Source: a virus (lineage: Duplodnaviria; Caudoviricetes). Taken from it: a stretch of 64,000 nucleotides of DNA. Each line of letters starts with the position of its first letter. Position 1 is the first letter of the stretch. The notes beneath the pieces are model-generated. The model saw only the letters and a program-made list of their open reading frames with translations, was not told where the DNA came from and ran no database searches. This document shows, one piece after another, positions 1-64,000 of this stretch. Position numbers and translations under genes: made by a program. Where the stretch lies: the IMG/VR virus record IMGVR_UViG_2708742532_000007, positions 1-64,000 of that record, one strand, 5' to 3'.

Positions 1-1302
1 GACGAACACATCATCTAAAGAACCGTAAACACGCTTAGGATTGAGTAGTTTGATGAATTGAGGTTGTGGGATAGCTTTCATCTCAAGTACTCTCTGAGCA
101 GTCTCAGGGTCTTCATCCGTCCATGTCACAACTTCAAAGTCACCTTCTAGTTCATCAATAGGCGACCAATTAGCTTCTAGGATTAAGTCGGCTTCTTTTA
201 CAGCTTCATCATCTGTGTAGTAAAGCACCTCAACACTATCACCAAATTCCTCATAGATGTCGAATGGCTCAGTAGTTGTCGATACAATAATATCGTCTGT
301 AGACTCTGTATAAGCCACTACAGTAGGTAATTCACCGATGTAGTCATACACACTGTAAGGGTCAACACCTGTCTCTACAGCGATTAGAGAGGTGTCTGAG
401 TCGGTGTAGTAAATAACTTGTGGTTTGTCACCTAGTAAATCCTGTGCTTTGAACTCGTTTTTATTTAATACAACAGAAGTAAATTGCTTATCCACAAAAT
501 CAGACCACATAATCACTGACTTATCTCCTAACAATTCTTTCCATTGTTTTTCTGTGATATGGTTAAGATTGTTCATTCCATACTTAATGAAGTTTTCTTC
601 TGTGGGTGTAGTTGATTGCCAATCAATGCCATCATGGTATTTGTGGTCTGAGTTGTGTTGGACTAGGTACTTATCAGGAACAGGGGAGATTACTCTATCG
701 TAGATTTCTAACGAATCTAGTAGACCACTAAAATAGTTTGCATTGTCAAGAGGGGGTTTACCTAAGAATAAATTAGAATCACCTATATGCTCTGTATCTG
801 TCAATTGCTTAGAGTCCACTAATACTCCATCTATATACAAACATGCTAGATTATTTGGTGTTTGAGTGTATAATATATCATGCCATTCACCCATAGTGAT
901 AGGGGAGCTTAGATGAACTACATAAGCACTTTGAACACCTTTGAATAAATAAACATTAACTCCCTCATTTGATGTGACACTAATTGTGAATCCTTTTTTT
1001 AAAGACCATGCTCCATTAGAAATCACAGTTGATGTACCACTAGCTGAAATAGAGTTAACAAATATTTTAAATCTTACACTTTTTGCACCTAAAGGAATAA
1101 TTTTATTATTAAACTCCACATACTGATTAGTACCATTAAAGCTCATAGCACTTCCTTTTCCATTCCAACCTGTGACACGAGTAGGAGCGTTATTTAAAGT
1201 ACCAATGTAACCACCAATTGAGTCCATAGCATTGCCACTAGGTTCATCAAAACCAATAAATGCTTTACCATATTTACTTAAATTATCTTTACTATTAGCC
1301 AT
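1..1302 (-). CDS. LamG-domain tail/receptor-binding protein, second copy (3' end outside window)
   Basis: Starts MANSKDNLSKYGKAFIGFDEPSG behind GGAGG at 1311-1315; open to position 1; aligns to 12389-13690 at offset 12388 except for the LamG interior. Confidence 0.85.
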   Translation of the reverse strand, partial: MANSKDNLSKYGKAFIGFDEPSGNAMDSIGGYIGTLNNAPTRVTGWNGKGSAMSFNGTNQYVEFNNKIIPLGAKSVRFKIFVNSISASGTSTVISNGAWSLKKGFTISVTSNEGVNVYLFKGVQSAYVVHLSSPITMGEWHDILYTQTPNNLACLYIDGVLVDSKQLTDTEHIGDSNLFLGKPPLDNANYFSGLLDSLEIYDRVISPVPDKYLVQHNSDHKYHDGIDWQSTTPTEENFIKYGMNNLNHITEKQWKELLGDKSVIMWSDFVDKQFTSVVLNKNEFKAQDLLGDKPQVIYYTDSDTSLIAVETGVDPYSVYDYIGELPTVVAYTESTDDIIVSTTTEPFDIYEEFGDSVEVLYYTDDEAVKEADLILEANWSPIDELEGDFEVVTWTDEDPETAQRVLEMKAIPQPQFIKLLNPKRVYGSLDDVFV

Positions 1303-1346
1303 TGTATTGACCTCCAATATTTTTCCATATTAAAAGGACAACTAGT

Positions 1347-2300
1347 TTAATAGTTGTCCTCAATCATTGCTGTTTTAAAATCAGTGCCAATAGGAATTGT
1401 AAACATTCTGCCTTTTCCTAATGGGGTTCTGTTATTAGTCACAATCTCATACTCAGTTGTAGTTTTAGTAAAATCAATAGGTTGGCTATCAACTGCTGAA
1501 TCAATCTCTTTTACAATTCCACCTTGAGCTAACATCATATATTCTGCTGTGTTAGGAATCTCTTTCACGCGAGTTGAAGTAGGGGATAAAACAAGGTTTT
1601 TATTGTCTGAGGTTTTAACCACTAAACGTTTTTGTGTGAAATCAGAAGGAGAGAGAGTTTTATTGTAGATTTGTAAATCATCTATCCGACCATTATACCA
1701 ATATCTGTAACTAGTATACTTCATAGCACCTATATTTAAATTATTTGAAGAATAATTGGTGCTATCTTCTGCTTTATCAGACTTTGATATTGATACTAAT
1801 TCATCATCCAAATAAAGCTTAGCAATATCTTCAACTTTTCCTGTCCATGAAAACACTATAGAGTGCCACTTTCCATCACACAGATTAATATTCGAAGGTG
1901 TTGATATAGACATAGAAGTTACCAATGGGTTTGTTGCAGTATAGAATTGTACACTGATTACCCCTGATACTAGTTTTATACCATAGCCAGTCCCATTATT
2001 CGATGCGCTTGTATATGTTTCCATGATACTCTGTGTGGTAGCGATGTAGTTTGTTGACTTGAACTTGAAACCTATAGTTTTTTCACCTAATGGAAGGATT
2101 TTATTATCAAATGACACCATGCTGTTGCTTCCATTGAAACTCATAGAATTACCCTCGCCATTCCAACCACCAACTCTAGTTGCACTTGTAACTGTGCCTG
2201 TATAGCCATTGCCTAGCTTGTCTCCAACATTTCCGCTTGCTTCATCAAAATCAAACCATGCTACACCGTAGTATGCCATTAATTGCTCTGTTGTTGCCAT
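1347..2300 (-). CDS. LamG/concanavalin-like tail-associated protein, second copy
   Basis: FDEASG, CDGKWH, LYLDD, YNGRIDDLQIYNK motifs; C-terminus nearly identical to 13733-14689. Confidence 0.85.
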   Translation of the reverse strand: MATTEQLMAYYGVAWFDFDEASGNVGDKLGNGYTGTVTSATRVGGWNGEGNSMSFNGSNSMVSFDNKILPLGEKTIGFKFKSTNYIATTQSIMETYTSASNNGTGYGIKLVSGVISVQFYTATNPLVTSMSISTPSNINLCDGKWHSIVFSWTGKVEDIAKLYLDDELVSISKSDKAEDSTNYSSNNLNIGAMKYTSYRYWYNGRIDDLQIYNKTLSPSDFTQKRLVVKTSDNKNLVLSPTSTRVKEIPNTAEYMMLAQGGIVKEIDSAVDSQPIDFTKTTTEYEIVTNNRTPLGKGRMFTIPIGTDFKTAMIEDNY

Positions 2301-3559
2301 TTATTTCACCTCTCTTAATCCATATAAAATCTCTGCCCAACATGCACTAAGACCTCCATTGGTTGTTCTGTGAACTATTTTGCAATACCTAGCTTCACTG
2401 AATTTCAATTGTAGCATTTTAGGATTGAATTCTACCCAATCAGAAATATCAAACTCACCAACAGTTATCCAATTCTGACTATCTTTAGAAGTTTGTACAT
2501 AAAAATTTTTCGGAGTTTGATTTATATATTGTGTATTTCTAGGAGTTAGTTGAATCATATTTATCTTTTTTATATTACCAAAATCTATTTGAATCCATGA
2601 ATTGCTATGAGCATTTGCTAGCGTGCCCATAGAGAAGAACTGTTAGAAAAACCATCAAATGCATTAAAAGGGTCGTGGTTCACATCGAACTTACTACTTG
2701 CACTAGCAACTAGTGGGGAAGGTGTTGCATCAGAGGTCATTTTTGTTTCGTGCCAAGTGTAAATAGGTTCAAAATTCTTTTTATCTGTTAGTTCCCTGAT
2801 ACTCAAAGTGTTAATTATCCCAATATCATGTGTAAATACTTTTCCACTTGCACCATTAATAGGTGTGTCATTAAAGTATCTATGTTTATCAAAAGGCACA
2901 TCTAATTGAATTTCTTTACCTTGCTCAATACCATGTAAAATCATGTTTTTAGGAGAGTTATCAGGCATGTGAATTAGAGTATTGTTTGATAGGGAATAGT
3001 GTACATTTGCTGTTGGATTTTTTAATGCAACTCTATTTCCAATTGAATCATATTTTAGAGAGTTATAATTATATACCCACTCATAGTTTATTTGGATTTC
3101 ACCATTAATCTGAGTACCTGTGCCTACTTCTAAAATTAAATTTTGATAAGAAAATTGAATACTATAGGTATAGACTAGAGTCCCATTCTTAAAATATTGA
3201 ATTGTGTTATTTTTTGAATCAACTCTTAAAGCAACAACATCATTCTGTTTAGCTATAAAACCTGAAACTGTTGATACAACGATATTATTAAAATAAAAAG
3301 TTCCATCTGATATGTTTATAGAACAACCATCTGAGTATGCCCCTGTGTACTTATTTCTACTAAAAGAAGTTGAATAATTGCCTATTCCAAGTGCTACATT
3401 GCCTGACTCTGAAAGCACTTTAAACTCAATGGCGAAATTATTTGTTTTGGCAGGAATATTTAATCTTGCTAAGTTTTGAGTAGTTGTAATCTTTATTGAA
3501 GAACCATCTTCTGATACGCTAGTTCCTGAGTTTGATGGTAAGAAGTGGTAGTTTTTCAT
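2301..3559 (-). pseudogene. SPRY/B30.2-like plus discoidin (F5/8C) tail protein, frameshifted near 2630
   Basis: ORFs 2618-3559 and 2301-2630 join if one G is restored (SLW/GTL); the central block MILHGIEQGKEIQLDVPF is shared with 14673-15935. Confidence 0.8.
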
Positions 3560-3645
3560 TTAATCATTCCTTTCTTATTGTATTAAGAAAATAAAAAACT
3601 CAATATTATTTAAATTAGTTCAAAACAATTTAAAAATGTTTTAAA

Positions 3646-4791
3646 CTAATTAAAACTAATACTGAGTGGTTTTCTATCTAATTGAGTTGTCCAAAGACTT
3701 TCTTCGTTTGCTGATATTTTATTTTGTAAAATGTAGTTTTTATTATTCATAACTACATTAATTGGTAAACCATCATGAATGTTAGTTCCATATTTTGTAA
3801 AGTTATTTAAACTACTATTAGGTATTTCATTAAGGAAGCCTAAATTACAAAACTCAAGTTTCGCTACAATCACATAAGAGCCACCATTAACTGTAAAAAC
3901 TTTTAATCTGTAATATCTAAAGCTATATTGGGATTTAAGTGTAAATAATCTAGTTTCATTAGCTTTCCAGTCTGTTTCATTGAACGTTCTACTAATATCA
4001 AAATAATTAATACCATCATCAGAACCTTGCATTACAAAAGTTTTTGGTGAAGATGTTGTATAATTAGTATCAGTAGTCCATGCTCTTGATGTTATTTTAA
4101 ATGAATTCACTTTTGTTTTCACACCAAAGTCTAATTGCAACCAACCGTTAGTAGTATTTACTAAACTAGCCCAACAATCTGCACCATCACTTGAACTGTT
4201 AGAGTTATTAAAAGCCTTCCAAGCAACATTACATTATTTCCATTTACACTACTAGCAATCGCCACTAAAGGTGAGGGAGCAGTGTTAGAGGTCATTTTTA
4301 CGTTATATAAAGTATCTCTTAAGTTTAATGAATATGTTTTACTATTTGATTGAAGCATATAATACCCTTTTTCTATACCACTTACAAACATCTCGTTAAA
4401 TTGAATATATGCATAATTTGGATATATCCTATATTTCCCTGATTCTAAGTTTTCATAGTATTTATACCAAGTAGGTGTATTTGTAGTTCGAGCACTTGAA
4501 CTTATAATTTCAAATTCTTGAGAATTTTTATTCTGCTTTCTTAGTGTAGTTGACTGTCCTGAAGCCCCTCCTGAATCACTATAATACCCACCAGTGAACC
4601 ACACATCAGCACTTAAATATTTATCAGGTATTGTAAATTCTAAATAATGATTGGTGTACCTAAGCTGGTGCTAAATTATCATTGAATAAACCACTTGGAT
4701 ACCAATATGAAGTATTATAAGCTTGTACTTCTAGTTTTTCAGATGTGATTTCTTCTCCTATATAGTTATTAGGTAAATTTTTTCTAGGCAT
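3646..4791 (-). pseudogene. Discoidin-domain tail protein, disrupted copy of 18641-19807
   Basis: Starts MPRKNLP; 23-bp deletion at ~4664 and a +2 shift at ~4230 relative to the intact paralog. Confidence 0.88.
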
Positions 4792-6000
4792 TTATTTCAC
4801 CACAACTTTCAATTTTTTTATATCGAAATATTTCTTTAAGTCAATTGTTTTGCTGAACACTTTTCCAATCTTACCAACACCTAAAATCTCACTTTTATTG
4901 GTCATTTCCATAGGTTCTAAAGTTGTAACTTTACGCTCGAAAGGAGATAATGAGTCCATACCTTTATCTATAAATTGTGTTGAAGTAGGGAGAGTTGTTG
5001 AAACTGTTTCCCATTTAGCTAAAATTTCTGATTGAGCTACTGAGAGTAAATATATATCACCTATTCCTACATAAGTCACTCCTGTTTTTGTTGGAACATT
5101 TACTCTATAGATTTTATATTTAGCAACATTTTTTAACTTGAAATTTTTAACTTCCAATCCACTTGACCAAGTAATATTAGATTGTGTATCTAAGGTAGTC
5201 CAATCATTTCCATTGTTGCTACCTTCAAATTCCCATGTTGTAATATGATTTATTAATGGTATATTTACAACAGTTCCAGTTGCTCTCAAACTATAACCAC
5301 TTATATCTGTGACAAAGGGAAACTCGTAAGAAATCCATCCATAATTTTGTCCATTAGCTGTACACCACCCTTGACCATCTGTGCCATCAAATGCTTTCCA
5401 AGCGTCATAGTAAGATGCATTATAAATACTACTTGCACTAGCTTTTCCAGAGGGTTTTGTGTTTGATGTCATTATTGGCACAATATTTTCACCTTGACTA
5501 AGTGGTATATGCGGTATATATTTCTTATACTCACCATCATGTAAAATAAGCGATTTATTCATATAAGCAGATTCAACATACCATTCTCCATCAACTCTAC
5601 CTGCTAGACCTGTATTACTAGCGTCTAGTATAAATTTATATTTTCCTTTTGGGAGAGCTTCTGTGAATTGTAACCATGTTTGAGAAGCTTGTTTTGAAGT
5701 GTCTCTGTATAAGTTAGTGTAGTCCTCTACATAGTCAGTTCCATTGTGTTTCAATATTTTTAGTCTTTGATTGTTGCTATTATTCCAAGAATAGAACCTA
5801 TGAAGTATAACTGTTTCATAAAACTCAATTATTATATATGATGTAGCAGTATTCCAATACGCAACTTCATTTGTATTCCAAGCATTAGGTGTGGTTCCAT
5901 CAAAAAGACCATTTGCATTACCTGTTAAGCCTATGCTTTCAATTAGTGTATATTTTGCTTCTTTTTTAACAGGATAAGTTGGTTTCGCTATGCCTGCCAT
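4792..6000 (-). CDS. Discoidin (F5/8C) tail-associated protein
   Basis: MTSNTKPSG..AWKAFDG..WEFEGSNNGNDWTTLD; conserved C-terminus VFSKTIDLKKYFDIKK. Confidence 0.85.
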   Translation of the reverse strand: MAGIAKPTYPVKKEAKYTLIESIGLTGNANGLFDGTTPNAWNTNEVAYWNTATSYIIIEFYETVILHRFYSWNNSNNQRLKILKHNGTDYVEDYTNLYRDTSKQASQTWLQFTEALPKGKYKFILDASNTGLAGRVDGEWYVESAYMNKSLILHDGEYKKYIPHIPLSQGENIVPIMTSNTKPSGKASASSIYNASYYDAWKAFDGTDGQGWCTANGQNYGWISYEFPFVTDISGYSLRATGTVVNIPLINHITTWEFEGSNNGNDWTTLDTQSNITWSSGLEVKNFKLKNVAKYKIYRVNVPTKTGVTYVGIGDIYLLSVAQSEILAKWETVSTTLPTSTQFIDKGMDSLSPFERKVTTLEPMEMTNKSEILGVGKIGKVFSKTIDLKKYFDIKKLKVVVK

Positions 6001-7210
6001 TATCTCACCTCAGTTCTAATACTTCTAATATCAAAATATTTATTTAGATTAATAGTTTTACTAAACACTTTACCAATTTCTCCTGAGGGTAGGATGTCAT
6101 TCTTTAGTGTCATTTGGAGGGGTTCTATTTCTGTTACCACTCTGTTTAATAGGGGAGAGAAGTTATCCATTCCTTGTTCTAAGAATTGTGTGGAATTAAG
6201 GAGAGTGGGGGAAACTGTAGACCAATGCACTGATTCTTTAAGCTCTCCTTTATATATTTCTAAGTCAGTGAATTGACCTTCGAAGTAATAGGGATATAGT
6301 GTTGAAGCACCTGTTTCGGAAGCTTTGCAACCTATAACTAAATTATTTGTTGCAGTTGTAGACTCTTTATAAGAGTGTACTAGTTGATAGTCTAATACAC
6401 CATCTACATACCATTTAACGTATTGACCATCTTTGTATTCTAACAATAGTTCGTGCTACTCATTGTCACATATCATAGCATTTCCATTTTGAGCAGATAT
6501 GTTCCATGATGTACCACCTGTAATGTTGACTGCATAGTGTAGTGTTCCTATATCAGAAATACCAATAAACCAACCTCTTTTGGTATTTTCAGATGTAGAT
6601 ATGATAATTTGTTGTTTTTTTGTTGAAGTTTTGATTTTATATTTTATTATCTTATCTCCGATTGGGAATAGGTTATTGACTGTTGAACGTAGGTGTTGAT
6701 TGATTCCATTAAAACTAGCAACATATCCATGTTCTGAATCATATATCTGATTTGGAATAATAGGAGAAGTAAAAACTGTTCCTTTCACACCTTTTATCTC
6801 ACTACTACCGTCAAATTTTAAATTCTCTATTAAGTTAGTAGGATTCTGTGAATAAACCTTTCCTAACTTTTTATATTTATCGTCATGTAAAATAAGAGAT
6901 TTATCTATAGGCTCAAATCCATCATAGCCAAACAATATTCTTCCAATTGTTGTTAGTGTATTGTTGGGTGTTCTAGCAATACGCACTCTAATATATTGAT
7001 AATCGTCATTATTCTCAAAAATCAACTCAATAACATCATTCCAATTTTAAGAGCCTGTAAATGTAAGACATTGAATGTTAAATCATCATTTGAACCCTCG
7101 ATATATAAATAAGATGGATGATATGCTAATTCTAAACCTGTGTTTTTAAACATTTTTATCTTGTTAATTTGAAGAACTAGCACTTGCAACTAAAGGGGAA
7201 GGGGTAACCA
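6000..7210 (-). pseudogene. Discoidin plus LamG tail protein, 5'-truncated and interrupted
   Basis: TAG at 6456-6458 where CDNEWH is expected; frameshifts at 7030-7170; begins at the TPSPLVASASS motif with no clear start; C-terminus KYFDIRSIRTEVR as in the 17182 gene. Confidence 0.8.
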
Positions 7211-7271
7211 AGTGGTTCTGTCAAATAAACAAAAAAATTCTCCTTAACAAAAATCTTTAAAATTTATCAAT

Positions 7272-8027
7272 TTATGCTTTAATGACTGAGCCAACCCAAA
7301 GAATTTTCAAGTCTTTCATCTTTTGAAGATATTGTTTAGCGGAAGCTTCGTTAGCATATGTGCCTGTTTGGAAGTAGAACTTACCTTTGTCTTCATTGAT
7401 TGTGATGTAATCAATGTTAGCAAGTTTGTTTTGCGCAACCTTAGCTTTGGCACTCTCAGCTTCTTTCTTCGTACTATACGTGCCTGACTGTATTCTGTAA
7501 GGTTCGTTTTTAGGTGGTGTATTTGTTCCGCCTTTGCCTTGAATCTTGTTAAGAGCCTTCTCGACACGATTTAAGAAGTCCTTCCAAGTTCCTCTGTCCA
7601 AGATTCTGTGTGGGCAATACTTACCTGACCAATCTTGATGTTTCTTAACAGAGTTTATTCCTAAGCCATGTCTATTCAATAGATAAGCTGTAAGCTCAAC
7701 TGCATTATTTTCAGCTTTATCATATCTATCTCCACCACTCTTAGAGTAGCAGATTTCTACACCGATAGATTTCATGTTGCCATTTCCTCTTCCATCACCA
7801 CAATGCCAAGCTGTTCGATTATCAGGTAATACTTGAATGATTTCCTTATCATCTACAGCATAGTGGAACGAAACTTGATTATTGTTGCTATTGTGATAAC
7901 GAGCTTCATTTAGGGCAGCCGCGTCATTAGCTGTGTTATGAATTGTGACATATTGAGGTGTCATGCTGTATGGTGCTTTAAGAGAATACTTAGCAGAGCT
8001 TGCTAACATTTGTTTAATTTCTAACAT
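7272..8027 (-). CDS. N-acetylmuramoyl-L-alanine amidase endolysin (XlyA/CwlA-like Amidase_2 plus SPOR-like repeats)
   Basis: TIHNTAND, VSFHYAVDD, AWHCGDG, SIGVEICYS, HQDWSGKYCPH; two Q(S/T)GTY repeats at the C-terminus. Confidence 0.93.
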   Translation of the reverse strand: MLEIKQMLASSAKYSLKAPYSMTPQYVTIHNTANDAAALNEARYHNSNNNQVSFHYAVDDKEIIQVLPDNRTAWHCGDGRGNGNMKSIGVEICYSKSGGDRYDKAENNAVELTAYLLNRHGLGINSVKKHQDWSGKYCPHRILDRGTWKDFLNRVEKALNKIQGKGGTNTPPKNEPYRIQSGTYSTKKEAESAKAKVAQNKLANIDYITINEDKGKFYFQTGTYANEASAKQYLQKMKDLKILWVGSVIKA

Positions 8028-8065
8028 ATCATATCACCTTCGATTAATTATTTTTTAATACAAAA

Positions 8066-8227
8066 AGAGGCTGGGACACAAGGATTTTAGCCAATGAAAA
8101 ACCCGAACTATATCACGAAACGCTCAGCCTGTGTTTCGTAATTGTTCGGGTTTTCTGTTTATATTCATTGCTAATTTAAAAATTATACGTTTTTCATAAA
8201 GTGCAAATTAGTTATGTCCCAGCCTCT
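8066..8227. mobile_element. MITE-like miniature element
   Basis: 13-bp perfect terminal inverted repeat AGAGGCTGGGACA (8066-8078) / TGTCCCAGCCTCT (8215-8227); internal hairpin AAAACCCGAAC..GTTCGGGTTTT; no ORF. Ends resemble IS1182-family ends. Confidence 0.7.
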
Positions 8228-8229
8228 CT

Positions 8230-8560
8230 CATTAGTGCTTCCTTGAATGTTTCTTCCATAGTTGCTAAGGCTTTATTAACAAGGTTTTCGAATTTTGTTT
8301 AGACACAAACATACCGAGTACTCCGTATTTGCTAACAATCATTTTGTAAACATAAGAAAGCTTTAAGTTTCCTGCTTTACTACCAAACTCTTTTTTGACA
8401 AGGTCAACAGCATGTAATAGCCACATAAGTATTAGCTTTTGACGCTTGTTAGAATGGGGAGTAAAGTACATTTTCTACAGCTTTAATAATTTGATATTGC
8501 TTAGGAGAACCAAGTTCCACTCGAACTTCATCAATTTTGTCAGGGTAGGCGAGATACTTC
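8230..8560 (-). pseudogene. Probable phage holin, frameshifted
   Basis: WLLHAVDLVKKEFGSKAGNLKLSYVY resembles small phage holins; the expected tail FENLVNKALATMEETFKEAL is in another frame; lies just upstream of the endolysin. Boundaries approximate. Confidence 0.6.
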
Positions 8561-8599
8561 ACTAGTAATAACATTTTACACATTTTTAATATCATTATA

Positions 8600-9046
8600 T
8601 TACTTTTGTTGCATTTCTTCAAAAGAGACTGTTTCTAAAATGTCACAGAAGCGATTGTAGCGCTCTGCTTCAATACCTGAAAACTCTTCATCAACTTCTA
8701 GGACAATACGTTGAATAGTTTTAATCATTTCAACTTTCTCATTTTTGACTTCGATAATAAATTCCTCATTCATTAACTTAGATACTTCCATGTTGAATGA
8801 AAGACTATCCTCAAGGATAACGAACTCTTGACCTTTTTCATCTTTATCACGAATAGGTTCATCATTTTCATCTTTCTTAGCGTAGTCTTGTAAAAGAATA
8901 TCTCGCTCAGTAGCGATTAATTGCAACTGTGCTTCTAAGATACCAATGAAGCGAGAACGCATACGAGAGTCCTTTCCTTTTAATGCAAGCTCGTATAGGA
9001 AATCTCCGAAAGCTTTTAGTTCATAGTTTTTAAATACTAAAATCAT
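8600..9046 (-). CDS. Phage protein, DUF1617-like
   Basis: LYELALKGKDSRMRSRF..YAKKDENDEP pattern; AAGGA RBS; typical position before the lysis genes. Confidence 0.7.
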   Translation of the reverse strand: MILVFKNYELKAFGDFLYELALKGKDSRMRSRFIGILEAQLQLIATERDILLQDYAKKDENDEPIRDKDEKGQEFVILEDSLSFNMEVSKLMNEEFIIEVKNEKVEMIKTIQRIVLEVDEEFSGIEAERYNRFCDILETVSFEEMQQK

Positions 9047-9068
9047 ATAAATTTATTCCTTTCCATTC

Positions 9069-9100
9069 AAAAATAGAGAGGAAATCAACTTGCCCCTCTA
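9069..9100 (-). terminator. Rho-independent terminator
   Basis: Minus strand TAGAGGGGCAAGTTGATTTCCTCTCTA followed by a T run. Confidence 0.6.
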
Positions 9101-9182
9101 TCATACATTTTATATAATTATATTGCTTTTACAAACGATTTCAAGAAATCTCTAAAAACTATTTTAAGGCAGTTTATAGGAA

Positions 9183-11363
9183 TTAGATGATGAATGCATA
9201 AGCGCCACCTTTAGAACCTACTTGAATCACAGTGAAGATGTTGTCTACCATCAAGATACGAGGTTCAATGACAGTTAATACATCATGGTCAGCCCATGTT
9301 GGAATAGTAATTTCAGTTTCAACTTTGCGTCTACTTACAGTAATCTCAGTATCTACTTGAGATACTTTCTTAATATCAATAATAGTGTCAACTTGACTTA
9401 CAGATTTTGCATTAATTTCAGTGATAATATCACTAGTGTATTTAATGTAAATCTCTGTGTCTGTGTCTGAATCATTATAGCGTTGTACTGTGACAGATAC
9501 TTCAACAACAGGTTTAGATACGGTAATTTCAGTGTCAACATCATTCTTAATATTAGCTTCAATTTCAACCCAAATATCATTTCTATGTTTCACTTCAACC
9601 TCTACTTCAAGTTTTGGTCTTGAAACATAGACTACAGTGTAAAGACTACTATCATCAACAACTCTAGGTGTAATTTCAATTGGTATTTTATCTTTTGCTA
9701 CATGGATTTCTGTGTCAACAACAGAAGTCCACATTTCATTAATGTCAATTTCTGTATCTACTTGATTTTTGTCATGTGTAGGGACAGTAATTTCTACATT
9801 AATTGAAGGTTTTGTTACTGCAATGGTTGTGTCAATAATGCTTGTATCTCTTTTAGCGCATGCAATCTCAGCTAAAGCAAAAGGTCTGTTAACAGCAATT
9901 TCAGTATCCAATCGGTTTTCACGAGGTCTTCTAGCACTGATTTCAACTGGGATTTTATTTTCATCACGAATTGCTGAGATAATTTGAGTGGGTACATAAG
10001 GCTTGCTTACTGAAATTTCAACTAGGGCTTCAAAATCCAAAGGAACTTCTTTTCTGTGAACATAGATTTCAGTATCAATTTTTTCAAATCTATAAACTGA
10101 ATCAACAGTGATTTCGGTGTTTTTATCAGAGTTTCTTCTTCTGTAAGCAAAGATTTCAGTTAAGTGTTGGCTTCTCCCTTGAGAGAAAATTCTTGAATCA
10201 AAGTATTTAACAACTAATTCAGGAGGGAACATAGTCTCTCTAGTGTAGAACGTTGTTTGACCAAATTCAGTTTCATTGGATAGGCGAACAATAAAACCAT
10301 TATTAATCTTCTCTAGCGAAACCCAATTTTTAACAATTTCAAGGACGTCAAACTCAATGTATCCTTCTTCTGTATTTACCGTAAACTCATTAGAAATTAA
10401 GTCAATAGGGTTAGGTTTATTAAGGTTTGTGATGTTATACTCTTGCCATGCGCTATCTGCATTTAGAATCTCAAGTTTTATATTATTTGGTACTACACCT
10501 TTATAATATAATCGTAAGTAGGATTCTTTTAAAACATATGAGTGGTTAATCGAAGATAAATCAAATTGTACGAAAGAGCGCCAAATATCTTCTTGACTAC
10601 GACCAACAACCATAGATGAATTTTTACCATAGTTGATGGATTGGTAAGCTAATTCTTCTCTTGTGAAAGAGTCTTGAGTAGGATTGAATATATCTGTAAC
10701 AATTGGTGGTTGTTGAATCTCATAGACTGCCCACATTCTATTGTGAGGTGGTACTTCAATTTCAGCTTCTAAGAAATTGTACCCAATAGGTTGAATTTCT
10801 GTGTAGACATCTGAGTTACCACGATACATAACGTTTAGGTAAGTGTCTTTAATATTAGTACCCAAAGCACGAGAGATAAGCTCAGTTTCTATAGGGCTTT
10901 CTCCTAATGGTCTAGCTACAATTTCAACATCTTGCTCAGTTTTCCCTACCGCAATAAGCTTATATTTTGCTTTAAAGCTGTTATTAGGTGGTACTTCAAT
11001 CTCTGTTTCTAAGAAGTTGTGACCAATAGGTTGAATTTCTGTATAAACATCTGAGTTACCGCGATACATAACGTTTAGGTAAGTGTCTTTAGTGCTAAAA
11101 TCCAAGGCACGAGAGACAAGCTCAGTTTCAGTAAGACTTTCTCTTAGTGGTCTAGCTACAATTTCAACATCTTGTTCAATCTTTCCTACCGCAATAAGCT
11201 TGTATTTTGCATTAAAGCTGTTGTTAGGTGGTACTTCAATCTCTGTTAGAACTTCATTGTTAATACCAACCTCTATATACATATCAGAAGAGCCATCAAT
11301 TGATGATTCTCCTGACTCATTTCTTTGAGAGGAAATTTCTAATTCAAAATTTTTGTCCTCCAT
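9183..11363 (-). CDS. DNRLRE-domain tail-associated protein with acidic beta-rich repeats
   Basis: QDSFTRE..INYG..RSFVQFDLSSI..LRLYY..NNGFIV..PELVV; many DTEI-x-V repeats. Confidence 0.78.
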   Translation of the reverse strand: MEDKNFELEISSQRNESGESSIDGSSDMYIEVGINNEVLTEIEVPPNNSFNAKYKLIAVGKIEQDVEIVARPLRESLTETELVSRALDFSTKDTYLNVMYRGNSDVYTEIQPIGHNFLETEIEVPPNNSFKAKYKLIAVGKTEQDVEIVARPLGESPIETELISRALGTNIKDTYLNVMYRGNSDVYTEIQPIGYNFLEAEIEVPPHNRMWAVYEIQQPPIVTDIFNPTQDSFTREELAYQSINYGKNSSMVVGRSQEDIWRSFVQFDLSSINHSYVLKESYLRLYYKGVVPNNIKLEILNADSAWQEYNITNLNKPNPIDLISNEFTVNTEEGYIEFDVLEIVKNWVSLEKINNGFIVRLSNETEFGQTTFYTRETMFPPELVVKYFDSRIFSQGRSQHLTEIFAYRRRNSDKNTEITVDSVYRFEKIDTEIYVHRKEVPLDFEALVEISVSKPYVPTQIISAIRDENKIPVEISARRPRENRLDTEIAVNRPFALAEIACAKRDTSIIDTTIAVTKPSINVEITVPTHDKNQVDTEIDINEMWTSVVDTEIHVAKDKIPIEITPRVVDDSSLYTVVYVSRPKLEVEVEVKHRNDIWVEIEANIKNDVDTEITVSKPVVEVSVTVQRYNDSDTDTEIYIKYTSDIITEINAKSVSQVDTIIDIKKVSQVDTEITVSRRKVETEITIPTWADHDVLTVIEPRILMVDNIFTVIQVGSKGGAYAFII
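10746..11247. repeat. 240-bp in-frame tandem duplication (80 aa)
   Basis: AGGTGGTACTTCAAT recurs at 10746, 10986 and 11226 with near-identical intervening sequence. Confidence 0.92.
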
Positions 11364-11395
11364 ATATTCACTTCCTTATCACATTGTATTGTGAT

Positions 11396-13690
11396 TTAGG
11401 CTTTGTCTGCCCTCACGATAATATCAAAAGAACCGTTAGCGTCAGGTGTTGCGCCTAATTCAGATTTTAGTCTAACGAAGAATGGCATTTCTTCATCGTT
11501 TTGTAGTACACCACCCAATCTTAAATCAGGTTGAGGAATGAAAGGGGAAGAGCTTGTACTAAATTCACAAGTCATACCTGTAGGGAAATTCGCTGTGTTT
11601 GCATACAAATGAATATCTTTAACATCATATCCATATTGGTTTTTCAGTACAATCTCATGTTCAAGTGTAGTTTGACCTGCAATGATAATACCAAAATCAA
11701 GGTATTGGAGAACTTCACCAATTTCATTAGAAAAGTATTGACCATATATATCTTTGAACATAAGACCTGAATATGTTCCCATGAATTGTGTTGACCAATA
11801 ATCAGTAGTACCAAAAAAGTCTTGGAACTCTACTTTGAGCGTATTCCAGTCATCAATCTTAATATCTTTACTACCAATTGCTAGTTCGATATTCTGAGGT
11901 GATTCACCAAGTTTTGTAAAACTTCCATCAGAAGGGTAGTAGTTACCACCGTTTAATAGAACACGATATTGAACCCGAGTTAAATCATCATCACTTAGAA
12001 TACCTTTAAGGACATTACCATTAAATTCAATATTAATCTTTGCAGTAGTGTTTATGATATTTAAACTTGCGTCCTTAATAGTTGAAGTATCACGAGGTAA
12101 GTAGTCTTCAAAAGAAACTGTTTCAATAATTGATGTGATTGTGTCACGAGGATTATCTATTAAGAACATACCAATATTAATATATTCATCTTTCCATGTG
12201 CGCCACTGCTTATCGGTTAAATTGTTTAAGTCTTTATGCGTCATACCATTTTTCATGATTTCTTGCTCAGTAGAGGTATCAGCTACCACAAATTTACTTG
12301 ATTCCTTATCCCATACATACCATTTGTCAGGTGTGTGTCCTGCGACAAAGTAGCGAGCTTCGTCACGATATGATTGAGAAATGTCATTAACAAACACATC
12401 GTCTAAAGACCCATATATACGCTTAGGGTTCATCAATTTGATAAATTGAGGTTTTGGAACTGCTTTCATTTCAAGTACTCTTTGAGCAGTCTCAGGGGCT
12501 TCATCCGTCCATGTCACAACCTCAAAGTCACCTTCAAGTTCGTCAATAGGCGACCAATTAGCTTCTAAGATTAAATCAGCTTCAGTTACGGCTTCATCAT
12601 CTGTATAATAAAGAACCTCTACTTCATCACCAAATTCATCATAGATGTCAAATGGCTCAGTAGTTGTTGACACGATAATATCGTCTGTAGACTCTGTATA
12701 AGCCACTACTGTAGGGAGTTCACCAATATAGTCATAAACACTATAAGGGTCAACACCTGTCTCTACAATGATTTGTGAAGCGTCTGAGTCAGTATAGTAA
12801 ATTGCTTGTGGCTTATCACCAAGTAAATCCTGTACTGTGAAATCCTTTTTATTTAACACTACAGAAGTGAATTGCTTATCTTCAAAATCAGACCACATAG
12901 CAACTGATTTATCTCCTGATAGCTCTTTCCATTGAATTTCTGTGATATGGTCAAGATTGTTCATACCATATTTAATGAAGTTTTCTTCTGTTGGTGTAGT
13001 TGATTGCCATGAAGTACCATCATGGTATTTGTATTGTGAACCATGTTGTACTAGGTATTTATCTGGAATAGGGGATATTACTCTGTCGTAGATTTCGATA
13101 TGGTCTAACTCTCCAATAAATGCACTAGCATTAGTATCATGTAGTCCACCTATAAAAAGTGGTCTAACTGCACCATCATATGGTTTAACTGTCACAGCTT
13201 GATAAAGAGGAATTGACATGTCATCTATATATACTTTCACATCTGTTAAACTTCTTATTAGTAAAAAATTGTGCCACTTATTATCTTTGAAATTACCTAC
13301 AGTATCCGTTGTTAAGTAATTGAATTGATTAGGAGCATATGTTTCTCCTAGCTCTAATCTTCCCATATCATTAAATGCTATAGCCAAACCTTTATAGTCT
13401 TTATAAGAACCTGAGTTCGATAAAATATAACCATTGGTAAGGATGTTTCCTAATTTAAACTTGAACCTTAAAGAATGCACACCAACAGGCAATAAGTCAG
13501 TAAACGAAATTTTTTGACTACCATTAAAACTCATAGCACTTCCTATACCATTCCAACCTGTTACACGAGTAGGGGCATTAACTAACGTGCCTGCATGTCC
13601 ACCAATTGAATCCATTGCATTTCCGCTCGGTTCATCAAAACCAATAAAGGCTTTACCATATTTACTTAAATTGTCTTTACTATTAGCCAT
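11396..13690 (-). CDS. LamG-domain large tail/baseplate-associated protein
   Basis: N-terminal LamG (DNKWHN, VYIDD, FIGELDHIEIYD); acidic repeats; ATG at 13690 behind GGAGG. Confidence 0.85.
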   Translation of the reverse strand: MANSKDNLSKYGKAFIGFDEPSGNAMDSIGGHAGTLVNAPTRVTGWNGIGSAMSFNGSQKISFTDLLPVGVHSLRFKFKLGNILTNGYILSNSGSYKDYKGLAIAFNDMGRLELGETYAPNQFNYLTTDTVGNFKDNKWHNFLLIRSLTDVKVYIDDMSIPLYQAVTVKPYDGAVRPLFIGGLHDTNASAFIGELDHIEIYDRVISPIPDKYLVQHGSQYKYHDGTSWQSTTPTEENFIKYGMNNLDHITEIQWKELSGDKSVAMWSDFEDKQFTSVVLNKKDFTVQDLLGDKPQAIYYTDSDASQIIVETGVDPYSVYDYIGELPTVVAYTESTDDIIVSTTTEPFDIYDEFGDEVEVLYYTDDEAVTEADLILEANWSPIDELEGDFEVVTWTDEAPETAQRVLEMKAVPKPQFIKLMNPKRIYGSLDDVFVNDISQSYRDEARYFVAGHTPDKWYVWDKESSKFVVADTSTEQEIMKNGMTHKDLNNLTDKQWRTWKDEYINIGMFLIDNPRDTITSIIETVSFEDYLPRDTSTIKDASLNIINTTAKINIEFNGNVLKGILSDDDLTRVQYRVLLNGGNYYPSDGSFTKLGESPQNIELAIGSKDIKIDDWNTLKVEFQDFFGTTDYWSTQFMGTYSGLMFKDIYGQYFSNEIGEVLQYLDFGIIIAGQTTLEHEIVLKNQYGYDVKDIHLYANTANFPTGMTCEFSTSSSPFIPQPDLRLGGVLQNDEEMPFFVRLKSELGATPDANGSFDIIVRADKA

Positions 13691-13732
13691 TGTATTGACC
13701 TCCAATATTTTTTCATGTTAAAAGGACAACTA

Positions 13733-14689
13733 TTAATAGTTGTCCTCAATCATTGCTGTTTTAAAATCACCACCAATAGGAATAGTAAACATTCTACTTT
13801 TTCCTAGAGGTGTTTTGTTATTAGTCACAATCTCATATTCAGTTGTAGTTTTAGTGAAATCAATTGGTGTGCTATCCACTGCGGAATCAATCTCTCTAAC
13901 TATTCCACCTTGAGCTAACATCATATATTCTGCTGTGTTAGGAATCTCTTTTACACGAGTTGTGTTAGGGGATAAAACAAGGTTTTTACTGTCTGTTGTT
14001 TTAACTACTAAACGCTTTTGAGTGAAATCAGAAGGGGAGAGAGTTTTATTGTAGATTTGTAAATCATCAATTTGACCACCAAACCAATTTCTATAGCTCG
14101 TGAATTTCATTCCACCAACACTAAGGTTTTGACCTGTATAAGTGGCATTAGTTTCAGATTGTGACGCTCTAGCTGTTGCTACTAGTTCATCATCTATATA
14201 TAATTTTACAACATCTTCCATTCTTCCTGTCCATGAGAAAAGTATATTATGCCAATTTCCATCACACAAATTAATGCTAGTAGGAGTCGATAGAGAAAAA
14301 GAGGATACAAGAGGATTTGCAGATGTATACCAATTTACAGATATAACCCCTGAGTTTAAAACAAAAACATAGCCAAAACTATTAGATGATGATGTTGTAT
14401 AATTTTCCATAATAGATTGAGAAGTTGTTTTAAAATTTTCTGTTTTTATTTTAAAACTTATTGTCTTTTCTCCGAAAGGAAATATTTTATTATTGAACTC
14501 TAATCTATCACTAGTACCATTAAAGCTAATTGCAGAACCTTCACCATTCCAACCTTGAACTCTTGTTGCACCTGTAACTGTACCTGTATATCCATTGCCT
14601 AGCTTGTCGATAACATTTCCATTTACTTCATCAAAATCAAACCATGCGACACCATGATGTGCCATTAATTGTTCAGTCGTCGTTGCCAT
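13733..14689 (-). CDS. LamG tail-associated protein
   Basis: MATTTEQLMAHHG start; LamG motifs; paralog of 1347-2300. Confidence 0.85.
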   Translation of the reverse strand: MATTTEQLMAHHGVAWFDFDEVNGNVIDKLGNGYTGTVTGATRVQGWNGEGSAISFNGTSDRLEFNNKIFPFGEKTISFKIKTENFKTTSQSIMENYTTSSSNSFGYVFVLNSGVISVNWYTSANPLVSSFSLSTPTSINLCDGNWHNILFSWTGRMEDVVKLYIDDELVATARASQSETNATYTGQNLSVGGMKFTSYRNWFGGQIDDLQIYNKTLSPSDFTQKRLVVKTTDSKNLVLSPNTTRVKEIPNTAEYMMLAQGGIVREIDSAVDSTPIDFTKTTTEYEIVTNNKTPLGKSRMFTIPIGGDFKTAMIEDNY

Positions 14690-15935
14690 TTTGATCAAAC
14701 TCTCCTTTGTATCCAAATAAAATATCGCCTATTTGAACATAAGCGTTTTTTTGTTCTGTGTTGATTTCTAATATATTTAATCTATAGTATCTAAAACTTT
14801 GTTTATTATTGAATACAAATATTTTCTGCTCGCCTAGTTGCCATTCTGTTTGATTACTAACGGTGTGTAGTGTATTAAAGCTTTTTCCATCATTAGAACC
14901 TACAATTTCAAATTTCCTAGGATAGTAACCGATTGTTGATATTAGTCTACCTGTTAGGAATAGTGTATTTACAACTTTAGCTACTCCATAGTCTATTTGT
15001 ATCCATTCTGAACCAATATTAGCATTATATCCACCATTCGAAATCCAAGCATCAGAACTATCGGTAATCGCTCCGTTAAAAGCTTTCCAAGCAGGATATG
15101 GGTCTGAATGTGTTGAACTAGCACTAGCTACAAGAGGGGCCGGAAGAGTATTGCTAGTCATACTTGTTTGGTACTTATAATAAACAGGTACAAAAACACT
15201 CTCTCTTATTTCTTTGATATTCAAAGTATTAATTTTACCAATATCATGTGTAAACACCTTGCCACTCACATTAGCAACAGGTGTGTCATTAAAATATCTA
15301 TGCTTAGTAAAAGGTACATCTAATTGAATCTCTTTTCCTTGCTCAATACCATGTAAAATCATGTTTTTAGGAGAGGTGTCAGGCAGGTGAATTAAAGTGT
15401 TATCTGATAGAGAGTAATGGCTATTATCGTTTGTTAAAATAATTCTTTTTGGATTTTCATATCCAAACATCTTTAACAAACCTATACTAACTTCAAAATT
15501 TTCCGTAGTCCCTTCTGTTATATAGATTCTATAATATAAGTAGTGGTTTTGTTTTTCAGATAAAATATTAAATTCTTTTTCTTCCCAAGTTGAAGTCCAT
15601 GTTAAATTTACTTGAGTATCTAAAACAGTCCAATCTGTGCCGTTGTTAGAACCTTCGAAATTCCATGTTTTAGGAGGTGTTTTGGAATCATTTCCATCAA
15701 GTTTCCTAGAAGTTACTGAATATCTAGTCACCTTAACCTCTTTGTCTTTAAAATTGTAACCTAAATAATGAGGTGCGTTTGCTCTTGCTGAAACCCAAGC
15801 ATTAGATGTTAGTGAACTGAAACCACACCAAGATTGATAAATGGCGCTAGTGCTATAAACAGAATCGCTAAATGCTTCTCCACTAGGGGTTGTGTTGCTA
15901 GTCATATCAGGGGCAAGGTTTATAATTTCAATCAT
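14673..15935 (-). CDS. Tail-associated protein with two discoidin (F5/8C) domains
   Basis: Two MTSNT..(F/I)xxGSNxG..Y(L/R)YYR units around a conserved scaffold block. Confidence 0.85.
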   Translation of the reverse strand: MIEIINLAPDMTSNTTPSGEAFSDSVYSTSAIYQSWCGFSSLTSNAWVSARANAPHYLGYNFKDKEVKVTRYSVTSRKLDGNDSKTPPKTWNFEGSNNGTDWTVLDTQVNLTWTSTWEEKEFNILSEKQNHYLYYRIYITEGTTENFEVSIGLLKMFGYENPKRIILTNDNSHYSLSDNTLIHLPDTSPKNMILHGIEQGKEIQLDVPFTKHRYFNDTPVANVSGKVFTHDIGKINTLNIKEIRESVFVPVYYKYQTSMTSNTLPAPLVASASSTHSDPYPAWKAFNGAITDSSDAWISNGGYNANIGSEWIQIDYGVAKVVNTLFLTGRLISTIGYYPRKFEIVGSNDGKSFNTLHTVSNQTEWQLGEQKIFVFNNKQSFRYYRLNILEINTEQKNAYVQIGDILFGYKGEFDQNGNDD

Positions 15936-15985
15936 TTAATCATTCCTTTCTTATTGTATTAAGAAGTCAAAATAAAAACTCAGCT

Positions 15986-17182
15986 CTATTTAAAACTAAT
16001 GCTGAGTGGTTTCCTATCTAGTTTGGTTGTGTAAAGACCTTCATCATTTCTAGATACTTCATCCTGTAAAATGTAGCTTTTAATAACTATTGGCTCATTT
16101 GGACGTAACTCTTTTTGACCATATTTAATAAAATTCTCTTGTGAACACTTAGGAAATTCAATAATTATGTTATTCCTATTCCCAAATTGTAATTGTCCAA
16201 TAGCGCTATAGCTACTATATCCATCATTGGAAATTACCGTTAGTCTATATATACGATATTTACTAGAATTTCTAAATTGAATGATACGTGTTTCATTCAA
16301 TTGCCAATTTGTTTGCCCTGTGATATTTGCTATAACATCAAAAGTGACACCATCATTTGACGCACTTATTGTAAAATCCTTTGGGCAAGCATTAGCTGTA
16401 TCTCCAAATCTAGAAGTGAGTTTTATTTGATTGCAATTTTTAGGAAAACCGAAATCTAGTTGAATCCAACCTTTAATAGTACCACCTACTGTTGCCCAAC
16501 AATCACTAGAGTCTTTGTTTGTTCCATTAAAAGCTTTCCATGCCTGAAAAGTAGAACTCCAAATACTACTAGCACTAGCCACTAAAGGAGAAGGTGCAGT
16601 ATCAGATGTCATTTTTGTTTCGTACCAAGGGTCAATTGATTTTAATGAATATGTTTTATTATTTGAACTGAATAGCATATTTTTGCTATTAGACAAACTT
16701 GGTGTAAATGCTGAGTAGACCTGATTGACCGAATAGGTTGAAGTGCTATATTTTTCTTGTAGTATCACGTTTTGAGATTCATCTTTTACTATTGCTTCAA
16801 TAGCGCTCTGCGCTCTATCTGCACCATTACCACAATAGGGAATAAAATCAATTCTACTTATTTTAACAGACTTATCTAATGATATTTCTATTGTGTCTGC
16901 TGAACTACTTAGCCAATAGTTAACACTAGGATAATTAGTAATAATTGACTTATCAGTATCGAAAGGGGAATCAACAAAATAGTAAGTTCCATAGCTGTTT
17001 GTTGTGCTTACTGTACCTGTAATATCTGTTCCCTGAATGTAGAAACTATTAGAAGTTAGACTATTCTTTGAAGAAAACTTTATAGGGTATATTTTGCCAT
17101 TATTATCGTAAAGTCTAACCCCTCCAATAGTGTAGTATGCTCCTGCTTTAGTACACTTGAAAGTTATCTCTCTTACTGCCAT
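15986..17182 (-). CDS. Discoidin-domain tail-associated protein
   Basis: MTSDTAPSPLVASASS..WIQLDFG..SNDG; C-terminus LDRKPLSISFK. Confidence 0.85.
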   Translation of the reverse strand: MAVREITFKCTKAGAYYTIGGVRLYDNNGKIYPIKFSSKNSLTSNSFYIQGTDITGTVSTTNSYGTYYFVDSPFDTDKSIITNYPSVNYWLSSSADTIEISLDKSVKISRIDFIPYCGNGADRAQSAIEAIVKDESQNVILQEKYSTSTYSVNQVYSAFTPSLSNSKNMLFSSNNKTYSLKSIDPWYETKMTSDTAPSPLVASASSIWSSTFQAWKAFNGTNKDSSDCWATVGGTIKGWIQLDFGFPKNCNQIKLTSRFGDTANACPKDFTISASNDGVTFDVIANITGQTNWQLNETRIIQFRNSSKYRIYRLTVISNDGYSSYSAIGQLQFGNRNNIIIEFPKCSQENFIKYGQKELRPNEPIVIKSYILQDEVSRNDEGLYTTKLDRKPLSISFK

Positions 17183-18621
17183 TATCTCACCTCAGTTCTA
17201 ATACTTCTTATATCAAAATATTTCTTAAGATTAATTGTTTGACTGAATACTTTACCAACTTCGACTGTCTGTAAAAGTTCACTTTTATCTGTCATTGATC
17301 TAGGCTCTAATTTTTCTACTCTGCGGTCAAATAGTGGATATGGGTTGTCCATTCCTTCTGATAAAAATTGAGCTGAGTTTGGGAGAGTGGAGGATACTGT
17401 ACTTAATCCTTTTGGTATAACTTCTAAAACTGAATACATGCCCCATTCATCGAAACTTAGGTTATCTGTTGCACCATTAACTTGAGAGATATTTAACCTA
17501 TAAATTAAATATGCATTATCATTACCTAAAATCGTGAATTCTTTTATATAGTCAGTTTTTGACCACTCAACATTCGTTTTGGTATCTAAAATATCCCATG
17601 TAGAACCATCATTACTTCCTTCGAATTTCCAACTCTTGGGATTCCTTTTTAGAACCGTAGAATTATCTATTAACCCAATAAGTTTATATTTTTTTACTAT
17701 TTGAGGTTTAGTAAATTCATAAAAAACCCATCCTATTAATACACTGCCAACTGAAGCCCAATTGTCTGCACTTATTCCTGTCAATCTATCGAATAGTTTA
17801 TAGGCTTGTCGAGATGTGCTATGTTCTGTACTAGCTTTCGCTATACCACTAGGGGTAGTATTGGAAGTCATTACAGGAACTAAATTATCAGAAAATATAT
17901 AATGGTTTTGTGGTAAGTACTTCTTGTATTCACCATCATGTAAAATAAATGTTTTATCTATAGAAACTTTTGATAAATCTTCTTTAAAAATAGCCATTTC
18001 ATAAACTGTGATATTTGAATACCATCCATCAACAACATTAGACTGTCTGCCTAGAAACATTCCGTAGGAAGGAGTAACATAATTATCTTCAAATAATCTA
18101 CCTCCTGTTACAACAGGAGTATTTAGATTGTCAATGAATATTTTTGTAGCATTATTTTCAACTTTTCCTGAGTCAGTGATAAGAATATCAAATACTTTCT
18201 CAGATGTGGTTGGTGTAGTATAAATACTAGTAAGATGCTGTCCTTTGTTGGATTGAGATGAATAATTAAAAGAATTATCAGCGACAGCAACAGAAAATCT
18301 GAATCCATTACTTGTAACTCCTGCATTGCCACTACAATCTAGAATAGGATTAGTATTTGCGGTTACTACAGAATTAACTTTTAATTTTAAATAGATACTT
18401 CTTTTTCCACCAATTGGAATATTATTAGGAAAAGACACAAAAGCACCTGTACCATTTAAAGTTAGAGAACCATCGCTATTCCAAACTCCATTTGTAATAG
18501 TACCATTAACTGTACCTTTGCTATCATGTAAAACTGTACCACTACCTTCATCGAATTTATACCAATTAGTAGCATACTTTTTTGCATATTCTGACTTAAT
18601 TAATTCTTGAATATTGCTTAT
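17182..18621 (-). CDS. LamG plus discoidin tail-associated protein (ATA at the expected start)
   Basis: The frame is open upstream of GTG 18438 to ATA at 18621 behind GAGGTG, adding WYKFDEGSGTVLHDSKG, the LamG N-terminus. Confidence 0.75.
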   Translation of the reverse strand: MSNIQELIKSEYAKKYATNWYKFDEGSGTVLHDSKGTVNGTITNGVWNSDGSLTLNGTGAFVSFPNNIPIGGKRSIYLKLKVNSVVTANTNPILDCSGNAGVTSNGFRFSVAVADNSFNYSSQSNKGQHLTSIYTTPTTSEKVFDILITDSGKVENNATKIFIDNLNTPVVTGGRLFEDNYVTPSYGMFLGRQSNVVDGWYSNITVYEMAIFKEDLSKVSIDKTFILHDGEYKKYLPQNHYIFSDNLVPVMTSNTTPSGIAKASTEHSTSRQAYKLFDRLTGISADNWASVGSVLIGWVFYEFTKPQIVKKYKLIGLIDNSTVLKRNPKSWKFEGSNDGSTWDILDTKTNVEWSKTDYIKEFTILGNDNAYLIYRLNISQVNGATDNLSFDEWGMYSVLEVIPKGLSTVSSTLPNSAQFLSEGMDNPYPLFDRRVEKLEPRSMTDKSELLQTVEVGKVFSQTINLKKYFDIRSIRTEVR

Positions 18622-18640
18622 TTAATTTCACCTCATTTCT

Positions 18641-19807
18641 TTAATTAAAACTTATACTCAAAGGTTTTCTATCAAGTTTTGTTGTCCATAAACCATCTGT
18701 ATTTTCTGAAACTTCATCCTGTAAAATATAGTTTTTATTATTAATTACCACATTAATTGGTAAACCATCATATACATTAGTTCCATATTTAATGAAATTA
18801 TTTAAACTACTACTATGTATTTCGTTAATGAAACCTAAATTACAAAACTCAAGTTTCGCTATCATTACATAAGAACCACCATTAACTGTAAAAACTTTCA
18901 ATCTATAATATCTATAGCTATATTGGGACTTAAGTGTAAATAATCTAGTTTCATTAGCTTTCCAATCTGTTTCATTGAATATTCTACTAATGTCGAAATA
19001 ATTAATACCATCATCAGAGCCTTGCATTACAAAAGTTTTTGGTGAGCATGTTGTATAGTTAATGTCGTTAGTATATGCTCTTGAAGTTATTTTGAAAGAA
19101 TTTACTTTTGTTTTCACACCAATGTCTAATTGTAACCAACCATTAGTGGTATTTAATAAACTTGCCCAAATATCACCACTGTCATTTGTACTATTAGAGT
19201 TATTAAAAGCCTTCCAAGCAAGATTACTTGTATTAGCAACACTACTAGCACTAGCAACCAACGGAGAAGGTGCAGTGTTGGAGGTCATTTTTATGTAATA
19301 TAAAGTGTCTTTTAAATTTAATGAGTATGTTTTATTATTCGATTGAAGCATATAAAACTCTTTTTTAACACCACTAACAAACATCTCATTAAATTGTATA
19401 TATGCATGATTTGGATATAACCTATATGTCCCTGATTCTAAGTTTCCATAGTATTTATACCAAGTAGGTGTATTTGTAGTTCGAACATTTGAACTTATAA
19501 TTTCGAATTCTTGAGTAGTTTTATTCTGTTTTCTTAATGTGGTTGGCGCTCCTGAACCCCCTCCTGAATCACTATAATACCCACCAGTGAACCACACATC
19601 AGCACTTAAATAATTATCAGGTATTGTAAATTCTAAATAATGATAGTTGTACCTAAGTAAAACAATACCATACTGACCTTCTGGTGCTAAATTATCGTTG
19701 AATAAACCACTTGGATACCAATATGAAGTATTGTAAGCTTGTACTTTTAGTTTTTCAGATGTAATCTCCTCTCCTATAAAGTTAGTAGGTAAATTTTTTC
19801 TAGGCAT
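18641..19807 (-). CDS. Discoidin-domain tail-associated protein
   Basis: MTSNTAPSPLVASASS, WLQLDIG, QGSDDG; C-terminus LDRKPLSISFN. Confidence 0.85.
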   Translation of the reverse strand: MPRKNLPTNFIGEEITSEKLKVQAYNTSYWYPSGLFNDNLAPEGQYGIVLLRYNYHYLEFTIPDNYLSADVWFTGGYYSDSGGGSGAPTTLRKQNKTTQEFEIISSNVRTTNTPTWYKYYGNLESGTYRLYPNHAYIQFNEMFVSGVKKEFYMLQSNNKTYSLNLKDTLYYIKMTSNTAPSPLVASASSVANTSNLAWKAFNNSNSTNDSGDIWASLLNTTNGWLQLDIGVKTKVNSFKITSRAYTNDINYTTCSPKTFVMQGSDDGINYFDISRIFNETDWKANETRLFTLKSQYSYRYYRLKVFTVNGGSYVMIAKLEFCNLGFINEIHSSSLNNFIKYGTNVYDGLPINVVINNKNYILQDEVSENTDGLWTTKLDRKPLSISFN

Positions 19808-21205
19808 TTATTTCACCACAGCTCTCACTTTTTTTATATCAAAATATTTCTTTAAATCAATTGTTTTACTAAATACTTTCACATTTCCACTAGCACCTAA
19901 AATCTCACTTTTATTGGTCATTTCCATAGACTCTAGTGTTGTTAATGTGCGGTCAAATAAGGGAGATAGGTTGTCCATTCCCTTTTCTATAAATTCTGTA
20001 GAGTTTGGTAGCGTAGAGGAAACTGTAGACCAATAATATGGGATAGATGGTATTTCTTCAATATACTCATACATTTTCAACTCATAGAAAGAGGTGCTTT
20101 CGAAATTTTGAGTTTTTGAAAAATTAATTCTATACCTCTCATAATAGTTAGCGGAAGTTATTGTATAAATTTTCTCTCCACCTTCATTCCAACTTTGACC
20201 TGTTTGAGAGTCCAATGTTGTCCAATTTACACCATCACTTGAGCCTTCAAACTTCCATGCAGAAAGACCATAGTATTTAGCGCAGATTATACCATATTTA
20301 ACTATCTTTACTTCTTTCATAAAATTGTATCCAATAATTGCATCCTGCTGTCTATAGCTCATAGGATATGCAGAAGAGTAATTTCCATCAAAAAGGCGAA
20401 AAGCACTTTCAGGATTTTTATTTGAAAATGCTTCACCAGTTGGGCTAGTATTGGAAGTCATAGCAGGAATAATTGTATTTTTACTAACGCTAGGAGGGAC
20501 AGAAGGGATATATCCATTATATTTCTTATACTTACTATCATGTAAAATAAGAGTTTTATCGGTTTCCCATTTATATAACCCTTTTTTAAGAATTCGCTCA
20601 TAATCACTAATAGAACCAATAGTGTTTCCACCTTTATCCCAATCTGACTGACTTGTGGAATATCCACTTGTGAAATAGCCCATTGAATCGTAAACAGAGA
20701 TAGTTGAAGAGTTTTTTCTTAGAAAACTTGTTGTGCTTGTTAGTTTGACACAATTTCTTATTGTCATAGAGGTAGCGGAAGAAAAAACAGAATATGAATT
20801 GTTTGGGGTATATTCAAATAGAACATTATAAAAATTCCAACTCCAATTAAATCCCATTAAATTATGACTAGTTAAATCTGTTAGAATATTATATCGACAT
20901 TTTGTGATGTTTAATGTGAAATTAGCGTGCCCTCCAACAGTGTTAATATACATTCCTGTTTTCTGTAGTATCTCTGTTTTTTTTCCTAGTCCAACAAAAG
21001 TTAGACTTCCACTCACAAATTGACCAAATATATTATTGCTAGTAATTTCATACGTGCCTTTTTTGAGATAAACAGTATAATCTCCATTATTTTTAATTGC
21101 TATATTATTACAGAAATATTCTAATGTTTTATATGGATTGCTCGAACTTCCATTTCCTTGAGAGTCATTTCCTTTTAAAGCATCAATATAGATGTCTATT
21201 GTCAT
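19808..21205 (-). CDS. Tail-associated protein: beta-helix (pectin-lyase-like) N-terminus plus discoidin
   Basis: IYIDALKGNDSQGNGSSSNPYKTL..LKKGTY motif; WKFEGSSDGVNWTTLD; conserved C-terminal anchor. Confidence 0.8.
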   Translation of the reverse strand: MTIDIYIDALKGNDSQGNGSSSNPYKTLEYFCNNIAIKNNGDYTVYLKKGTYEITSNNIFGQFVSGSLTFVGLGKKTEILQKTGMYINTVGGHANFTLNITKCRYNILTDLTSHNLMGFNWSWNFYNVLFEYTPNNSYSVFSSATSMTIRNCVKLTSTTSFLRKNSSTISVYDSMGYFTSGYSTSQSDWDKGGNTIGSISDYERILKKGLYKWETDKTLILHDSKYKKYNGYIPSVPPSVSKNTIIPAMTSNTSPTGEAFSNKNPESAFRLFDGNYSSAYPMSYRQQDAIIGYNFMKEVKIVKYGIICAKYYGLSAWKFEGSSDGVNWTTLDSQTGQSWNEGGEKIYTITSANYYERYRINFSKTQNFESTSFYELKMYEYIEEIPSIPYYWSTVSSTLPNSTEFIEKGMDNLSPLFDRTLTTLESMEMTNKSEILGASGNVKVFSKTIDLKKYFDIKKVRAVVK

Positions 21206-22085
21206 TTATTTCACCTCTAATATCAATCTTCACCCAATCATTACGAGTAATCTTCTTTCTATGAAGACTTCCTGTATCTGACCATGTATCATTCATTGTC
21301 ATGCAAGAGAAATCTTCTCTTCAAACAGCATGTCAACAGCTGGAGGCAGTCGAGCAGGCTAATACACAGCTCCTACCAAAGAAAGCGGCACTTCAAAAAG
21401 CGCATCCAACTCTTAGGGGAGGTATCTATAGTATATGCACTTCTCACTCTATACCTATAAATTTTTGCTTTGCTTCTGAAATAGAATCCTAAAAATCCTA
21501 CTTTTGTTTTTGCATTATAATACCCTGAATCTGAGTTATCAAAGGCTCTCCAAGCAGGGTAGCTTGAGCTAAACTCATTGAGAACAAAAGCAAAACCTTG
21601 TGGAGAATATGTATTCGATGTTAAAGTAGGGGGGTATAGAGCTACCATCAGCAATTTTTCTATGTTCAACAAAATTATTTTTCTCAAAATCGCTTTTTGC
21701 AATAAAAAATTCATCTGTTACAAACCCTGCAAATAAATCAATTCTCACTTGAATATACTGCTTAGTTTCAGATTGGATAGCTCCATCTTCCGCAATAGCA
21801 ATCCAGTCAGACCAATCGCTACCGTTGTCTGACACTCTTGTTAATACTGCGAATGAGCTTCCACCGTTCACTTTGTTTTCTGCAAATAATTTTTCAAAAT
21901 CCTGAAAAATTTCTCCTAAATCAATTACATCAGAAGTCCAAGAGCCTTGCTCAACATAAATAGGTCTTCCTTGACCATCAACATCAACTAGCTCTTTTAT
22001 TGATTTTTGTTTTATCATGAGTTCCTGAAACACCAATGGATAGACCTATTTCTTTCTTCTCTGTATTACCACTTATAAGAGCCAT
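21206..22085 (-). pseudogene. Baseplate/fiber-associated discoidin protein, multiply frameshifted
   Basis: MALISGNTEKKEIG start at 22085; fragments 21575-22036 (GSWTSDVIDLG, QYIQVRIDL) and 21373-21714 (YPAWRAFD); the discoidin breaks off at ~21405. Confidence 0.75.
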
Positions 22086-22110
22086 ATGAGTATTTTCCTA
22101 TCTTAGTGAG

Positions 22111-22725
22111 TTATTTTATTGTCCAATTAATCTGACCTGTTCTATTTGCTTCTAAAGGGGCATAGAAGCGTTCTATTTCAATCCCTCTTGATTTGAATAC
22201 TAAATGACCATTCATTGATTTATTGGAAGTTAACTTGAGCTCAATAAAAGGACTTTCATTTTCTAAAGGAAGTGAAACAACAGATTGAAAGAAAAATTGA
22301 GTATCATCTTTCTTGTAAGTTGTTTTATAGCCAAAATTAATTGACTTAATATTTGATTTCTGAATACCTTGAACGTTATTGTAGTCAGCGTAGGCTTCTT
22401 TATATGTTATAAGGTCTTTGTCCTCGAAGTTTGTTGTTAAATGATAAACCTCTGAATTTTCATCAATGTATTCAATTTCAATTCTTCTACCGTTTAGGTT
22501 GAAAGAACCATCACACATTTCAAAAAACAGTTTCATTCCTTGACCAAACAAACCAAAACGAATGACCTGATTTTTCTGAATTAAATAAAAATCGTTTTTC
22601 TTATGCGTAAGTAGGTCATACTCTGCATAATTTTTACCGTTTGCATAATCAGCGTTCCAGTTAAATGGAATACCGATTGCTTGATTGCTTCTTGCGTTTG
22701 CGAACATTTTATCAATCTCCTTCAT
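22111..22725 (-). CDS. Phage tail-region hypothetical protein
   Basis: Intact 204-aa ORF in the operon; true start may be a few codons downstream (MFANARS). Confidence 0.7.
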   Translation of the reverse strand: MKEIDKMFANARSNQAIGIPFNWNADYANGKNYAEYDLLTHKKNDFYLIQKNQVIRFGLFGQGMKLFFEMCDGSFNLNGRRIEIEYIDENSEVYHLTTNFEDKDLITYKEAYADYNNVQGIQKSNIKSINFGYKTTYKKDDTQFFFQSVVSLPLENESPFIELKLTSNKSMNGHLVFKSRGIEIERFYAPLEANRTGQINWTIK

Positions 22726-22757
22726 TGCATTGAAGTATTTTTCTTTTATAAATTACA

Positions 22758-22793
22758 TAAAAATAGGGTAGGGGAGAAAGACCCTTACCCTAT
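22758..22793 (-). terminator. Rho-independent terminator
   Basis: ATAGGGTAGGG / CCTTACCCTAT stem with a T run on the minus strand. Confidence 0.7.
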
Positions 22794-22833
22794 AAAATCA
22801 ATGTTTTATTTCTTAAATATCATTATCTTACTT

Positions 22834-23595
22834 TTACACATAACGGTATGAAACACGTTGCATTAACAGGTTTTTACCTGCTGACGCTGTGATAGGTACA
22901 TCTGCGTACACAGAAATCTTAACAAAGTTACCGCCTGCTAGGTGAGCATTTGTTCCGTTAACATCAGTGTTGTTAGCAAAACCTAATATCTCTTTAGCAT
23001 TAGGTGTTTTTTCAATTTTGATAGCTACATATTCTACAGTACCATCAAATACAGGATTTCCTTCAACAGTTACCCATGATGAAGGCTCTGTGCCATCTGT
23101 TTCTCCTGCTTTTGTTACTTTGTAAATAAAGTCATTTGCTTTGGTTGGTTGAACGTAAGTATCTAATGTTAATGTTTTTTTAGCAGACCAAACTTGAGCA
23201 GTAGAAGCGTTCACGTTTGTAGTAGTACCTGTTGTACCTAAATCTTTCGTACCACTAGGGTTAGGTGTTCCTACGCCACCTTTACCAACAGGAACGAATG
23301 CATTTGCTCCTGTTTCTCCTAAACTATCTACACGAACTTTGAACCAGTTGTCTTTAACGGCTTCAACGATATTACCTGTTGAAGTACCATCTCCACCTTT
23401 GCGGTCACGAGTTGTGAAAACTACTTCTTCCATTTTAGAGCAATCTTCTGTTTCTCCACGATTATTCCAAATGTAGAAGACCTTAGTTGCTGACGCAGAG
23501 TCAGCGTCAACAGTACCGTAGTTTACTGTGCTTTTTACTTCGTTTGCCTTTGCGTTTGTTCCTTCGTACCATGATACTCTAGGTGCTAATGCCAT
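22834..23595 (-). CDS. Tail-region structural protein with a small carbohydrate-binding-like insert
   Basis: WSAKKTL..YKVTKAGETDGTEPSSW..DGTVEY insert, similar to the repeats in 29929-30588. Confidence 0.65.
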   Translation of the reverse strand: MALAPRVSWYEGTNAKANEVKSTVNYGTVDADSASATKVFYIWNNRGETEDCSKMEEVVFTTRDRKGGDGTSTGNIVEAVKDNWFKVRVDSLGETGANAFVPVGKGGVGTPNPSGTKDLGTTGTTTNVNASTAQVWSAKKTLTLDTYVQPTKANDFIYKVTKAGETDGTEPSSWVTVEGNPVFDGTVEYVAIKIEKTPNAKEILGFANNTDVNGTNAHLAGGNFVKISVYADVPITASAGKNLLMQRVSYRYV

Positions 23596-23612
23596 AATTA
23601 AATTCCTTCTTC

Positions 23613-24770
23613 CTAGTTAATTTTAATCTTTATATTTACTGTCAGGTTGTATGTGTCATTATCAAAAGTAGTCACATTCAACCTGAAAATATCATTTTTG
23701 TTAACTTTTGATTTTGTTAACTTGTGTAGTCTACTATCTTTGTGATTTCCTGCTTTGATGTTTACAGGGCTATTGATAATAGTAGACCAATTGACGAAAT
23801 CTTTAGAAATTTCGACGTCTATTACTGTATCAACAGTTCCTTTTTTTGAGACAAATGCTTCAATATCTAAGATTTCTCCATTATGAGGGAATACTACATG
23901 AGGGTCTTGAACACCTTGTAGAACTTCTTGAGGACAAATGAAAACAATAGTTCTGTAATCTGTTTCAGAACTAATGCCTTCCATTTTAACATAATGTTCT
24001 TTTGACATAAGACCATCATATTTTTCTGTAGCATTTGGAACGTTACCGCCTAAAGAATCTATCGGGATCCAATCCTTACCATTCCAACGATAACGAATAC
24101 CTGTGTCATAAACTTGAACAGTCCAACCAACATGTGGGTTAGGATACTTCTTCGCTATATCAGCCTGTGTTTGTACAAAAGGTTGATAGATTAATACAGT
24201 AGTTTCATAGGCATCTTTGATAAGCTCAATGTGTTGTAGAGCTTTATCATTTGTTTCAAGAACAATATCAGTAGCTTCTTTTGTTAGGTTTGTAGCGACA
24301 ATCATATTATCTAAAACTTCTTCAAAATTAGCAGTTTGACCGATTAACTCCTGAACCTGAGTTTTAGCTTCCTCAATGATTTTAAATAGTGTTTCTGTGC
24401 TATCTGTGCCATCGTAGTGAATAATCCTATTGGAAGGGTACAGAATAACGCCTCTACCTTTATACATGATAGAAATTGTTTCAGCTTCTCTATCAGCATT
24501 AAAGTAGATGAAACCATTTGTATAGTCACAATAAAACTCATTTTTTCCTAGACTGCTCTTAATAAACTTTTCATAGTTTACTTCAAACATGTTTGCAATC
24601 CTTACTCGATATAGTTCATCAGGAATCTCTAATAGAGCCACACGTTGATTAACTACACGAGTAATGTCTAATCTATCAACAAATGGGTCGCTAGGTGTTC
24701 CTTTACGCCAAACTATATGAATAGGATTATTAAATTCTAAATAATTTATTGGTTGTTTTGTTACTGCCAA
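23613..24770 (-). CDS. Baseplate/fiber-anchoring protein (upper-baseplate-like)
   Basis: N-terminal domain, coiled coil, then YPNPHVGWTVQV..YRWNGKDW and ATEKYDGLMSKE fiber-type motifs. Confidence 0.65.
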   Translation of the reverse strand: MAVTKQPINYLEFNNPIHIVWRKGTPSDPFVDRLDITRVVNQRVALLEIPDELYRVRIANMFEVNYEKFIKSSLGKNEFYCDYTNGFIYFNADREAETISIMYKGRGVILYPSNRIIHYDGTDSTETLFKIIEEAKTQVQELIGQTANFEEVLDNMIVATNLTKEATDIVLETNDKALQHIELIKDAYETTVLIYQPFVQTQADIAKKYPNPHVGWTVQVYDTGIRYRWNGKDWIPIDSLGGNVPNATEKYDGLMSKEHYVKMEGISSETDYRTIVFICPQEVLQGVQDPHVVFPHNGEILDIEAFVSKKGTVDTVIDVEISKDFVNWSTIINSPVNIKAGNHKDSRLHKLTKSKVNKNDIFRLNVTTFDNDTYNLTVNIKIKIN

Positions 24771-24783
24771 ATTCTCACCTTCT

Positions 24784-25248
24784 TTATGAACCTATTGTTA
24801 CAGTAGAACTAGCTCCACCATTAATCTTAGAACTAGTTCCTGCATGTGTAGTAACAGTAGAGTTGTCAGTAGCAACAGACTTACCATTAATAAATACATT
24901 GTTACTATTGCCAACTGTTACTGAGCCTTGAGCATTAGTGTGAGAACCACTAACATATACGCCACCGCTAGGTAGCGAATATGAGTCATTCTCTGTGGTT
25001 TTGTCACCTTGGACAATTGGAGCTTTACCTTCAATCGTTACGTTTGATACTGTCGATACTGCTTTCCCCTTTACTGTTGCAGATGTTGGATATTGAACCC
25101 AATCATTGATAGGGTAGGTTGGTACATAATCACCCCATTGGTCATAATATCCTCCACCTGTGTCTACTTGCTCAAGCACCTTATAAATAATATGGTTAGA
25201 TGCAGTAGTATCAGATATTGTTGCGTCTTTGAGTGCTATCTTTGCCAT
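24784..25248 (-). CDS. PAAR-like spike tip protein
   Basis: PAAR-type repeats: MAKIALKD, SNVTIEGKAPIVQGD, NNVFINGKSVAT..TTH, and terminal SSTVTIGS. Confidence 0.72.
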   Translation of the reverse strand: MAKIALKDATISDTTASNHIIYKVLEQVDTGGGYYDQWGDYVPTYPINDWVQYPTSATVKGKAVSTVSNVTIEGKAPIVQGDKTTENDSYSLPSGGVYVSGSHTNAQGSVTVGNSNNVFINGKSVATDNSTVTTHAGTSSKINGGASSTVTIGS

Positions 25249-25259
25249 ATAGAATCCTC

Positions 25260-28200
25260 CTAGTTTAAGCTAATCTTAGTTCCTTTAACTTCTACGCCAC
25301 TTGCTGAAATTTTGATGTAGTTATTAGTGTCAAAACGAATCATCAGATTATCCTTTTCAAGAGAAATCCATGAATATTGACCAAATTGCATTTTAGCATC
25401 TTGCCCTTTAACAACTCTGAAAAACTCATACAGGTCAGTCTTAGCAACGAATTTTTTATCAGAGTGGAATCGAACTCCACCTTTAGACTCGAAGTAAACT
25501 GCTTGTCCTGCATCATCTGTATCTGACTCATTGAAGTAGAACTTAGTCATAACTCCATTAGGTGCGTCATACTCAATAGCAAACTTTTTATTGTCCTTAT
25601 AGACTTTTGCTTGCTCAGAACCACTACCATATCCTCTGCCATTTCCTGAACCGAAAATCATAACAGGGAAGGAAGTATCGCCTGTACCTTCGTAAGTGAA
25701 CTCTAACTTTGTTTTTTCACTACCTGAGAAGAAAGTATTAAATCTCATGAAGTTTTTAGCAATATGGATAATATCTTGTTTTGTATTTCCTTTTCCAAGT
25801 GTTTTCAGACTATTAACTGTTAAGTCAGAGATGTATGAGCCATCAATATCCTCAATCATTTTATCATCATCACCCATGATATATAGCTTTTTAGCAAATA
25901 GTGAGCCATCAGTATCAACCCAAAATCTATCTTCGCCACTTTTTGTTTTAATTCTTATAGCGTCATTGGCATTTAAGAATATATCAGCGTTTTCGCCATA
26001 GATTGAAATACCTTTTTCATGGTCAAAAACAATTCTCTCACCTAAGTCACCATCAACAATTTTTAAGTTGTGAGTAGTAATGTCTTTTGCATAAAGTCTT
26101 CCATCCAAACCAACCCAAAACTTTCTATCTCCATCGACTTCGATTTTAATAGCGTCATTGGCATTTAGATAGATTACAGCACCGTTGTTATCACCGGAAA
26201 TTGTGATTCCATCATACCAATCAAAGGTGATTTTCTCGTTCATGTGAGCGTCTACAATGCGTAGGTTCTTTGTTACAAGACCTTCTGCAAACAATGTACC
26301 ATCTTCCCACATAGGGTCGCCTAGAGTGGCAAATAGCTTACTAACCCATCTTCCTTTTTCCCATTTTTGAAGGGCAAGACCATTTGTAGCATTTAGGTAA
26401 GCTCTGTATCTACCATCATTACGAACAGCAATAAAGCCAAAGTCATTCATAATTAGGTTGTTGTAGTATTTACCCATATTAATACCTGAGTAGAAGATTG
26501 AGTCTTCAATTGCTTGCTTTAGCTTTTGTGATTGGTCGTGGTATTCCCTAGACACCTGAATGAAATAACCTCTATCAGTAACTTCACTTGTTTTTTCCAT
26601 AAGAGGATGTTGTTGGTCTATATCCAATGACTTATCTCTATCTATACCTTTTTCTGTGATAGGGATGAATTGAATGAGGTAGTCTACAAGCGCTGTATAA
26701 GCGTTTATAAGGGGGTGTGTATCAAATCTCTCGATATTTGACTCAATTGTTGGGAAACTGCCTTTAAGGGCATCCCACTGTCCGTTAATGTCTGTTAGAT
26801 TGTCTCTATCACTCTTGTTGTATTTCTCAGCGTGAGTGAGAAGGGCTTTGTAGTCAGCATGTATGCGGTGTAAATCTGTAACAATTTGTAGCTTTTCTAA
26901 AGTTGTTAATTTTCCATCAGCAACGATTTTGTCTAATTTAGCTATGTTAAAGATATTATTCTCTGCATCTAGAATAAGGTCGCCAATATCATTGACTATC
27001 TTAATTCCTTCTGCAACCATATGTTTTGTATAAAGTGTGCCATCAGTATTAGCCCACATGACTTTTTGCCAATCATTATCTTTCCATCTTGAAATTGCAA
27101 AACCAACACAGTCAGTTACTTCAACTTTCGTGACAGTATTCCATGATTTAAGACCGAAACATTCGCCTTCTTCTTGACGGATTATATTATCAAATTCATC
27201 TCTTAGGTTATCTGAAACAAGACCTAGCCACATAACTTCTTTACCGTCTGCATTGTAGATAGTAGTTCGTGAGCCTTGAGTTTTCCATGCTCCTAATTCA
27301 TCTTCGATATACAGGTTAACACCTGAGATAAGTTTACCGAAAATGTATTCTCCCCAAATACCATCTTTTGAGATAGCGTGTTTCCATGTGTTACCTCGGT
27401 CATTTGTAATAGCCAAGAAACCATTTTGTATAACTAGCCAACTATCAGGGTCTTCAAGTGACTTTACGATAATACCACGCTCTGAAATAGTAATTTGTTG
27501 GTCATAACCTGCTAGTACAGCATTCTTTAGTGAATCCCACTTACTATTAATAAGGTCATTGATTTTACCGTTGTTTTCTTTTGATAGATTCCAACCATCT
27601 TTGTCCATTGAAACAATAGTAGAAGTGAGGTCTGCTTTGTTAAGCAAGTCCATCAGTAATTCACTACCATCTTTGAGGTCTTTCTCATTAGCAATAGTCA
27701 ATGTGATTTCAAAATTCTCAAAGTCATAGTTAATCTCAATGATTTTTGCTAGGATATTAACTTTGAGCCTATCGTATCGTATTCTGATACTGTCACCTAA
27801 GCCTAGTTTGTCCCAATCATTTTGACATTCTATAATAGATAGGAAGTCAATAAGACTTACAGTTAGCTTGATTTTTGGCTCTTGGTTTTGCTTGAATACA
27901 GTCTTAGCTTCTTTCATTAAAGCTTCAGGGTGGGTGATAGAGTCATTTGTGTATTCTTGGACAATGATGAATTCTTGTAACTCAGCCCATTCTTCATTAG
28001 TGAAGTTAGCAGATGGTTTAAGCTTATCTAAGTGAGCTTGTTTTTCTCGCTCTGCGTCTTCTACATCAAATCTAGCGTTGTCAACAACTGTCTTTTGATT
28101 AGATTCTTCAATCTCTTTTGCTCTAAGTTTCTCAATTATCTCAGCATGTTTTTCTGTGCCATCTTTTGTACCTCTGTCATTGTATCCATCAGTACCCCAA

Positions 28201-29273
28201 AGGCTTTTATCAGTCTGAAAGTCAGCTAAAAGAACATCTCTTTCATCTTCTAATAGCATTCTCTCTACTGTGATTGTTGAAAGTCTATCAGACTCGATTG
28301 TAAGGATATCTTGTAGTGCCTCTATTTTCTTAGAGATGATTTCAAAGTCGCTGTCTAAGCTTTTAATTAAGTCCTCATACTTTGTTAGAGCAACACATAA
28401 GTTATCACTCATGTAGTCTGAGCTTTTAATTACTTTTTCTAATTCTTTATCATATTCAAATGGGTACATATAAAAAGAGAAGTCCTGAATATAGTCTTCT
28501 CCTAGTGGGTTTATTTTTCTGAAAGTTAATCCTTCTGAACCAAAGGCTCTTAGGCGTGTAACCGTTGAGCTACTATCAACTGATAAGTCAAAGCTTTCTA
28601 AGTATTTTCCATCTCGAATATAAAATCCTTTGTTTAGTCCTACATTCTCAGCTCTGTGAAACTCGATTTTTAAGTCCTCAGTGTTCCACTTAATGACAGC
28701 ATTCCACTTAGTAGCAATGTCATACATGACTTCTAAAATAGACATAGAGCTTACGGTATACTTTCTTTCTGCTGTTTCAGAAGTAGTGAAGTAGCTGTCA
28801 ACATAACCAATCGTCCAACGCTTAATAGGGACTTCTAACAAGCTACCGTAAACATCTTCAAGTACACCATCTGCAACATCTTTTAAGTTACCAATTTTTT
28901 CGTATTCTCGAATGTTTTTGTCACCTAATTGAACACCTAGCGAATATGCTCTGTATTCAATATAATCTTCATCACCATAAGTTTTGTTAGATTCATTGAA
29001 AAGAAAATACTCAGTTGTGTTGCCAACAACATATTTAAAAATATATCTGTGCTTAATACGCTCGATATTTGGATTGTCCATAGGAACTTCATCTTTAATA
29101 ATGATTGTTGGAATCTTGAATGATAGCTCATTAACTGTACTTAACTTTGTGTAGTATTGTACATCATAGGCTTCATTAATTTTTGCTATAGTGTCTTTGT
29201 TTGGTTTACATAGAAAAAGACTTTTCTTAGGTAGTTTTAGGTTATAATCAATTTCACCTATCTTCACTGTCAT
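25260..29273 (-). CDS. Tail spike/Tal (prophage endopeptidase-tail-like) protein with coiled coil and beta-repeat C-terminus
   Basis: ELSFKIP, VTRLRAFGSEGLT, LGLGDSIRI..AKIIEINYDF; repeated G(T/R/S)L(Y/F)AK units; ends GVEVKGTKISLN. Confidence 0.82.
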   Translation of the reverse strand: MTVKIGEIDYNLKLPKKSLFLCKPNKDTIAKINEAYDVQYYTKLSTVNELSFKIPTIIIKDEVPMDNPNIERIKHRYIFKYVVGNTTEYFLFNESNKTYGDEDYIEYRAYSLGVQLGDKNIREYEKIGNLKDVADGVLEDVYGSLLEVPIKRWTIGYVDSYFTTSETAERKYTVSSMSILEVMYDIATKWNAVIKWNTEDLKIEFHRAENVGLNKGFYIRDGKYLESFDLSVDSSSTVTRLRAFGSEGLTFRKINPLGEDYIQDFSFYMYPFEYDKELEKVIKSSDYMSDNLCVALTKYEDLIKSLDSDFEIISKKIEALQDILTIESDRLSTITVERMLLEDERDVLLADFQTDKSLWGTDGYNDRGTKDGTEKHAEIIEKLRAKEIEESNQKTVVDNARFDVEDAEREKQAHLDKLKPSANFTNEEWAELQEFIIVQEYTNDSITHPEALMKEAKTVFKQNQEPKIKLTVSLIDFLSIIECQNDWDKLGLGDSIRIRYDRLKVNILAKIIEINYDFENFEITLTIANEKDLKDGSELLMDLLNKADLTSTIVSMDKDGWNLSKENNGKINDLINSKWDSLKNAVLAGYDQQITISERGIIVKSLEDPDSWLVIQNGFLAITNDRGNTWKHAISKDGIWGEYIFGKLISGVNLYIEDELGAWKTQGSRTTIYNADGKEVMWLGLVSDNLRDEFDNIIRQEEGECFGLKSWNTVTKVEVTDCVGFAISRWKDNDWQKVMWANTDGTLYTKHMVAEGIKIVNDIGDLILDAENNIFNIAKLDKIVADGKLTTLEKLQIVTDLHRIHADYKALLTHAEKYNKSDRDNLTDINGQWDALKGSFPTIESNIERFDTHPLINAYTALVDYLIQFIPITEKGIDRDKSLDIDQQHPLMEKTSEVTDRGYFIQVSREYHDQSQKLKQAIEDSIFYSGINMGKYYNNLIMNDFGFIAVRNDGRYRAYLNATNGLALQKWEKGRWVSKLFATLGDPMWEDGTLFAEGLVTKNLRIVDAHMNEKITFDWYDGITISGDNNGAVIYLNANDAIKIEVDGDRKFWVGLDGRLYAKDITTHNLKIVDGDLGERIVFDHEKGISIYGENADIFLNANDAIRIKTKSGEDRFWVDTDGSLFAKKLYIMGDDDKMIEDIDGSYISDLTVNSLKTLGKGNTKQDIIHIAKNFMRFNTFFSGSEKTKLEFTYEGTGDTSFPVMIFGSGNGRGYGSGSEQAKVYKDNKKFAIEYDAPNGVMTKFYFNESDTDDAGQAVYFESKGGVRFHSDKKFVAKTDLYEFFRVVKGQDAKMQFGQYSWISLEKDNLMIRFDTNNYIKISASGVEVKGTKISLN

Positions 29274-29282
29274 TCCTCCTGA

Positions 29283-29936
29283 TTATTCTTGTAGTAGTAT
29301 TGCTTTGTGTCTAAAATCAAGGTCAAAATCACCCTCAGATGTGATATAGTTGCTTCCTCGAATTAGCTCAAGGTATTCATCATTGTGTGAATCATACCTG
29401 TAAACACCGTTAACTTGATTGCTTGATACAATCTCTTCATTCTCACAATCAATGTAAACTTCTTCATTGTTATTAAGGTCTTTGAACTCAACTCTCTGAC
29501 CTGTGGTAAAGTTAATGATTGCAATATCACCTTTACCGTTTTTCTTTCTCATCCAAATTTTAGGTTTAATAGGGAAGTCACCTGTGTTCTCAATAAATCC
29601 ATATGGCTTTAATTCAATTTCTAAGGATTGTAGATAAGGTTTTATAGCTTCATTATCTGCAACCATGACTATCTGAAATTGGATATATAATCCTGTCAAA
29701 ACATATTCATCTAAGAGGTCATAAGAAGTTATAAACAATCTCTTCCAATCAGTCCAATCAACCTGATTATAGGAAACTCTAAAATTGTATTCTACTGTTT
29801 GGTTGTGAATGTTGATTAATGTTTCTTTGATGTTTGCAATATATCTATCTAAGTTATTTGAGATAAAGAAGGTAGGGGAAGTATAGACCCCTCTAGGAAC
29901 GCTTAATCTTGACCAAGTAGTCATAATATCACTCAA
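29283..29936 (-). CDS. Distal tail protein (Dit), C-terminal-like part
   Basis: ENTGDFPIKPKI..EVYIDCENEEI..YLELIRGSN, typical of siphophage Dit C-termini. Confidence 0.7.
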   Translation of the reverse strand: MSDIMTTWSRLSVPRGVYTSPTFFISNNLDRYIANIKETLINIHNQTVEYNFRVSYNQVDWTDWKRLFITSYDLLDEYVLTGLYIQFQIVMVADNEAIKPYLQSLEIELKPYGFIENTGDFPIKPKIWMRKKNGKGDIAIINFTTGQRVEFKDLNNNEEVYIDCENEEIVSSNQVNGVYRYDSHNDEYLELIRGSNYITSEGDFDLDFRHKAILLQE

Positions 29937-30588
29937 CCTTACCGAATGGTCTAAATTCAGAGGAAATCCCTACTTGCTTCCACTTAACTGTTGCTTCTTT
30001 TCGCCATACTACAGAGCCATCAACTACTGTACTACTAGGTAAAACGCTTGACCAAATAGGCTCTGATGTTCCTGTGATACCTGCTGTCTCACAGATGTAG
30101 TAATACAATTTACTGCCGTTTACTGCAAATATAACATCGTTTACTTGGTAGTTATAGTTAGGAAACCACTTGTTACCATTAGCGTCATAAAATTCAACAC
30201 CTTCACCAACAAGGAAAGTAGGGGAATGTACCATACTTTTTCCTGCTGTCACACAGCGATAAATATTACCATTGTCAGGCTTTGCTTTAATTTCTTGACC
30301 TACAGTGTAGTTTACTTTTGGTTTCCAAGAAGGGGCATTTAATCCTTCACGAATGTTGACCCAACCAACATATCCACCAATAACAGGATTTTTATTCCAA
30401 ATAATTTTTCCACCCTCTATTACTTGACCTGTAGGTAAGTCCTCAGGTTTTTCAATTGCTTCTGTTAAGTATTTTTCAATTGTTGAAAAGTTTTTGCCAT
30501 ATCCAACAATAGTTTCTTTTATATCATCATTATCAAAAGTGTTATTAGTAACAATATCTAGTTCTAATCCACCGTTAGATTTTTCCAT
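29929..30588 (-). CDS. Protein with two CBM5/12-like repeats
   Basis: WKPKVNYTVGQ..YRCVTAGKS and WFPNYNYQVND..YICETAGITGTSEPIW; start overlaps the upstream stop (TAATG). Confidence 0.68.
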   Translation of the reverse strand: MEKSNGGLELDIVTNNTFDNDDIKETIVGYGKNFSTIEKYLTEAIEKPEDLPTGQVIEGGKIIWNKNPVIGGYVGWVNIREGLNAPSWKPKVNYTVGQEIKAKPDNGNIYRCVTAGKSMVHSPTFLVGEGVEFYDANGNKWFPNYNYQVNDVIFAVNGSKLYYYICETAGITGTSEPIWSSVLPSSTVVDGSVVWRKEATVKWKQVGISSEFRPFGKVE

Positions 30589-31187
30589 TAAGTTATTCCT
30601 CCCCAATTACTAGTAGTTGCATAGACATTTCCCCATGTTGATACGGTAGTGTCTATTGTTAAACCATTAGATGTATTTTGCATGTTTATCTTTTCTCCTA
30701 AAGAAAAGCTTTCATCATCTAATAGAACATTTGAACCAACGTTAGTCTCACGAAGCTCAATGTTTTCTTTTGTTTGTTCGAATGAGTAGCTGTATGGGGA
30801 ATCACATCTAATATTTAATTCGATATATCCCTCATTTAAACCATTGTGGAATAGTTGACTATCACCCTCGAACATTGCATAAAACACTCTATTTGGGTTA
30901 GAGTCAAACACCAATGGCTTATAATGTGGTTGGAAGAACCAACGAGCTAATTTCCTTAGCGTGTCCTTGTTTTCCCAATCTGCAATAGCAAAAGACAAAC
31001 TAAAAGAGAGTGGCTCATGTTCCACTCTCTGAAAGTAAGGTTTTTCACGATTTGCTATTTTTTTCTCAATGATTTGTCTGTTAGGGAGGAAGTTTTCTTC
31101 GAATAGACCATCGTTACTCCATGCTATGAAAACTCCCATATCCTCAGACGAAATACCATCATACATAAACTGTATTGATTGTTTCAT
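30588..31187 (-). CDS. Distal tail protein (Dit), N-terminal-like part (YomH-like)
   Basis: FMYDGISSEDMG..YKPLVFDSNPNRVFYA..RCDSPYSYS; directly follows the tape measure gene. Confidence 0.78.
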   Translation of the reverse strand: MKQSIQFMYDGISSEDMGVFIAWSNDGLFEENFLPNRQIIEKKIANREKPYFQRVEHEPLSFSLSFAIADWENKDTLRKLARWFFQPHYKPLVFDSNPNRVFYAMFEGDSQLFHNGLNEGYIELNIRCDSPYSYSFEQTKENIELRETNVGSNVLLDDESFSLGEKINMQNTSNGLTIDTTVSTWGNVYATTSNWGGIT

Positions 31188-34100
31188 TTATCGTTTTCCT
31201 TTCTCTCTTAGTAGTCTGTTTTGAATTTGTTTTGCAAGGTAGTCAATATCATTTTTAGTTCCATTGAACTTATCAATATTAATATTCACAACAGTTGATT
31301 TCTCTGTTTCTGTTGGTGTGCTAACTGAATTTACTTTTGGTGAGGCAGGGAGAGCGATTACACCATTGATAGTTCGCATTACATTATCCATAATAGAAGA
31401 AATGCGTAACATGCGTTCTGTGTCAAGAGGGTTGCTCACCAGTTCATTTTGGTGAAGTAGTGCTAATCTTCCACCTTTACCATCTGTACCACCTGTAGAA
31501 CCAAATCCTGTAGTCATACCACCAGTATCTGCACCAACAAAGTCATTGGAAGCATTGCGTCTTAAGTTATCAGCATAATTGATTAACTTGTTTTTAAGGT
31601 CGTCAAAGCTAACAACAGTTGAGTTATCCAACATGTATTGCCCAAGCTCTGCCTGTTGTTTACCTGATAACTTGCTAAGTGATTGTTCGTAGGAAACGGT
31701 AGGGGAGATAAGAGAAGTATGCATCCTTCCTGAATCAGCAATTTTTGTAGCTGTCCCATTAAGGGCATCTTTTTTGGCTTTGGTGTTAGCTAAAGGCATT
31801 AGATATTCTTTCATGTATTTTGCAAGCATAACTTGCTTATCTCCATGAGTCATAACTTTCCCTTTGCTTGCTGTTTGACCAAACTCCTTGATGTAATCTA
31901 AATACTCTTGTGTCATGAAGCCACTAGCATCAGAGTTATTTTGGAAGTAGCTACCGAGTTCACTGATTTGACTACTTGACATTGAATCAAAAATAGAGCC
32001 TAGTGATTGGTTAGCGTTGTATTTAGAACCTTCTGCTCTACCTTCTTTAGCAAGTTTATCAGCTTTGTCTTTGATGTTTTTAATTCTAACTGCATCTTTT
32101 TTAGGGTCAAGAGAGCCTGCGATTTTTTCATTCATGAACTTAGCTAAAATAACTTTCATATCAGCTTCGGTAAGTGGGTCTGTTTTACCTGCATTTTCAA
32201 CTGTTTGGTTAGCATCAGTAGAGAAGTCATGTTCGCCTGTTACATTTTTTGCTAAGTTTTGAACCTTTTCAATTTCTTCCTCAACCTTTTCTATTTCCTT
32301 TAAGAGTCTTTCCATTTCGTTGATTACATTCTCACGAATGGAAGTACCTACAGCTTCCCATGTACCATCGAATCTATCTTCAAGGTCAGGTAAACTAGCT
32401 TTAAGTTCACCAATGTATTTATTATATAGTTCTTGAACTTTTCCGTAATGACCTTGTGCCATTTCTTCTCTAAGTTCATTAAACTTAGCTTCATCGTTAA
32501 GTAAGTCTTCATAATGTTTTTCCCAATATTTTTTCTGCTTATTGAGAGAGTCTAAAACTTCCTTAGAATATTCATCCTCTTTATCTTTTAGGTCTTCAAT
32601 ATGCTCAGTTTTATCGTCAAGCATATCATCAAGCTGTTGCTCACGAAGGCCTTTCTCGTATTGATATTTTTCTTCATTAATCTGTTTTTCAATCTCTGCA
32701 ATTTGTTTTTGAAGTTCTTCTTTCTCTTTAATACCTTCATAAGTATTTACGTTAGAAAGAAGATTTAATTTGTTTTGTAGCTCTTGTTTTTGAGTGTTAA
32801 GTTCATCTAATTTATTGCCATAAGTTCTATCTCTATCAGCATCTTGAATCTCTCTACGTTTAGCATCAATGATTTTAGTATAAGCTTCAAGCTCTTTGTC
32901 ATACTGTTTCATCACTTTTTCGTGACGCTCTTCCTCAGCTTCAATTAACTTATCAATAGCACTAAGTTGAATGTCCTTAGCTTCTCTATAAGCGTCTTTT
33001 AAGGCATTTATAATATCTTCTGCAAGTTTATTACGCATTTCTTCAACTTTATCATCAACTGCTTTTGCAAAGTTATCAATAGCATCTTGAGTGTCTTTAA
33101 CAGCATTTTGGACATCAAGGTATGATAAAGCAAGTTCTTCAAGTTGCTCTTCAAGGTCTTGAAGCTTTTGTGAGCCTAAGTCCAAGCCTTGCATTTCTGC
33201 CTTCATGTCTATTTCTTTTTGCGCAATCTCTATAAGTTTCTTTTGATAAAGCTCCATATCAGATTCAAGAGTTTTTAAGTAGTCTCCTGAGCCTTCATCA
33301 AGCAATCCTCTTAATGACTGATTGTAGCTAAGTTCGAAGTCAATATCATCTATTTTAATATCATGAGAGGTAGCGACAGCTTGAACCTTTTCATAATTTA
33401 ATTGATGGAAAGCCTCATTAAGTTCAACAAGTTCTTTTTTTAGTTCACCTGCTCTAGAAGTAAGTTCCTCATACATTTCAATTGTAAGATTCCCTTTGCT
33501 TAGCATTTGGTTTATATAGTCAATTTCTTGTTTAGCAGTAGTTAATTGGCTTTTACGAGTGTTAGCCATAATTTCAAGAGTTTTTCTGTATCGTTCACTT
33601 GTGTTATCAAGCGATTGAATCTTAACTTCTTCCCATTCAAGTACCTTTTGGTGCTTTTCCATATGATAATCGAATTTAGAAAGTTTGCTTGATATTATTT
33701 CATTGTAGTAAGCTTTGATTTGATTTTGAGATTGTAACATTACCTGTTGTAGCTCGTATCTTCTATCAAGCAATTGGTCTTGTTGGTTTAAATCTAGACC
33801 TCCTGCATCATACATTTTTTGGATATATGCATATTCAGCTTGGTAGCTTTTCAACTTACGTTGTTCGGCAGTATATTGTTTATTAACGCTATCTTCATAC
33901 GCTTTTGAGTATTCAAGCATATTTTTTTGAAGTTCTGCTTGTTTTGCAATAGCATTGTCTTCCATATCTCTATTACGTTTATAAGCATCCATTTGTGACT
34001 TGATAGTGTTGAAGTTATTTTCTGATATTTTATCATTATTAGCCATGATAGCTTGTATCATAGATTGTGATTCAGAATGCACTCTTGCATAATCATCATC

Positions 34101-37100
34101 GCCTGAGCCACTACCTGCTGTAGCTCCTGAACCTGCATAAGTGTTATAAGCGTTGTTTGCATAATTAACTCTGTTGTTGTGCCCTTTGCTACCTGCTTTT
34201 TCTCCACTACGCTCATAAAGAGTATTGAAGTTTGAAGCATGTTCTGTCGCAGTTAGTGTTCTGTTTAATGAATGTAGAGCTTGTTTTTCTTTGCCTTGAA
34301 GCTCTTTCCACATGAAATCAAGCTGTGTTCCTAAATCGTTTGCACTAGTTCCTTTGCTCTTTGCGAAAGAGTTTAGTTCTGATAGTCTACTACCTCGCCA
34401 CTGTGCAATACCAAAGGCGCTACCTTGAGCGTTTTTACCTGCTGTAGAGCTAAAGCTAGATTCTTGTTGAATATTCCCCATAATCCCTGCAACAGCACTA
34501 TCGCTAAGTCCTTTAGATTTAAAGAAGTTCCAAACTGTGGCTTGAGTTGAATTTCCATTTGCCTTAGAACTACCACCTGAGGTTACACCTTGTCTAGCGC
34601 TAGCAATATATGAACTAGGATTGATAGTTTGGTTACTAGAATTTCTAATTTCATAATGAAGGTGAGAACCATCTCCACCACTACCACTTCTAACAGTTCC
34701 AGTGTTACCAATTGTACCTAGTTTAGTTCCAGCTGTAATCTGTTGACCTTTAACAACAGATACATCATTCATGTGAGCATAGTAGTGTTTATTGTTGTTA
34801 GCATCTTGAATAATAACTAAATTACCATATGACTTATCTTCACCAATCTTAGTAGCGTCACCTGCTTTTAAAACTTTACCGTTGATGTTTGACTCAAGAA
34901 CATCACCGATTTTACCATCTATATCAGTACCTCTGTGATTATCAGAACGAGTACCATATTGCGAAGTAATTTGTCCTGACCAACCTTTCGGTCTAACTGT
35001 ACCACCTGTGCCTGAGACAGTTGTTGAACTTGAATTAGTTACTCCATTGAGGTCTTTTAGTTTTTGATTATATATGTCGTTTTGCTGTTGAAGTAATTTG
35101 TTTTCATCTGCAAGAGCTTGTCTATACTGTTTAGAGTAAGTAGGGTATTTCTTTTGTCTACTTTCAACCTCTTTTAAAGAAGTGTTAAGCTTATCAAGTG
35201 TTAAAGTATACTTATTAGTAATTTTCTCTAATTCTGATAGCTCTTTTTTTGCATCTTTTGTTGATTCACTGGCTTTATCACTAGATTTAGAGTAATTATC
35301 TGTTGATTCACTGGCTTTATCACTAGATTTAGAGTATTTATCATTAGAGGTACTTAAAGAATTGATTCCTGTGTTCAATTTTGCTAATTCTTGATCTAGT
35401 TTAGCTTTTGTTGTATCATATCTAGATTGGTATGCTATTGCAGTAGCCTTCATAGCCAATCCTGCAACACCGCTAAAACCAGACATAAGCAATGCATTTT
35501 TTTCATGGAAGTTTTTGGCTTTTTCTAATGCCTCTAGCTCTACTTGAAGATTTTCAACACGAGCTTTTGCACCAACGGCAGAATAGTAAGTTTGCTCTTC
35601 TTCTGAGTTGTACTTACCATCTGTTAAGTTTTTGTAAGATTCAGTAAGAATCTTATTCATCTTATTCTCAGCCTCTATGCTTTCAATTCTAATCTCACCA
35701 TTTTTAACAAGGTGAGGGTAGAGAGCCTTTAGCTTTTTCATAGCGTCTTCTAGTTTAGCCTGTTCATCTGTTGTTTTATTAGTTACGCTCGAAAGGTATT
35801 TATAAATACCTGTCAACTCGTTTGTCTCTGATATTTGTTTACCAGTGACACCTAGCATTTCCTCTCCTAGAGAGCTGAAACTTTTGATTTTCTGTGCGTA
35901 CTCCACCAAAGGGTCTATAACATCGGCAAGACCTTCTGCGCCTTCGTTATGAGTTTTGAAATATTCCTCAGCTTCTTTGCGCCCTTTACCTTGAGTTTCC
36001 ATGATTTCTTTAATTGCTTTTTCTTCGTTAAGTTTAGATTCTATGAAATTATCAAGAGTATTTTCATATGTTTCATAAAGAGCAGTACCTTCTTTAATAC
36101 CTGAGTCTTTTAGTGCTTTTAGGATACTTCCCTTTATAGTATTAAATGATTCACCATACTTTTTCTCAAATTCATCAACATCAGTAATACCACTTTTTTT
36201 CATTTCAGAAATAGTATCCGCTAATTCAGTAAAGTTTTTCTCAATATCAGCGTCTTTTTTACCTAACGCCATTGTTATAGCTTCATTGAAATCATCTAAA
36301 TCAGACTCAGTTTCAGCTAAGTTGATAACACTGTTAGCAACATCTTCAAATACTTCTTGACCTTCTGTAGAGAAGTCTCCCGTCAATTTAATGGTATCTT
36401 CTAGGTCTTTTGTATATCCTGTTTTTAAGACATTTAAACCTGACATAACATCTTTTTGACTTTGTAAAAGCTCAAAGTAGATTTGCTCTAAATGTTTTTG
36501 AGAAGACTCTAAGTCAAAAATAGCACCTTCACCAAGGTTTAACTCAGTCTTTTTAGCTAAAGCTTCTTTTACTCTTTCAATTGCAAGTGCTACATCATCA
36601 ATACTTTTTAAAGAGTTGCCACTCCATAGGTCTTCATTGATACCTATACCCTTAGTAAGTTTATCTTTAAGTTCATCGTAGTTATGACTTACAAGTTCCA
36701 TTTTATGAACATAGGCATATGCACTTTCTAGATTAAGCTCTGTGTCTCTATTTGCACCTTTAATAGTGTCTCTGGCTGTCTCTTCTGCTTCTTCTTGCTC
36801 TTTTTTTCCCTTTTCAGCATTAAGTAGTTTTTGAACCTCAAGCTCTTGTTTTAGAATGTCAACTTTAGTTTCTGCTTGCATAGAAGAAACTAGAATTTTA
36901 TTACCATATTCATCTTCACCTTTAACTAAGTTAGGAAGTAGTTTACCTAGTTCATTTTGAGTATCAAGTAATTCTTTATACTTTTGAGAATCTAGTTGTT
37001 GTCCTTTGCTTTCTGCTGAAAGTGTACTATATTTAGATAATAAGCTATCAATAGCTTTTTCATTGTCTGCAAATGACTTTACCTCTTGCTCATTTTTAGC

Positions 37101-38222
37101 GATAAGTTCTTCCTTAGCTTTTTGAGCTTCTTCATACCTAGCAGTAACAAATTGAATAGCAGCGCCTGCTATCGAACCAACAACACCAACAGCCCCTAAG
37201 GCATTAGATAACATATTAGCACCTTTGGAAAATTTAGATGTGCTATTCGATGCTGCATCCGATGCTTCTGCAATTGAAGAAATTGTTTGGCCAAACTCTA
37301 TAGCTTTAGCTGAATAGTCTGAGACTTGCTTTCCAAGACTGGTATCTTCAGACGTATTTTTTTTCAAGTCAGTCATTTTAGTATTAATATCTATAAGAAT
37401 AGAGCGGAGTTCTTTAAGTGCTCCAATAGTTTCATTAAAGTCAGTAGGAGGTGAGGGTATTTCTTTTACATGAGAAGGTGCTTCTTTAACAGTAGCTTGT
37501 ACTGTTTCTGAGCTAACGACAGGTGTAACATTTGCGACAACATCAATTTTGAACTTCGGTAAAGACATTTTATTAATCTGTTCTGAAATGCGTAGCTTCG
37601 TTTTTTCAACATCAAGCTCCATAACAGTTTTAAGACCTTGTAGTTCTTTCGTTTCAACAGTGTCTTTAATATGATTAAATGCGCCTTTAGCAAGTTCTAG
37701 TTTTACTTTTGCCTTAGCGAAAATAATTTTTTCTAGGCTTTTATTAATGTTTTCGACACTAGCCTTTTTTTCTAAAATAAGCTCAATTGGTTTTTGGTTT
37801 ACTTTAACAGTCTCTATAAATTCGTTAATATTTGCTTTAGATTGTTGATAGTTCACACCAAAAGAAATCTGAAGTGGTTGTACCTCAATTTTCTTTAAAG
37901 CACTCTTGACTGTAGTTTGTGTTGCTTGTTCATTAACATAGAAAATCAAAGATTTCTTAGCTTGTTTTTGGTTGTTTAGGAAAGTTTGAATGTTTGCTTT
38001 ACTTTGTCCAACTGCAACATCAAAACTAAGGTTAATGTTTTTATTTTTATGCTTGTCTAAAAATGTTTTGATGTTTTTATTAGATGCACCAACATTTACA
38101 CCAAAAGTTAGTTTTTTATCTTTCATTTCTTTAGATAAGAATGTATCAATCCTTTTTTTGGATTTATCTTTATCAATATCTAACGAAACCAAAAACTTTA
38201 CTTCGTTATTTGTAATACTCAA
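31188..38222 (-). CDS. Tape measure protein with M23 peptidase and phage tail lysozyme domains (CwlP/YomI-like)
   Basis: ~2345 aa, mostly coiled coil; HRGTDID..YAHM..HLHYE (M23); AGIMGNIQQES..FGIAQW (tail lysozyme); TTG start at 38222 behind AAGGAG. Confidence 0.9.
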   Translation of the reverse strand: MSITNNEVKFLVSLDIDKDKSKKRIDTFLSKEMKDKKLTFGVNVGASNKNIKTFLDKHKNKNINLSFDVAVGQSKANIQTFLNNQKQAKKSLIFYVNEQATQTTVKSALKKIEVQPLQISFGVNYQQSKANINEFIETVKVNQKPIELILEKKASVENINKSLEKIIFAKAKVKLELAKGAFNHIKDTVETKELQGLKTVMELDVEKTKLRISEQINKMSLPKFKIDVVANVTPVVSSETVQATVKEAPSHVKEIPSPPTDFNETIGALKELRSILIDINTKMTDLKKNTSEDTSLGKQVSDYSAKAIEFGQTISSIAEASDAASNSTSKFSKGANMLSNALGAVGVVGSIAGAAIQFVTARYEEAQKAKEELIAKNEQEVKSFADNEKAIDSLLSKYSTLSAESKGQQLDSQKYKELLDTQNELGKLLPNLVKGEDEYGNKILVSSMQAETKVDILKQELEVQKLLNAEKGKKEQEEAEETARDTIKGANRDTELNLESAYAYVHKMELVSHNYDELKDKLTKGIGINEDLWSGNSLKSIDDVALAIERVKEALAKKTELNLGEGAIFDLESSQKHLEQIYFELLQSQKDVMSGLNVLKTGYTKDLEDTIKLTGDFSTEGQEVFEDVANSVINLAETESDLDDFNEAITMALGKKDADIEKNFTELADTISEMKKSGITDVDEFEKKYGESFNTIKGSILKALKDSGIKEGTALYETYENTLDNFIESKLNEEKAIKEIMETQGKGRKEAEEYFKTHNEGAEGLADVIDPLVEYAQKIKSFSSLGEEMLGVTGKQISETNELTGIYKYLSSVTNKTTDEQAKLEDAMKKLKALYPHLVKNGEIRIESIEAENKMNKILTESYKNLTDGKYNSEEEQTYYSAVGAKARVENLQVELEALEKAKNFHEKNALLMSGFSGVAGLAMKATAIAYQSRYDTTKAKLDQELAKLNTGINSLSTSNDKYSKSSDKASESTDNYSKSSDKASESTKDAKKELSELEKITNKYTLTLDKLNTSLKEVESRQKKYPTYSKQYRQALADENKLLQQQNDIYNQKLKDLNGVTNSSSTTVSGTGGTVRPKGWSGQITSQYGTRSDNHRGTDIDGKIGDVLESNINGKVLKAGDATKIGEDKSYGNLVIIQDANNNKHYYAHMNDVSVVKGQQITAGTKLGTIGNTGTVRSGSGGDGSHLHYEIRNSSNQTINPSSYIASARQGVTSGGSSKANGNSTQATVWNFFKSKGLSDSAVAGIMGNIQQESSFSSTAGKNAQGSAFGIAQWRGSRLSELNSFAKSKGTSANDLGTQLDFMWKELQGKEKQALHSLNRTLTATEHASNFNTLYERSGEKAGSKGHNNRVNYANNAYNTYAGSGATAGSGSGDDDYARVHSESQSMIQAIMANNDKISENNFNTIKSQMDAYKRNRDMEDNAIAKQAELQKNMLEYSKAYEDSVNKQYTAEQRKLKSYQAEYAYIQKMYDAGGLDLNQQDQLLDRRYELQQVMLQSQNQIKAYYNEIISSKLSKFDYHMEKHQKVLEWEEVKIQSLDNTSERYRKTLEIMANTRKSQLTTAKQEIDYINQMLSKGNLTIEMYEELTSRAGELKKELVELNEAFHQLNYEKVQAVATSHDIKIDDIDFELSYNQSLRGLLDEGSGDYLKTLESDMELYQKKLIEIAQKEIDMKAEMQGLDLGSQKLQDLEEQLEELALSYLDVQNAVKDTQDAIDNFAKAVDDKVEEMRNKLAEDIINALKDAYREAKDIQLSAIDKLIEAEEERHEKVMKQYDKELEAYTKIIDAKRREIQDADRDRTYGNKLDELNTQKQELQNKLNLLSNVNTYEGIKEKEELQKQIAEIEKQINEEKYQYEKGLREQQLDDMLDDKTEHIEDLKDKEDEYSKEVLDSLNKQKKYWEKHYEDLLNDEAKFNELREEMAQGHYGKVQELYNKYIGELKASLPDLEDRFDGTWEAVGTSIRENVINEMERLLKEIEKVEEEIEKVQNLAKNVTGEHDFSTDANQTVENAGKTDPLTEADMKVILAKFMNEKIAGSLDPKKDAVRIKNIKDKADKLAKEGRAEGSKYNANQSLGSIFDSMSSSQISELGSYFQNNSDASGFMTQEYLDYIKEFGQTASKGKVMTHGDKQVMLAKYMKEYLMPLANTKAKKDALNGTATKIADSGRMHTSLISPTVSYEQSLSKLSGKQQAELGQYMLDNSTVVSFDDLKNKLINYADNLRRNASNDFVGADTGGMTTGFGSTGGTDGKGGRLALLHQNELVSNPLDTERMLRISSIMDNVMRTINGVIALPASPKVNSVSTPTETEKSTVVNINIDKFNGTKNDIDYLAKQIQNRLLREKGKR
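35259..35336. repeat. Tandem duplication in the tape measure gene (36-bp unit, 42-bp period)
   Basis: TGTTGATTCACTGGCTTTATCACTAGATTTAGAGTA at 35259 and 35301 (YSKSSDKASEST twice). Confidence 0.9.
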
Positions 38223-38328
38223 AATGTTTAGCTCCTTCTTTATTCGTCGTTGTGCAACTATTTTGTTGCAGTCTAAAACCCTCAAGTAAACCCCTAACCG
38301 AAATAGGGTAGGGATGTAATTCAAAGTA

Positions 38329-39288
38329 TTAGAAAATATCATCTAGTTCATCTGAATCATCTTTTATAACATAGATAGATGTTGTTTCAGTAGAGATGTG
38401 ATTTAAAAGCACCTTAGCTTTATTAATGTCTTTTCCTTCTTCAACTACTAAGTGTGTCGCTCTTGAGCGTCTAAGTGCGTGGGGTGTTAGTTTATATCCT
38501 AAGATATAATTGAACTTATTAGTAAACCACGCATTGAAAGCGTCAGGACTAAGTTCTTTTGTTTCACCATTCTTAAACTTACGAACGAAAACATATGGGT
38601 TATCGTCTTCACCACGAATTTCAAGCCATTTTAAAATAGCTTGTCTAGCTTCTTCGCTATACATCAGTTTGATCGGTTTACCAACCTTACCTTTACCTTT
38701 ACCACGAACATGAGGTGTTGCGTAGAAGTCTTTGTTCTTTACCTTAGGCATATCAAAGAACTCTTTTTTCATCTGAGCAATTTCTGCTCTACGTGCGCCT
38801 GTGCTGTAGCTTAATAAGAAGTAAGCAATCATTTGATACTCACCTTCTTTTTCAAGCTCTGCAATAAGCCTGTCAATATCTTCTTTCGCTACAATATTCT
38901 TTTCTCTCACAAGCTGTTTAGGAGGGGAGGGAATAGCCTTGTTGAAGATATTTCTAAATTCAGGGTAGTCTTCGCCATAGTAAAGTTCAATATAGTTACA
39001 AAGTGAACTTACTGCTGAGCGTTTGAACTTAACAGCATTAGAAGATAACTCTAATGACATCAAGTGATTCTGATAATCTAAAGCGTGTCTTGCTTTTAAT
39101 TTGTGGATAGGGCTGTTGTCAAATTCATCTTTAACATATCTCACAAAGATTTTTAATGCGCTTGTATATTGTTTAAGTGTTTTATCTGATAGATGTTGTT
39201 GTTTCAAGAACTTATTAACAATCTTTCTATTCCACTCATTACATTCAAGCCATTCTTCATTAGTTACAGGAGGTATTTTAATTGCCAT
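38329..39288 (-). CDS. Tyrosine recombinase, XerC/D-like (YomM-like position)
   Basis: TGARRAEI, HALRRSRAT, LLNHISTETTSIY: catalytic R, H-x-x-R, H and Y all present. Confidence 0.92.
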   Translation of the reverse strand: MAIKIPPVTNEEWLECNEWNRKIVNKFLKQQHLSDKTLKQYTSALKIFVRYVKDEFDNSPIHKLKARHALDYQNHLMSLELSSNAVKFKRSAVSSLCNYIELYYGEDYPEFRNIFNKAIPSPPKQLVREKNIVAKEDIDRLIAELEKEGEYQMIAYFLLSYSTGARRAEIAQMKKEFFDMPKVKNKDFYATPHVRGKGKGKVGKPIKLMYSEEARQAILKWLEIRGEDDNPYVFVRKFKNGETKELSPDAFNAWFTNKFNYILGYKLTPHALRRSRATHLVVEEGKDINKAKVLLNHISTETTSIYVIKDDSDELDDIF

Positions 39289-39301
39289 TTTCTCACCTCC
39301 T

Positions 39302-39760
39302 TCAATTGTTGATACCTTGCTCTAAAGCTTTTTTAAGGTGTTTGTTATAAGTAGTTTTATCTAGCTTTTCTGCTGTTGCTTTTGCAAATGGTCTAGGTTC
39401 AGCCCATTTTTCATCAGGGTTATACCAACCATTCTCAGAATTGCTAGAGGTGTGCTGTACATCACTACCATTTTCAATTAGCTCTGAAAAAAAATAGCCA
39501 TCCATTGAATCACTAGTGAGGTTTTCAAAGTCAGAAGCGAAGGTATTTCCATTAAGCTTATGTTTTGTAAATACCATATTTCTAGCGTCAGAAAGACTGC
39601 CAGCATCATAACTACGCTCATAATAGTCATAGACTTCTGTGTAAACAGAATCTACCATTGCGTGTCTAAACACGTTTAGAACTTGTGGGCTTTTAATGGT
39701 GTCTTTCACTTTACCTTGAACATATTTTTCTAAATCCTTGATATTACTGAATGTAGGCAA
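39302..39760 (-). CDS. Tail completion protein, HK97 gp10-like
   Basis: VYDYYER..PRPFAKATAEKL motif and position. Confidence 0.6.
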   Translation of the reverse strand: MPTFSNIKDLEKYVQGKVKDTIKSPQVLNVFRHAMVDSVYTEVYDYYERSYDAGSLSDARNMVFTKHKLNGNTFASDFENLTSDSMDGYFFSELIENGSDVQHTSSNSENGWYNPDEKWAEPRPFAKATAEKLDKTTYNKHLKKALEQGINN

Positions 39761-39775
39761 TTACATCACCCTAAC

Positions 39776-40258
39776 TTATTTAAAGTCTCCTTTTGTTTCT
39801 AATGCTTCATTAATTGCTTCTTGAGCCAATACAGCTTTTTCAGCAACCTTGTTTACACGTTCGATTACTTCTCCAACTTGATTTTGGTCAAAAATTTCAT
39901 CGAAGAATAGGTCAAATAAACCAATCTTCATTAATGCTTCCATTGCCATAATCTTTTCTTCGAACGTGTCACCGATTTCATTTTTAAAGTGAGAGAAGTA
40001 TTTAATAATAAGCAATAGCTCATATTTAATTAGTTGTTCTTCACTTTCAAAGAAACTGTATTCTTTTTCGATTGCGTACTGCATATCGTTGAATAGCTCA
40101 AGAGTTAGCTTCTCAACTTGAGTGCGGTCAAAGTATTCGTTATACTTAACTGTTTTTTTAGTCTCAGGGTCAACTACGAACGTAGACATTACATCTACTT
40201 TCTTAGATTCTGCTAGAATATCTTTTAATTTAATTGGTGACTGTCTTTTTGCTGTCAT
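39776..40258 (-). CDS. Probable tail assembly chaperone
   Basis: Acidic helical protein directly after the major tail gene; strong AAAGGAG RBS. Confidence 0.6.
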   Translation of the reverse strand: MTAKRQSPIKLKDILAESKKVDVMSTFVVDPETKKTVKYNEYFDRTQVEKLTLELFNDMQYAIEKEYSFFESEEQLIKYELLLIIKYFSHFKNEIGDTFEEKIMAMEALMKIGLFDLFFDEIFDQNQVGEVIERVNKVAEKAVLAQEAINEALETKGDFK

Positions 40259-40295
40259 GGTAAAATCTCCTTTTTATCGGTTAATAGTTTAGAAA

Positions 40296-40325
40296 TAAAA
40301 AGGGGAGAGGTTGACCTCTCGCCCT
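40296..40325 (-). terminator. Rho-independent terminator after the major tail gene
   Basis: Minus strand AGGGCGAGAGGTCAACCTCTCCCCT followed by TTTT. Confidence 0.75.
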
Positions 40326-40352
40326 GGTTTTTATAACATATTATTATTTTTC

Positions 40353-41120
40353 TTATTTACGTGGTTTAAGCAGGATTGAACCCATTTCATCAGCACCCTT
40401 AGGGTTAATTACTGCGAAATTGATTTCAGGTGTGTAAACATTGCCGTTCTCTAATGAAATGTCAAACTCACCACTAGGGATTGTTTCAGGGAAATCAAAT
40501 AGAATATCTGCTTTTACTTTTGCAGTGTCTAAGTCATAAGCAATTGTTTTCATTTCTACTCTGTATTTTCCTGCGAACTTAGTAGAATCAATAGAAATCC
40601 TTTGACCTTCTACTTCCTCTTGATAGAATACATGTAACTCTTGTCCTGCTTTGAAAGTGCCTTTAGCTCCTGCTAATTCAACAGCTTTCTTAGTTTTGTC
40701 TGTTAAAGAAACAACAACATTTAAAGTCTCTTGCGTACCATCAGGTAGTTCAACTTGTGCTTTAGTTCCTACGATAGCACCATCAGGTAATACGATTTCG
40801 TTTGTAGAAGTGGCGCTGTCTACAACAACAATACCTTTAGTATTTGCTGTGAATTGACCTTTACCGTTTTCTTCTACAGCTACACCTTGAGTCATTGCCC
40901 AATACTCAATATCAGCTACTGCTGAACGCATTGCTAAATCAATTGCTTTGTCAGTACGAATTTTGTAAAGTTTTTTGTTACCGATACCGCCTTTAAGGTC
41001 TTCTTCTGAGATAGAGCCTTTGATACCTGCTAACTGCGCTTCCGCGTTTAGTACCACTTTACCTGTTTCTAGGTCAGTGATTGTTACATCTGCTGTGTCT
41101 TGAATTACGATTTTACCCAT
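40353..41120 (-). CDS. Major tail tube protein (SPbeta YomU-like)
   Basis: VIQDTADV..AEAQ..ISEEDLKGGIGNK..AMTQG..PSGEFDISLENG; followed by a terminator. Confidence 0.78.
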   Translation of the reverse strand: MGKIVIQDTADVTITDLETGKVVLNAEAQLAGIKGSISEEDLKGGIGNKKLYKIRTDKAIDLAMRSAVADIEYWAMTQGVAVEENGKGQFTANTKGIVVVDSATSTNEIVLPDGAIVGTKAQVELPDGTQETLNVVVSLTDKTKKAVELAGAKGTFKAGQELHVFYQEEVEGQRISIDSTKFAGKYRVEMKTIAYDLDTAKVKADILFDFPETIPSGEFDISLENGNVYTPEINFAVINPKGADEMGSILLKPRK

Positions 41121-41157
41121 TGAGTAAATTCCTCCATTTATTTATATTGTGTATGAG

Positions 41158-41913
41158 CTACATTTGAAGTAGCCCACCAAATTTCTTGTCAAATTCATTC
41201 TTAGATATTACATCATCTTCTAATTTGAATAAGTCAATATGCTTATTCCAAGATTCAATGTTTACCTTCTCTGCAACTGTGGCAAATAGGGTAGATGTCT
41301 GATAGTTATAGATAGCTCCAACACGAGCATAAATAGCGTAAACTTGAAAAATGTTCATTCTACATACATCATCAAAACTGTTACTTGTACTTGCGACAAT
41401 AGAAGTAACAATATCAACAAATGTCTGCTCCTGTGAGGATTGTTGTTTAAATCTTCTAGAGCGTTCAATAGCTCTTTGAATTTCTTCGTTAGGAGAAACC
41501 TTGTCTTCTGTGATTACATTCATATCCATAATTAATCTTCTGACAAAGTGAAAACTCTCACTAGATTCAAAGATTATTTCGTATTGTATTTCTTCATTTC
41601 CATCAAACACTAATTGAAAAATCTTCAAATAAGCATTTAACAACTGTCGTGTACTAAGAACAATCTCTAATAGGTCTGCTTCCTTGATTTCCGTTAAGGC
41701 TTTTAGACTTGATTCATCTGCCATAGCTTCTTTTAGTTGATTTCTATAGTTGTAGTAGATGTGTAGAGAGTTTTGAGCGATAAGATTTATCTCAGCAGCA
41801 TGACTAAGATATTCTCGATAGGTTAAAAATCTGATAGAACCAAATTTCGTATCTACTGTTTCACCGAAAATAAATAAATTCTTATCGTAGTCTAGATTTT
41901 CAATGTGGTGCAT
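41158..41913 (-). CDS. SPbeta YomV-like tail-region protein
   Basis: Synteny; STLFATVAEKVNIESWNKHIDL motif. Confidence 0.6.
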   Translation of the reverse strand: MHHIENLDYDKNLFIFGETVDTKFGSIRFLTYREYLSHAAEINLIAQNSLHIYYNYRNQLKEAMADESSLKALTEIKEADLLEIVLSTRQLLNAYLKIFQLVFDGNEEIQYEIIFESSESFHFVRRLIMDMNVITEDKVSPNEEIQRAIERSRRFKQQSSQEQTFVDIVTSIVASTSNSFDDVCRMNIFQVYAIYARVGAIYNYQTSTLFATVAEKVNIESWNKHIDLFKLEDDVISKNEFDKKFGGLLQM

Positions 41914-42434
41914 TATTTCTTACTCACATTCATTGTGTATTGATGTAAGAAGCGTCTATAATGTGTTGGGGCTTCACGAGGGTTGCCTGATTTGTATTCG
42001 AGCTTACCAAAGCCTGCAATACGCTCTAACGCTATCAGCTCATTAATCCTGTCAGATATTCGTGATATTCTTAAATCTCTGTCAAATGATTCATGAATAA
42101 AAATGTCAATGTTAACCTCTTGTTGTGCTACTAGATAGCTTTCAATTACAGGTCTACGTCTACCTTCGTAAATGTAAATCTTGCATAGTTTATTTTCTAT
42201 TAGGTCAGAGGTTTTTTCGCCTAAAACAACTCTCTCGTCAACTAGTTTCCAATAATCATCACTTTCAATGTTTACTAAGTTTGGTAACTTAGGGTCAAGT
42301 GGGTCGGGATGATAGTTTTCTTGAGTGTCATATCCTTTAGGCTCATATTTTAATAATCTCATTAGTTCTTCATCAGTGATTAAAATTTGATATATGTTTG
42401 AGAAGAACTCTACTGTTGAACTTTGTTTAATCAT
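41913..42434 (-). CDS. Tail terminator-like protein (YomW-like)
   Basis: DEELMRLLKY..DPLDP..QEVNIDIFIH..ISDRINEL; synteny. Confidence 0.62.
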   Translation of the reverse strand: MIKQSSTVEFFSNIYQILITDEELMRLLKYEPKGYDTQENYHPDPLDPKLPNLVNIESDDYWKLVDERVVLGEKTSDLIENKLCKIYIYEGRRRPVIESYLVAQQEVNIDIFIHESFDRDLRISRISDRINELIALERIAGFGKLEYKSGNPREAPTHYRRFLHQYTMNVSKK

Positions 42435-43038
42435 GTTATTGGAATCCTTTACAGTTGGATTTCAATGTAACCAATACCGTTCATTACATGTTCCATTGAT
42501 ACGGTAACTTGATACTGATTCTGATATATGGTTACAGTTGAGTTAATTTCAGGAATGTGATTTGCTAAGGTAGTTTTAAAATAACTGAACCATTAGGAAA
42601 GGGAATAGAGAGTTATCATCCTGAGAGTAAATCTTGTCAGTCATTATACAAGGCTTTTTAATATTTATTTTTTCTGTTTTATAGATTGGTCTAACCAACA
42701 GTGTTAGTAACCACCTTGATTTTTCTTTCGTTTTAATAGGGAACTCAGTGTTATAAAGTTCACCGATTAACTGAGGATATATTTCATCATCAACCATGTT
42801 TGTAACAAGGTAAGTGAAGTCTCTCCAAATCAGGCAAAAACAAGAATTTACGCCCATAAAAAGATCTAATGTCATTTACGATACTAGGGATTGGTAATGT
42901 TTCCTGCATATCAATAAAAACATAAGATAGGGAAGGAGAATCTAAGATATAGTTCACCATTTGTCTTTTTGTGGAATTTTACAAGTCTTTAATTGTGTTA
43001 TCATTAGCTCGAACCCTTTTTCTACAAGCGCTAAACAT
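42431..43038 (-). pseudogene. Head-closure/connector-like gene (YomX-like), disrupted
   Basis: Several frameshifts and stops; terminal GIGYIEIQL*RIPIT* overlaps the next ATG; ORF 42576-42875 is a fragment. Confidence 0.6.
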
Positions 43039-43042
43039 TACA

Positions 43043-43351
43043 TCATTCCTGTTCTAGTTTTTGTATTTGTTTTTCAATCGTGTCAATAGTTCCAAACACT
43101 TTGCTTTTAATGAATGGTTTATTGTCCTCTTTAATACACTCTTTAAGCAATCCATTAAGAATAGCATGAGTTTGAACAATCCATGCGCCATCATATTCAG
43201 GTGTGATTTCTTTTACGTTATGAACCTCAAAAATAACTGAATTAATGTGGTCAGGTAGCGTAGAAACACCTTCCTCATATAGTGGCAAAATCTTAAAGAT
43301 AGAGCCTTTTAATGAGTGCATATAGTTTAAATAATCTAATTTTGCAATCAT
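43043..43351 (-). CDS. Phage hypothetical protein (YomY-like)
   Basis: LKGSIFKILPLYEE..IKSKVFGTI; position in the head-tail joining block. Confidence 0.6.
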   Translation of the reverse strand: MIAKLDYLNYMHSLKGSIFKILPLYEEGVSTLPDHINSVIFEVHNVKEITPEYDGAWIVQTHAILNGLLKECIKEDNKPFIKSKVFGTIDTIEKQIQKLEQE

Positions 43352-43611
43352 TGTGTGTTATCCTTTGATATTAAATAATTCTTTTACATAAGCAACGCTA
43401 TATGAGCCCTTAAGAAGCGGGGTGAGTTGATTTCATTAAAATTAGCTCAGCTAAAGTAATGTATTGAACAACGCTAAATTTAGCCCATTCAAACTTTTCG
43501 CTAGTGCGACTGGGAAATTAAAACTAAATTGGTGTTGCTAATCGAAAAACGATTAAATCATTACGATTAATTTCTAGTCGTTTTTTTAGATCTAGCAGTA
43601 GTTTTTGTAAC

Positions 43612-43857
43612 TTACGCTTCTTTTACAGCTTTCGCATATGAACCAACGATTTCAGCTATATCATTAGAAGCTTCTTTGAAGCCTACTTCATAACCTTCGT
43701 CATATGCTTCTTCAATAGCTGTTTCTAACGTGCTAGCAATTAACTGTGATACGGCAATATGAAAGGCTTGCTTAGGTTCAGTGCCGATTTCAATTAAATT
43801 TTCGAAAGCATCATATGTTGTACATACTTGACATTTTGTTTCTTCCATTGTTTTCAT
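43612..43857 (-). CDS. Hypothetical protein
   Basis: 81-aa ORF with AAGGAG RBS, coupled to the upstream gene. Confidence 0.65.
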   Translation of the reverse strand: MKTMEETKCQVCTTYDAFENLIEIGTEPKQAFHIAVSQLIASTLETAIEEAYDEGYEVGFKEASNDIAEIVGSYAKAVKEA

Positions 43858-43862
43858 GCTCC

Positions 43863-45047
43863 TTAATACTTGATATAGAATGTAGCTTTACGACCATTTC
43901 TATCAAGCCATAGTAGTTTTTGGTGTGCCTTAGAAAGTAGGCGACTGTCTTTTGAATAGTTGTTCGTTCCCGCGAAACCACCATTTACTATTAGGTCTAC
44001 GCCATGAATCTCATTCTCAAAATTCTTGTGAATATGACCTGCGAAAATAGCAGTAGGGAACTTTTGAATCATCATTGTTAGGTCTTGAATCACTTTGCTA
44101 TAGTTGTCTAAGTGACCATGAACACCGAAGTAAGTTCTACCTAAGATTGTTGCTACTATGATTTCGCTGTCATACTTGTTGTCCATCATAGTAACATTCG
44201 GCAAGTTTTCTAAACGAGCTCCCATATACCATGTGACAAAATCATGGAAACTCTCAGTCTTAATTTCCTCCTCTTTGCGAGAAGAAATTCTGTCATGATT
44301 ACCTTTGACACTGTAAACTTTAACTTTTTCAAAGTAGTTTGCTAGAATAGCGACAAGTCTAGCCAAAGCTTCAGCTACTGACTTAGTTTGCTCAACTGCG
44401 GTTTCTGTTTCACCAATCTTAGTAAGGCGGTGTAGATTGCCCTCAATTAAATCACCTAATTGCATGATATGAAGCTCTCTAGCTCCTGTTAACTCTTGAT
44501 AAGCTATTATTTCATTAATTGTTTGTTCAATGCGTTCATAGAACACTTCTTCATTAAATGTGTTCCAATGGTTATCTGTTACCATTCCTTTGTGAAGGTC
44601 TGATAACATTAAAGTAAGAGATGTGTCACCATTATATTTAACATCTGCTTTCTTGTAGTTAAGTGGTCTAGCGTTGTTGATTTCATCTTTAATAGAGTCA
44701 ATCAGCTTTTTAAGCAAGTTATCCAACCTTGCTTCGTGGCGTAAGAATTGTTTGTACTCACGCTTTTGGTCTTGAACTTGCATTTTAGCAATCTCAAGCT
44801 CTTTAATTTTGTCGTTTAATTCTTCTAGTTCTCCAGAGGTATTAGCGTTCTGCTTAATAGCGTAATCTCTACCTTGTTTGAAAGCTTTATACCATTTGCG
44901 ATAATATGATTCACCGAAATTAAGTTTAAGCTCTTTGTTAAGAAGTTCACAAATACCTTCCCATGTAAGACCAAGAATCTTTTTGTTCTCACAGATTCGA
45001 TACTTGTATTCTTCAACGATTTCATTAGGAAGTTGTTTAGTGTTCAT
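43863..45047 (-). CDS. Metallophosphoesterase with N-terminal HTH/coiled coil (YonJ-like)
   Basis: SDLH, GDLIEG, GNHD, HGH and GHIH calcineurin-like motifs. Confidence 0.85.
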   Translation of the reverse strand: MNTKQLPNEIVEEYKYRICENKKILGLTWEGICELLNKELKLNFGESYYRKWYKAFKQGRDYAIKQNANTSGELEELNDKIKELEIAKMQVQDQKREYKQFLRHEARLDNLLKKLIDSIKDEINNARPLNYKKADVKYNGDTSLTLMLSDLHKGMVTDNHWNTFNEEVFYERIEQTINEIIAYQELTGARELHIMQLGDLIEGNLHRLTKIGETETAVEQTKSVAEALARLVAILANYFEKVKVYSVKGNHDRISSRKEEEIKTESFHDFVTWYMGARLENLPNVTMMDNKYDSEIIVATILGRTYFGVHGHLDNYSKVIQDLTMMIQKFPTAIFAGHIHKNFENEIHGVDLIVNGGFAGTNNYSKDSRLLSKAHQKLLWLDRNGRKATFYIKY

Positions 45048-45050
45048 CTA

Positions 45051-45305
45051 TTAATCTTCCTTAAATAAGTCTTCTTCTTGTTCTGCATCTGTTTCAGAAG
45101 ATACATTGAACTCGTTAATAATTGCGATTGAATCTTCTTCTTTGATAGAAAGAGTGATGTTTTTACCATTAAATTCTTCCAGTAATTTATTTAGGCTATA
45201 CTTGAAATCGCCATCTTTAACAGATTCAGTTACGATTAACTCTCCTAAAGTCCAATCAATATCAAGTTTACCTTTTAGTTGTATTGAATTAGTGCGCTTT
45301 GCCAT
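45051..45305 (-). CDS. YonK-like protein
   Basis: MAKRTNSIQLKGKLD..YSLNKLLEEFNGKNITLSIKEE; adjacent to the YonJ-like gene. Confidence 0.75.
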   Translation of the reverse strand: MAKRTNSIQLKGKLDIDWTLGELIVTESVKDGDFKYSLNKLLEEFNGKNITLSIKEEDSIAIINEFNVSSETDAEQEEDLFKED

Positions 45306-45559
45306 TATTTTTTAGCACCTGCTTTAACTGACTTTTGAACAGCTTTCGCTTGTAATAAGCCATTTGGTGTAACAGGGAAGATAGCAACGCCACCACTGTA
45401 ATCTACAGCGTGATAAGTTTGCTTTTTATCGTATTCAACTTTTCCATTTTTCTTCACAGATTTGCCAAGTTTATCAAGCTTTACTGCGTAATGTGTGTAT
45501 AAGTCAACTACTGCATATCTAAGACCATACATAGTCTTAATTTTTCTAATGTGTAACAT
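45305..45559 (-). CDS. Hypothetical basic protein
   Basis: 84-aa ORF with AAGGAG RBS; stop overlaps the next start. Confidence 0.7.
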   Translation of the reverse strand: MLHIRKIKTMYGLRYAVVDLYTHYAVKLDKLGKSVKKNGKVEYDKKQTYHAVDYSGGVAIFPVTPNGLLQAKAVQKSVKAGAKK

Positions 45560-45601
45560 TTCTCATTTCTCCTTTACTCTAGTAAATTCAATATTTTATT
45601 G

Positions 45602-45672
45602 TAGGGGCTAGTGGGATTGAACCAATGACTTTGGGTTAGGAATCTAACGTTTTATCACTAAACTAAGCCCCA
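45602..45672 (-). pseudogene. Degenerate tRNA (Arg, CCT anticodon)
   Basis: GGGGCT/AGCCCC acceptor, TAGTTTA..TAAAAC D arm, TTCCTAA loop, GGTTCAATCC; anticodon stem mismatched, no CCA. Confidence 0.65.
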
Positions 45673-45904
45673 ATTACAACAAAAAACACTATTAGAATAG
45701 TACGTCTTTCTAATAGTGAATTGATTGTCTTAATATTCAGTTATGTAGTAGACACATTCACCTTACAGAATAATAATGATTCTTTAGCTTGTTTTAAGAT
45801 TACTGTGTCTGAATCACACCCTATATTAAAGAAACAAAGAGAAAGGAGAGTAAATGAAAAATTTTATTCACTTTGCTTTGTTTCCTGAATATAAGATGTA
45901 ATAT

Positions 45905-46220
45905 GAGGGGGGAGACGATTCGAATCTACTCCGCTTTTGCAATAGATTGACATTCTGCGCAACTCCCATAGAGCAACCTACAGGATTTTACCCTGCGAAT
46001 AATATAATTGCTGTCAATTCTCTTAAGCAATTAGTAGCTTCATAAGATTAAGCTCAGGAACAGAATCGAACTGTTGTTTCTTGATTAAAAAGCAGATGTA
46101 ATGTAACTATCTAATCGAGCGCATAGTGGAGGAGAGCGTTGAACTCACAGAGGCTTGCTTATTAGACAAGGTGAAATACGGATTCACTCCTGTTGGCTGA
46201 CTAGGCAGTGGTCGAACATG
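45905..46220 (-). pseudogene. Several degenerate tRNA remnants (Cys-, Lys- and Ile-like, plus fragments)
   Basis: T-loop relics (TTCGAATC, GTTCGATTC, GAGTTCAAC) with acceptor-like stems and loops TTGCAAA, TTTTTAA, CTAATAA at ~45907-45968, 46051-46121 and 46126-46191. Identities uncertain. Confidence 0.5.
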
Positions 46221-46239
46221 CAATGATACGATAAACTTT

Positions 46240-46494
46240 TTATAGATACTCTAATTTTATTAAACCATCTATTCTATACATTGTGTAATCATCTTTCGAT
46301 ATTGCTGTGTTTGAAGCAAAAATCTCAAGATTCTCTGCTTCTTCATCATAAATATCGAAATACCTATCCAACGCTATCTCAAATGCTCTTTCCTTCCAAC
46401 GGTTATCTATACTATCGTCAGATTCTTTAGAATACAAGTAAGATTCATTAACTAGTTCGTTGTTAGTTTCATATGTTAAAATATAGTAATTCAT
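46240..46494 (-). CDS. Hypothetical acidic protein within the tRNA array
   Basis: MNYYILTYE start behind AAAAGGA. Confidence 0.6.
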   Translation of the reverse strand: MNYYILTYETNNELVNESYLYSKESDDSIDNRWKERAFEIALDRYFDIYDEEAENLEIFASNTAISKDDYTMYRIDGLIKLEYL

Positions 46495-46593
46495 AGTTAT
46501 ATCCTTTTTAGTAGGGCATAGGGTATTCAAAACTCTAAATACTCGAAAGAAAATCGAGTGCCGTAGTCCACGTCAAATGCCCCCAAATTTTAT

Positions 46594-46670
46594 TGGCGCG
46601 CCATGAGAGATTCGAACTCCCAACCGACAGGGTAGAAACCTGTTGCTCTAATCCATTGAGCTAATGACGC
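46594..46670 (-). tRNA. tRNA-Arg (anticodon TCT)
   Basis: GCGTCAT/ATGGCGC acceptor, GCTC/GAGC D stem, ACAGG-TTTCTAC-CCTGT anticodon arm, GGGAG-TTCGAAT-CTCTC T arm, encoded CCA. Confidence 0.95.
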
Positions 46671-47186
46671 ATATTTGATTTTCAGCATTGAGCGTAGTTA
46701 AGGGAAGAACTACGCTCAAACTTTGATTCTGAGGAGGTTTAAGTTATGAAATCAAAAAGAACTTCTCACTTTATCTTGCGAAGGGTAGGTAGCACCCAAA
46801 GTTCTTTTAGTTGTTTTTGTAGTACTTGATTAGGTGTAACGCTCTCTAAGATTGCTTTGCACAAGTTTTGAGTTAACCCACTTACTAATTATGTCTCAGA
46901 TGTTTACTTAATCCTAATTTATGTATTTGTCTTGTTTGTGAGTTTAGTTATTATCTTACTCATGTGTTCGCAAGATGTTAAAGAGGTAGGAATAACACCT
47001 TGCGTTCAATAAGTTTATTAGCAGTAGCTTAAATAGGTAAGTGACTCACCTTGTATATTTCATATTATATTATTATCTTACTTTAACAAACGATTTTATC
47101 AAAATAATTTGAAAATAGTGGTTTTTTTAATAAAATCCGAATAAAAAGGTGAAATTCACACAGTATCACACCGATCATTTCCTGAA

Positions 47187-47570
47187 TTAGTTAATAACTG
47201 TTTTTTCTAATACTTCCTTGAAAGTTTTTGAAACAGCAAACTTTGTAGCCAAGTGAGTTGGTTTAACCACTGGTGAACCATCTTGAGGGTTACGGTAAGT
47301 ACGCTCAGGTTTTACTTCAACCTTGAACTGACCTAAAGTACCAAAACCAATATTAACTTGACTTTCAACGATAGCACGTACATACGCTTTTTCTACTGAA
47401 TCAAGAACTGCTGTTCCGAAGTCTTTTGTTATTTGGATTTCTACGCTATCTGTGTCACCTTCTAAGATTTCTTTAGCTAACGCTTTTGATACACGCATCG
47501 TTGGTAGTGTATCTTGTAGTTCCTCAGCTAAGATTCCTGTAATAAAATCTGTACGACCTAATTTAGCCAT
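47187..47570 (-). CDS. HU/IHF-like DNA-binding protein
   Basis: FGTLGQFKVEVKPERTYRNPQDG..KFAVSKTFKE. Confidence 0.85.
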   Translation of the reverse strand: MAKLGRTDFITGILAEELQDTLPTMRVSKALAKEILEGDTDSVEIQITKDFGTAVLDSVEKAYVRAIVESQVNIGFGTLGQFKVEVKPERTYRNPQDGSPVVKPTHLATKFAVSKTFKEVLEKTVIN

Positions 47571-47672
47571 TTTGATATAAGCTCCTTTTTCTCTGAAAAA
47601 TAAAATGGATTTTATCGCCTTTGGGAAGCGAACTAATAATCCGATATATTATTATGTTATTTTTAACGTAAG

Positions 47673-48038
47673 TTAATCTTCACTACTATTAATAGTGATT
47701 CCTAGTTGTTCCTTATCTTCTTCTGATAGACAAGAGAAATTACTATAGCGTTCTGAGCCTTTGCTAATTTCCTTTACTTTCTTATGAGATAAGACTTCTA
47801 GGTTCTTTTCCTCTTTAGTGAGGTAGTAAGCGAACATATCCAAAATTACTTTAGTTTTTTGCTTTTCCCAAGTAAACAATAGATATTCTTCCAATGTCAT
47901 TGTCTGAGCTAGAAATTCAATTTCTTCTATAAGAAGGTGTTCAATGACTTGCTTGCGTTGTGCAAAATTTAGCGAACTATCTAAGTTCACTGTTAGGTGT
48001 GGTAGTAAAATTTTCATTTTATTAATTAACCCTCTCAT
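47673..48038 (-). CDS. Hypothetical protein
   Basis: Intact ORF between the regulator and HU genes; start may be MKILLPH. Confidence 0.65.
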   Translation of the reverse strand: MRGLINKMKILLPHLTVNLDSSLNFAQRKQVIEHLLIEEIEFLAQTMTLEEYLLFTWEKQKTKVILDMFAYYLTKEEKNLEVLSHKKVKEISKGSERYSNFSCLSEEDKEQLGITINSSED

Positions 48039-48090
48039 TCTTTAAGGCGGTGGGAAGTGACATTTGCAATACTTTTTTGTACAAGCTGAT

Positions 48091-48603
48091 TTAGCGACAT
48101 GTTTTACAAATGGAAAGTAAACGATCTTTTGCTGATTTATTGTCACTATAGAACTCGTTTGTTGCAGGTAGGTGTTCACCGCACTTATTACATTGTTTTG
48201 TTTTTAAACCTAGAGTGCTTGTGTAAATTACTCTACGCCATTGACGCTCATTCTCTTTCACGACTGCTTTGTAAACGGTCTTGAGCGCTTTCTTGACATT
48301 CTGATTCTCAATGCCTATAGCTTCACCGATTTCTCTATGGGTGTAGCCTTTTTCAACCATTTTAATAAGAAGTAACTGTTGATTCGTGAAGTTACATTGA
48401 TTGATTAGTCTGTCCAATGAAGCATAAGTCGCTATCACTTCTTGATTAACAGCTTTAACCCCTGTAACGTCACGTGTGCTACCGCCGCCTAAGAAAAGGT
48501 TATCATCATATTTGTATCTAAACTCTATTAAAAGCTCAACCACGCCAATGTCATTCATGACGAAGGGTTGAAACATTAAGTCCTTACTAGTAATGTGTGC
48601 CAT
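48091..48603 (-). CDS. Sigma-70 region 4-like HTH regulator with C-terminal Cys4 zinc finger
   Basis: FTNQQLLLIKMVEKGYTHREIGEAIGI; CNKC..CKTC. Confidence 0.72.
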   Translation of the reverse strand: MAHITSKDLMFQPFVMNDIGVVELLIEFRYKYDDNLFLGGGSTRDVTGVKAVNQEVIATYASLDRLINQCNFTNQQLLLIKMVEKGYTHREIGEAIGIENQNVKKALKTVYKAVVKENERQWRRVIYTSTLGLKTKQCNKCGEHLPATNEFYSDNKSAKDRLLSICKTCR

Positions 48604-48756
48604 GCTAAATCTTCCTTCCTATATAATGTAACTTTCACCAACCTTTTGTAGTTGATTTTGACTTTAGTTATTATATATTATTTCGTAATTTTTGGATGTG
48701 TTTTTTGAAAAATATTATTTTTTAATTATATATGTTTTTAATATAAATATATTTAT

Positions 48757-48775
48757 AAAAGTAATGTAATGATAT
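48757..48775 (+). promoter_or_regulatory. One copy of an element-wide motif, consensus AAAAGTAATATAATRATAT
   Basis: AAAAGTAATGTAATGATAT upstream of recD2; related copies at about a dozen intergenic sites (see findings). Confidence 0.55.
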
Positions 48776-48838
48776 AAAATAAGAGAGTGACATGAAAAGG
48801 TTGCGTTTAAGTATATTCAGGAGAAAGCAGGGATAAAA

Positions 48839-51283
48839 TTGCCAAACATATTACACCAAAATACTAACCGCCTAAAAGTCAAGGTTGCAAAGGTGCTGTA
48901 CTATAAGGAAGAAAGTATGTGGGGCATTGTGAGCGTTGCACCAACTAAGATAGAGGGTGACTTCGAACCTGAGCTGAATCGCTATAACAACTTTGTTATT
49001 AGAGGTAACATTCCAATGGCTATGAATGTGGGGCAAGAGTATGACATTGAAGTAACGGATTTGCAGACAGACGCTAAGTATGGTGAGTTCTATGAGATTA
49101 TTCGTATTCATATAGAAGCACTTGACACAGTAGAAGCACAACAGCGCTTCTTACAAGCTGTTCTATCAGAGTATCAATCAAAGCTGATTCTTGAAGCATT
49201 TCCTAACAATATGATTGTAGATGATATTAGAGATAATATAATTGATATAACTACAATAAAGGGTTTCGGGGAAGCTACAGCTCTAAAGATTAAGAGAGAA
49301 ATCAAGAGAAACAAAGACCTAGGAGCTTTAATTTCGGAACTTGCTGACTTGAACCCATCAGGGAGAATGTTGAATAAGATTGTTGAGAAGTTTGGAAATT
49401 CTACAATTGCGCTATTCAAAGCAAAAGAATCTTTATATTATCTATGTATAGTTTCAGGTCTAAGCTTCAAAAGAATTGACAACATAGCTCTTATGCGTGG
49501 GGAAGATAAGTTTGGTCCAAAACGCATTAAGGCTTACTCAGAATACTACTTTGATGAAATTGCTAATCAAGGGCATTCATGGGTCAATGAGCGGGAGTTC
49601 CTAGAACAGGCTATCAAGGAACTTGATGTTAATGGCACATATATTCGCGACTATATGAATTCAGAGGATGGTAAGAAAAACTTCTATTGGCAACAGGGGG
49701 ATAAGAGAATTTCTTCTATTTTTATGTACAACAATGAGCGCAACACATTACGAAATTTACTGAGACTTGCTACTAGATATGAAGCACCAATTGGCTTTAA
49801 TGTTGATGAAGCAATCAAAGACGCTGAGGCGGCGCTAGATGTAAAATATACTGACGAGCAAAAAAATGCTATTCGTGAGAGTGTTCTGCACGGTGTGTTT
49901 ATTATAAATGGTAAAGGTGGTACAGGTAAGACCACTGTAGTCAAAGGGATTGTCGAGGTATTAAACTCTTTAGGCCTTACTTATAAAGCATGTGCATTGA
50001 GTGGTAAAGCTTCACAGGTTCTTTTATCGAAAGATATTGACTCTGCAACAATTCACCGCACGTTTGGAATTGGTGTTAAGAAGTCAGATGATGAAGAAAT
50101 CGGTGGTGGTAAATCATTCTATGATGTAATAATCATTGATGAAAGTTCAATGGTAGATGCAGGCCTGTTTAACCAAATGTTATCTAAAGTTCAAGATGGT
50201 GCTAAGGTAATTTTAGTAGGGGACAGTGGTCAGCTTTCAGGTATTGGGCATGGGGATGTGCTTCGTGATTTACTTCAAACACAATACTTCAAAACTATTG
50301 AGTTAAATCAAGTTCACCGTCAAGCCCAAGATTCTGGAATCATTGAATTAGCTACAAAGATTCGTGAAGGTGTTCAAGTTTACTCTGCTAACCAAGAGGG
50401 CATGATAAAGTTTGGAAAGAACAAAGACATGATTATGGTCAACTATCAAAACAAAGAGGATATGCCCGAAAACGTTGAGAGAGTTTTAAGAGGTCAAGCA
50501 AAGAATATCAAAACACCTCAAGACCTAATGGACTTCCAAGTAGTTGTAGCTATGAAAGAACGTGGTGCTATGTCAGCAAAAGCAATTAATAACCTAGCTC
50601 AATCAGTCTTTAATGACCTAGAGAAGCCGTTTGTGTCTTACAATGGATATGACTTCCGGGAGGGTGACAAGGTTATTGTAAAGGGCAATAGCTACGAAAT
50701 CAGCTACTATGATGATTTAGAGCATTATTATAATGTGCGAGACAATGAGTTAACTGAAAATGAGATTCAGGAACACTTATTAACATTGGAAACTGACGAG
50801 GAAAGAGTTGAGTTTTGTGATAGTATTCCAACATCAAACACTGGTGATTTATTCAATGGTACCATGGGAATAGTTGTAGATGTGTTTGAGAAAATAGACT
50901 ATAACACAAACAAAATAGTTCAATGCTTGATGATTAACTTCGAGGGACTAGGAATTAAAGTTTACCAACAGTCAGAACTCGATAGTTTGGAACTAGCTTA
51001 TACTGTAACTTGTCACCGGATACAAGGTTCAACTATCAAAAACGTAGTAGTTATATTAGATTACTCTGCATATTCACTTTTATGTAGACAGTGGGTATAT
51101 ACAGCAATCACTCGAGCTTCAAAGAAATGTGTATTACTTGTACAATCATCTGCTTTAGTTAAAGCAATCGGAACAGACGCTAGTGGAAACCGTCAAACAT
51201 TTTTAGGTGATATGATTAGAGAATTACACAAAGCTAAAGGAGATTTAGAAATGGTAATTAAGCAAGTCGCTAAGTTGCAATAA
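48839..51283 (+). CDS. recD2: RecD2-like ATP-dependent SF1B helicase
   Basis: GKGGTGKTT, IIDESSMVD, LVGDSGQL, VHRQA, AYTVTCHRIQGS, YTAITRA; RecD2-type N-terminal extension. Confidence 0.92.
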   Translation: MPNILHQNTNRLKVKVAKVLYYKEESMWGIVSVAPTKIEGDFEPELNRYNNFVIRGNIPMAMNVGQEYDIEVTDLQTDAKYGEFYEIIRIHIEALDTVEAQQRFLQAVLSEYQSKLILEAFPNNMIVDDIRDNIIDITTIKGFGEATALKIKREIKRNKDLGALISELADLNPSGRMLNKIVEKFGNSTIALFKAKESLYYLCIVSGLSFKRIDNIALMRGEDKFGPKRIKAYSEYYFDEIANQGHSWVNEREFLEQAIKELDVNGTYIRDYMNSEDGKKNFYWQQGDKRISSIFMYNNERNTLRNLLRLATRYEAPIGFNVDEAIKDAEAALDVKYTDEQKNAIRESVLHGVFIINGKGGTGKTTVVKGIVEVLNSLGLTYKACALSGKASQVLLSKDIDSATIHRTFGIGVKKSDDEEIGGGKSFYDVIIIDESSMVDAGLFNQMLSKVQDGAKVILVGDSGQLSGIGHGDVLRDLLQTQYFKTIELNQVHRQAQDSGIIELATKIREGVQVYSANQEGMIKFGKNKDMIMVNYQNKEDMPENVERVLRGQAKNIKTPQDLMDFQVVVAMKERGAMSAKAINNLAQSVFNDLEKPFVSYNGYDFREGDKVIVKGNSYEISYYDDLEHYYNVRDNELTENEIQEHLLTLETDEERVEFCDSIPTSNTGDLFNGTMGIVVDVFEKIDYNTNKIVQCLMINFEGLGIKVYQQSELDSLELAYTVTCHRIQGSTIKNVVVILDYSAYSLLCRQWVYTAITRASKKCVLLVQSSALVKAIGTDASGNRQTFLGDMIRELHKAKGDLEMVIKQVAKLQ

Positions 51284-51415
51284 GGTTACGCACAGTTGCA
51301 TCATCTGCTTAGGTTATTAATAGTAATATTACAAAGGTGATATAATTATATATAAAAAATAAGTATAACACAGTACCAAAACGTCACTTTTTGTGTTTTA
51401 AGGAGAGAATGATTT

Positions 51416-51805
51416 ATGCTAATAGATAAAGTCTTGTTTAACAACTTCTTCAAGAAGGACAACAAAGACAACTTCATAAACCTAGATATTAACACTTTTG
51501 AATTGTTTGGTGAACTTCTAGCAGCAGGGAAGTTGAAAGGAAATAGGCATAAGAAATTTGCCTTTAGTTGTAAATCAAACAGAGAAGCGGATGGATTATA
51601 TAAGCAAGAAAAAGGGGTTATTAGATTCTATTGGTTTAACATCTACTACTCGTGATTTTCTAATCAGCAACATGAGGGGAGCGAAGTTACAACTTTGTCA
51701 TACCTTGGCTATGAAGTAGCACAAGATTTTTTAGCTAAGTTTAATAGTCGCTATGTGTGTAAGGGACCGCTTTTAAATATATTCGTGAGGGTAAGGCCCG
51801 ATTAG
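51416..51805 (+). pseudogene. Hypothetical gene, probably interrupted by an in-frame TGA at 51653
   Basis: Strong AAGGAG RBS; the frame stays open about 50 codons past the stop. Confidence 0.45.
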
Positions 51806-52009
51806 AAATTTATATAGAAGGTGATGGAAATTGCGAATGTGGTTGAAACTCAGATTTTAAGGAACGAATCAAAAAAAATTTGAAGAAACAACATTATTAA
51901 ATAACGCTCATAATCAAAAATATAGTATATTTTAAAGTTATATAATAATATTTTCGATAGTGTGTATATATGGTTGTTGCAAATATTATTAGAATGACTA
52001 ATAGTAGCA

Positions 52010-52249
52010 TTGGAATTTCAATTGAACAATTTCTTAAAGCAACAGGAGCACAGAAATGAAAATACTTATAGATACAATTTAATAGACATATCAAATTTCT
52101 TTGATACTGTTTTTGGTAGACATTATTCAATCATAACAGCTACTGTATATTACAGCGATAAAACAAGTTTCCTAAAAGGTTTGACAGAATTAGCGTTTAA
52201 AACTAAACTTCCTAAAGATACGGTAAATATAGAAAAAATAGGTTTTTAG
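52010..52249 (+). CDS. Hypothetical protein or gene remnant
   Basis: Short ORF, weak RBS. Confidence 0.3.
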   Translation: MEFQLNNFLKQQEHRNENTYRYNLIDISNFFDTVFGRHYSIITATVYYSDKTSFLKGLTELAFKTKLPKDTVNIEKIGF

Positions 52250-52555
52250 CTACTGTTATACTGAAAGGTTTATGTTGAATAAAAAAATCAAAATTGTATT
52301 AAAGTTATATATTTACATTGGTGGTAATGACGTCAGAGGAGTGCGACTGAGATGTTGTTAATCTGGATATATTTTAGTAAGTGGAATGGGGAAAGGTGAT
52401 TAAAAACGGACTGGAAAAATGAGTTAAAAAGATTCGGAATAAGCGTAATCCAGCCCATTCTAATTAGAAAAAGTTATTGTGAGTAACTTAATAATATGTT
52501 ATGATATAATAGTTTTTAGAAATGCATTATATAGCATGAAGGGAGACATATTGTT

Positions 52556-53869
52556 GTGAGTACTTACAATGACTTCATCCAATCAGTTAAAGATAACATT
52601 CATAAAATACATGAAAACAATAAAACTAGAAGGGAAGTAGAAAATCAATTAGCGATATATGGTATTAATAAAGGGGAACTTCAAAGATACTTTAATGATA
52701 TTGACACACTTGATGAAATAGATATAAGAGCAATAGCACTAATAGGTGAACAAATATATATAAAATTTGGTATCGAAAGTCTTGACCTTAAAAAAACATT
52801 TAATAAAAATGAATTGAACGATATTAGAGTTTTTTATAACACAAAGCAAAATGATTATATAGATTATCCAATTGTGATACATGATGTAACAATGATTGGT
52901 CAAGGTAGTTATGTTTTTCCAATTGATTATAAATTCATAGCAAGGCTGTATAATAGTAATAAACTGAATTATAATTTTGAAGTTCAAAGGCAACCGAAAT
53001 TTGTCAAAAGGAAAGACAGAGTTATCAAAGCCCCTTTTATCAATCAGAATAGTGTCAAAGAAATTACTAAGCACTTATTAAACGGTACGTTAGTTCCTAC
53101 AAATATTGTGTATAATGCCAGTCTAGGTAGTTCTAATGAGAGTGAAGAATTAATCTACAATAGCAAAGAAAGAACTCTAACAATAACAGACGGAACACGT
53201 TTGGATATATTAGATGGTATGCACAGAACGATTTCCTGTTTAAGAGCTTACTCAGTGAATAAAGATTTGGATTTTAATTTTATTGGACTTCTTTTTAATT
53301 TCACAACGAAACAGGCTCAGAACTATCAGAGCCAACTAGCAAAAGCTAACCCTATTCCTAAGAGCAGAATACAGGAACTTGAAGCAAGTAGATACGCTGA
53401 CTTTGTAGTTCAACAATTGCGCATAGATAGTGAATTGAAGGATAGAATAACGTCTAGAGACAGACTAGGAAAAGGCACAAATGAACTAGTGAGCTACGCT
53501 GTAATATCCAATGCAATTGACAGTACTTTTGAAATGAAAAATAAACTCGAAGCGCTTGGAAATTATAATTATTTATCAGAGTACTTTACTTACTTATTTG
53601 GTTACTTCCAAGAAGATTTAGAACAACTAGACAATGGTAACTTAATGTTTTATAACAAGATGTTCATAGGACACATAAAATTAGCAAAGCGAATGAAAGA
53701 ACACAACATACCTTTAAGCAACCTCAATCATATTTTGAGTGGTATAGACTTCAATAGGGAAAATAAGATTTTTAAAGACTATGGAATAGTTGTAAACGGT
53801 AAGGTAGCTAATAAAATTGAAAAATCCATAATAAAACTATTTGATGATATTGAGCTAAAGGGGAAATAG
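52556..53869 (+). CDS. DGQHR/DndB-like domain protein (SPbeta YopQ-like)
   Basis: YNFEVQR, LDILDGMHR; directly upstream of the YopR-like gene. Confidence 0.75.
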   Translation: MSTYNDFIQSVKDNIHKIHENNKTRREVENQLAIYGINKGELQRYFNDIDTLDEIDIRAIALIGEQIYIKFGIESLDLKKTFNKNELNDIRVFYNTKQNDYIDYPIVIHDVTMIGQGSYVFPIDYKFIARLYNSNKLNYNFEVQRQPKFVKRKDRVIKAPFINQNSVKEITKHLLNGTLVPTNIVYNASLGSSNESEELIYNSKERTLTITDGTRLDILDGMHRTISCLRAYSVNKDLDFNFIGLLFNFTTKQAQNYQSQLAKANPIPKSRIQELEASRYADFVVQQLRIDSELKDRITSRDRLGKGTNELVSYAVISNAIDSTFEMKNKLEALGNYNYLSEYFTYLFGYFQEDLEQLDNGNLMFYNKMFIGHIKLAKRMKEHNIPLSNLNHILSGIDFNRENKIFKDYGIVVNGKVANKIEKSIIKLFDDIELKGK

Positions 53870-53872
53870 ATA

Positions 53873-54895
53873 ATGACAATTCAAAACAATGTTTTAAAAT
53901 TTGATAAATTATATAACGGTGAAGAAAAAAAGGCTTTTATTAATCAATATGAATCAGTTGATAGTCAGTTAACAATTTATTGGCAATTCCTAAAAGTAGC
54001 ACCTTTTGAATTTCAAGCAAATAAAGATATGTCAGAAATGACAGGCGCAGAAATAAAAGAAATGTTATTAAGCGCTGAGTGTTCAACAATAACAAGTGCT
54101 ATCAATCATATTAATACTTATAAACGATATATTGATTACATGACAACTACAAGCCCATTCTATGAGTTTGAAAGCTATTCAGAGCTTGCAAGTGAGATAG
54201 TAGCAAAGGAGAAAAACAAGCGCTACAGCAAAGAGGAATTAATGTTCATGTTAGATGAATTAAATAACTACACTGACCAAGCATTGTTACTAGCTTTATT
54301 TGAGGGAATCAAAGGTAAATCATTTAGTGAATTATTAACATTAAAAAGAGAAAATCTTCATGTGATAGAGGAAAAAGGCTTCGAAGACTACTATGTTGCA
54401 GATGTATATGACGAAGGAACTAAAGAAATTAGACGAGTAAGAATAAGCGAAGATCTTTATAAATTACTTATTTTGGCAGATAAACAAACAGCATATAGAA
54501 CAAACAATCAAGATGAAATCATAGAGACCCCTTTTAATGAATATGAATATATTTTTAAGAAAGCAAAAAAAGGAAGACAGGGCGGTAATGTATTAGACAG
54601 ACATTTCATCACTAGAAAGTTTGTATTCTTTAAAGAGTTCTTTGGTAACATCTATTTAACTGCGGAAGACATTGTTCAAAGTGGTATGATGTATATGGCA
54701 TATACTTTGTTCAAACAAAGTGGAAAACTAGGAAAAACGGAGCTTTTAACTATTGGAGAGCATTACGATACTATTATGGCAACATCAAATGGAAAAGACT
54801 ATTATAGAAATATAACCGACTTAAAAAGAAAAATATTTAATGAGCAATTAGGGAAACTATATAGTGAGCTAGAAGGTGTTGAATATTCTGATTGA
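53873..54895 (+). CDS. Recombinase-fold phage repressor (SPbeta YopR/MrpR-like)
   Basis: LLALFEGIKGKSFSELLTLK integrase box I variant with no catalytic R or HxxR; IVQSGMMY motif. Confidence 0.72.
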   Translation: MTIQNNVLKFDKLYNGEEKKAFINQYESVDSQLTIYWQFLKVAPFEFQANKDMSEMTGAEIKEMLLSAECSTITSAINHINTYKRYIDYMTTTSPFYEFESYSELASEIVAKEKNKRYSKEELMFMLDELNNYTDQALLLALFEGIKGKSFSELLTLKRENLHVIEEKGFEDYYVADVYDEGTKEIRRVRISEDLYKLLILADKQTAYRTNNQDEIIETPFNEYEYIFKKAKKGRQGGNVLDRHFITRKFVFFKEFFGNIYLTAEDIVQSGMMYMAYTLFKQSGKLGKTELLTIGEHYDTIMATSNGKDYYRNITDLKRKIFNEQLGKLYSELEGVEYSD

Positions 54896-54903
54896 TACAT
54901 TCT

Positions 54904-54939
54904 TTTTAGTGGCATTGTGCTTCCACAGTGTCACTAAAA
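54904..54939 (+). terminator. Hairpin after the repressor operon
   Basis: TTTTAGTGGCATTGTG / CACAGTGTCACTAAAA inverted repeat. Confidence 0.6.
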
Positions 54940-55247
54940 CATAGGTATTAAATTATCACTACACCTTAAAAACGACAATTAGTTGTTAATTTCAACATAT
55001 TTGGTTGTCGGTTGTTAAATGTTTCTATAAGTAATATAATAATATTTAAGAATCGACAAGCGTATATGTGATAAAATGACTACTGCTAGTATAGCTTTTT
55101 GACACGGAAGCCCTTGTTTATGTTCTATCAAGATGTTATAATTGACTATGTTGTCAAAAGTAACTAATAGGGCAAGCGTTTCTAGTAATAGTTACATATA
55201 CCTTCAAAAGAGAAAATAAAACATATCGTTGGGGGAAAAACTAAACA

Positions 55248-55625
55248 ATGGCACATCCTATTAGTATTCGATTAATGATGAAAACACATGCAAGTAAGAA
55301 ATTTGACGAGTTGATTGAGCAATTTGAATATGCTCAAATGCTTATTTTATTAACTAAAGAGGGAAACTTCCATAGTTATCCAATTGAGGATAGAGAACAA
55401 GACGATGACGAGTTCTATGTTGATTTGATTTTTGGAGACATGAAAGCTTTTAAAAAAGAAAAAGAAGTATTTGAAAAATTACAAAGTGTTCATTTTGAAA
55501 GTGATAATGGCGAACTATTTGAGTTTAAGTTTCTTGAGTCATTGAGTGTTATTGAAGTAGTAGAACTGTCTGACATCGACACTATCTTATACAATCCAAA
55601 AACACTTGAAGCGTTGCTCGATTAA
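55248..55625 (+). CDS. Hypothetical acidic protein
   Basis: 125-aa ORF with a GGGGGA RBS. Confidence 0.65.
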   Translation: MAHPISIRLMMKTHASKKFDELIEQFEYAQMLILLTKEGNFHSYPIEDREQDDDEFYVDLIFGDMKAFKKEKEVFEKLQSVHFESDNGELFEFKFLESLSVIEVVELSDIDTILYNPKTLEALLD

Positions 55626-56675
55626 GCTTTACAAAAAAAGTAGCAAAATGACTAATAAACCTTTATAGTAAGTCGATTATTTTATGATTTATGAAAGTGG
55701 TTAGTGTTTATAACACTAATCGTGTATCACAGAAAAATTTTATTATAGCCGATACAATCGTTTTGTATACAAGCGGTGCATGGGTACTAGAATAGTACTA
55801 AAGAATCATATGATTAAGAGCTTTAAATCAGTTATTTTTGAGTTGGTTGCCATTATGATAAACAAAATATCGATAAACATTTAGACAATCTAAAATTCAA
55901 TCTAAGTGGTATGTTTCGTACTATGCTTATGTACATTGGTTGCAAATTGAAATTAAACAGCACCTCAAACTGAAGTGAATAAAATATCTTAAAGTAATCC
56001 TTATGTAATACCGAACTCATTTCATTTTAAGACGGGGCTTTTTAAAAGTTGGAGTGGAAGTACACCTACATAAGTTGAGGGTGTTGAAATCAAACAAACA
56101 CACCAATGTAACATCGAGAAAGTTTTTCAGACGTTATTCATATCAATTTCATATTGGCCAAAACATAGTACAAGGTATTGTAACAGATGTGTGTTTATCT
56201 TATTTTCTAAAAATACCTTGCACTAACAGAAATGTTGTGTGAGGTATTTTTTGTTTTCACAAAACTCGGTTTAAACTACTCAGAAGTGCTGACTACATTT
56301 CTGATAAAATAGCAATTTTACTTGCGAAGGATAGGACAACAAACAAAAAACAACGTAATAAAAAGAAACTAGAAACTGCTATTATCAACGACTTATCTGT
56401 AAGCTACACAGTTGAAGTTAAAGGTAATGGCAAAAAAATTGCTTTAAATAGAACATACATTCGGTTTTGTGTATATTAGTAATGATTAGATTCTTAAAAT
56501 ATCCGTTTCAGATCGGAAATATTAGTTTCTATCAATCATATGACCTATAGCAACACAACACAAGCAGTGAGCTAAAAGTCATAAGCTATATAGGTGTTAC
56601 TAGGGATAGACAGACATGTGAACGCACTACCACGTCTATGCCTAGAACCCTTATATAAGAAAGAAATGAAAGGTA

Positions 56676-57143
56676 ATGGATAAGATGATGTTTTTATATG
56701 AAAGTCTTCATAGCTATCAGAAAGACTTGATAGATGAAGAAATTGAAGAATATATTAAAAAAATGATAATAACTAATCGTGGTTTTAATTACACTGAAAG
56801 TCAATTTCAATCTTTAATAAATGAAATAGTGATATATGGAAAACAAGTCAACAGCTTTTTAGGAGAAGCAGTCAATTGCTTTAATTTAAAACAACTAGTA
56901 GTCAAGTCAAGGGCAATAAAGATAGCCTATGAACTAGAGCAGAGCAATCTAAGAAGTAAAACAAAAAGAGCTCTAGCAAATAAAAGAGAAGAGATTGTAA
57001 ATCAACTTCAAGAAAGCTACGATATAAGTAATGATATAATATCTTATAAGTATTTATTTAAAGATTTTTATATGAATACTGAAAAAATTTCAGAACCACA
57101 TATGGAAGATGAAACAGTGTTTGTGTTTTTTGGAGAGCATTGA
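56676..57143 (+). CDS. Hypothetical protein
   Basis: 155-aa ORF in AT-rich DNA with AAAGG upstream. Confidence 0.6.
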   Translation: MDKMMFLYESLHSYQKDLIDEEIEEYIKKMIITNRGFNYTESQFQSLINEIVIYGKQVNSFLGEAVNCFNLKQLVVKSRAIKIAYELEQSNLRSKTKRALANKREEIVNQLQESYDISNDIISYKYLFKDFYMNTEKISEPHMEDETVFVFFGEH

Positions 57144-58056
57144 TAGGTATAGCTATAGATGTTCTTTTGGATTATTCAATACCAACAGAAGATGATGTAT
57201 ATAACTAGTTAAAAATATTAAGAAAATCATAAGTGCTATTAATCGTAAATCCACAATGACCAGTTGGGAATTAGACAAGTAGAGGAAGATTGGTTCGAAT
57301 AAACTATTAAAAATTTCTTGATTTCTCGTTATATAAGAAATATAATGACATGTAATATTCTTATTTGATTTTCAAAAACAACATAATAACATTATGGTGA
57401 ATTTAGAATAATGCGTGACAAGGAAAAAGATGAAGTATGCATGCATAGCAGAGCAGGGTTTTTGACAATGGGCCTTGTTAGCTTACGAGTGAACCTGATA
57501 CAACTTAAATATTAGGCGACCAGTGAATCAAAGTGGGTTGCGGAAGATTGAATACAGTCCTTTAACTAACAAGTATAAGGAAAGAAAATGATCTTCAGAG
57601 AGATGGTTCATTTAAATGTGAATGTAAAGGAGGCGGTAGCTCAAAAAAGTGATACAAGCTTTGTTCCTTTTCTTGAATGACTATACATATAGCTCTCATA
57701 ACGCTATGACTAGCTCAACTGATTACAAGTCAAACAATACAACCAATACTAGCTTTAAAACTAACGCAAGTTCATAGAAGGGTGGTAGCTAAGTATTAAG
57801 AGCGTAGAAAGTTGTTCTTTTAGAGCATTCCGGTTTCTTCATTGAGATACCTGAACTTGAGTATGGCAGCATATATAAAGCTTTAACTATGCCAAAGGAA
57901 CGTATTGAGGAAATCAAATACGTTTCAGAGAAGCTATAGGTTAAGGTGTATGTTCCAACACTAAATCAAGATGAAATAGTAAAGTAGGTTATTCTAGTAT
58001 GCTAGTTCCTTTCCTTAAATTAGATTACTTGAGATTTGATACAGTGTTAAGTCCCT

Positions 58057-58470
58057 ATGACGTCATTGTTACTAATATTAATCAAAGAAATTGAATTAAA
58101 CAACGTTACACCACTCTTAGTATTGGAAGCACTCTCTATGAATAATGAAAGTCTTTCAAAACAAAAGCTAGTTTCAATTATCAGTCAAGACGTTTGGGGA
58201 TACGCCCAAGTTGACTTCATTAAAAAGATGATTTCAATTATAGATGTATTGACTATCGAAGTGAGTGGAGGTACTTATGAACCTAGCGATTATAAGATAG
58301 ATATTCTTAACATGCCTACTTATCCTTATAAGTTCTTGATATTTACGAGAATGAAAAGGGTAAAAGTAGGAGTTGAACTATTAAGACTTGTGGCACATTT
58401 GCTGTCCTATGGAAATTACATAAGTAGTGATCGAACACCTGAGGAAGTAGAAATTGTTTCTAGATTGTAA
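58057..58470 (+). CDS. Hypothetical protein or remnant of a longer gene
   Basis: 137-aa ORF, no clear RBS, in a decayed region. Confidence 0.4.
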   Translation: MTSLLLILIKEIELNNVTPLLVLEALSMNNESLSKQKLVSIISQDVWGYAQVDFIKKMISIIDVLTIEVSGGTYEPSDYKIDILNMPTYPYKFLIFTRMKRVKVGVELLRLVAHLLSYGNYISSDRTPEEVEIVSRL

Positions 58471-59149
58471 CACCAACATACAACGCACCAATTCCCATTC
58501 AACTTAGATAATAGCTCATACGTTAAAAAACCTTTTCTTAGTAGCGGAGGCTAAAGTGTTGGGATTATTAGAGAGCATGGAACAGTGAATATGATTATGT
58601 TTATCAAAATTTATTGAGCCACCTAAACGACAGGTAATTATTAATGGATTCCAAGAAAAGAGCTATATCATTGGCTCTTTTATCTGTAATGACAAGGATG
58701 TCGGTCTTTCATGTAGATAAGGTGGGGAGATTACCGAATGGGATTCTCAATAGCTAGCAATTGTTCATTTAGAGGAAAAATGAAAGAGGCAATATGATAA
58801 TTACAGCATGGGTATTATTAATATTCTTTTGAGCATTTGGTTTTTGGACTACTGCTCAATACTACTTTGGTAAAAGGACTTTAGGTTATCGAGCTCGTTT
58901 AGGACGAACCTAACTTTATCAGAAACTTGTGGTGGCTACTCAAATGAATCAATGCAGATGTTAACTTGTGTAATCACTAGAATGGAAGAGACTAAAATTA
59001 AAACAGTAATCAAAGAGTTTGATAGTCATTCTTTATAAGAATCACAGTCGTTGCAGAAGTAAAAGGTGGTACTTTCACTAAAAGAGATATTCATTAAAGG
59101 TGGGCTTTTCCTACCCTTTTAATTAATAGATGATTAGGGGCTATTCAAC

Positions 59150-59935
59150 ATGACAATAATTACACTACAACACACACAAGATACATATGAGTCTTTACAA
59201 TTATTCCGATCCATAGAAGAAATGAATAAAGCCGTAATGGCGCATAAACGCTTAAATAAGGAGCAATTAACTAAATCAACATATGCTGTCCTAGACTTCA
59301 TTTCACAGTGGTCTTGCAAGTATGTAGGGGTGAGCTACCTTTGTCAGAAAAGAATCGCGGAGAGCCTAGAAATAAGCTATAAAACGGTTCAAAGATCTAT
59401 TTCTAAATTAGTAGAATTGAACGTTGTGAAGAAGTTTAAAACAAAACGAGCTACAGGTGACAAGCGACAAAGCAGTAATATCATTGTAATTCAACCAGCT
59501 AAAGAAAATGTCCAACCCAAATGTCCACCCGAAGATACTCTTATCAATACTCAAAATATTAATAAAACAAATGATACAGAAAAAGAGGGTCTTTCTTTAA
59601 AAGAAGCTGATAAGGAATCTTTAATTAAAAAAGGATTAGTAAAGAAATTACCTGAAACATTACAACGTGTATTAGCCCCTTTCTTTGACGCAGATGAAAT
59701 TTATAAATTAGCAGGAACTATTTATAAAGCTAAATCTAAGGTTGATAAAGCTATTCAAATTGAAGATTATTCAAATGAATACTACCAATGTATTCTAAGT
59801 GTTATAAATGCCTATAAACGAGGTAAAGCCGATTCATTACATGGTCTGTTGTTCCATGCTATTAAGGCTACAACAAAGACTATATGGCTTAAACAACGTG
59901 CTACAGGTGGTATTTGGTCTTCATTTTTAAGTTGA
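59150..59935 (+). CDS. Winged-HTH protein, possibly replication-initiator-like
   Basis: GVSYLCQKRIAESLEISYKTVQRSISKLVELNVV..GDKRQSSNIIVIQP. Confidence 0.72.
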   Translation: MTIITLQHTQDTYESLQLFRSIEEMNKAVMAHKRLNKEQLTKSTYAVLDFISQWSCKYVGVSYLCQKRIAESLEISYKTVQRSISKLVELNVVKKFKTKRATGDKRQSSNIIVIQPAKENVQPKCPPEDTLINTQNINKTNDTEKEGLSLKEADKESLIKKGLVKKLPETLQRVLAPFFDADEIYKLAGTIYKAKSKVDKAIQIEDYSNEYYQCILSVINAYKRGKADSLHGLLFHAIKATTKTIWLKQRATGGIWSSFLS

Positions 59936-60451
59936 TTTAAAAGTGATATAATAATAACAGATATGAATTTCGAGCTTGTGATGATTGTTGTTCTAACCAT
60001 GAAAAAAGATATGTTTATAGTATTGTCTCCTAAAACGAGTAGACAATTTATTTGAACTTGAATAATCTAGAAATTTAAAATTTTAGACATTTCATTTGGT
60101 AAAACCATAAAATAATATATAATGACAAATGTATTTTTCGTATCTATGATATGAACTATAAAGGTATCACTTGAGAAGTAGTAAAAGAACTATTGGAGTT
60201 TTAGAACGCCACTATCAAGCAATATTGCAGGTTGGCGATAACGTTAAAGAGTGTTTTACAGTGTCAAAATCACTAGATAAGCATATTGAAACTGTCTGAA
60301 CACATCTTGAGTCATATGAAATCATGTATGACATAGTAATTAGCATAAGAGAGGTTTGCTCAAAAGTTATGAAGTCAGAGGAACTTGTAACGATCGAAGG
60401 GAAATGAAGGTCTTAAATGACACATTTTGGAATTGATTGGAGAAAAGGAAT

Positions 60452-60967
60452 TTGACTAAAGAAAGTATCAGGTTCGTGGGCATTGACCCATCAACTAAAA
60501 CAGGTTTTGTTATTCTTGATTCTAACGGTGAGGTAGTTGTAGAAGAAGAAATTCGAGCAACAGCTACAAAAGACCCTGCTAGAATGATTGGAATAGCAAA
60601 ACAAATTAAATCGTACTTGCAACCAAATGACAAAGTTGTTATTGAAGGTTTCGCTTACGGTGCTAAGGGTAAAGCAGTAGACTTCCAATATGGACTAGGT
60701 TGGTTAATCAGAGCTATGCTTTTTACTGAAAAGTTCGGTTATTCTGACGCTACACCAAGTCAGGTGAAGAAGTTTGCCAGCAACAAAGGGAACGCAAAGA
60801 AGGAAGATTTAGTGCTACCACTGTATAAGAAGTGGGGTTATGAACACCACTCAGATAATGTGCGTGACGCATACATTATGGCTCGTATGGCGTACAACAT
60901 GTATAATCACGCTGGATTGCAGAAATACGAGCAAGAGGTACTGAGTAAAATGATAAAGCCAAAATAA
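60452..60967 (+). CDS. ruvC: RuvC-like Holliday junction resolvase
   Basis: FVGIDPSTKTG, VVIEGF, PSQVKKFA..GNAKKE, DNVRDA; TTG start behind AAAAGGA. Confidence 0.85.
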   Translation: MTKESIRFVGIDPSTKTGFVILDSNGEVVVEEEIRATATKDPARMIGIAKQIKSYLQPNDKVVIEGFAYGAKGKAVDFQYGLGWLIRAMLFTEKFGYSDATPSQVKKFASNKGNAKKEDLVLPLYKKWGYEHHSDNVRDAYIMARMAYNMYNHAGLQKYEQEVLSKMIKPK

Positions 60968-61118
60968 TAATAAATTGTAAAAAATAATAATTTATAAAAG
61001 GGTTATTAAAATCACTTTACAAAAATAACATAATAATATAATCTGAAAATTATATATTGGTGGCTTGTTAGTTACTTAACAAAAAGCATAATAAGATTTG
61101 AAAGGTAGGGATTGTAAA

Positions 61119-62099
61119 ATGGCAGAACAATTATTACGAGAAGCATTAAATAAAATTGAGATAGTTGGTTTCGCTCAAGAATCAACACTCGAAAAGAAAG
61201 AGTTCAAAGACAACATAGGTAAACCTTACACATGTATAAGCGGTGACATTACTGTTAAAATCAGTGAGGAAGAAACTCAGGTTGTGTCTTACTTCGCAAA
61301 AGAGCTTACACAAAAAGGCGAAGTAAATAAAAACTACAAAGCCTTAACTACTATCATGAATGAACTAGTTACTGTTGCTGACGTTGCTCAAGGAGTATCA
61401 GAAGGTGAGCCTTCCCGTATTGAATGTCAAGGTAAATTAACTCTAAATGAGTACAAAGGCAATGATGGAGAAGTTAAATCATTCCCTAAAATTAGTGGTC
61501 AATACGCACCTATTCGCTACAAAGGCGAAGCAAAAGATTTCAATCCAAAAGCTAAGTTTGATATTGAGGGAATCGTGAAATCACTTAAAGCAGAAACAGA
61601 TAAAGATGAAAATGAAACAGGTCGATTAAAAATTCAGCTTTACGTTCCTTTGTATGGTGGGAAAACAATTCCATTAACATTTGTAACAGGTGAAACATTG
61701 CCACAAGGCGGTAAAGACTACTTAACTGACAACTTCCAATCTCGTGCTTCTGTGCGTATTTACGGTGATTTAGTTAACAAGTCTAAAAAAATCGAACGTG
61801 TAATTGAATCAGGTTTCGGTGAAAACAAAACTGACGTAACTTATGAGCGTACTCGTGAGTTTATCGCAACAGGCGGTACATTATACGAGGAAGGTGTTCA
61901 CAAAGAAGTATTCGACATTTCACTTCTTAAAGAAGCATTAGCTAATCGTGAGCGTCATTTATCAGCACTAAAAGAGAAAGAAAAAACTGATGATAAACCA
62001 AAACCAACAGCAGGTTTTGGTAATGGTTCTCAACAAACAAATGCTAAAACAAATGAAAAACAAGATGATGGTTTAGATGATTTATTTGGTGAAGATTAA
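61119..62099 (+). CDS. Probable ssDNA-binding protein (YorF-like)
   Basis: Two OB-fold-like halves and an acidic aromatic tail DDGLDDLFGED; upstream of the Sak4-like ATPase. Confidence 0.68.
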   Translation: MAEQLLREALNKIEIVGFAQESTLEKKEFKDNIGKPYTCISGDITVKISEEETQVVSYFAKELTQKGEVNKNYKALTTIMNELVTVADVAQGVSEGEPSRIECQGKLTLNEYKGNDGEVKSFPKISGQYAPIRYKGEAKDFNPKAKFDIEGIVKSLKAETDKDENETGRLKIQLYVPLYGGKTIPLTFVTGETLPQGGKDYLTDNFQSRASVRIYGDLVNKSKKIERVIESGFGENKTDVTYERTREFIATGGTLYEEGVHKEVFDISLLKEALANRERHLSALKEKEKTDDKPKPTAGFGNGSQQTNAKTNEKQDDGLDDLFGED

Positions 62100-62143
62100 T
62101 TCTTCTAAGTAATGAAATAATATCGTAGATTTCGATAATTAAA

Positions 62144-62198
62144 AAGAAGGTTGACAATCACCACTTTCTTTTCTGAATAGGCGGTTGTCAACCTTCTT
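62144..62198. repeat. 19-bp imperfect inverted repeat
   Basis: AAGAAGGTTGACAATCACC / GGCGGTTGTCAACCTTCTT. Confidence 0.75.
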
Positions 62199-62237
62199 CT
62201 ATTGAATAAATTTTAACAGAAAATGGAGAGTTAAACA

Positions 62238-63218
62238 ATGACAATCGACTTATTAGCTATTCAACCACATCAAATTTCTCGTGATCTTCGTGAAAAAATC
62301 GTAGTAATCTACGGTGAGCCAAAGGTTGGTAAAACAACTATAGCTTCACAATTTCCCAAAGCTTTATTACTAGCGTTTGAAAAAGGCTATAACGCTCTTG
62401 CGGGTGTTATGGCACAAAACGTTACTAAGTGGGCTGACTTCAAGAAGGTATTACGACAACTTGAAAACGCTCAAGTTAAAGAAAAATTTGAAACTATTAT
62501 TGTAGATACAGCAGACTTATCTTATGCTTCATGCGAGAAGTTCATTCTTCAACGTGAAGGCGTAGATAAAATCGGTGATATTCCTTACGGTGGGGGCTAT
62601 AAATTAGTTCGTGACGAGTTCGATACAGTGTTACGGTCAATCCCAATGATGGGTTATGGTCTTGTAATGATTTCACATGCTCAAGTACAAACGATTACAG
62701 CAGAAGATGGAGCAGAGTATTCAAAAACAGTACCGACATTAACAAAACAGCCTCGTGGTATCGTGCTGTCAATGGCTGACATTATCGGTTACGCTAAGTC
62801 AATCGAACGTGAAGGTGAATCTAAAACAGCATTATTCTTACGTGGTACACAACAATTTGAAGCGGGTTCACGTTTTAAACATACACCACCTGTTATCAAA
62901 TTTGAATATGAAGCCCTAGTGAAAGCAATCGCTGACGCTATTGAAAAAGAAGAAGTTGAAAAAGGTCAAACAACAGTAGTTGAAAAAGGAGTTAACTTAT
63001 ACGCTGAGGAAGAACTACTATCGTTTGAAGATTTAAAAACTGAAATCAAAGACCTTACAGCTAAATTAGTTGAAAAACAAGGTGCTAACGTTGCGAAAAA
63101 AACAATGAACAACCTTGTGGAACTACACTTAGGAAAAAGTCGAACTCTAAAAGATGTGACAGAATCGCAAATAGAACAACTGTCTTTAATTGCTTATGAT
63201 TTAAAACAAATGTTGTAA
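62238..63218 (+). CDS. AAA_24/Sak4-like ATPase (YorG-like)
   Basis: IYGEPKVGKTT, LLAFEKG, IIVDTAD, PYGGGY, MISH, AGSRF. Confidence 0.85.
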   Translation: MTIDLLAIQPHQISRDLREKIVVIYGEPKVGKTTIASQFPKALLLAFEKGYNALAGVMAQNVTKWADFKKVLRQLENAQVKEKFETIIVDTADLSYASCEKFILQREGVDKIGDIPYGGGYKLVRDEFDTVLRSIPMMGYGLVMISHAQVQTITAEDGAEYSKTVPTLTKQPRGIVLSMADIIGYAKSIEREGESKTALFLRGTQQFEAGSRFKHTPPVIKFEYEALVKAIADAIEKEEVEKGQTTVVEKGVNLYAEEELLSFEDLKTEIKDLTAKLVEKQGANVAKKTMNNLVELHLGKSRTLKDVTESQIEQLSLIAYDLKQML

Positions 63219-63294
63219 AAATAGTGTAATGATATGTGAGCGGGGAGTGTTAGAGATAGCGCTCTCTATTGTCGCTTGTAAAGGGTGGTAAGTT

Positions 63295-64000
63295 GTGGCA
63301 AGAGCATTACCAAAGTGCAAAATTTGTAAAGAAGAAATCAACAAGAATGATGTATCTAGTTTTATTAAAAAGAGTAGTGGTTATTTCCATGTTGACTGTG
63401 AATCAGAAAAGGGAGATAAGGAAAAGAAGACATGTAGTTTCTGTAATGGAGAGTTCGAAAGCGAAAAGGATATTGTGAAGCGTGGTAGCTTAACAGTCCA
63501 TCAAAGTTGCTTAGAGCAATATCATCAATCTAGTGAGAAGGTTGAAGTGAAGGTTAGGGTGAGAACCTGTCCTAAGTGTAAAGAGAAGGTCAATCCCCTT
63601 GACGTAGACGCTCTTGATACTGACACAGCAACTTATCACAAAGCTTGCTATGAGAGCATACAAAGACAAAAGAAAAACCGAGAGGAACTACTTGATTACA
63701 TTGCATTGAAATACAATGTTGAGTTTCCAACCGGCTTTATGTTAAAGCAAATAACTGATTATCACAATAAACGAGGTTACTCATACAAAGCAATGCTAGT
63801 GACCTTAAAGTATATGTTTGATGTTGAAAAAGTTCCTACTAAGGAGGGTGTAGGATTAGGTCTTATACCTTTCTATTTCGAGAAAGCCAAAAGCTATCAC
63901 CAAAAACTAAGAAAAGCAGGAAACTCAGCTAACAACGTTACTATAAACAACAAGACAGTGAAAATCAAAGCTGTTGCCCCTGTTAAGGCAAATAGAGTAA
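63295..64000 (+). CDS. YorH-like replication protein with three zinc-finger repeats (3' end outside window)
   Basis: GTG start; CKIC..FHVDC, CSFC..VHQSC, CPKC..YHKAC; then ELLDYI..GYSYKAMLVTLKYMF..GLGLIPFYFEKA. Absent from the ORF track because it has no stop in the window. Confidence 0.78.
   Translation, partial: MARALPKCKICKEEINKNDVSSFIKKSSGYFHVDCESEKGDKEKKTCSFCNGEFESEKDIVKRGSLTVHQSCLEQYHQSSEKVEVKVRVRTCPKCKEKVNPLDVDALDTDTATYHKACYESIQRQKKNREELLDYIALKYNVEFPTGFMLKQITDYHNKRGYSYKAMLVTLKYMFDVEKVPTKEGVGLGLIPFYFEKAKSYHQKLRKAGNSANNVTINNKTVKIKAVAPVKANRV

Follow-up and report, generated by a model that had tools for sequence, protein, structure and literature searches.

A chromosomally fixed, head-less SPbeta-family prophage as a candidate source of F-type-tailocin-like tails

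F-type tailocin loci are small, have their own lysis genes and are not known to contain replication modules; to our knowledge, no described tailocin locus shows a conservation of replication genes like that reported here. PBSX-type defective phages of Bacillus subtilis are contractile, keep their heads and are lytic on induction, and capsid-forming phage-inducible chromosomal islands are small, keep capsids and borrow tails. SPbeta (SPBc2), SPR, Psychrobacillus phage Perkons and Brevibacillus phage Sundance share one gene order (YonJ ... YomY/X/W/V/U, YomM, YomI, YomH, YomG). The element described here resembles F-type tailocins (F-pyocins, monocin, rhizoviticin) in having head-less, non-contractile tail genes at a fixed site common to related species, together with a variable receptor-binding region, but differs in its size (>85 kb), its full early region, the lack of a recognisable holin and a much larger parent phage type. 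Like PBSX, it is a domesticated prophage fixed in the chromosome of a spore-former, although head genes are absent from it. Capsid-forming islands and this element each encode one half of a virion, and the element may represent the reverse arrangement. A divergent early region and an SPR-homologous tube are common to it and the SPbeta-type phages; unlike them, it is without terminase, portal, scaffold, capsid, YonA- and YomZ-like genes, no YonO, holin or serine integrase was found in it, and its fibre genes are massively multiplied. An SPbeta-derived F-type tailocin was not encountered in the title listings and abstract openings through which the literature was searched.

The window (the whole 64,000-nucleotide stretch analysed) is part of contig C53 in a 57-contig draft assembly of a Lysinibacillus-like bacterium (G000), and is occupied by the minus-strand late operon of an SPbeta-family prophage (Table 1). 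The original prediction had confined the element to 7272-45305; instead, it reaches from beyond window base 1, which is the contig end, to about C53:84.6 kb (~85 kb on C53), and another 42 kb of its fibre modules probably lie on four small contigs, between which a contig-end overlap comparison gave no link. The insertion site is flanked by a yfkB-like gene and a HAD-hydrolase gene. Comparison across relatives, as had been proposed, revealed the same flanks in G000 and in a sister species carrying the locus (G048), and the same junction in G048 and a third isolate (sequencing run X5). The locus is present in two of 49 genus genomes and one sequencing run. Megablast of 24 kb against a phage collection gave no match. 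A promoter and terminator scan stayed at chance level (50 promoter-like sites, 41.5 expected).

Table 1. Features of the element in the window.
Feature	Position	Strand	Evidence or remark
Second fibre module, partly decayed, running off contig end	1..7025	-	~85% identical to 12387-20028
N-acetylmuramoyl-L-alanine amidase endolysin, intact	7272..8027	-	phrog_3088 E 5.8e-82
Spacer where relatives carry holins; 57-aa and 68-aa ORFs without membrane segment	8028..8599	-	
First fibre module	9183..22036	-	phrog_17517 and others, Pfam, jackhmmer
PAAR-motif protein, plus three conserved proteins of the tail tip	22111..25248	-	48-59% identical to Perkons
Tal (YomG-like), 1337 aa, YOMG_N and Prophage_tail	25260..29273	-	phrog_6211 E 3.7e-208
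Dit (YomH-like, 30588-31187) and two baseplate proteins	29283..31187	-	phrog_33, phrog_20658, phrog_20852
Tape measure, 2384 aa, Peptidase_M23 and Phage_lysozyme2	31188..38342	-	phrog_4211 E 5.9e-82
YomM-like tyrosine recombinase inside tail operon	38329..39288	-	phrog_1 E 1.6e-41
Chaperone-position ORFs, 160 and 152 aa	39776-40258, 39302-39760	-	position only
Tail tube protein, YomU / SPR homologue	40353..41120	-	PDB phmmer match to solved SPR tube chains, E 3.5e-43
YomV-like protein, 251 aa, intact	41158..41913	-	phrog_4051; atlas YomV clusters 0.97
YomW-like protein, 173 aa, intact	41913..42434	-	phrog_9587 E 1.5e-25; atlas YomW clusters 0.97
YomX-like pseudogene, head closure (stopper)	42431..43038	-	three pieces, different frames
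102-aa neck-region protein, YomY position, intact	43043..43351	-	phrog_5523 E 6.3e-15
Deletion scar at head-module position	43352..43862	-	relatives have 9.3-11.8 kb here
81-aa ORF, foreign to this lineage	43612-43857	-	homologue absent from relatives
YonJ-like exonuclease, 394 aa, last gene before deletion	43863..45047	-	phrog_284 E 2.3e-64; phrog_704
Second tRNA-like gene	45602..45672	-	Rfam RF00005, 48.7 bits against a gathering score of 29; not ARAGORN
tRNA-Arg (TCT)	46597..46670	-	ARAGORN; Rfam 65.5 bits
DNA-binding protein, 127 aa	47187..47570	-	phrog_379 E 9.1e-11
Sigma-factor-like protein, 170 aa, first late-operon gene	48091..48603	-	phrog_5767 E 4.9e-16
Divergent early region, continuing to C53:84.6 kb	48839..64000	+	

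The proposed SPbeta-like, head-less character of the element is borne out by tube homology, late-gene synteny and the missing head module. All the tube matches among phage records (34/34) are SPbeta-like; identity to SPBc2 yomU is 30.8%, and Foldseek gave E 1.1e-12 with a model of pLDDT only 62. The late synteny of YonJ, YomW, YomV, YomU, YomM, YomI, YomH and YomG is present, and the location of the YomM-like recombinase is shared with SPBc2, Perkons and Sundance. Tube, tape measure, Dit and Tal, predicted to be intact, do have open frames and family matches; the tape measure of G048 is likewise open (2386 aa, 77% identical), and the Dit and baseplate proteins are 48-60% identical to Perkons ORF188-190. 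The chaperones of the same prediction are recognised by position only, their ORFs having homologues in G243 and no informative family match. As a set, the nameable tail genes are plausibly complete, with the tube, the tape measure, Dit, Tal and fibres recognised and the chaperones placed by position. Pfam gave no match for the 102-, 251- and 255-aa proteins and only sub-threshold, chance-level ones for the 173-, 160- and 152-aa proteins, and a PDB sequence search gave none for the 102-, 173- and 251-aa proteins. No tail terminator gene was recognised by Pfam or PDB sequence searches, which counts against a tailocin reading.

In SPbeta, the interval next to yonJ (annotated as an exonuclease in SPBc2) was expected to hold the head genes, and it does: SPBc2 carries yonI-yonA and yomZ there, including the terminase yonF and the portal yonE, and Perkons carries ORF210-204. 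A head module of ~10 kb is found at this position in seven head-bearing relatives, Perkons and SPBc2. In the element, the 102-aa gene and the exonuclease gene (54-59% identical to homologues in the head-bearing genomes G192, G243 and G259) are 511 bp apart, with one 81-aa ORF inside; the ~260 bp originally predicted for this gap hold for the part that separates the 102-aa gene from this ORF, not for the whole. Within the scar, 43611-43862 matches part of the ordinary prophage on contig C30 at 94% identity. The search for head genes elsewhere, which the original prediction called for, found none in the assembly. By tblastn, the head-module ORFs of G192 (n=10), G243 (n=9) and G259 (n=10) had zero matches in G000, and one accessory ORF upstream of the head module matched only on other contigs. 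Head-protein profile HMMs trained on the closest relatives gave no significant match in six-frame G000 (0/8), while all three control HMMs did (E 3e-18, the 102-aa neck protein, to 8e-50); the same HMMs find the head module in four loci outside their training set (L066-L069), and the module is present in 6/6 head-bearing loci examined. The PHROG families to which the capsid, portal and terminase of Perkons belong also had 0 matches in G000; this was discarded as evidence because phrog_12438 misses 3/3 head-bearing relatives as well, and lineage-specific HMMs were used instead.

By tblastn and HMM searches, the SPbeta-type head and packaging module (yonG-yonA equivalents) is absent from the element. 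An assembly artefact, or head genes residing in unassembled or unsearched sequence, is an extremely improbable explanation: the G000 draft comprises 57 contigs, its fibre region is fragmented and contig C45 (4878 bases) was outside the head-gene search, but C45 is shorter than the 9.3-11.8-kb module, and three independent assemblies run through the junction unbroken (95% identity over 3201 bases between G000 and G048; one 75-kb contig in X5). The element is head-less, and its junction and site are common to lineages.

The connector-like gene that had been reported as decayed is a true pseudogene, its pieces matching the YomX-like HMM at E 9.3e-14, 2.9e-8 and 8.7e-6. Relative to G048, it shows 42 substitutions per 585 aligned bases (7.2%) and indels of 1, 26, 4, 1 and 16 bp, that is, five frame-changing indels in 0.63 kb; a TAA stop is common to G048, and the X5 copy has an additional 245-bp deletion. 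It serves as an internal neutral control for its neighbours, which diverge by 0.7-2.3% with zero frame breaks (the 102-aa neck protein is 99% identical in G048). On the pseudogene, phrog_24208 gave 0 matches and phrog_5251 E 0.21 at best, and the YomX-like protein has no Pfam match; in the structure model of an intact homologue, 'Head closure knob' names six of the top 11 BFVD matches (E 3.5e-9 to 1e-6). The decayed late gene is a head-closure gene, and it is the sole late pseudogene apart from split fibre paralogues. Its decay would have come after the loss of the head module.

The lysis part of the predicted lysis-plus-tail locus fares less well: the endolysin is present (amidase dN/dS 0.146), but a holin is not recognisable. 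No ORF with a membrane segment was found in the late operon or beside the amidase in G000 and G048, neither G000 nor G048:C20 contains a homologue of the G243 and Perkons holins, and holin family PF09682 has no match at the locus; the 68-aa spacer ORF matches positions 33-80 of the 121-position phrog_36029. A serine integrase of the Perkons type, which is reported to be the active integrase of that phage, was not found on C53, C1 or C36-C39. The YonO single-subunit RNA polymerase is missing from the element (its sole G000 match is on C57, in another prophage) and also from head-bearing G192, G243 and G259 (0/3). The sigma-like gene has 44-46% identical homologues at the same position in these three genomes. 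The tRNAs, described earlier as decayed, are placed above the gathering score by Rfam (two) and called by ARAGORN (one), so that their decay is not upheld. Genes of the early region include helicase/exonuclease V, a DndB-like protein and integrase, a replication initiator, and RuvC-like and Sak4-like proteins.

The first fibre module comprises six intact paralogues (13733-21205) and one split paralogue (21373-22036), besides a laminin-G fibre of 769 aa and a CBM96 protein of 726 aa. The assertion that most fibre genes are intact stands for these six, but not for 21373-22036 nor for three of the six positions of the second module, which are split. The paralogue expansion amounts to 24 matches in the strain against <=5 in any other genus genome. 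The split paralogue of the first module counts against a tailocin reading.

Among 66 gene pairs past the 80%-coverage filter, 65 were pooled in five classes, with dN/dS of 0.185 for late-proximal (15 genes), 0.206 for distal tail (9), 0.151 for lysis (2), 0.150 for early (24) and 0.148 for host-flank genes (15); the late-proximal estimate rests on 149 nucleotide differences only, which counts against the tailocin reading. Tail, endolysin and early genes are under purifying selection, and the neutral decay of tail genes in relatives that had been looked for was not seen (dN/dS 0.19-0.21). The claim that decay spares the tail in particular is not upheld: the 24 early and replication genes are equally intact, and therefore the selection is not tail-specific. 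That replication, recombination and nucleotide-metabolism genes are as conserved as the tail counts against a tailocin reading. Furthermore, dS is 0.64-0.67 in the distal tail and lysis block, against 0.06-0.10 elsewhere in the element and 0.16 in the host flank; the distal tail value of 0.67 suggests exchange with another phage lineage by recombination, so that the low dN/dS of this imported block is not necessarily due to selection after head loss and may date from a complete phage.

These observations bear on a further explanation, a defective prophage that yields no particle of use and is kept for a host benefit of its cargo or early genes, or as a recombination partner overwritten by incoming SPbeta-like phages. 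The imported distal block, the early genes conserved as well as the tail, the holin and serine integrase that were not found and the decaying fibre paralogues downstream of the amidase are in line with it. Nevertheless, we consider it rather unlikely: overwriting should also mend the head deletion and the pseudogene, both of which persist in three lineages, the one decayed late gene is head-side, and seven proximal tail genes have unbroken frames at dN/dS 0.08-0.49 (YomV-like 0.080, YomW-like 0.121). The pattern of a decaying cryptic prophage is likewise not seen, with dN/dS of 0.15-0.21 and one late pseudogene plus split fibre paralogues.

A helper-dependent element, which replicates, makes its own tails and spreads by relying on an intact SPbeta-like phage for capsids and packaging, would account for purifying selection across the element, replication genes included, and for an element dS (0.06-0.10) below that of the host flank (0.16). 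The chromosomal site also takes other large insertions, and G048 has another SPbeta-like prophage, a complete one that includes genes for terminase, portal and capsid. This candidate is remote, however (its YomW-like protein shows only 27% identity, and neither the 102-aa neck protein nor the tube has a match at E 1e-3), no such helper exists in G000, whose other prophages are of ordinary size, and the serine integrase was not found, making the explanation very unlikely. Somewhat less so, though still quite unlikely, is a living 'half phage' of ~130 kb, self-replicating, tail-encoding and no longer forming heads, which would be either a multi-specific flexible tailocin factory with at least two dozen receptor-binding paralogues or a borrower of capsids from intact SPbeta-like phages.

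The reading that we tentatively prefer, at a little short of an even chance, is that of a chromosomally fixed, head-less derivative of an SPbeta-family temperate siphophage making candidate F-type-tailocin-like tails. Since the head genes are lost and tail, endolysin and replication genes are intact, head-less tail particles are possible. A single event may have deleted the whole head and packaging module (yonI to yomZ equivalents, ~10 kb), leaving a 0.5-kb scar with a fragment related to another resident prophage; apart from the head-closure gene, all other genes would have stayed under purifying selection while at least three lineages separated. The operon would be driven by the sigma-like late regulator on induction, and the YomU-type tube would polymerise around the 2384-aa tape measure into a flexible tail about 350 nm long, at ~0.15 nm per tape-measure residue. 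YomV/YomW-type proteins would cap this tail, and its tip of Dit, Tal and PAAR proteins would bear many receptor-binding paralogues. Action like that of F-type tailocins would start with binding and end in membrane damage, the M23 and lysozyme domains digesting the wall in between, with release requiring a holin from elsewhere or other cell lysis.

If the tails are made and active, the element would be an SPbeta-derived F-type tailocin with a tail several times longer than those known and an unusually large receptor-binding repertoire; if capsid borrowing were true, it would mirror the capsid-forming satellites. The locus further offers a natural experiment, with the head module gone, the head-closure gene decaying and ~65 other genes under selection through speciation, which makes it testable which phage genes are kept after capsid loss and for what reason replication genes persist.

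In a 5.16-Mb draft genome of 57 contigs (G000, Lysinibacillus-like), the window covers bases 3-64002 of the 235-kb contig C53. An operon on the minus strand extends from 48603 to the contig end at base 1, and a plus-strand early region begins at 48839. The identities of the operon genes (see table), obtained from PHROG, Pfam, PDB and Atlas searches, are those of an SPbeta-type tail: all 34 matches of the tube protein among phage records are SPbeta-like phages of 124-147 kb, and by Tal, Perkons (47%) and Sundance (43%) come nearest among 99 matching records. Among the early-region products are helicase, primase, Pol III alpha, RecJ-like, Sak4-like and RuvC-like proteins, as well as ribonucleotide reductase and thymidylate synthase. 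It also holds a DndB-like and integrase-like gene pair (52556-54895) that recurs in Perkons (ORF65-66).

Genes of the minus-strand operon, with positions in the window
Feature	Position	Strand	Basis
Sigma-like protein	first operon gene	-	PHROG/Pfam/PDB/Atlas searches
YonJ-like exonuclease	43863-45047	-	PHROG/Pfam/PDB/Atlas searches
YomW-like protein	41913-42434	-	PHROG/Pfam/PDB/Atlas searches
YomV-like protein	41158-41913	-	PHROG/Pfam/PDB/Atlas searches
Tube protein	40353-41120	-	solved SPR tail tube protein, E 3.5e-43; SPBc2 yomU, 30.8%
YomM-like recombinase	in operon	-	PHROG/Pfam/PDB/Atlas searches
Tape measure, 2384 aa, M23 and tail-lysozyme domains	in operon	-	
Dit	in operon	-	PHROG/Pfam/PDB/Atlas searches
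YomG-like Tal, 1337 aa	in operon	-	PHROG/Pfam/PDB/Atlas searches
PAAR protein	in operon	-	PHROG/Pfam/PDB/Atlas searches
Fibre paralogues, many	in operon	-	PHROG/Pfam/PDB/Atlas searches
Amidase	7272-8027	-	PHROG/Pfam/PDB/Atlas searches

Between yonJ and yomY, SPBc2 carries yonI, yonH, yonG, yonF (terminase), yonE (portal), yonD, yonC, yonB, yonA and yomZ, and Perkons has ORF210-204 at the head-module position, whereas the window holds just 511 bp there. Three head-bearing relatives (G192, G243 and G259), found via the tube protein (7 of 370 family genomes matched, G000 included), have 9.3-11.8 kb here, including ORF210-like and terminase-like genes. When one genome per species was scanned, seven loci emerged, six with a full head module in constant order; the single head-less one is a Lysinibacillus zambalensis record, counted as the same genome as the sister species G048. 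Negatives for generic PHROG capsid, portal and terminase families in G000 were discarded because the capsid family also missed all three head-bearing relatives. In tblastn, none of the head-module ORFs of these relatives matched G000, and eight profile HMMs built from the same ORFs gave no significant match in the six-frame translation of the G000 contigs (best E 0.033 and 0.057), one 4878-base contig, too short for a head module, being left out. Three control-family HMMs matched the expected places (3e-18, 9.3e-14 and 8.4e-50), and the head-module HMMs also picked up the module in four loci that had played no part in building them. The original prediction of a head-less SPbeta-like element is thus a real observation: the head module is absent from the locus and the genome-wide search, while the tube and Yom homologues are present. 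The 81-aa ORF of the scar is 94% identical (window 43611-43862) to a gene at C30:21942-22191 (L002, L007) in an ordinary siphophage-type prophage, 25 kb of which is assembled on C30; its dS between G000 and G048 (0.26) is above that of its neighbours.

The stretch 42431-43038, used as a neutral yardstick, shows 42 substitutions over 585 aligned bases against G048, with indels of 1, 26, 4, 1 and 16 bp and a TAA stop common to both (read off the alignment), and carries an extra 245-bp deletion in X5, a sequencing run of a third isolate; the genes beside it diverge by 0.7-2.3%. A model of an intact homologue (pLDDT 82) has 23 viral-protein matches at E <= 0.001, and six of its 11 top matches are viral "Head closure knob" proteins (E 3.5e-9 to 1e-6); similarity to solved neck and stopper proteins is weak, with no PDB match at E <= 0.001. 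Given these head-closure matches, the sole decayed late gene is a head-side gene. A further prophage, at G000:C56:94410-95054, contains a YomX-like head-closure homologue that is intact (HMM E 2.3e-13).

The element is bordered on the left by a yfkB-like gene and on the right by a HAD hydrolase, beyond which lie an opine-synthesis operon and rplY-like genes. A junction query matched three of 49 genus genomes (G000 included), at full length only G048 (95%), with which collinearity extends from C53:22114 to C53:84.5 kb and on into the host flank; the yfkB-like gene of G048 is 96% identical and likewise lies at a contig end. In X5, from another study, one 75-kb contig spans 36000-49000, junction included. 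The expectation of a fixed site across relatives is accordingly borne out, junction and flanks being common to G000 and G048 and the junction also present in X5. The two flanks lie <=3 kb apart in 17 other genus genomes, and 155 kb (G001:C1) and 132 kb (G022:C31) apart in two more, which represent large insertions at the same site; an SPbeta-like head module is present in the 155-kb insertion, which makes the site a hotspot for SPbeta-like phages. A ~125-bp repeat at C53:119230-119358 (L019 15230-15358) has dozens of copies, 83-90% identical, in G048 and G044.

Host DNA of G000 and G048 is 95-96% identical over one 12-kb chromosomal stretch. Of their ORF pairs, 66 passed an 80% coverage filter, the dropped pairs being for the most part exchanged fibres, plus a small number of short ORFs; 65 were pooled in five classes (NG86), one fibre pair (34.95% identical) standing outside. 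Pooled dN/dS and dS were 0.185 and 0.057 for late-proximal (15 genes), 0.206 and 0.67 for distal tail (9), 0.151 and 0.64 for lysis (2), 0.150 and 0.097 for early (24), and 0.148 and 0.16 for host-flank genes (15), with no frame break among the pooled pairs. The tail genes are therefore not decaying neutrally; the proposal that decay singles out the tail for sparing fails, the early region being equally constrained. Divergence steps sharply at ~38.3 kb, from a recombinase 99% identical to a tape measure 77% identical, and dS is 0.64-0.67 over 7272-38342 and 0.06-0.10 in the rest of the element. This roughly tenfold dS points to exchange of the tape measure-to-amidase block with another lineage, and the step is a recombination boundary within the tail operon.

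Fibre paralogues of the phrog_17517 type are hugely expanded in G000 (window 1-22036, contigs C36-C39 (L009-L012) and the right end of C1 (L008)). Jackhmmer gave 49 fibre ORF fragments: 16 lie on C53 and one on C27, and the other 32 on four low-GC contigs that consist almost wholly of such genes. One paralogue matched 24 times in G000; of the 48 other genus genomes, 16 gave any match, each 1-5 times. The contig breaks all fall within copies of a 769-aa fibre gene, and no contig-end overlaps join the fibre contigs. Contigs C1, C37 and C39 (L008, L010, L012) carry a terminal unit, represented in the window at 7209-7442 and 11396-11701, that has a common left edge and comprises a terminator hairpin, the final 57 codons of the amidase and the final 100 of a fibre gene, which suggests tandem duplication following internal deletion; the hairpin of the window's own copy has lost one arm (12-bp gap).

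The early-region constraint and the exchanged block count against a simple tailocin, as do the negative searches for a holin and for a Perkons-type serine integrase, and a conserved but particle-less prophage is a rival reading that we consider rather unlikely. In Perkons and G243, two or three membrane proteins adjoin the endolysin. In G000 and G048 there are none beside it and no homologue of those proteins, and the late operon contains no small, non-nested ORF that has a membrane segment. No holin was found in the assembled element, the few small membrane-segment ORFs elsewhere not being holin-like. The element's contigs also lack a Perkons-type serine integrase, described as the active integrase of Perkons (PMC13245101). 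That the element lacks YonO does not count as a defect, as none of the three head-bearing relatives has it. A YonO-like single-subunit RNA polymerase (927-aa ORF, phrog_8308 E 8.5e-125) lies at G000:C57:90489-93272 (L015 10489-13272), just upstream of what appears from ORF sizes to be another prophage's ordinary terminase/portal/protease/capsid module, which no SPbeta-lineage head HMM matched. As for a helper, a different contig of G048 carries a second SPbeta-like prophage, which is complete but has neck and tube proteins remote from those of the element (27% identity or no match), and no complete SPbeta-like helper prophage was found in G000. A tailocin, as originally proposed for the intact tail and endolysin, may tentatively be taken as the best single mechanism for an element whose head-less state is old and maintained.
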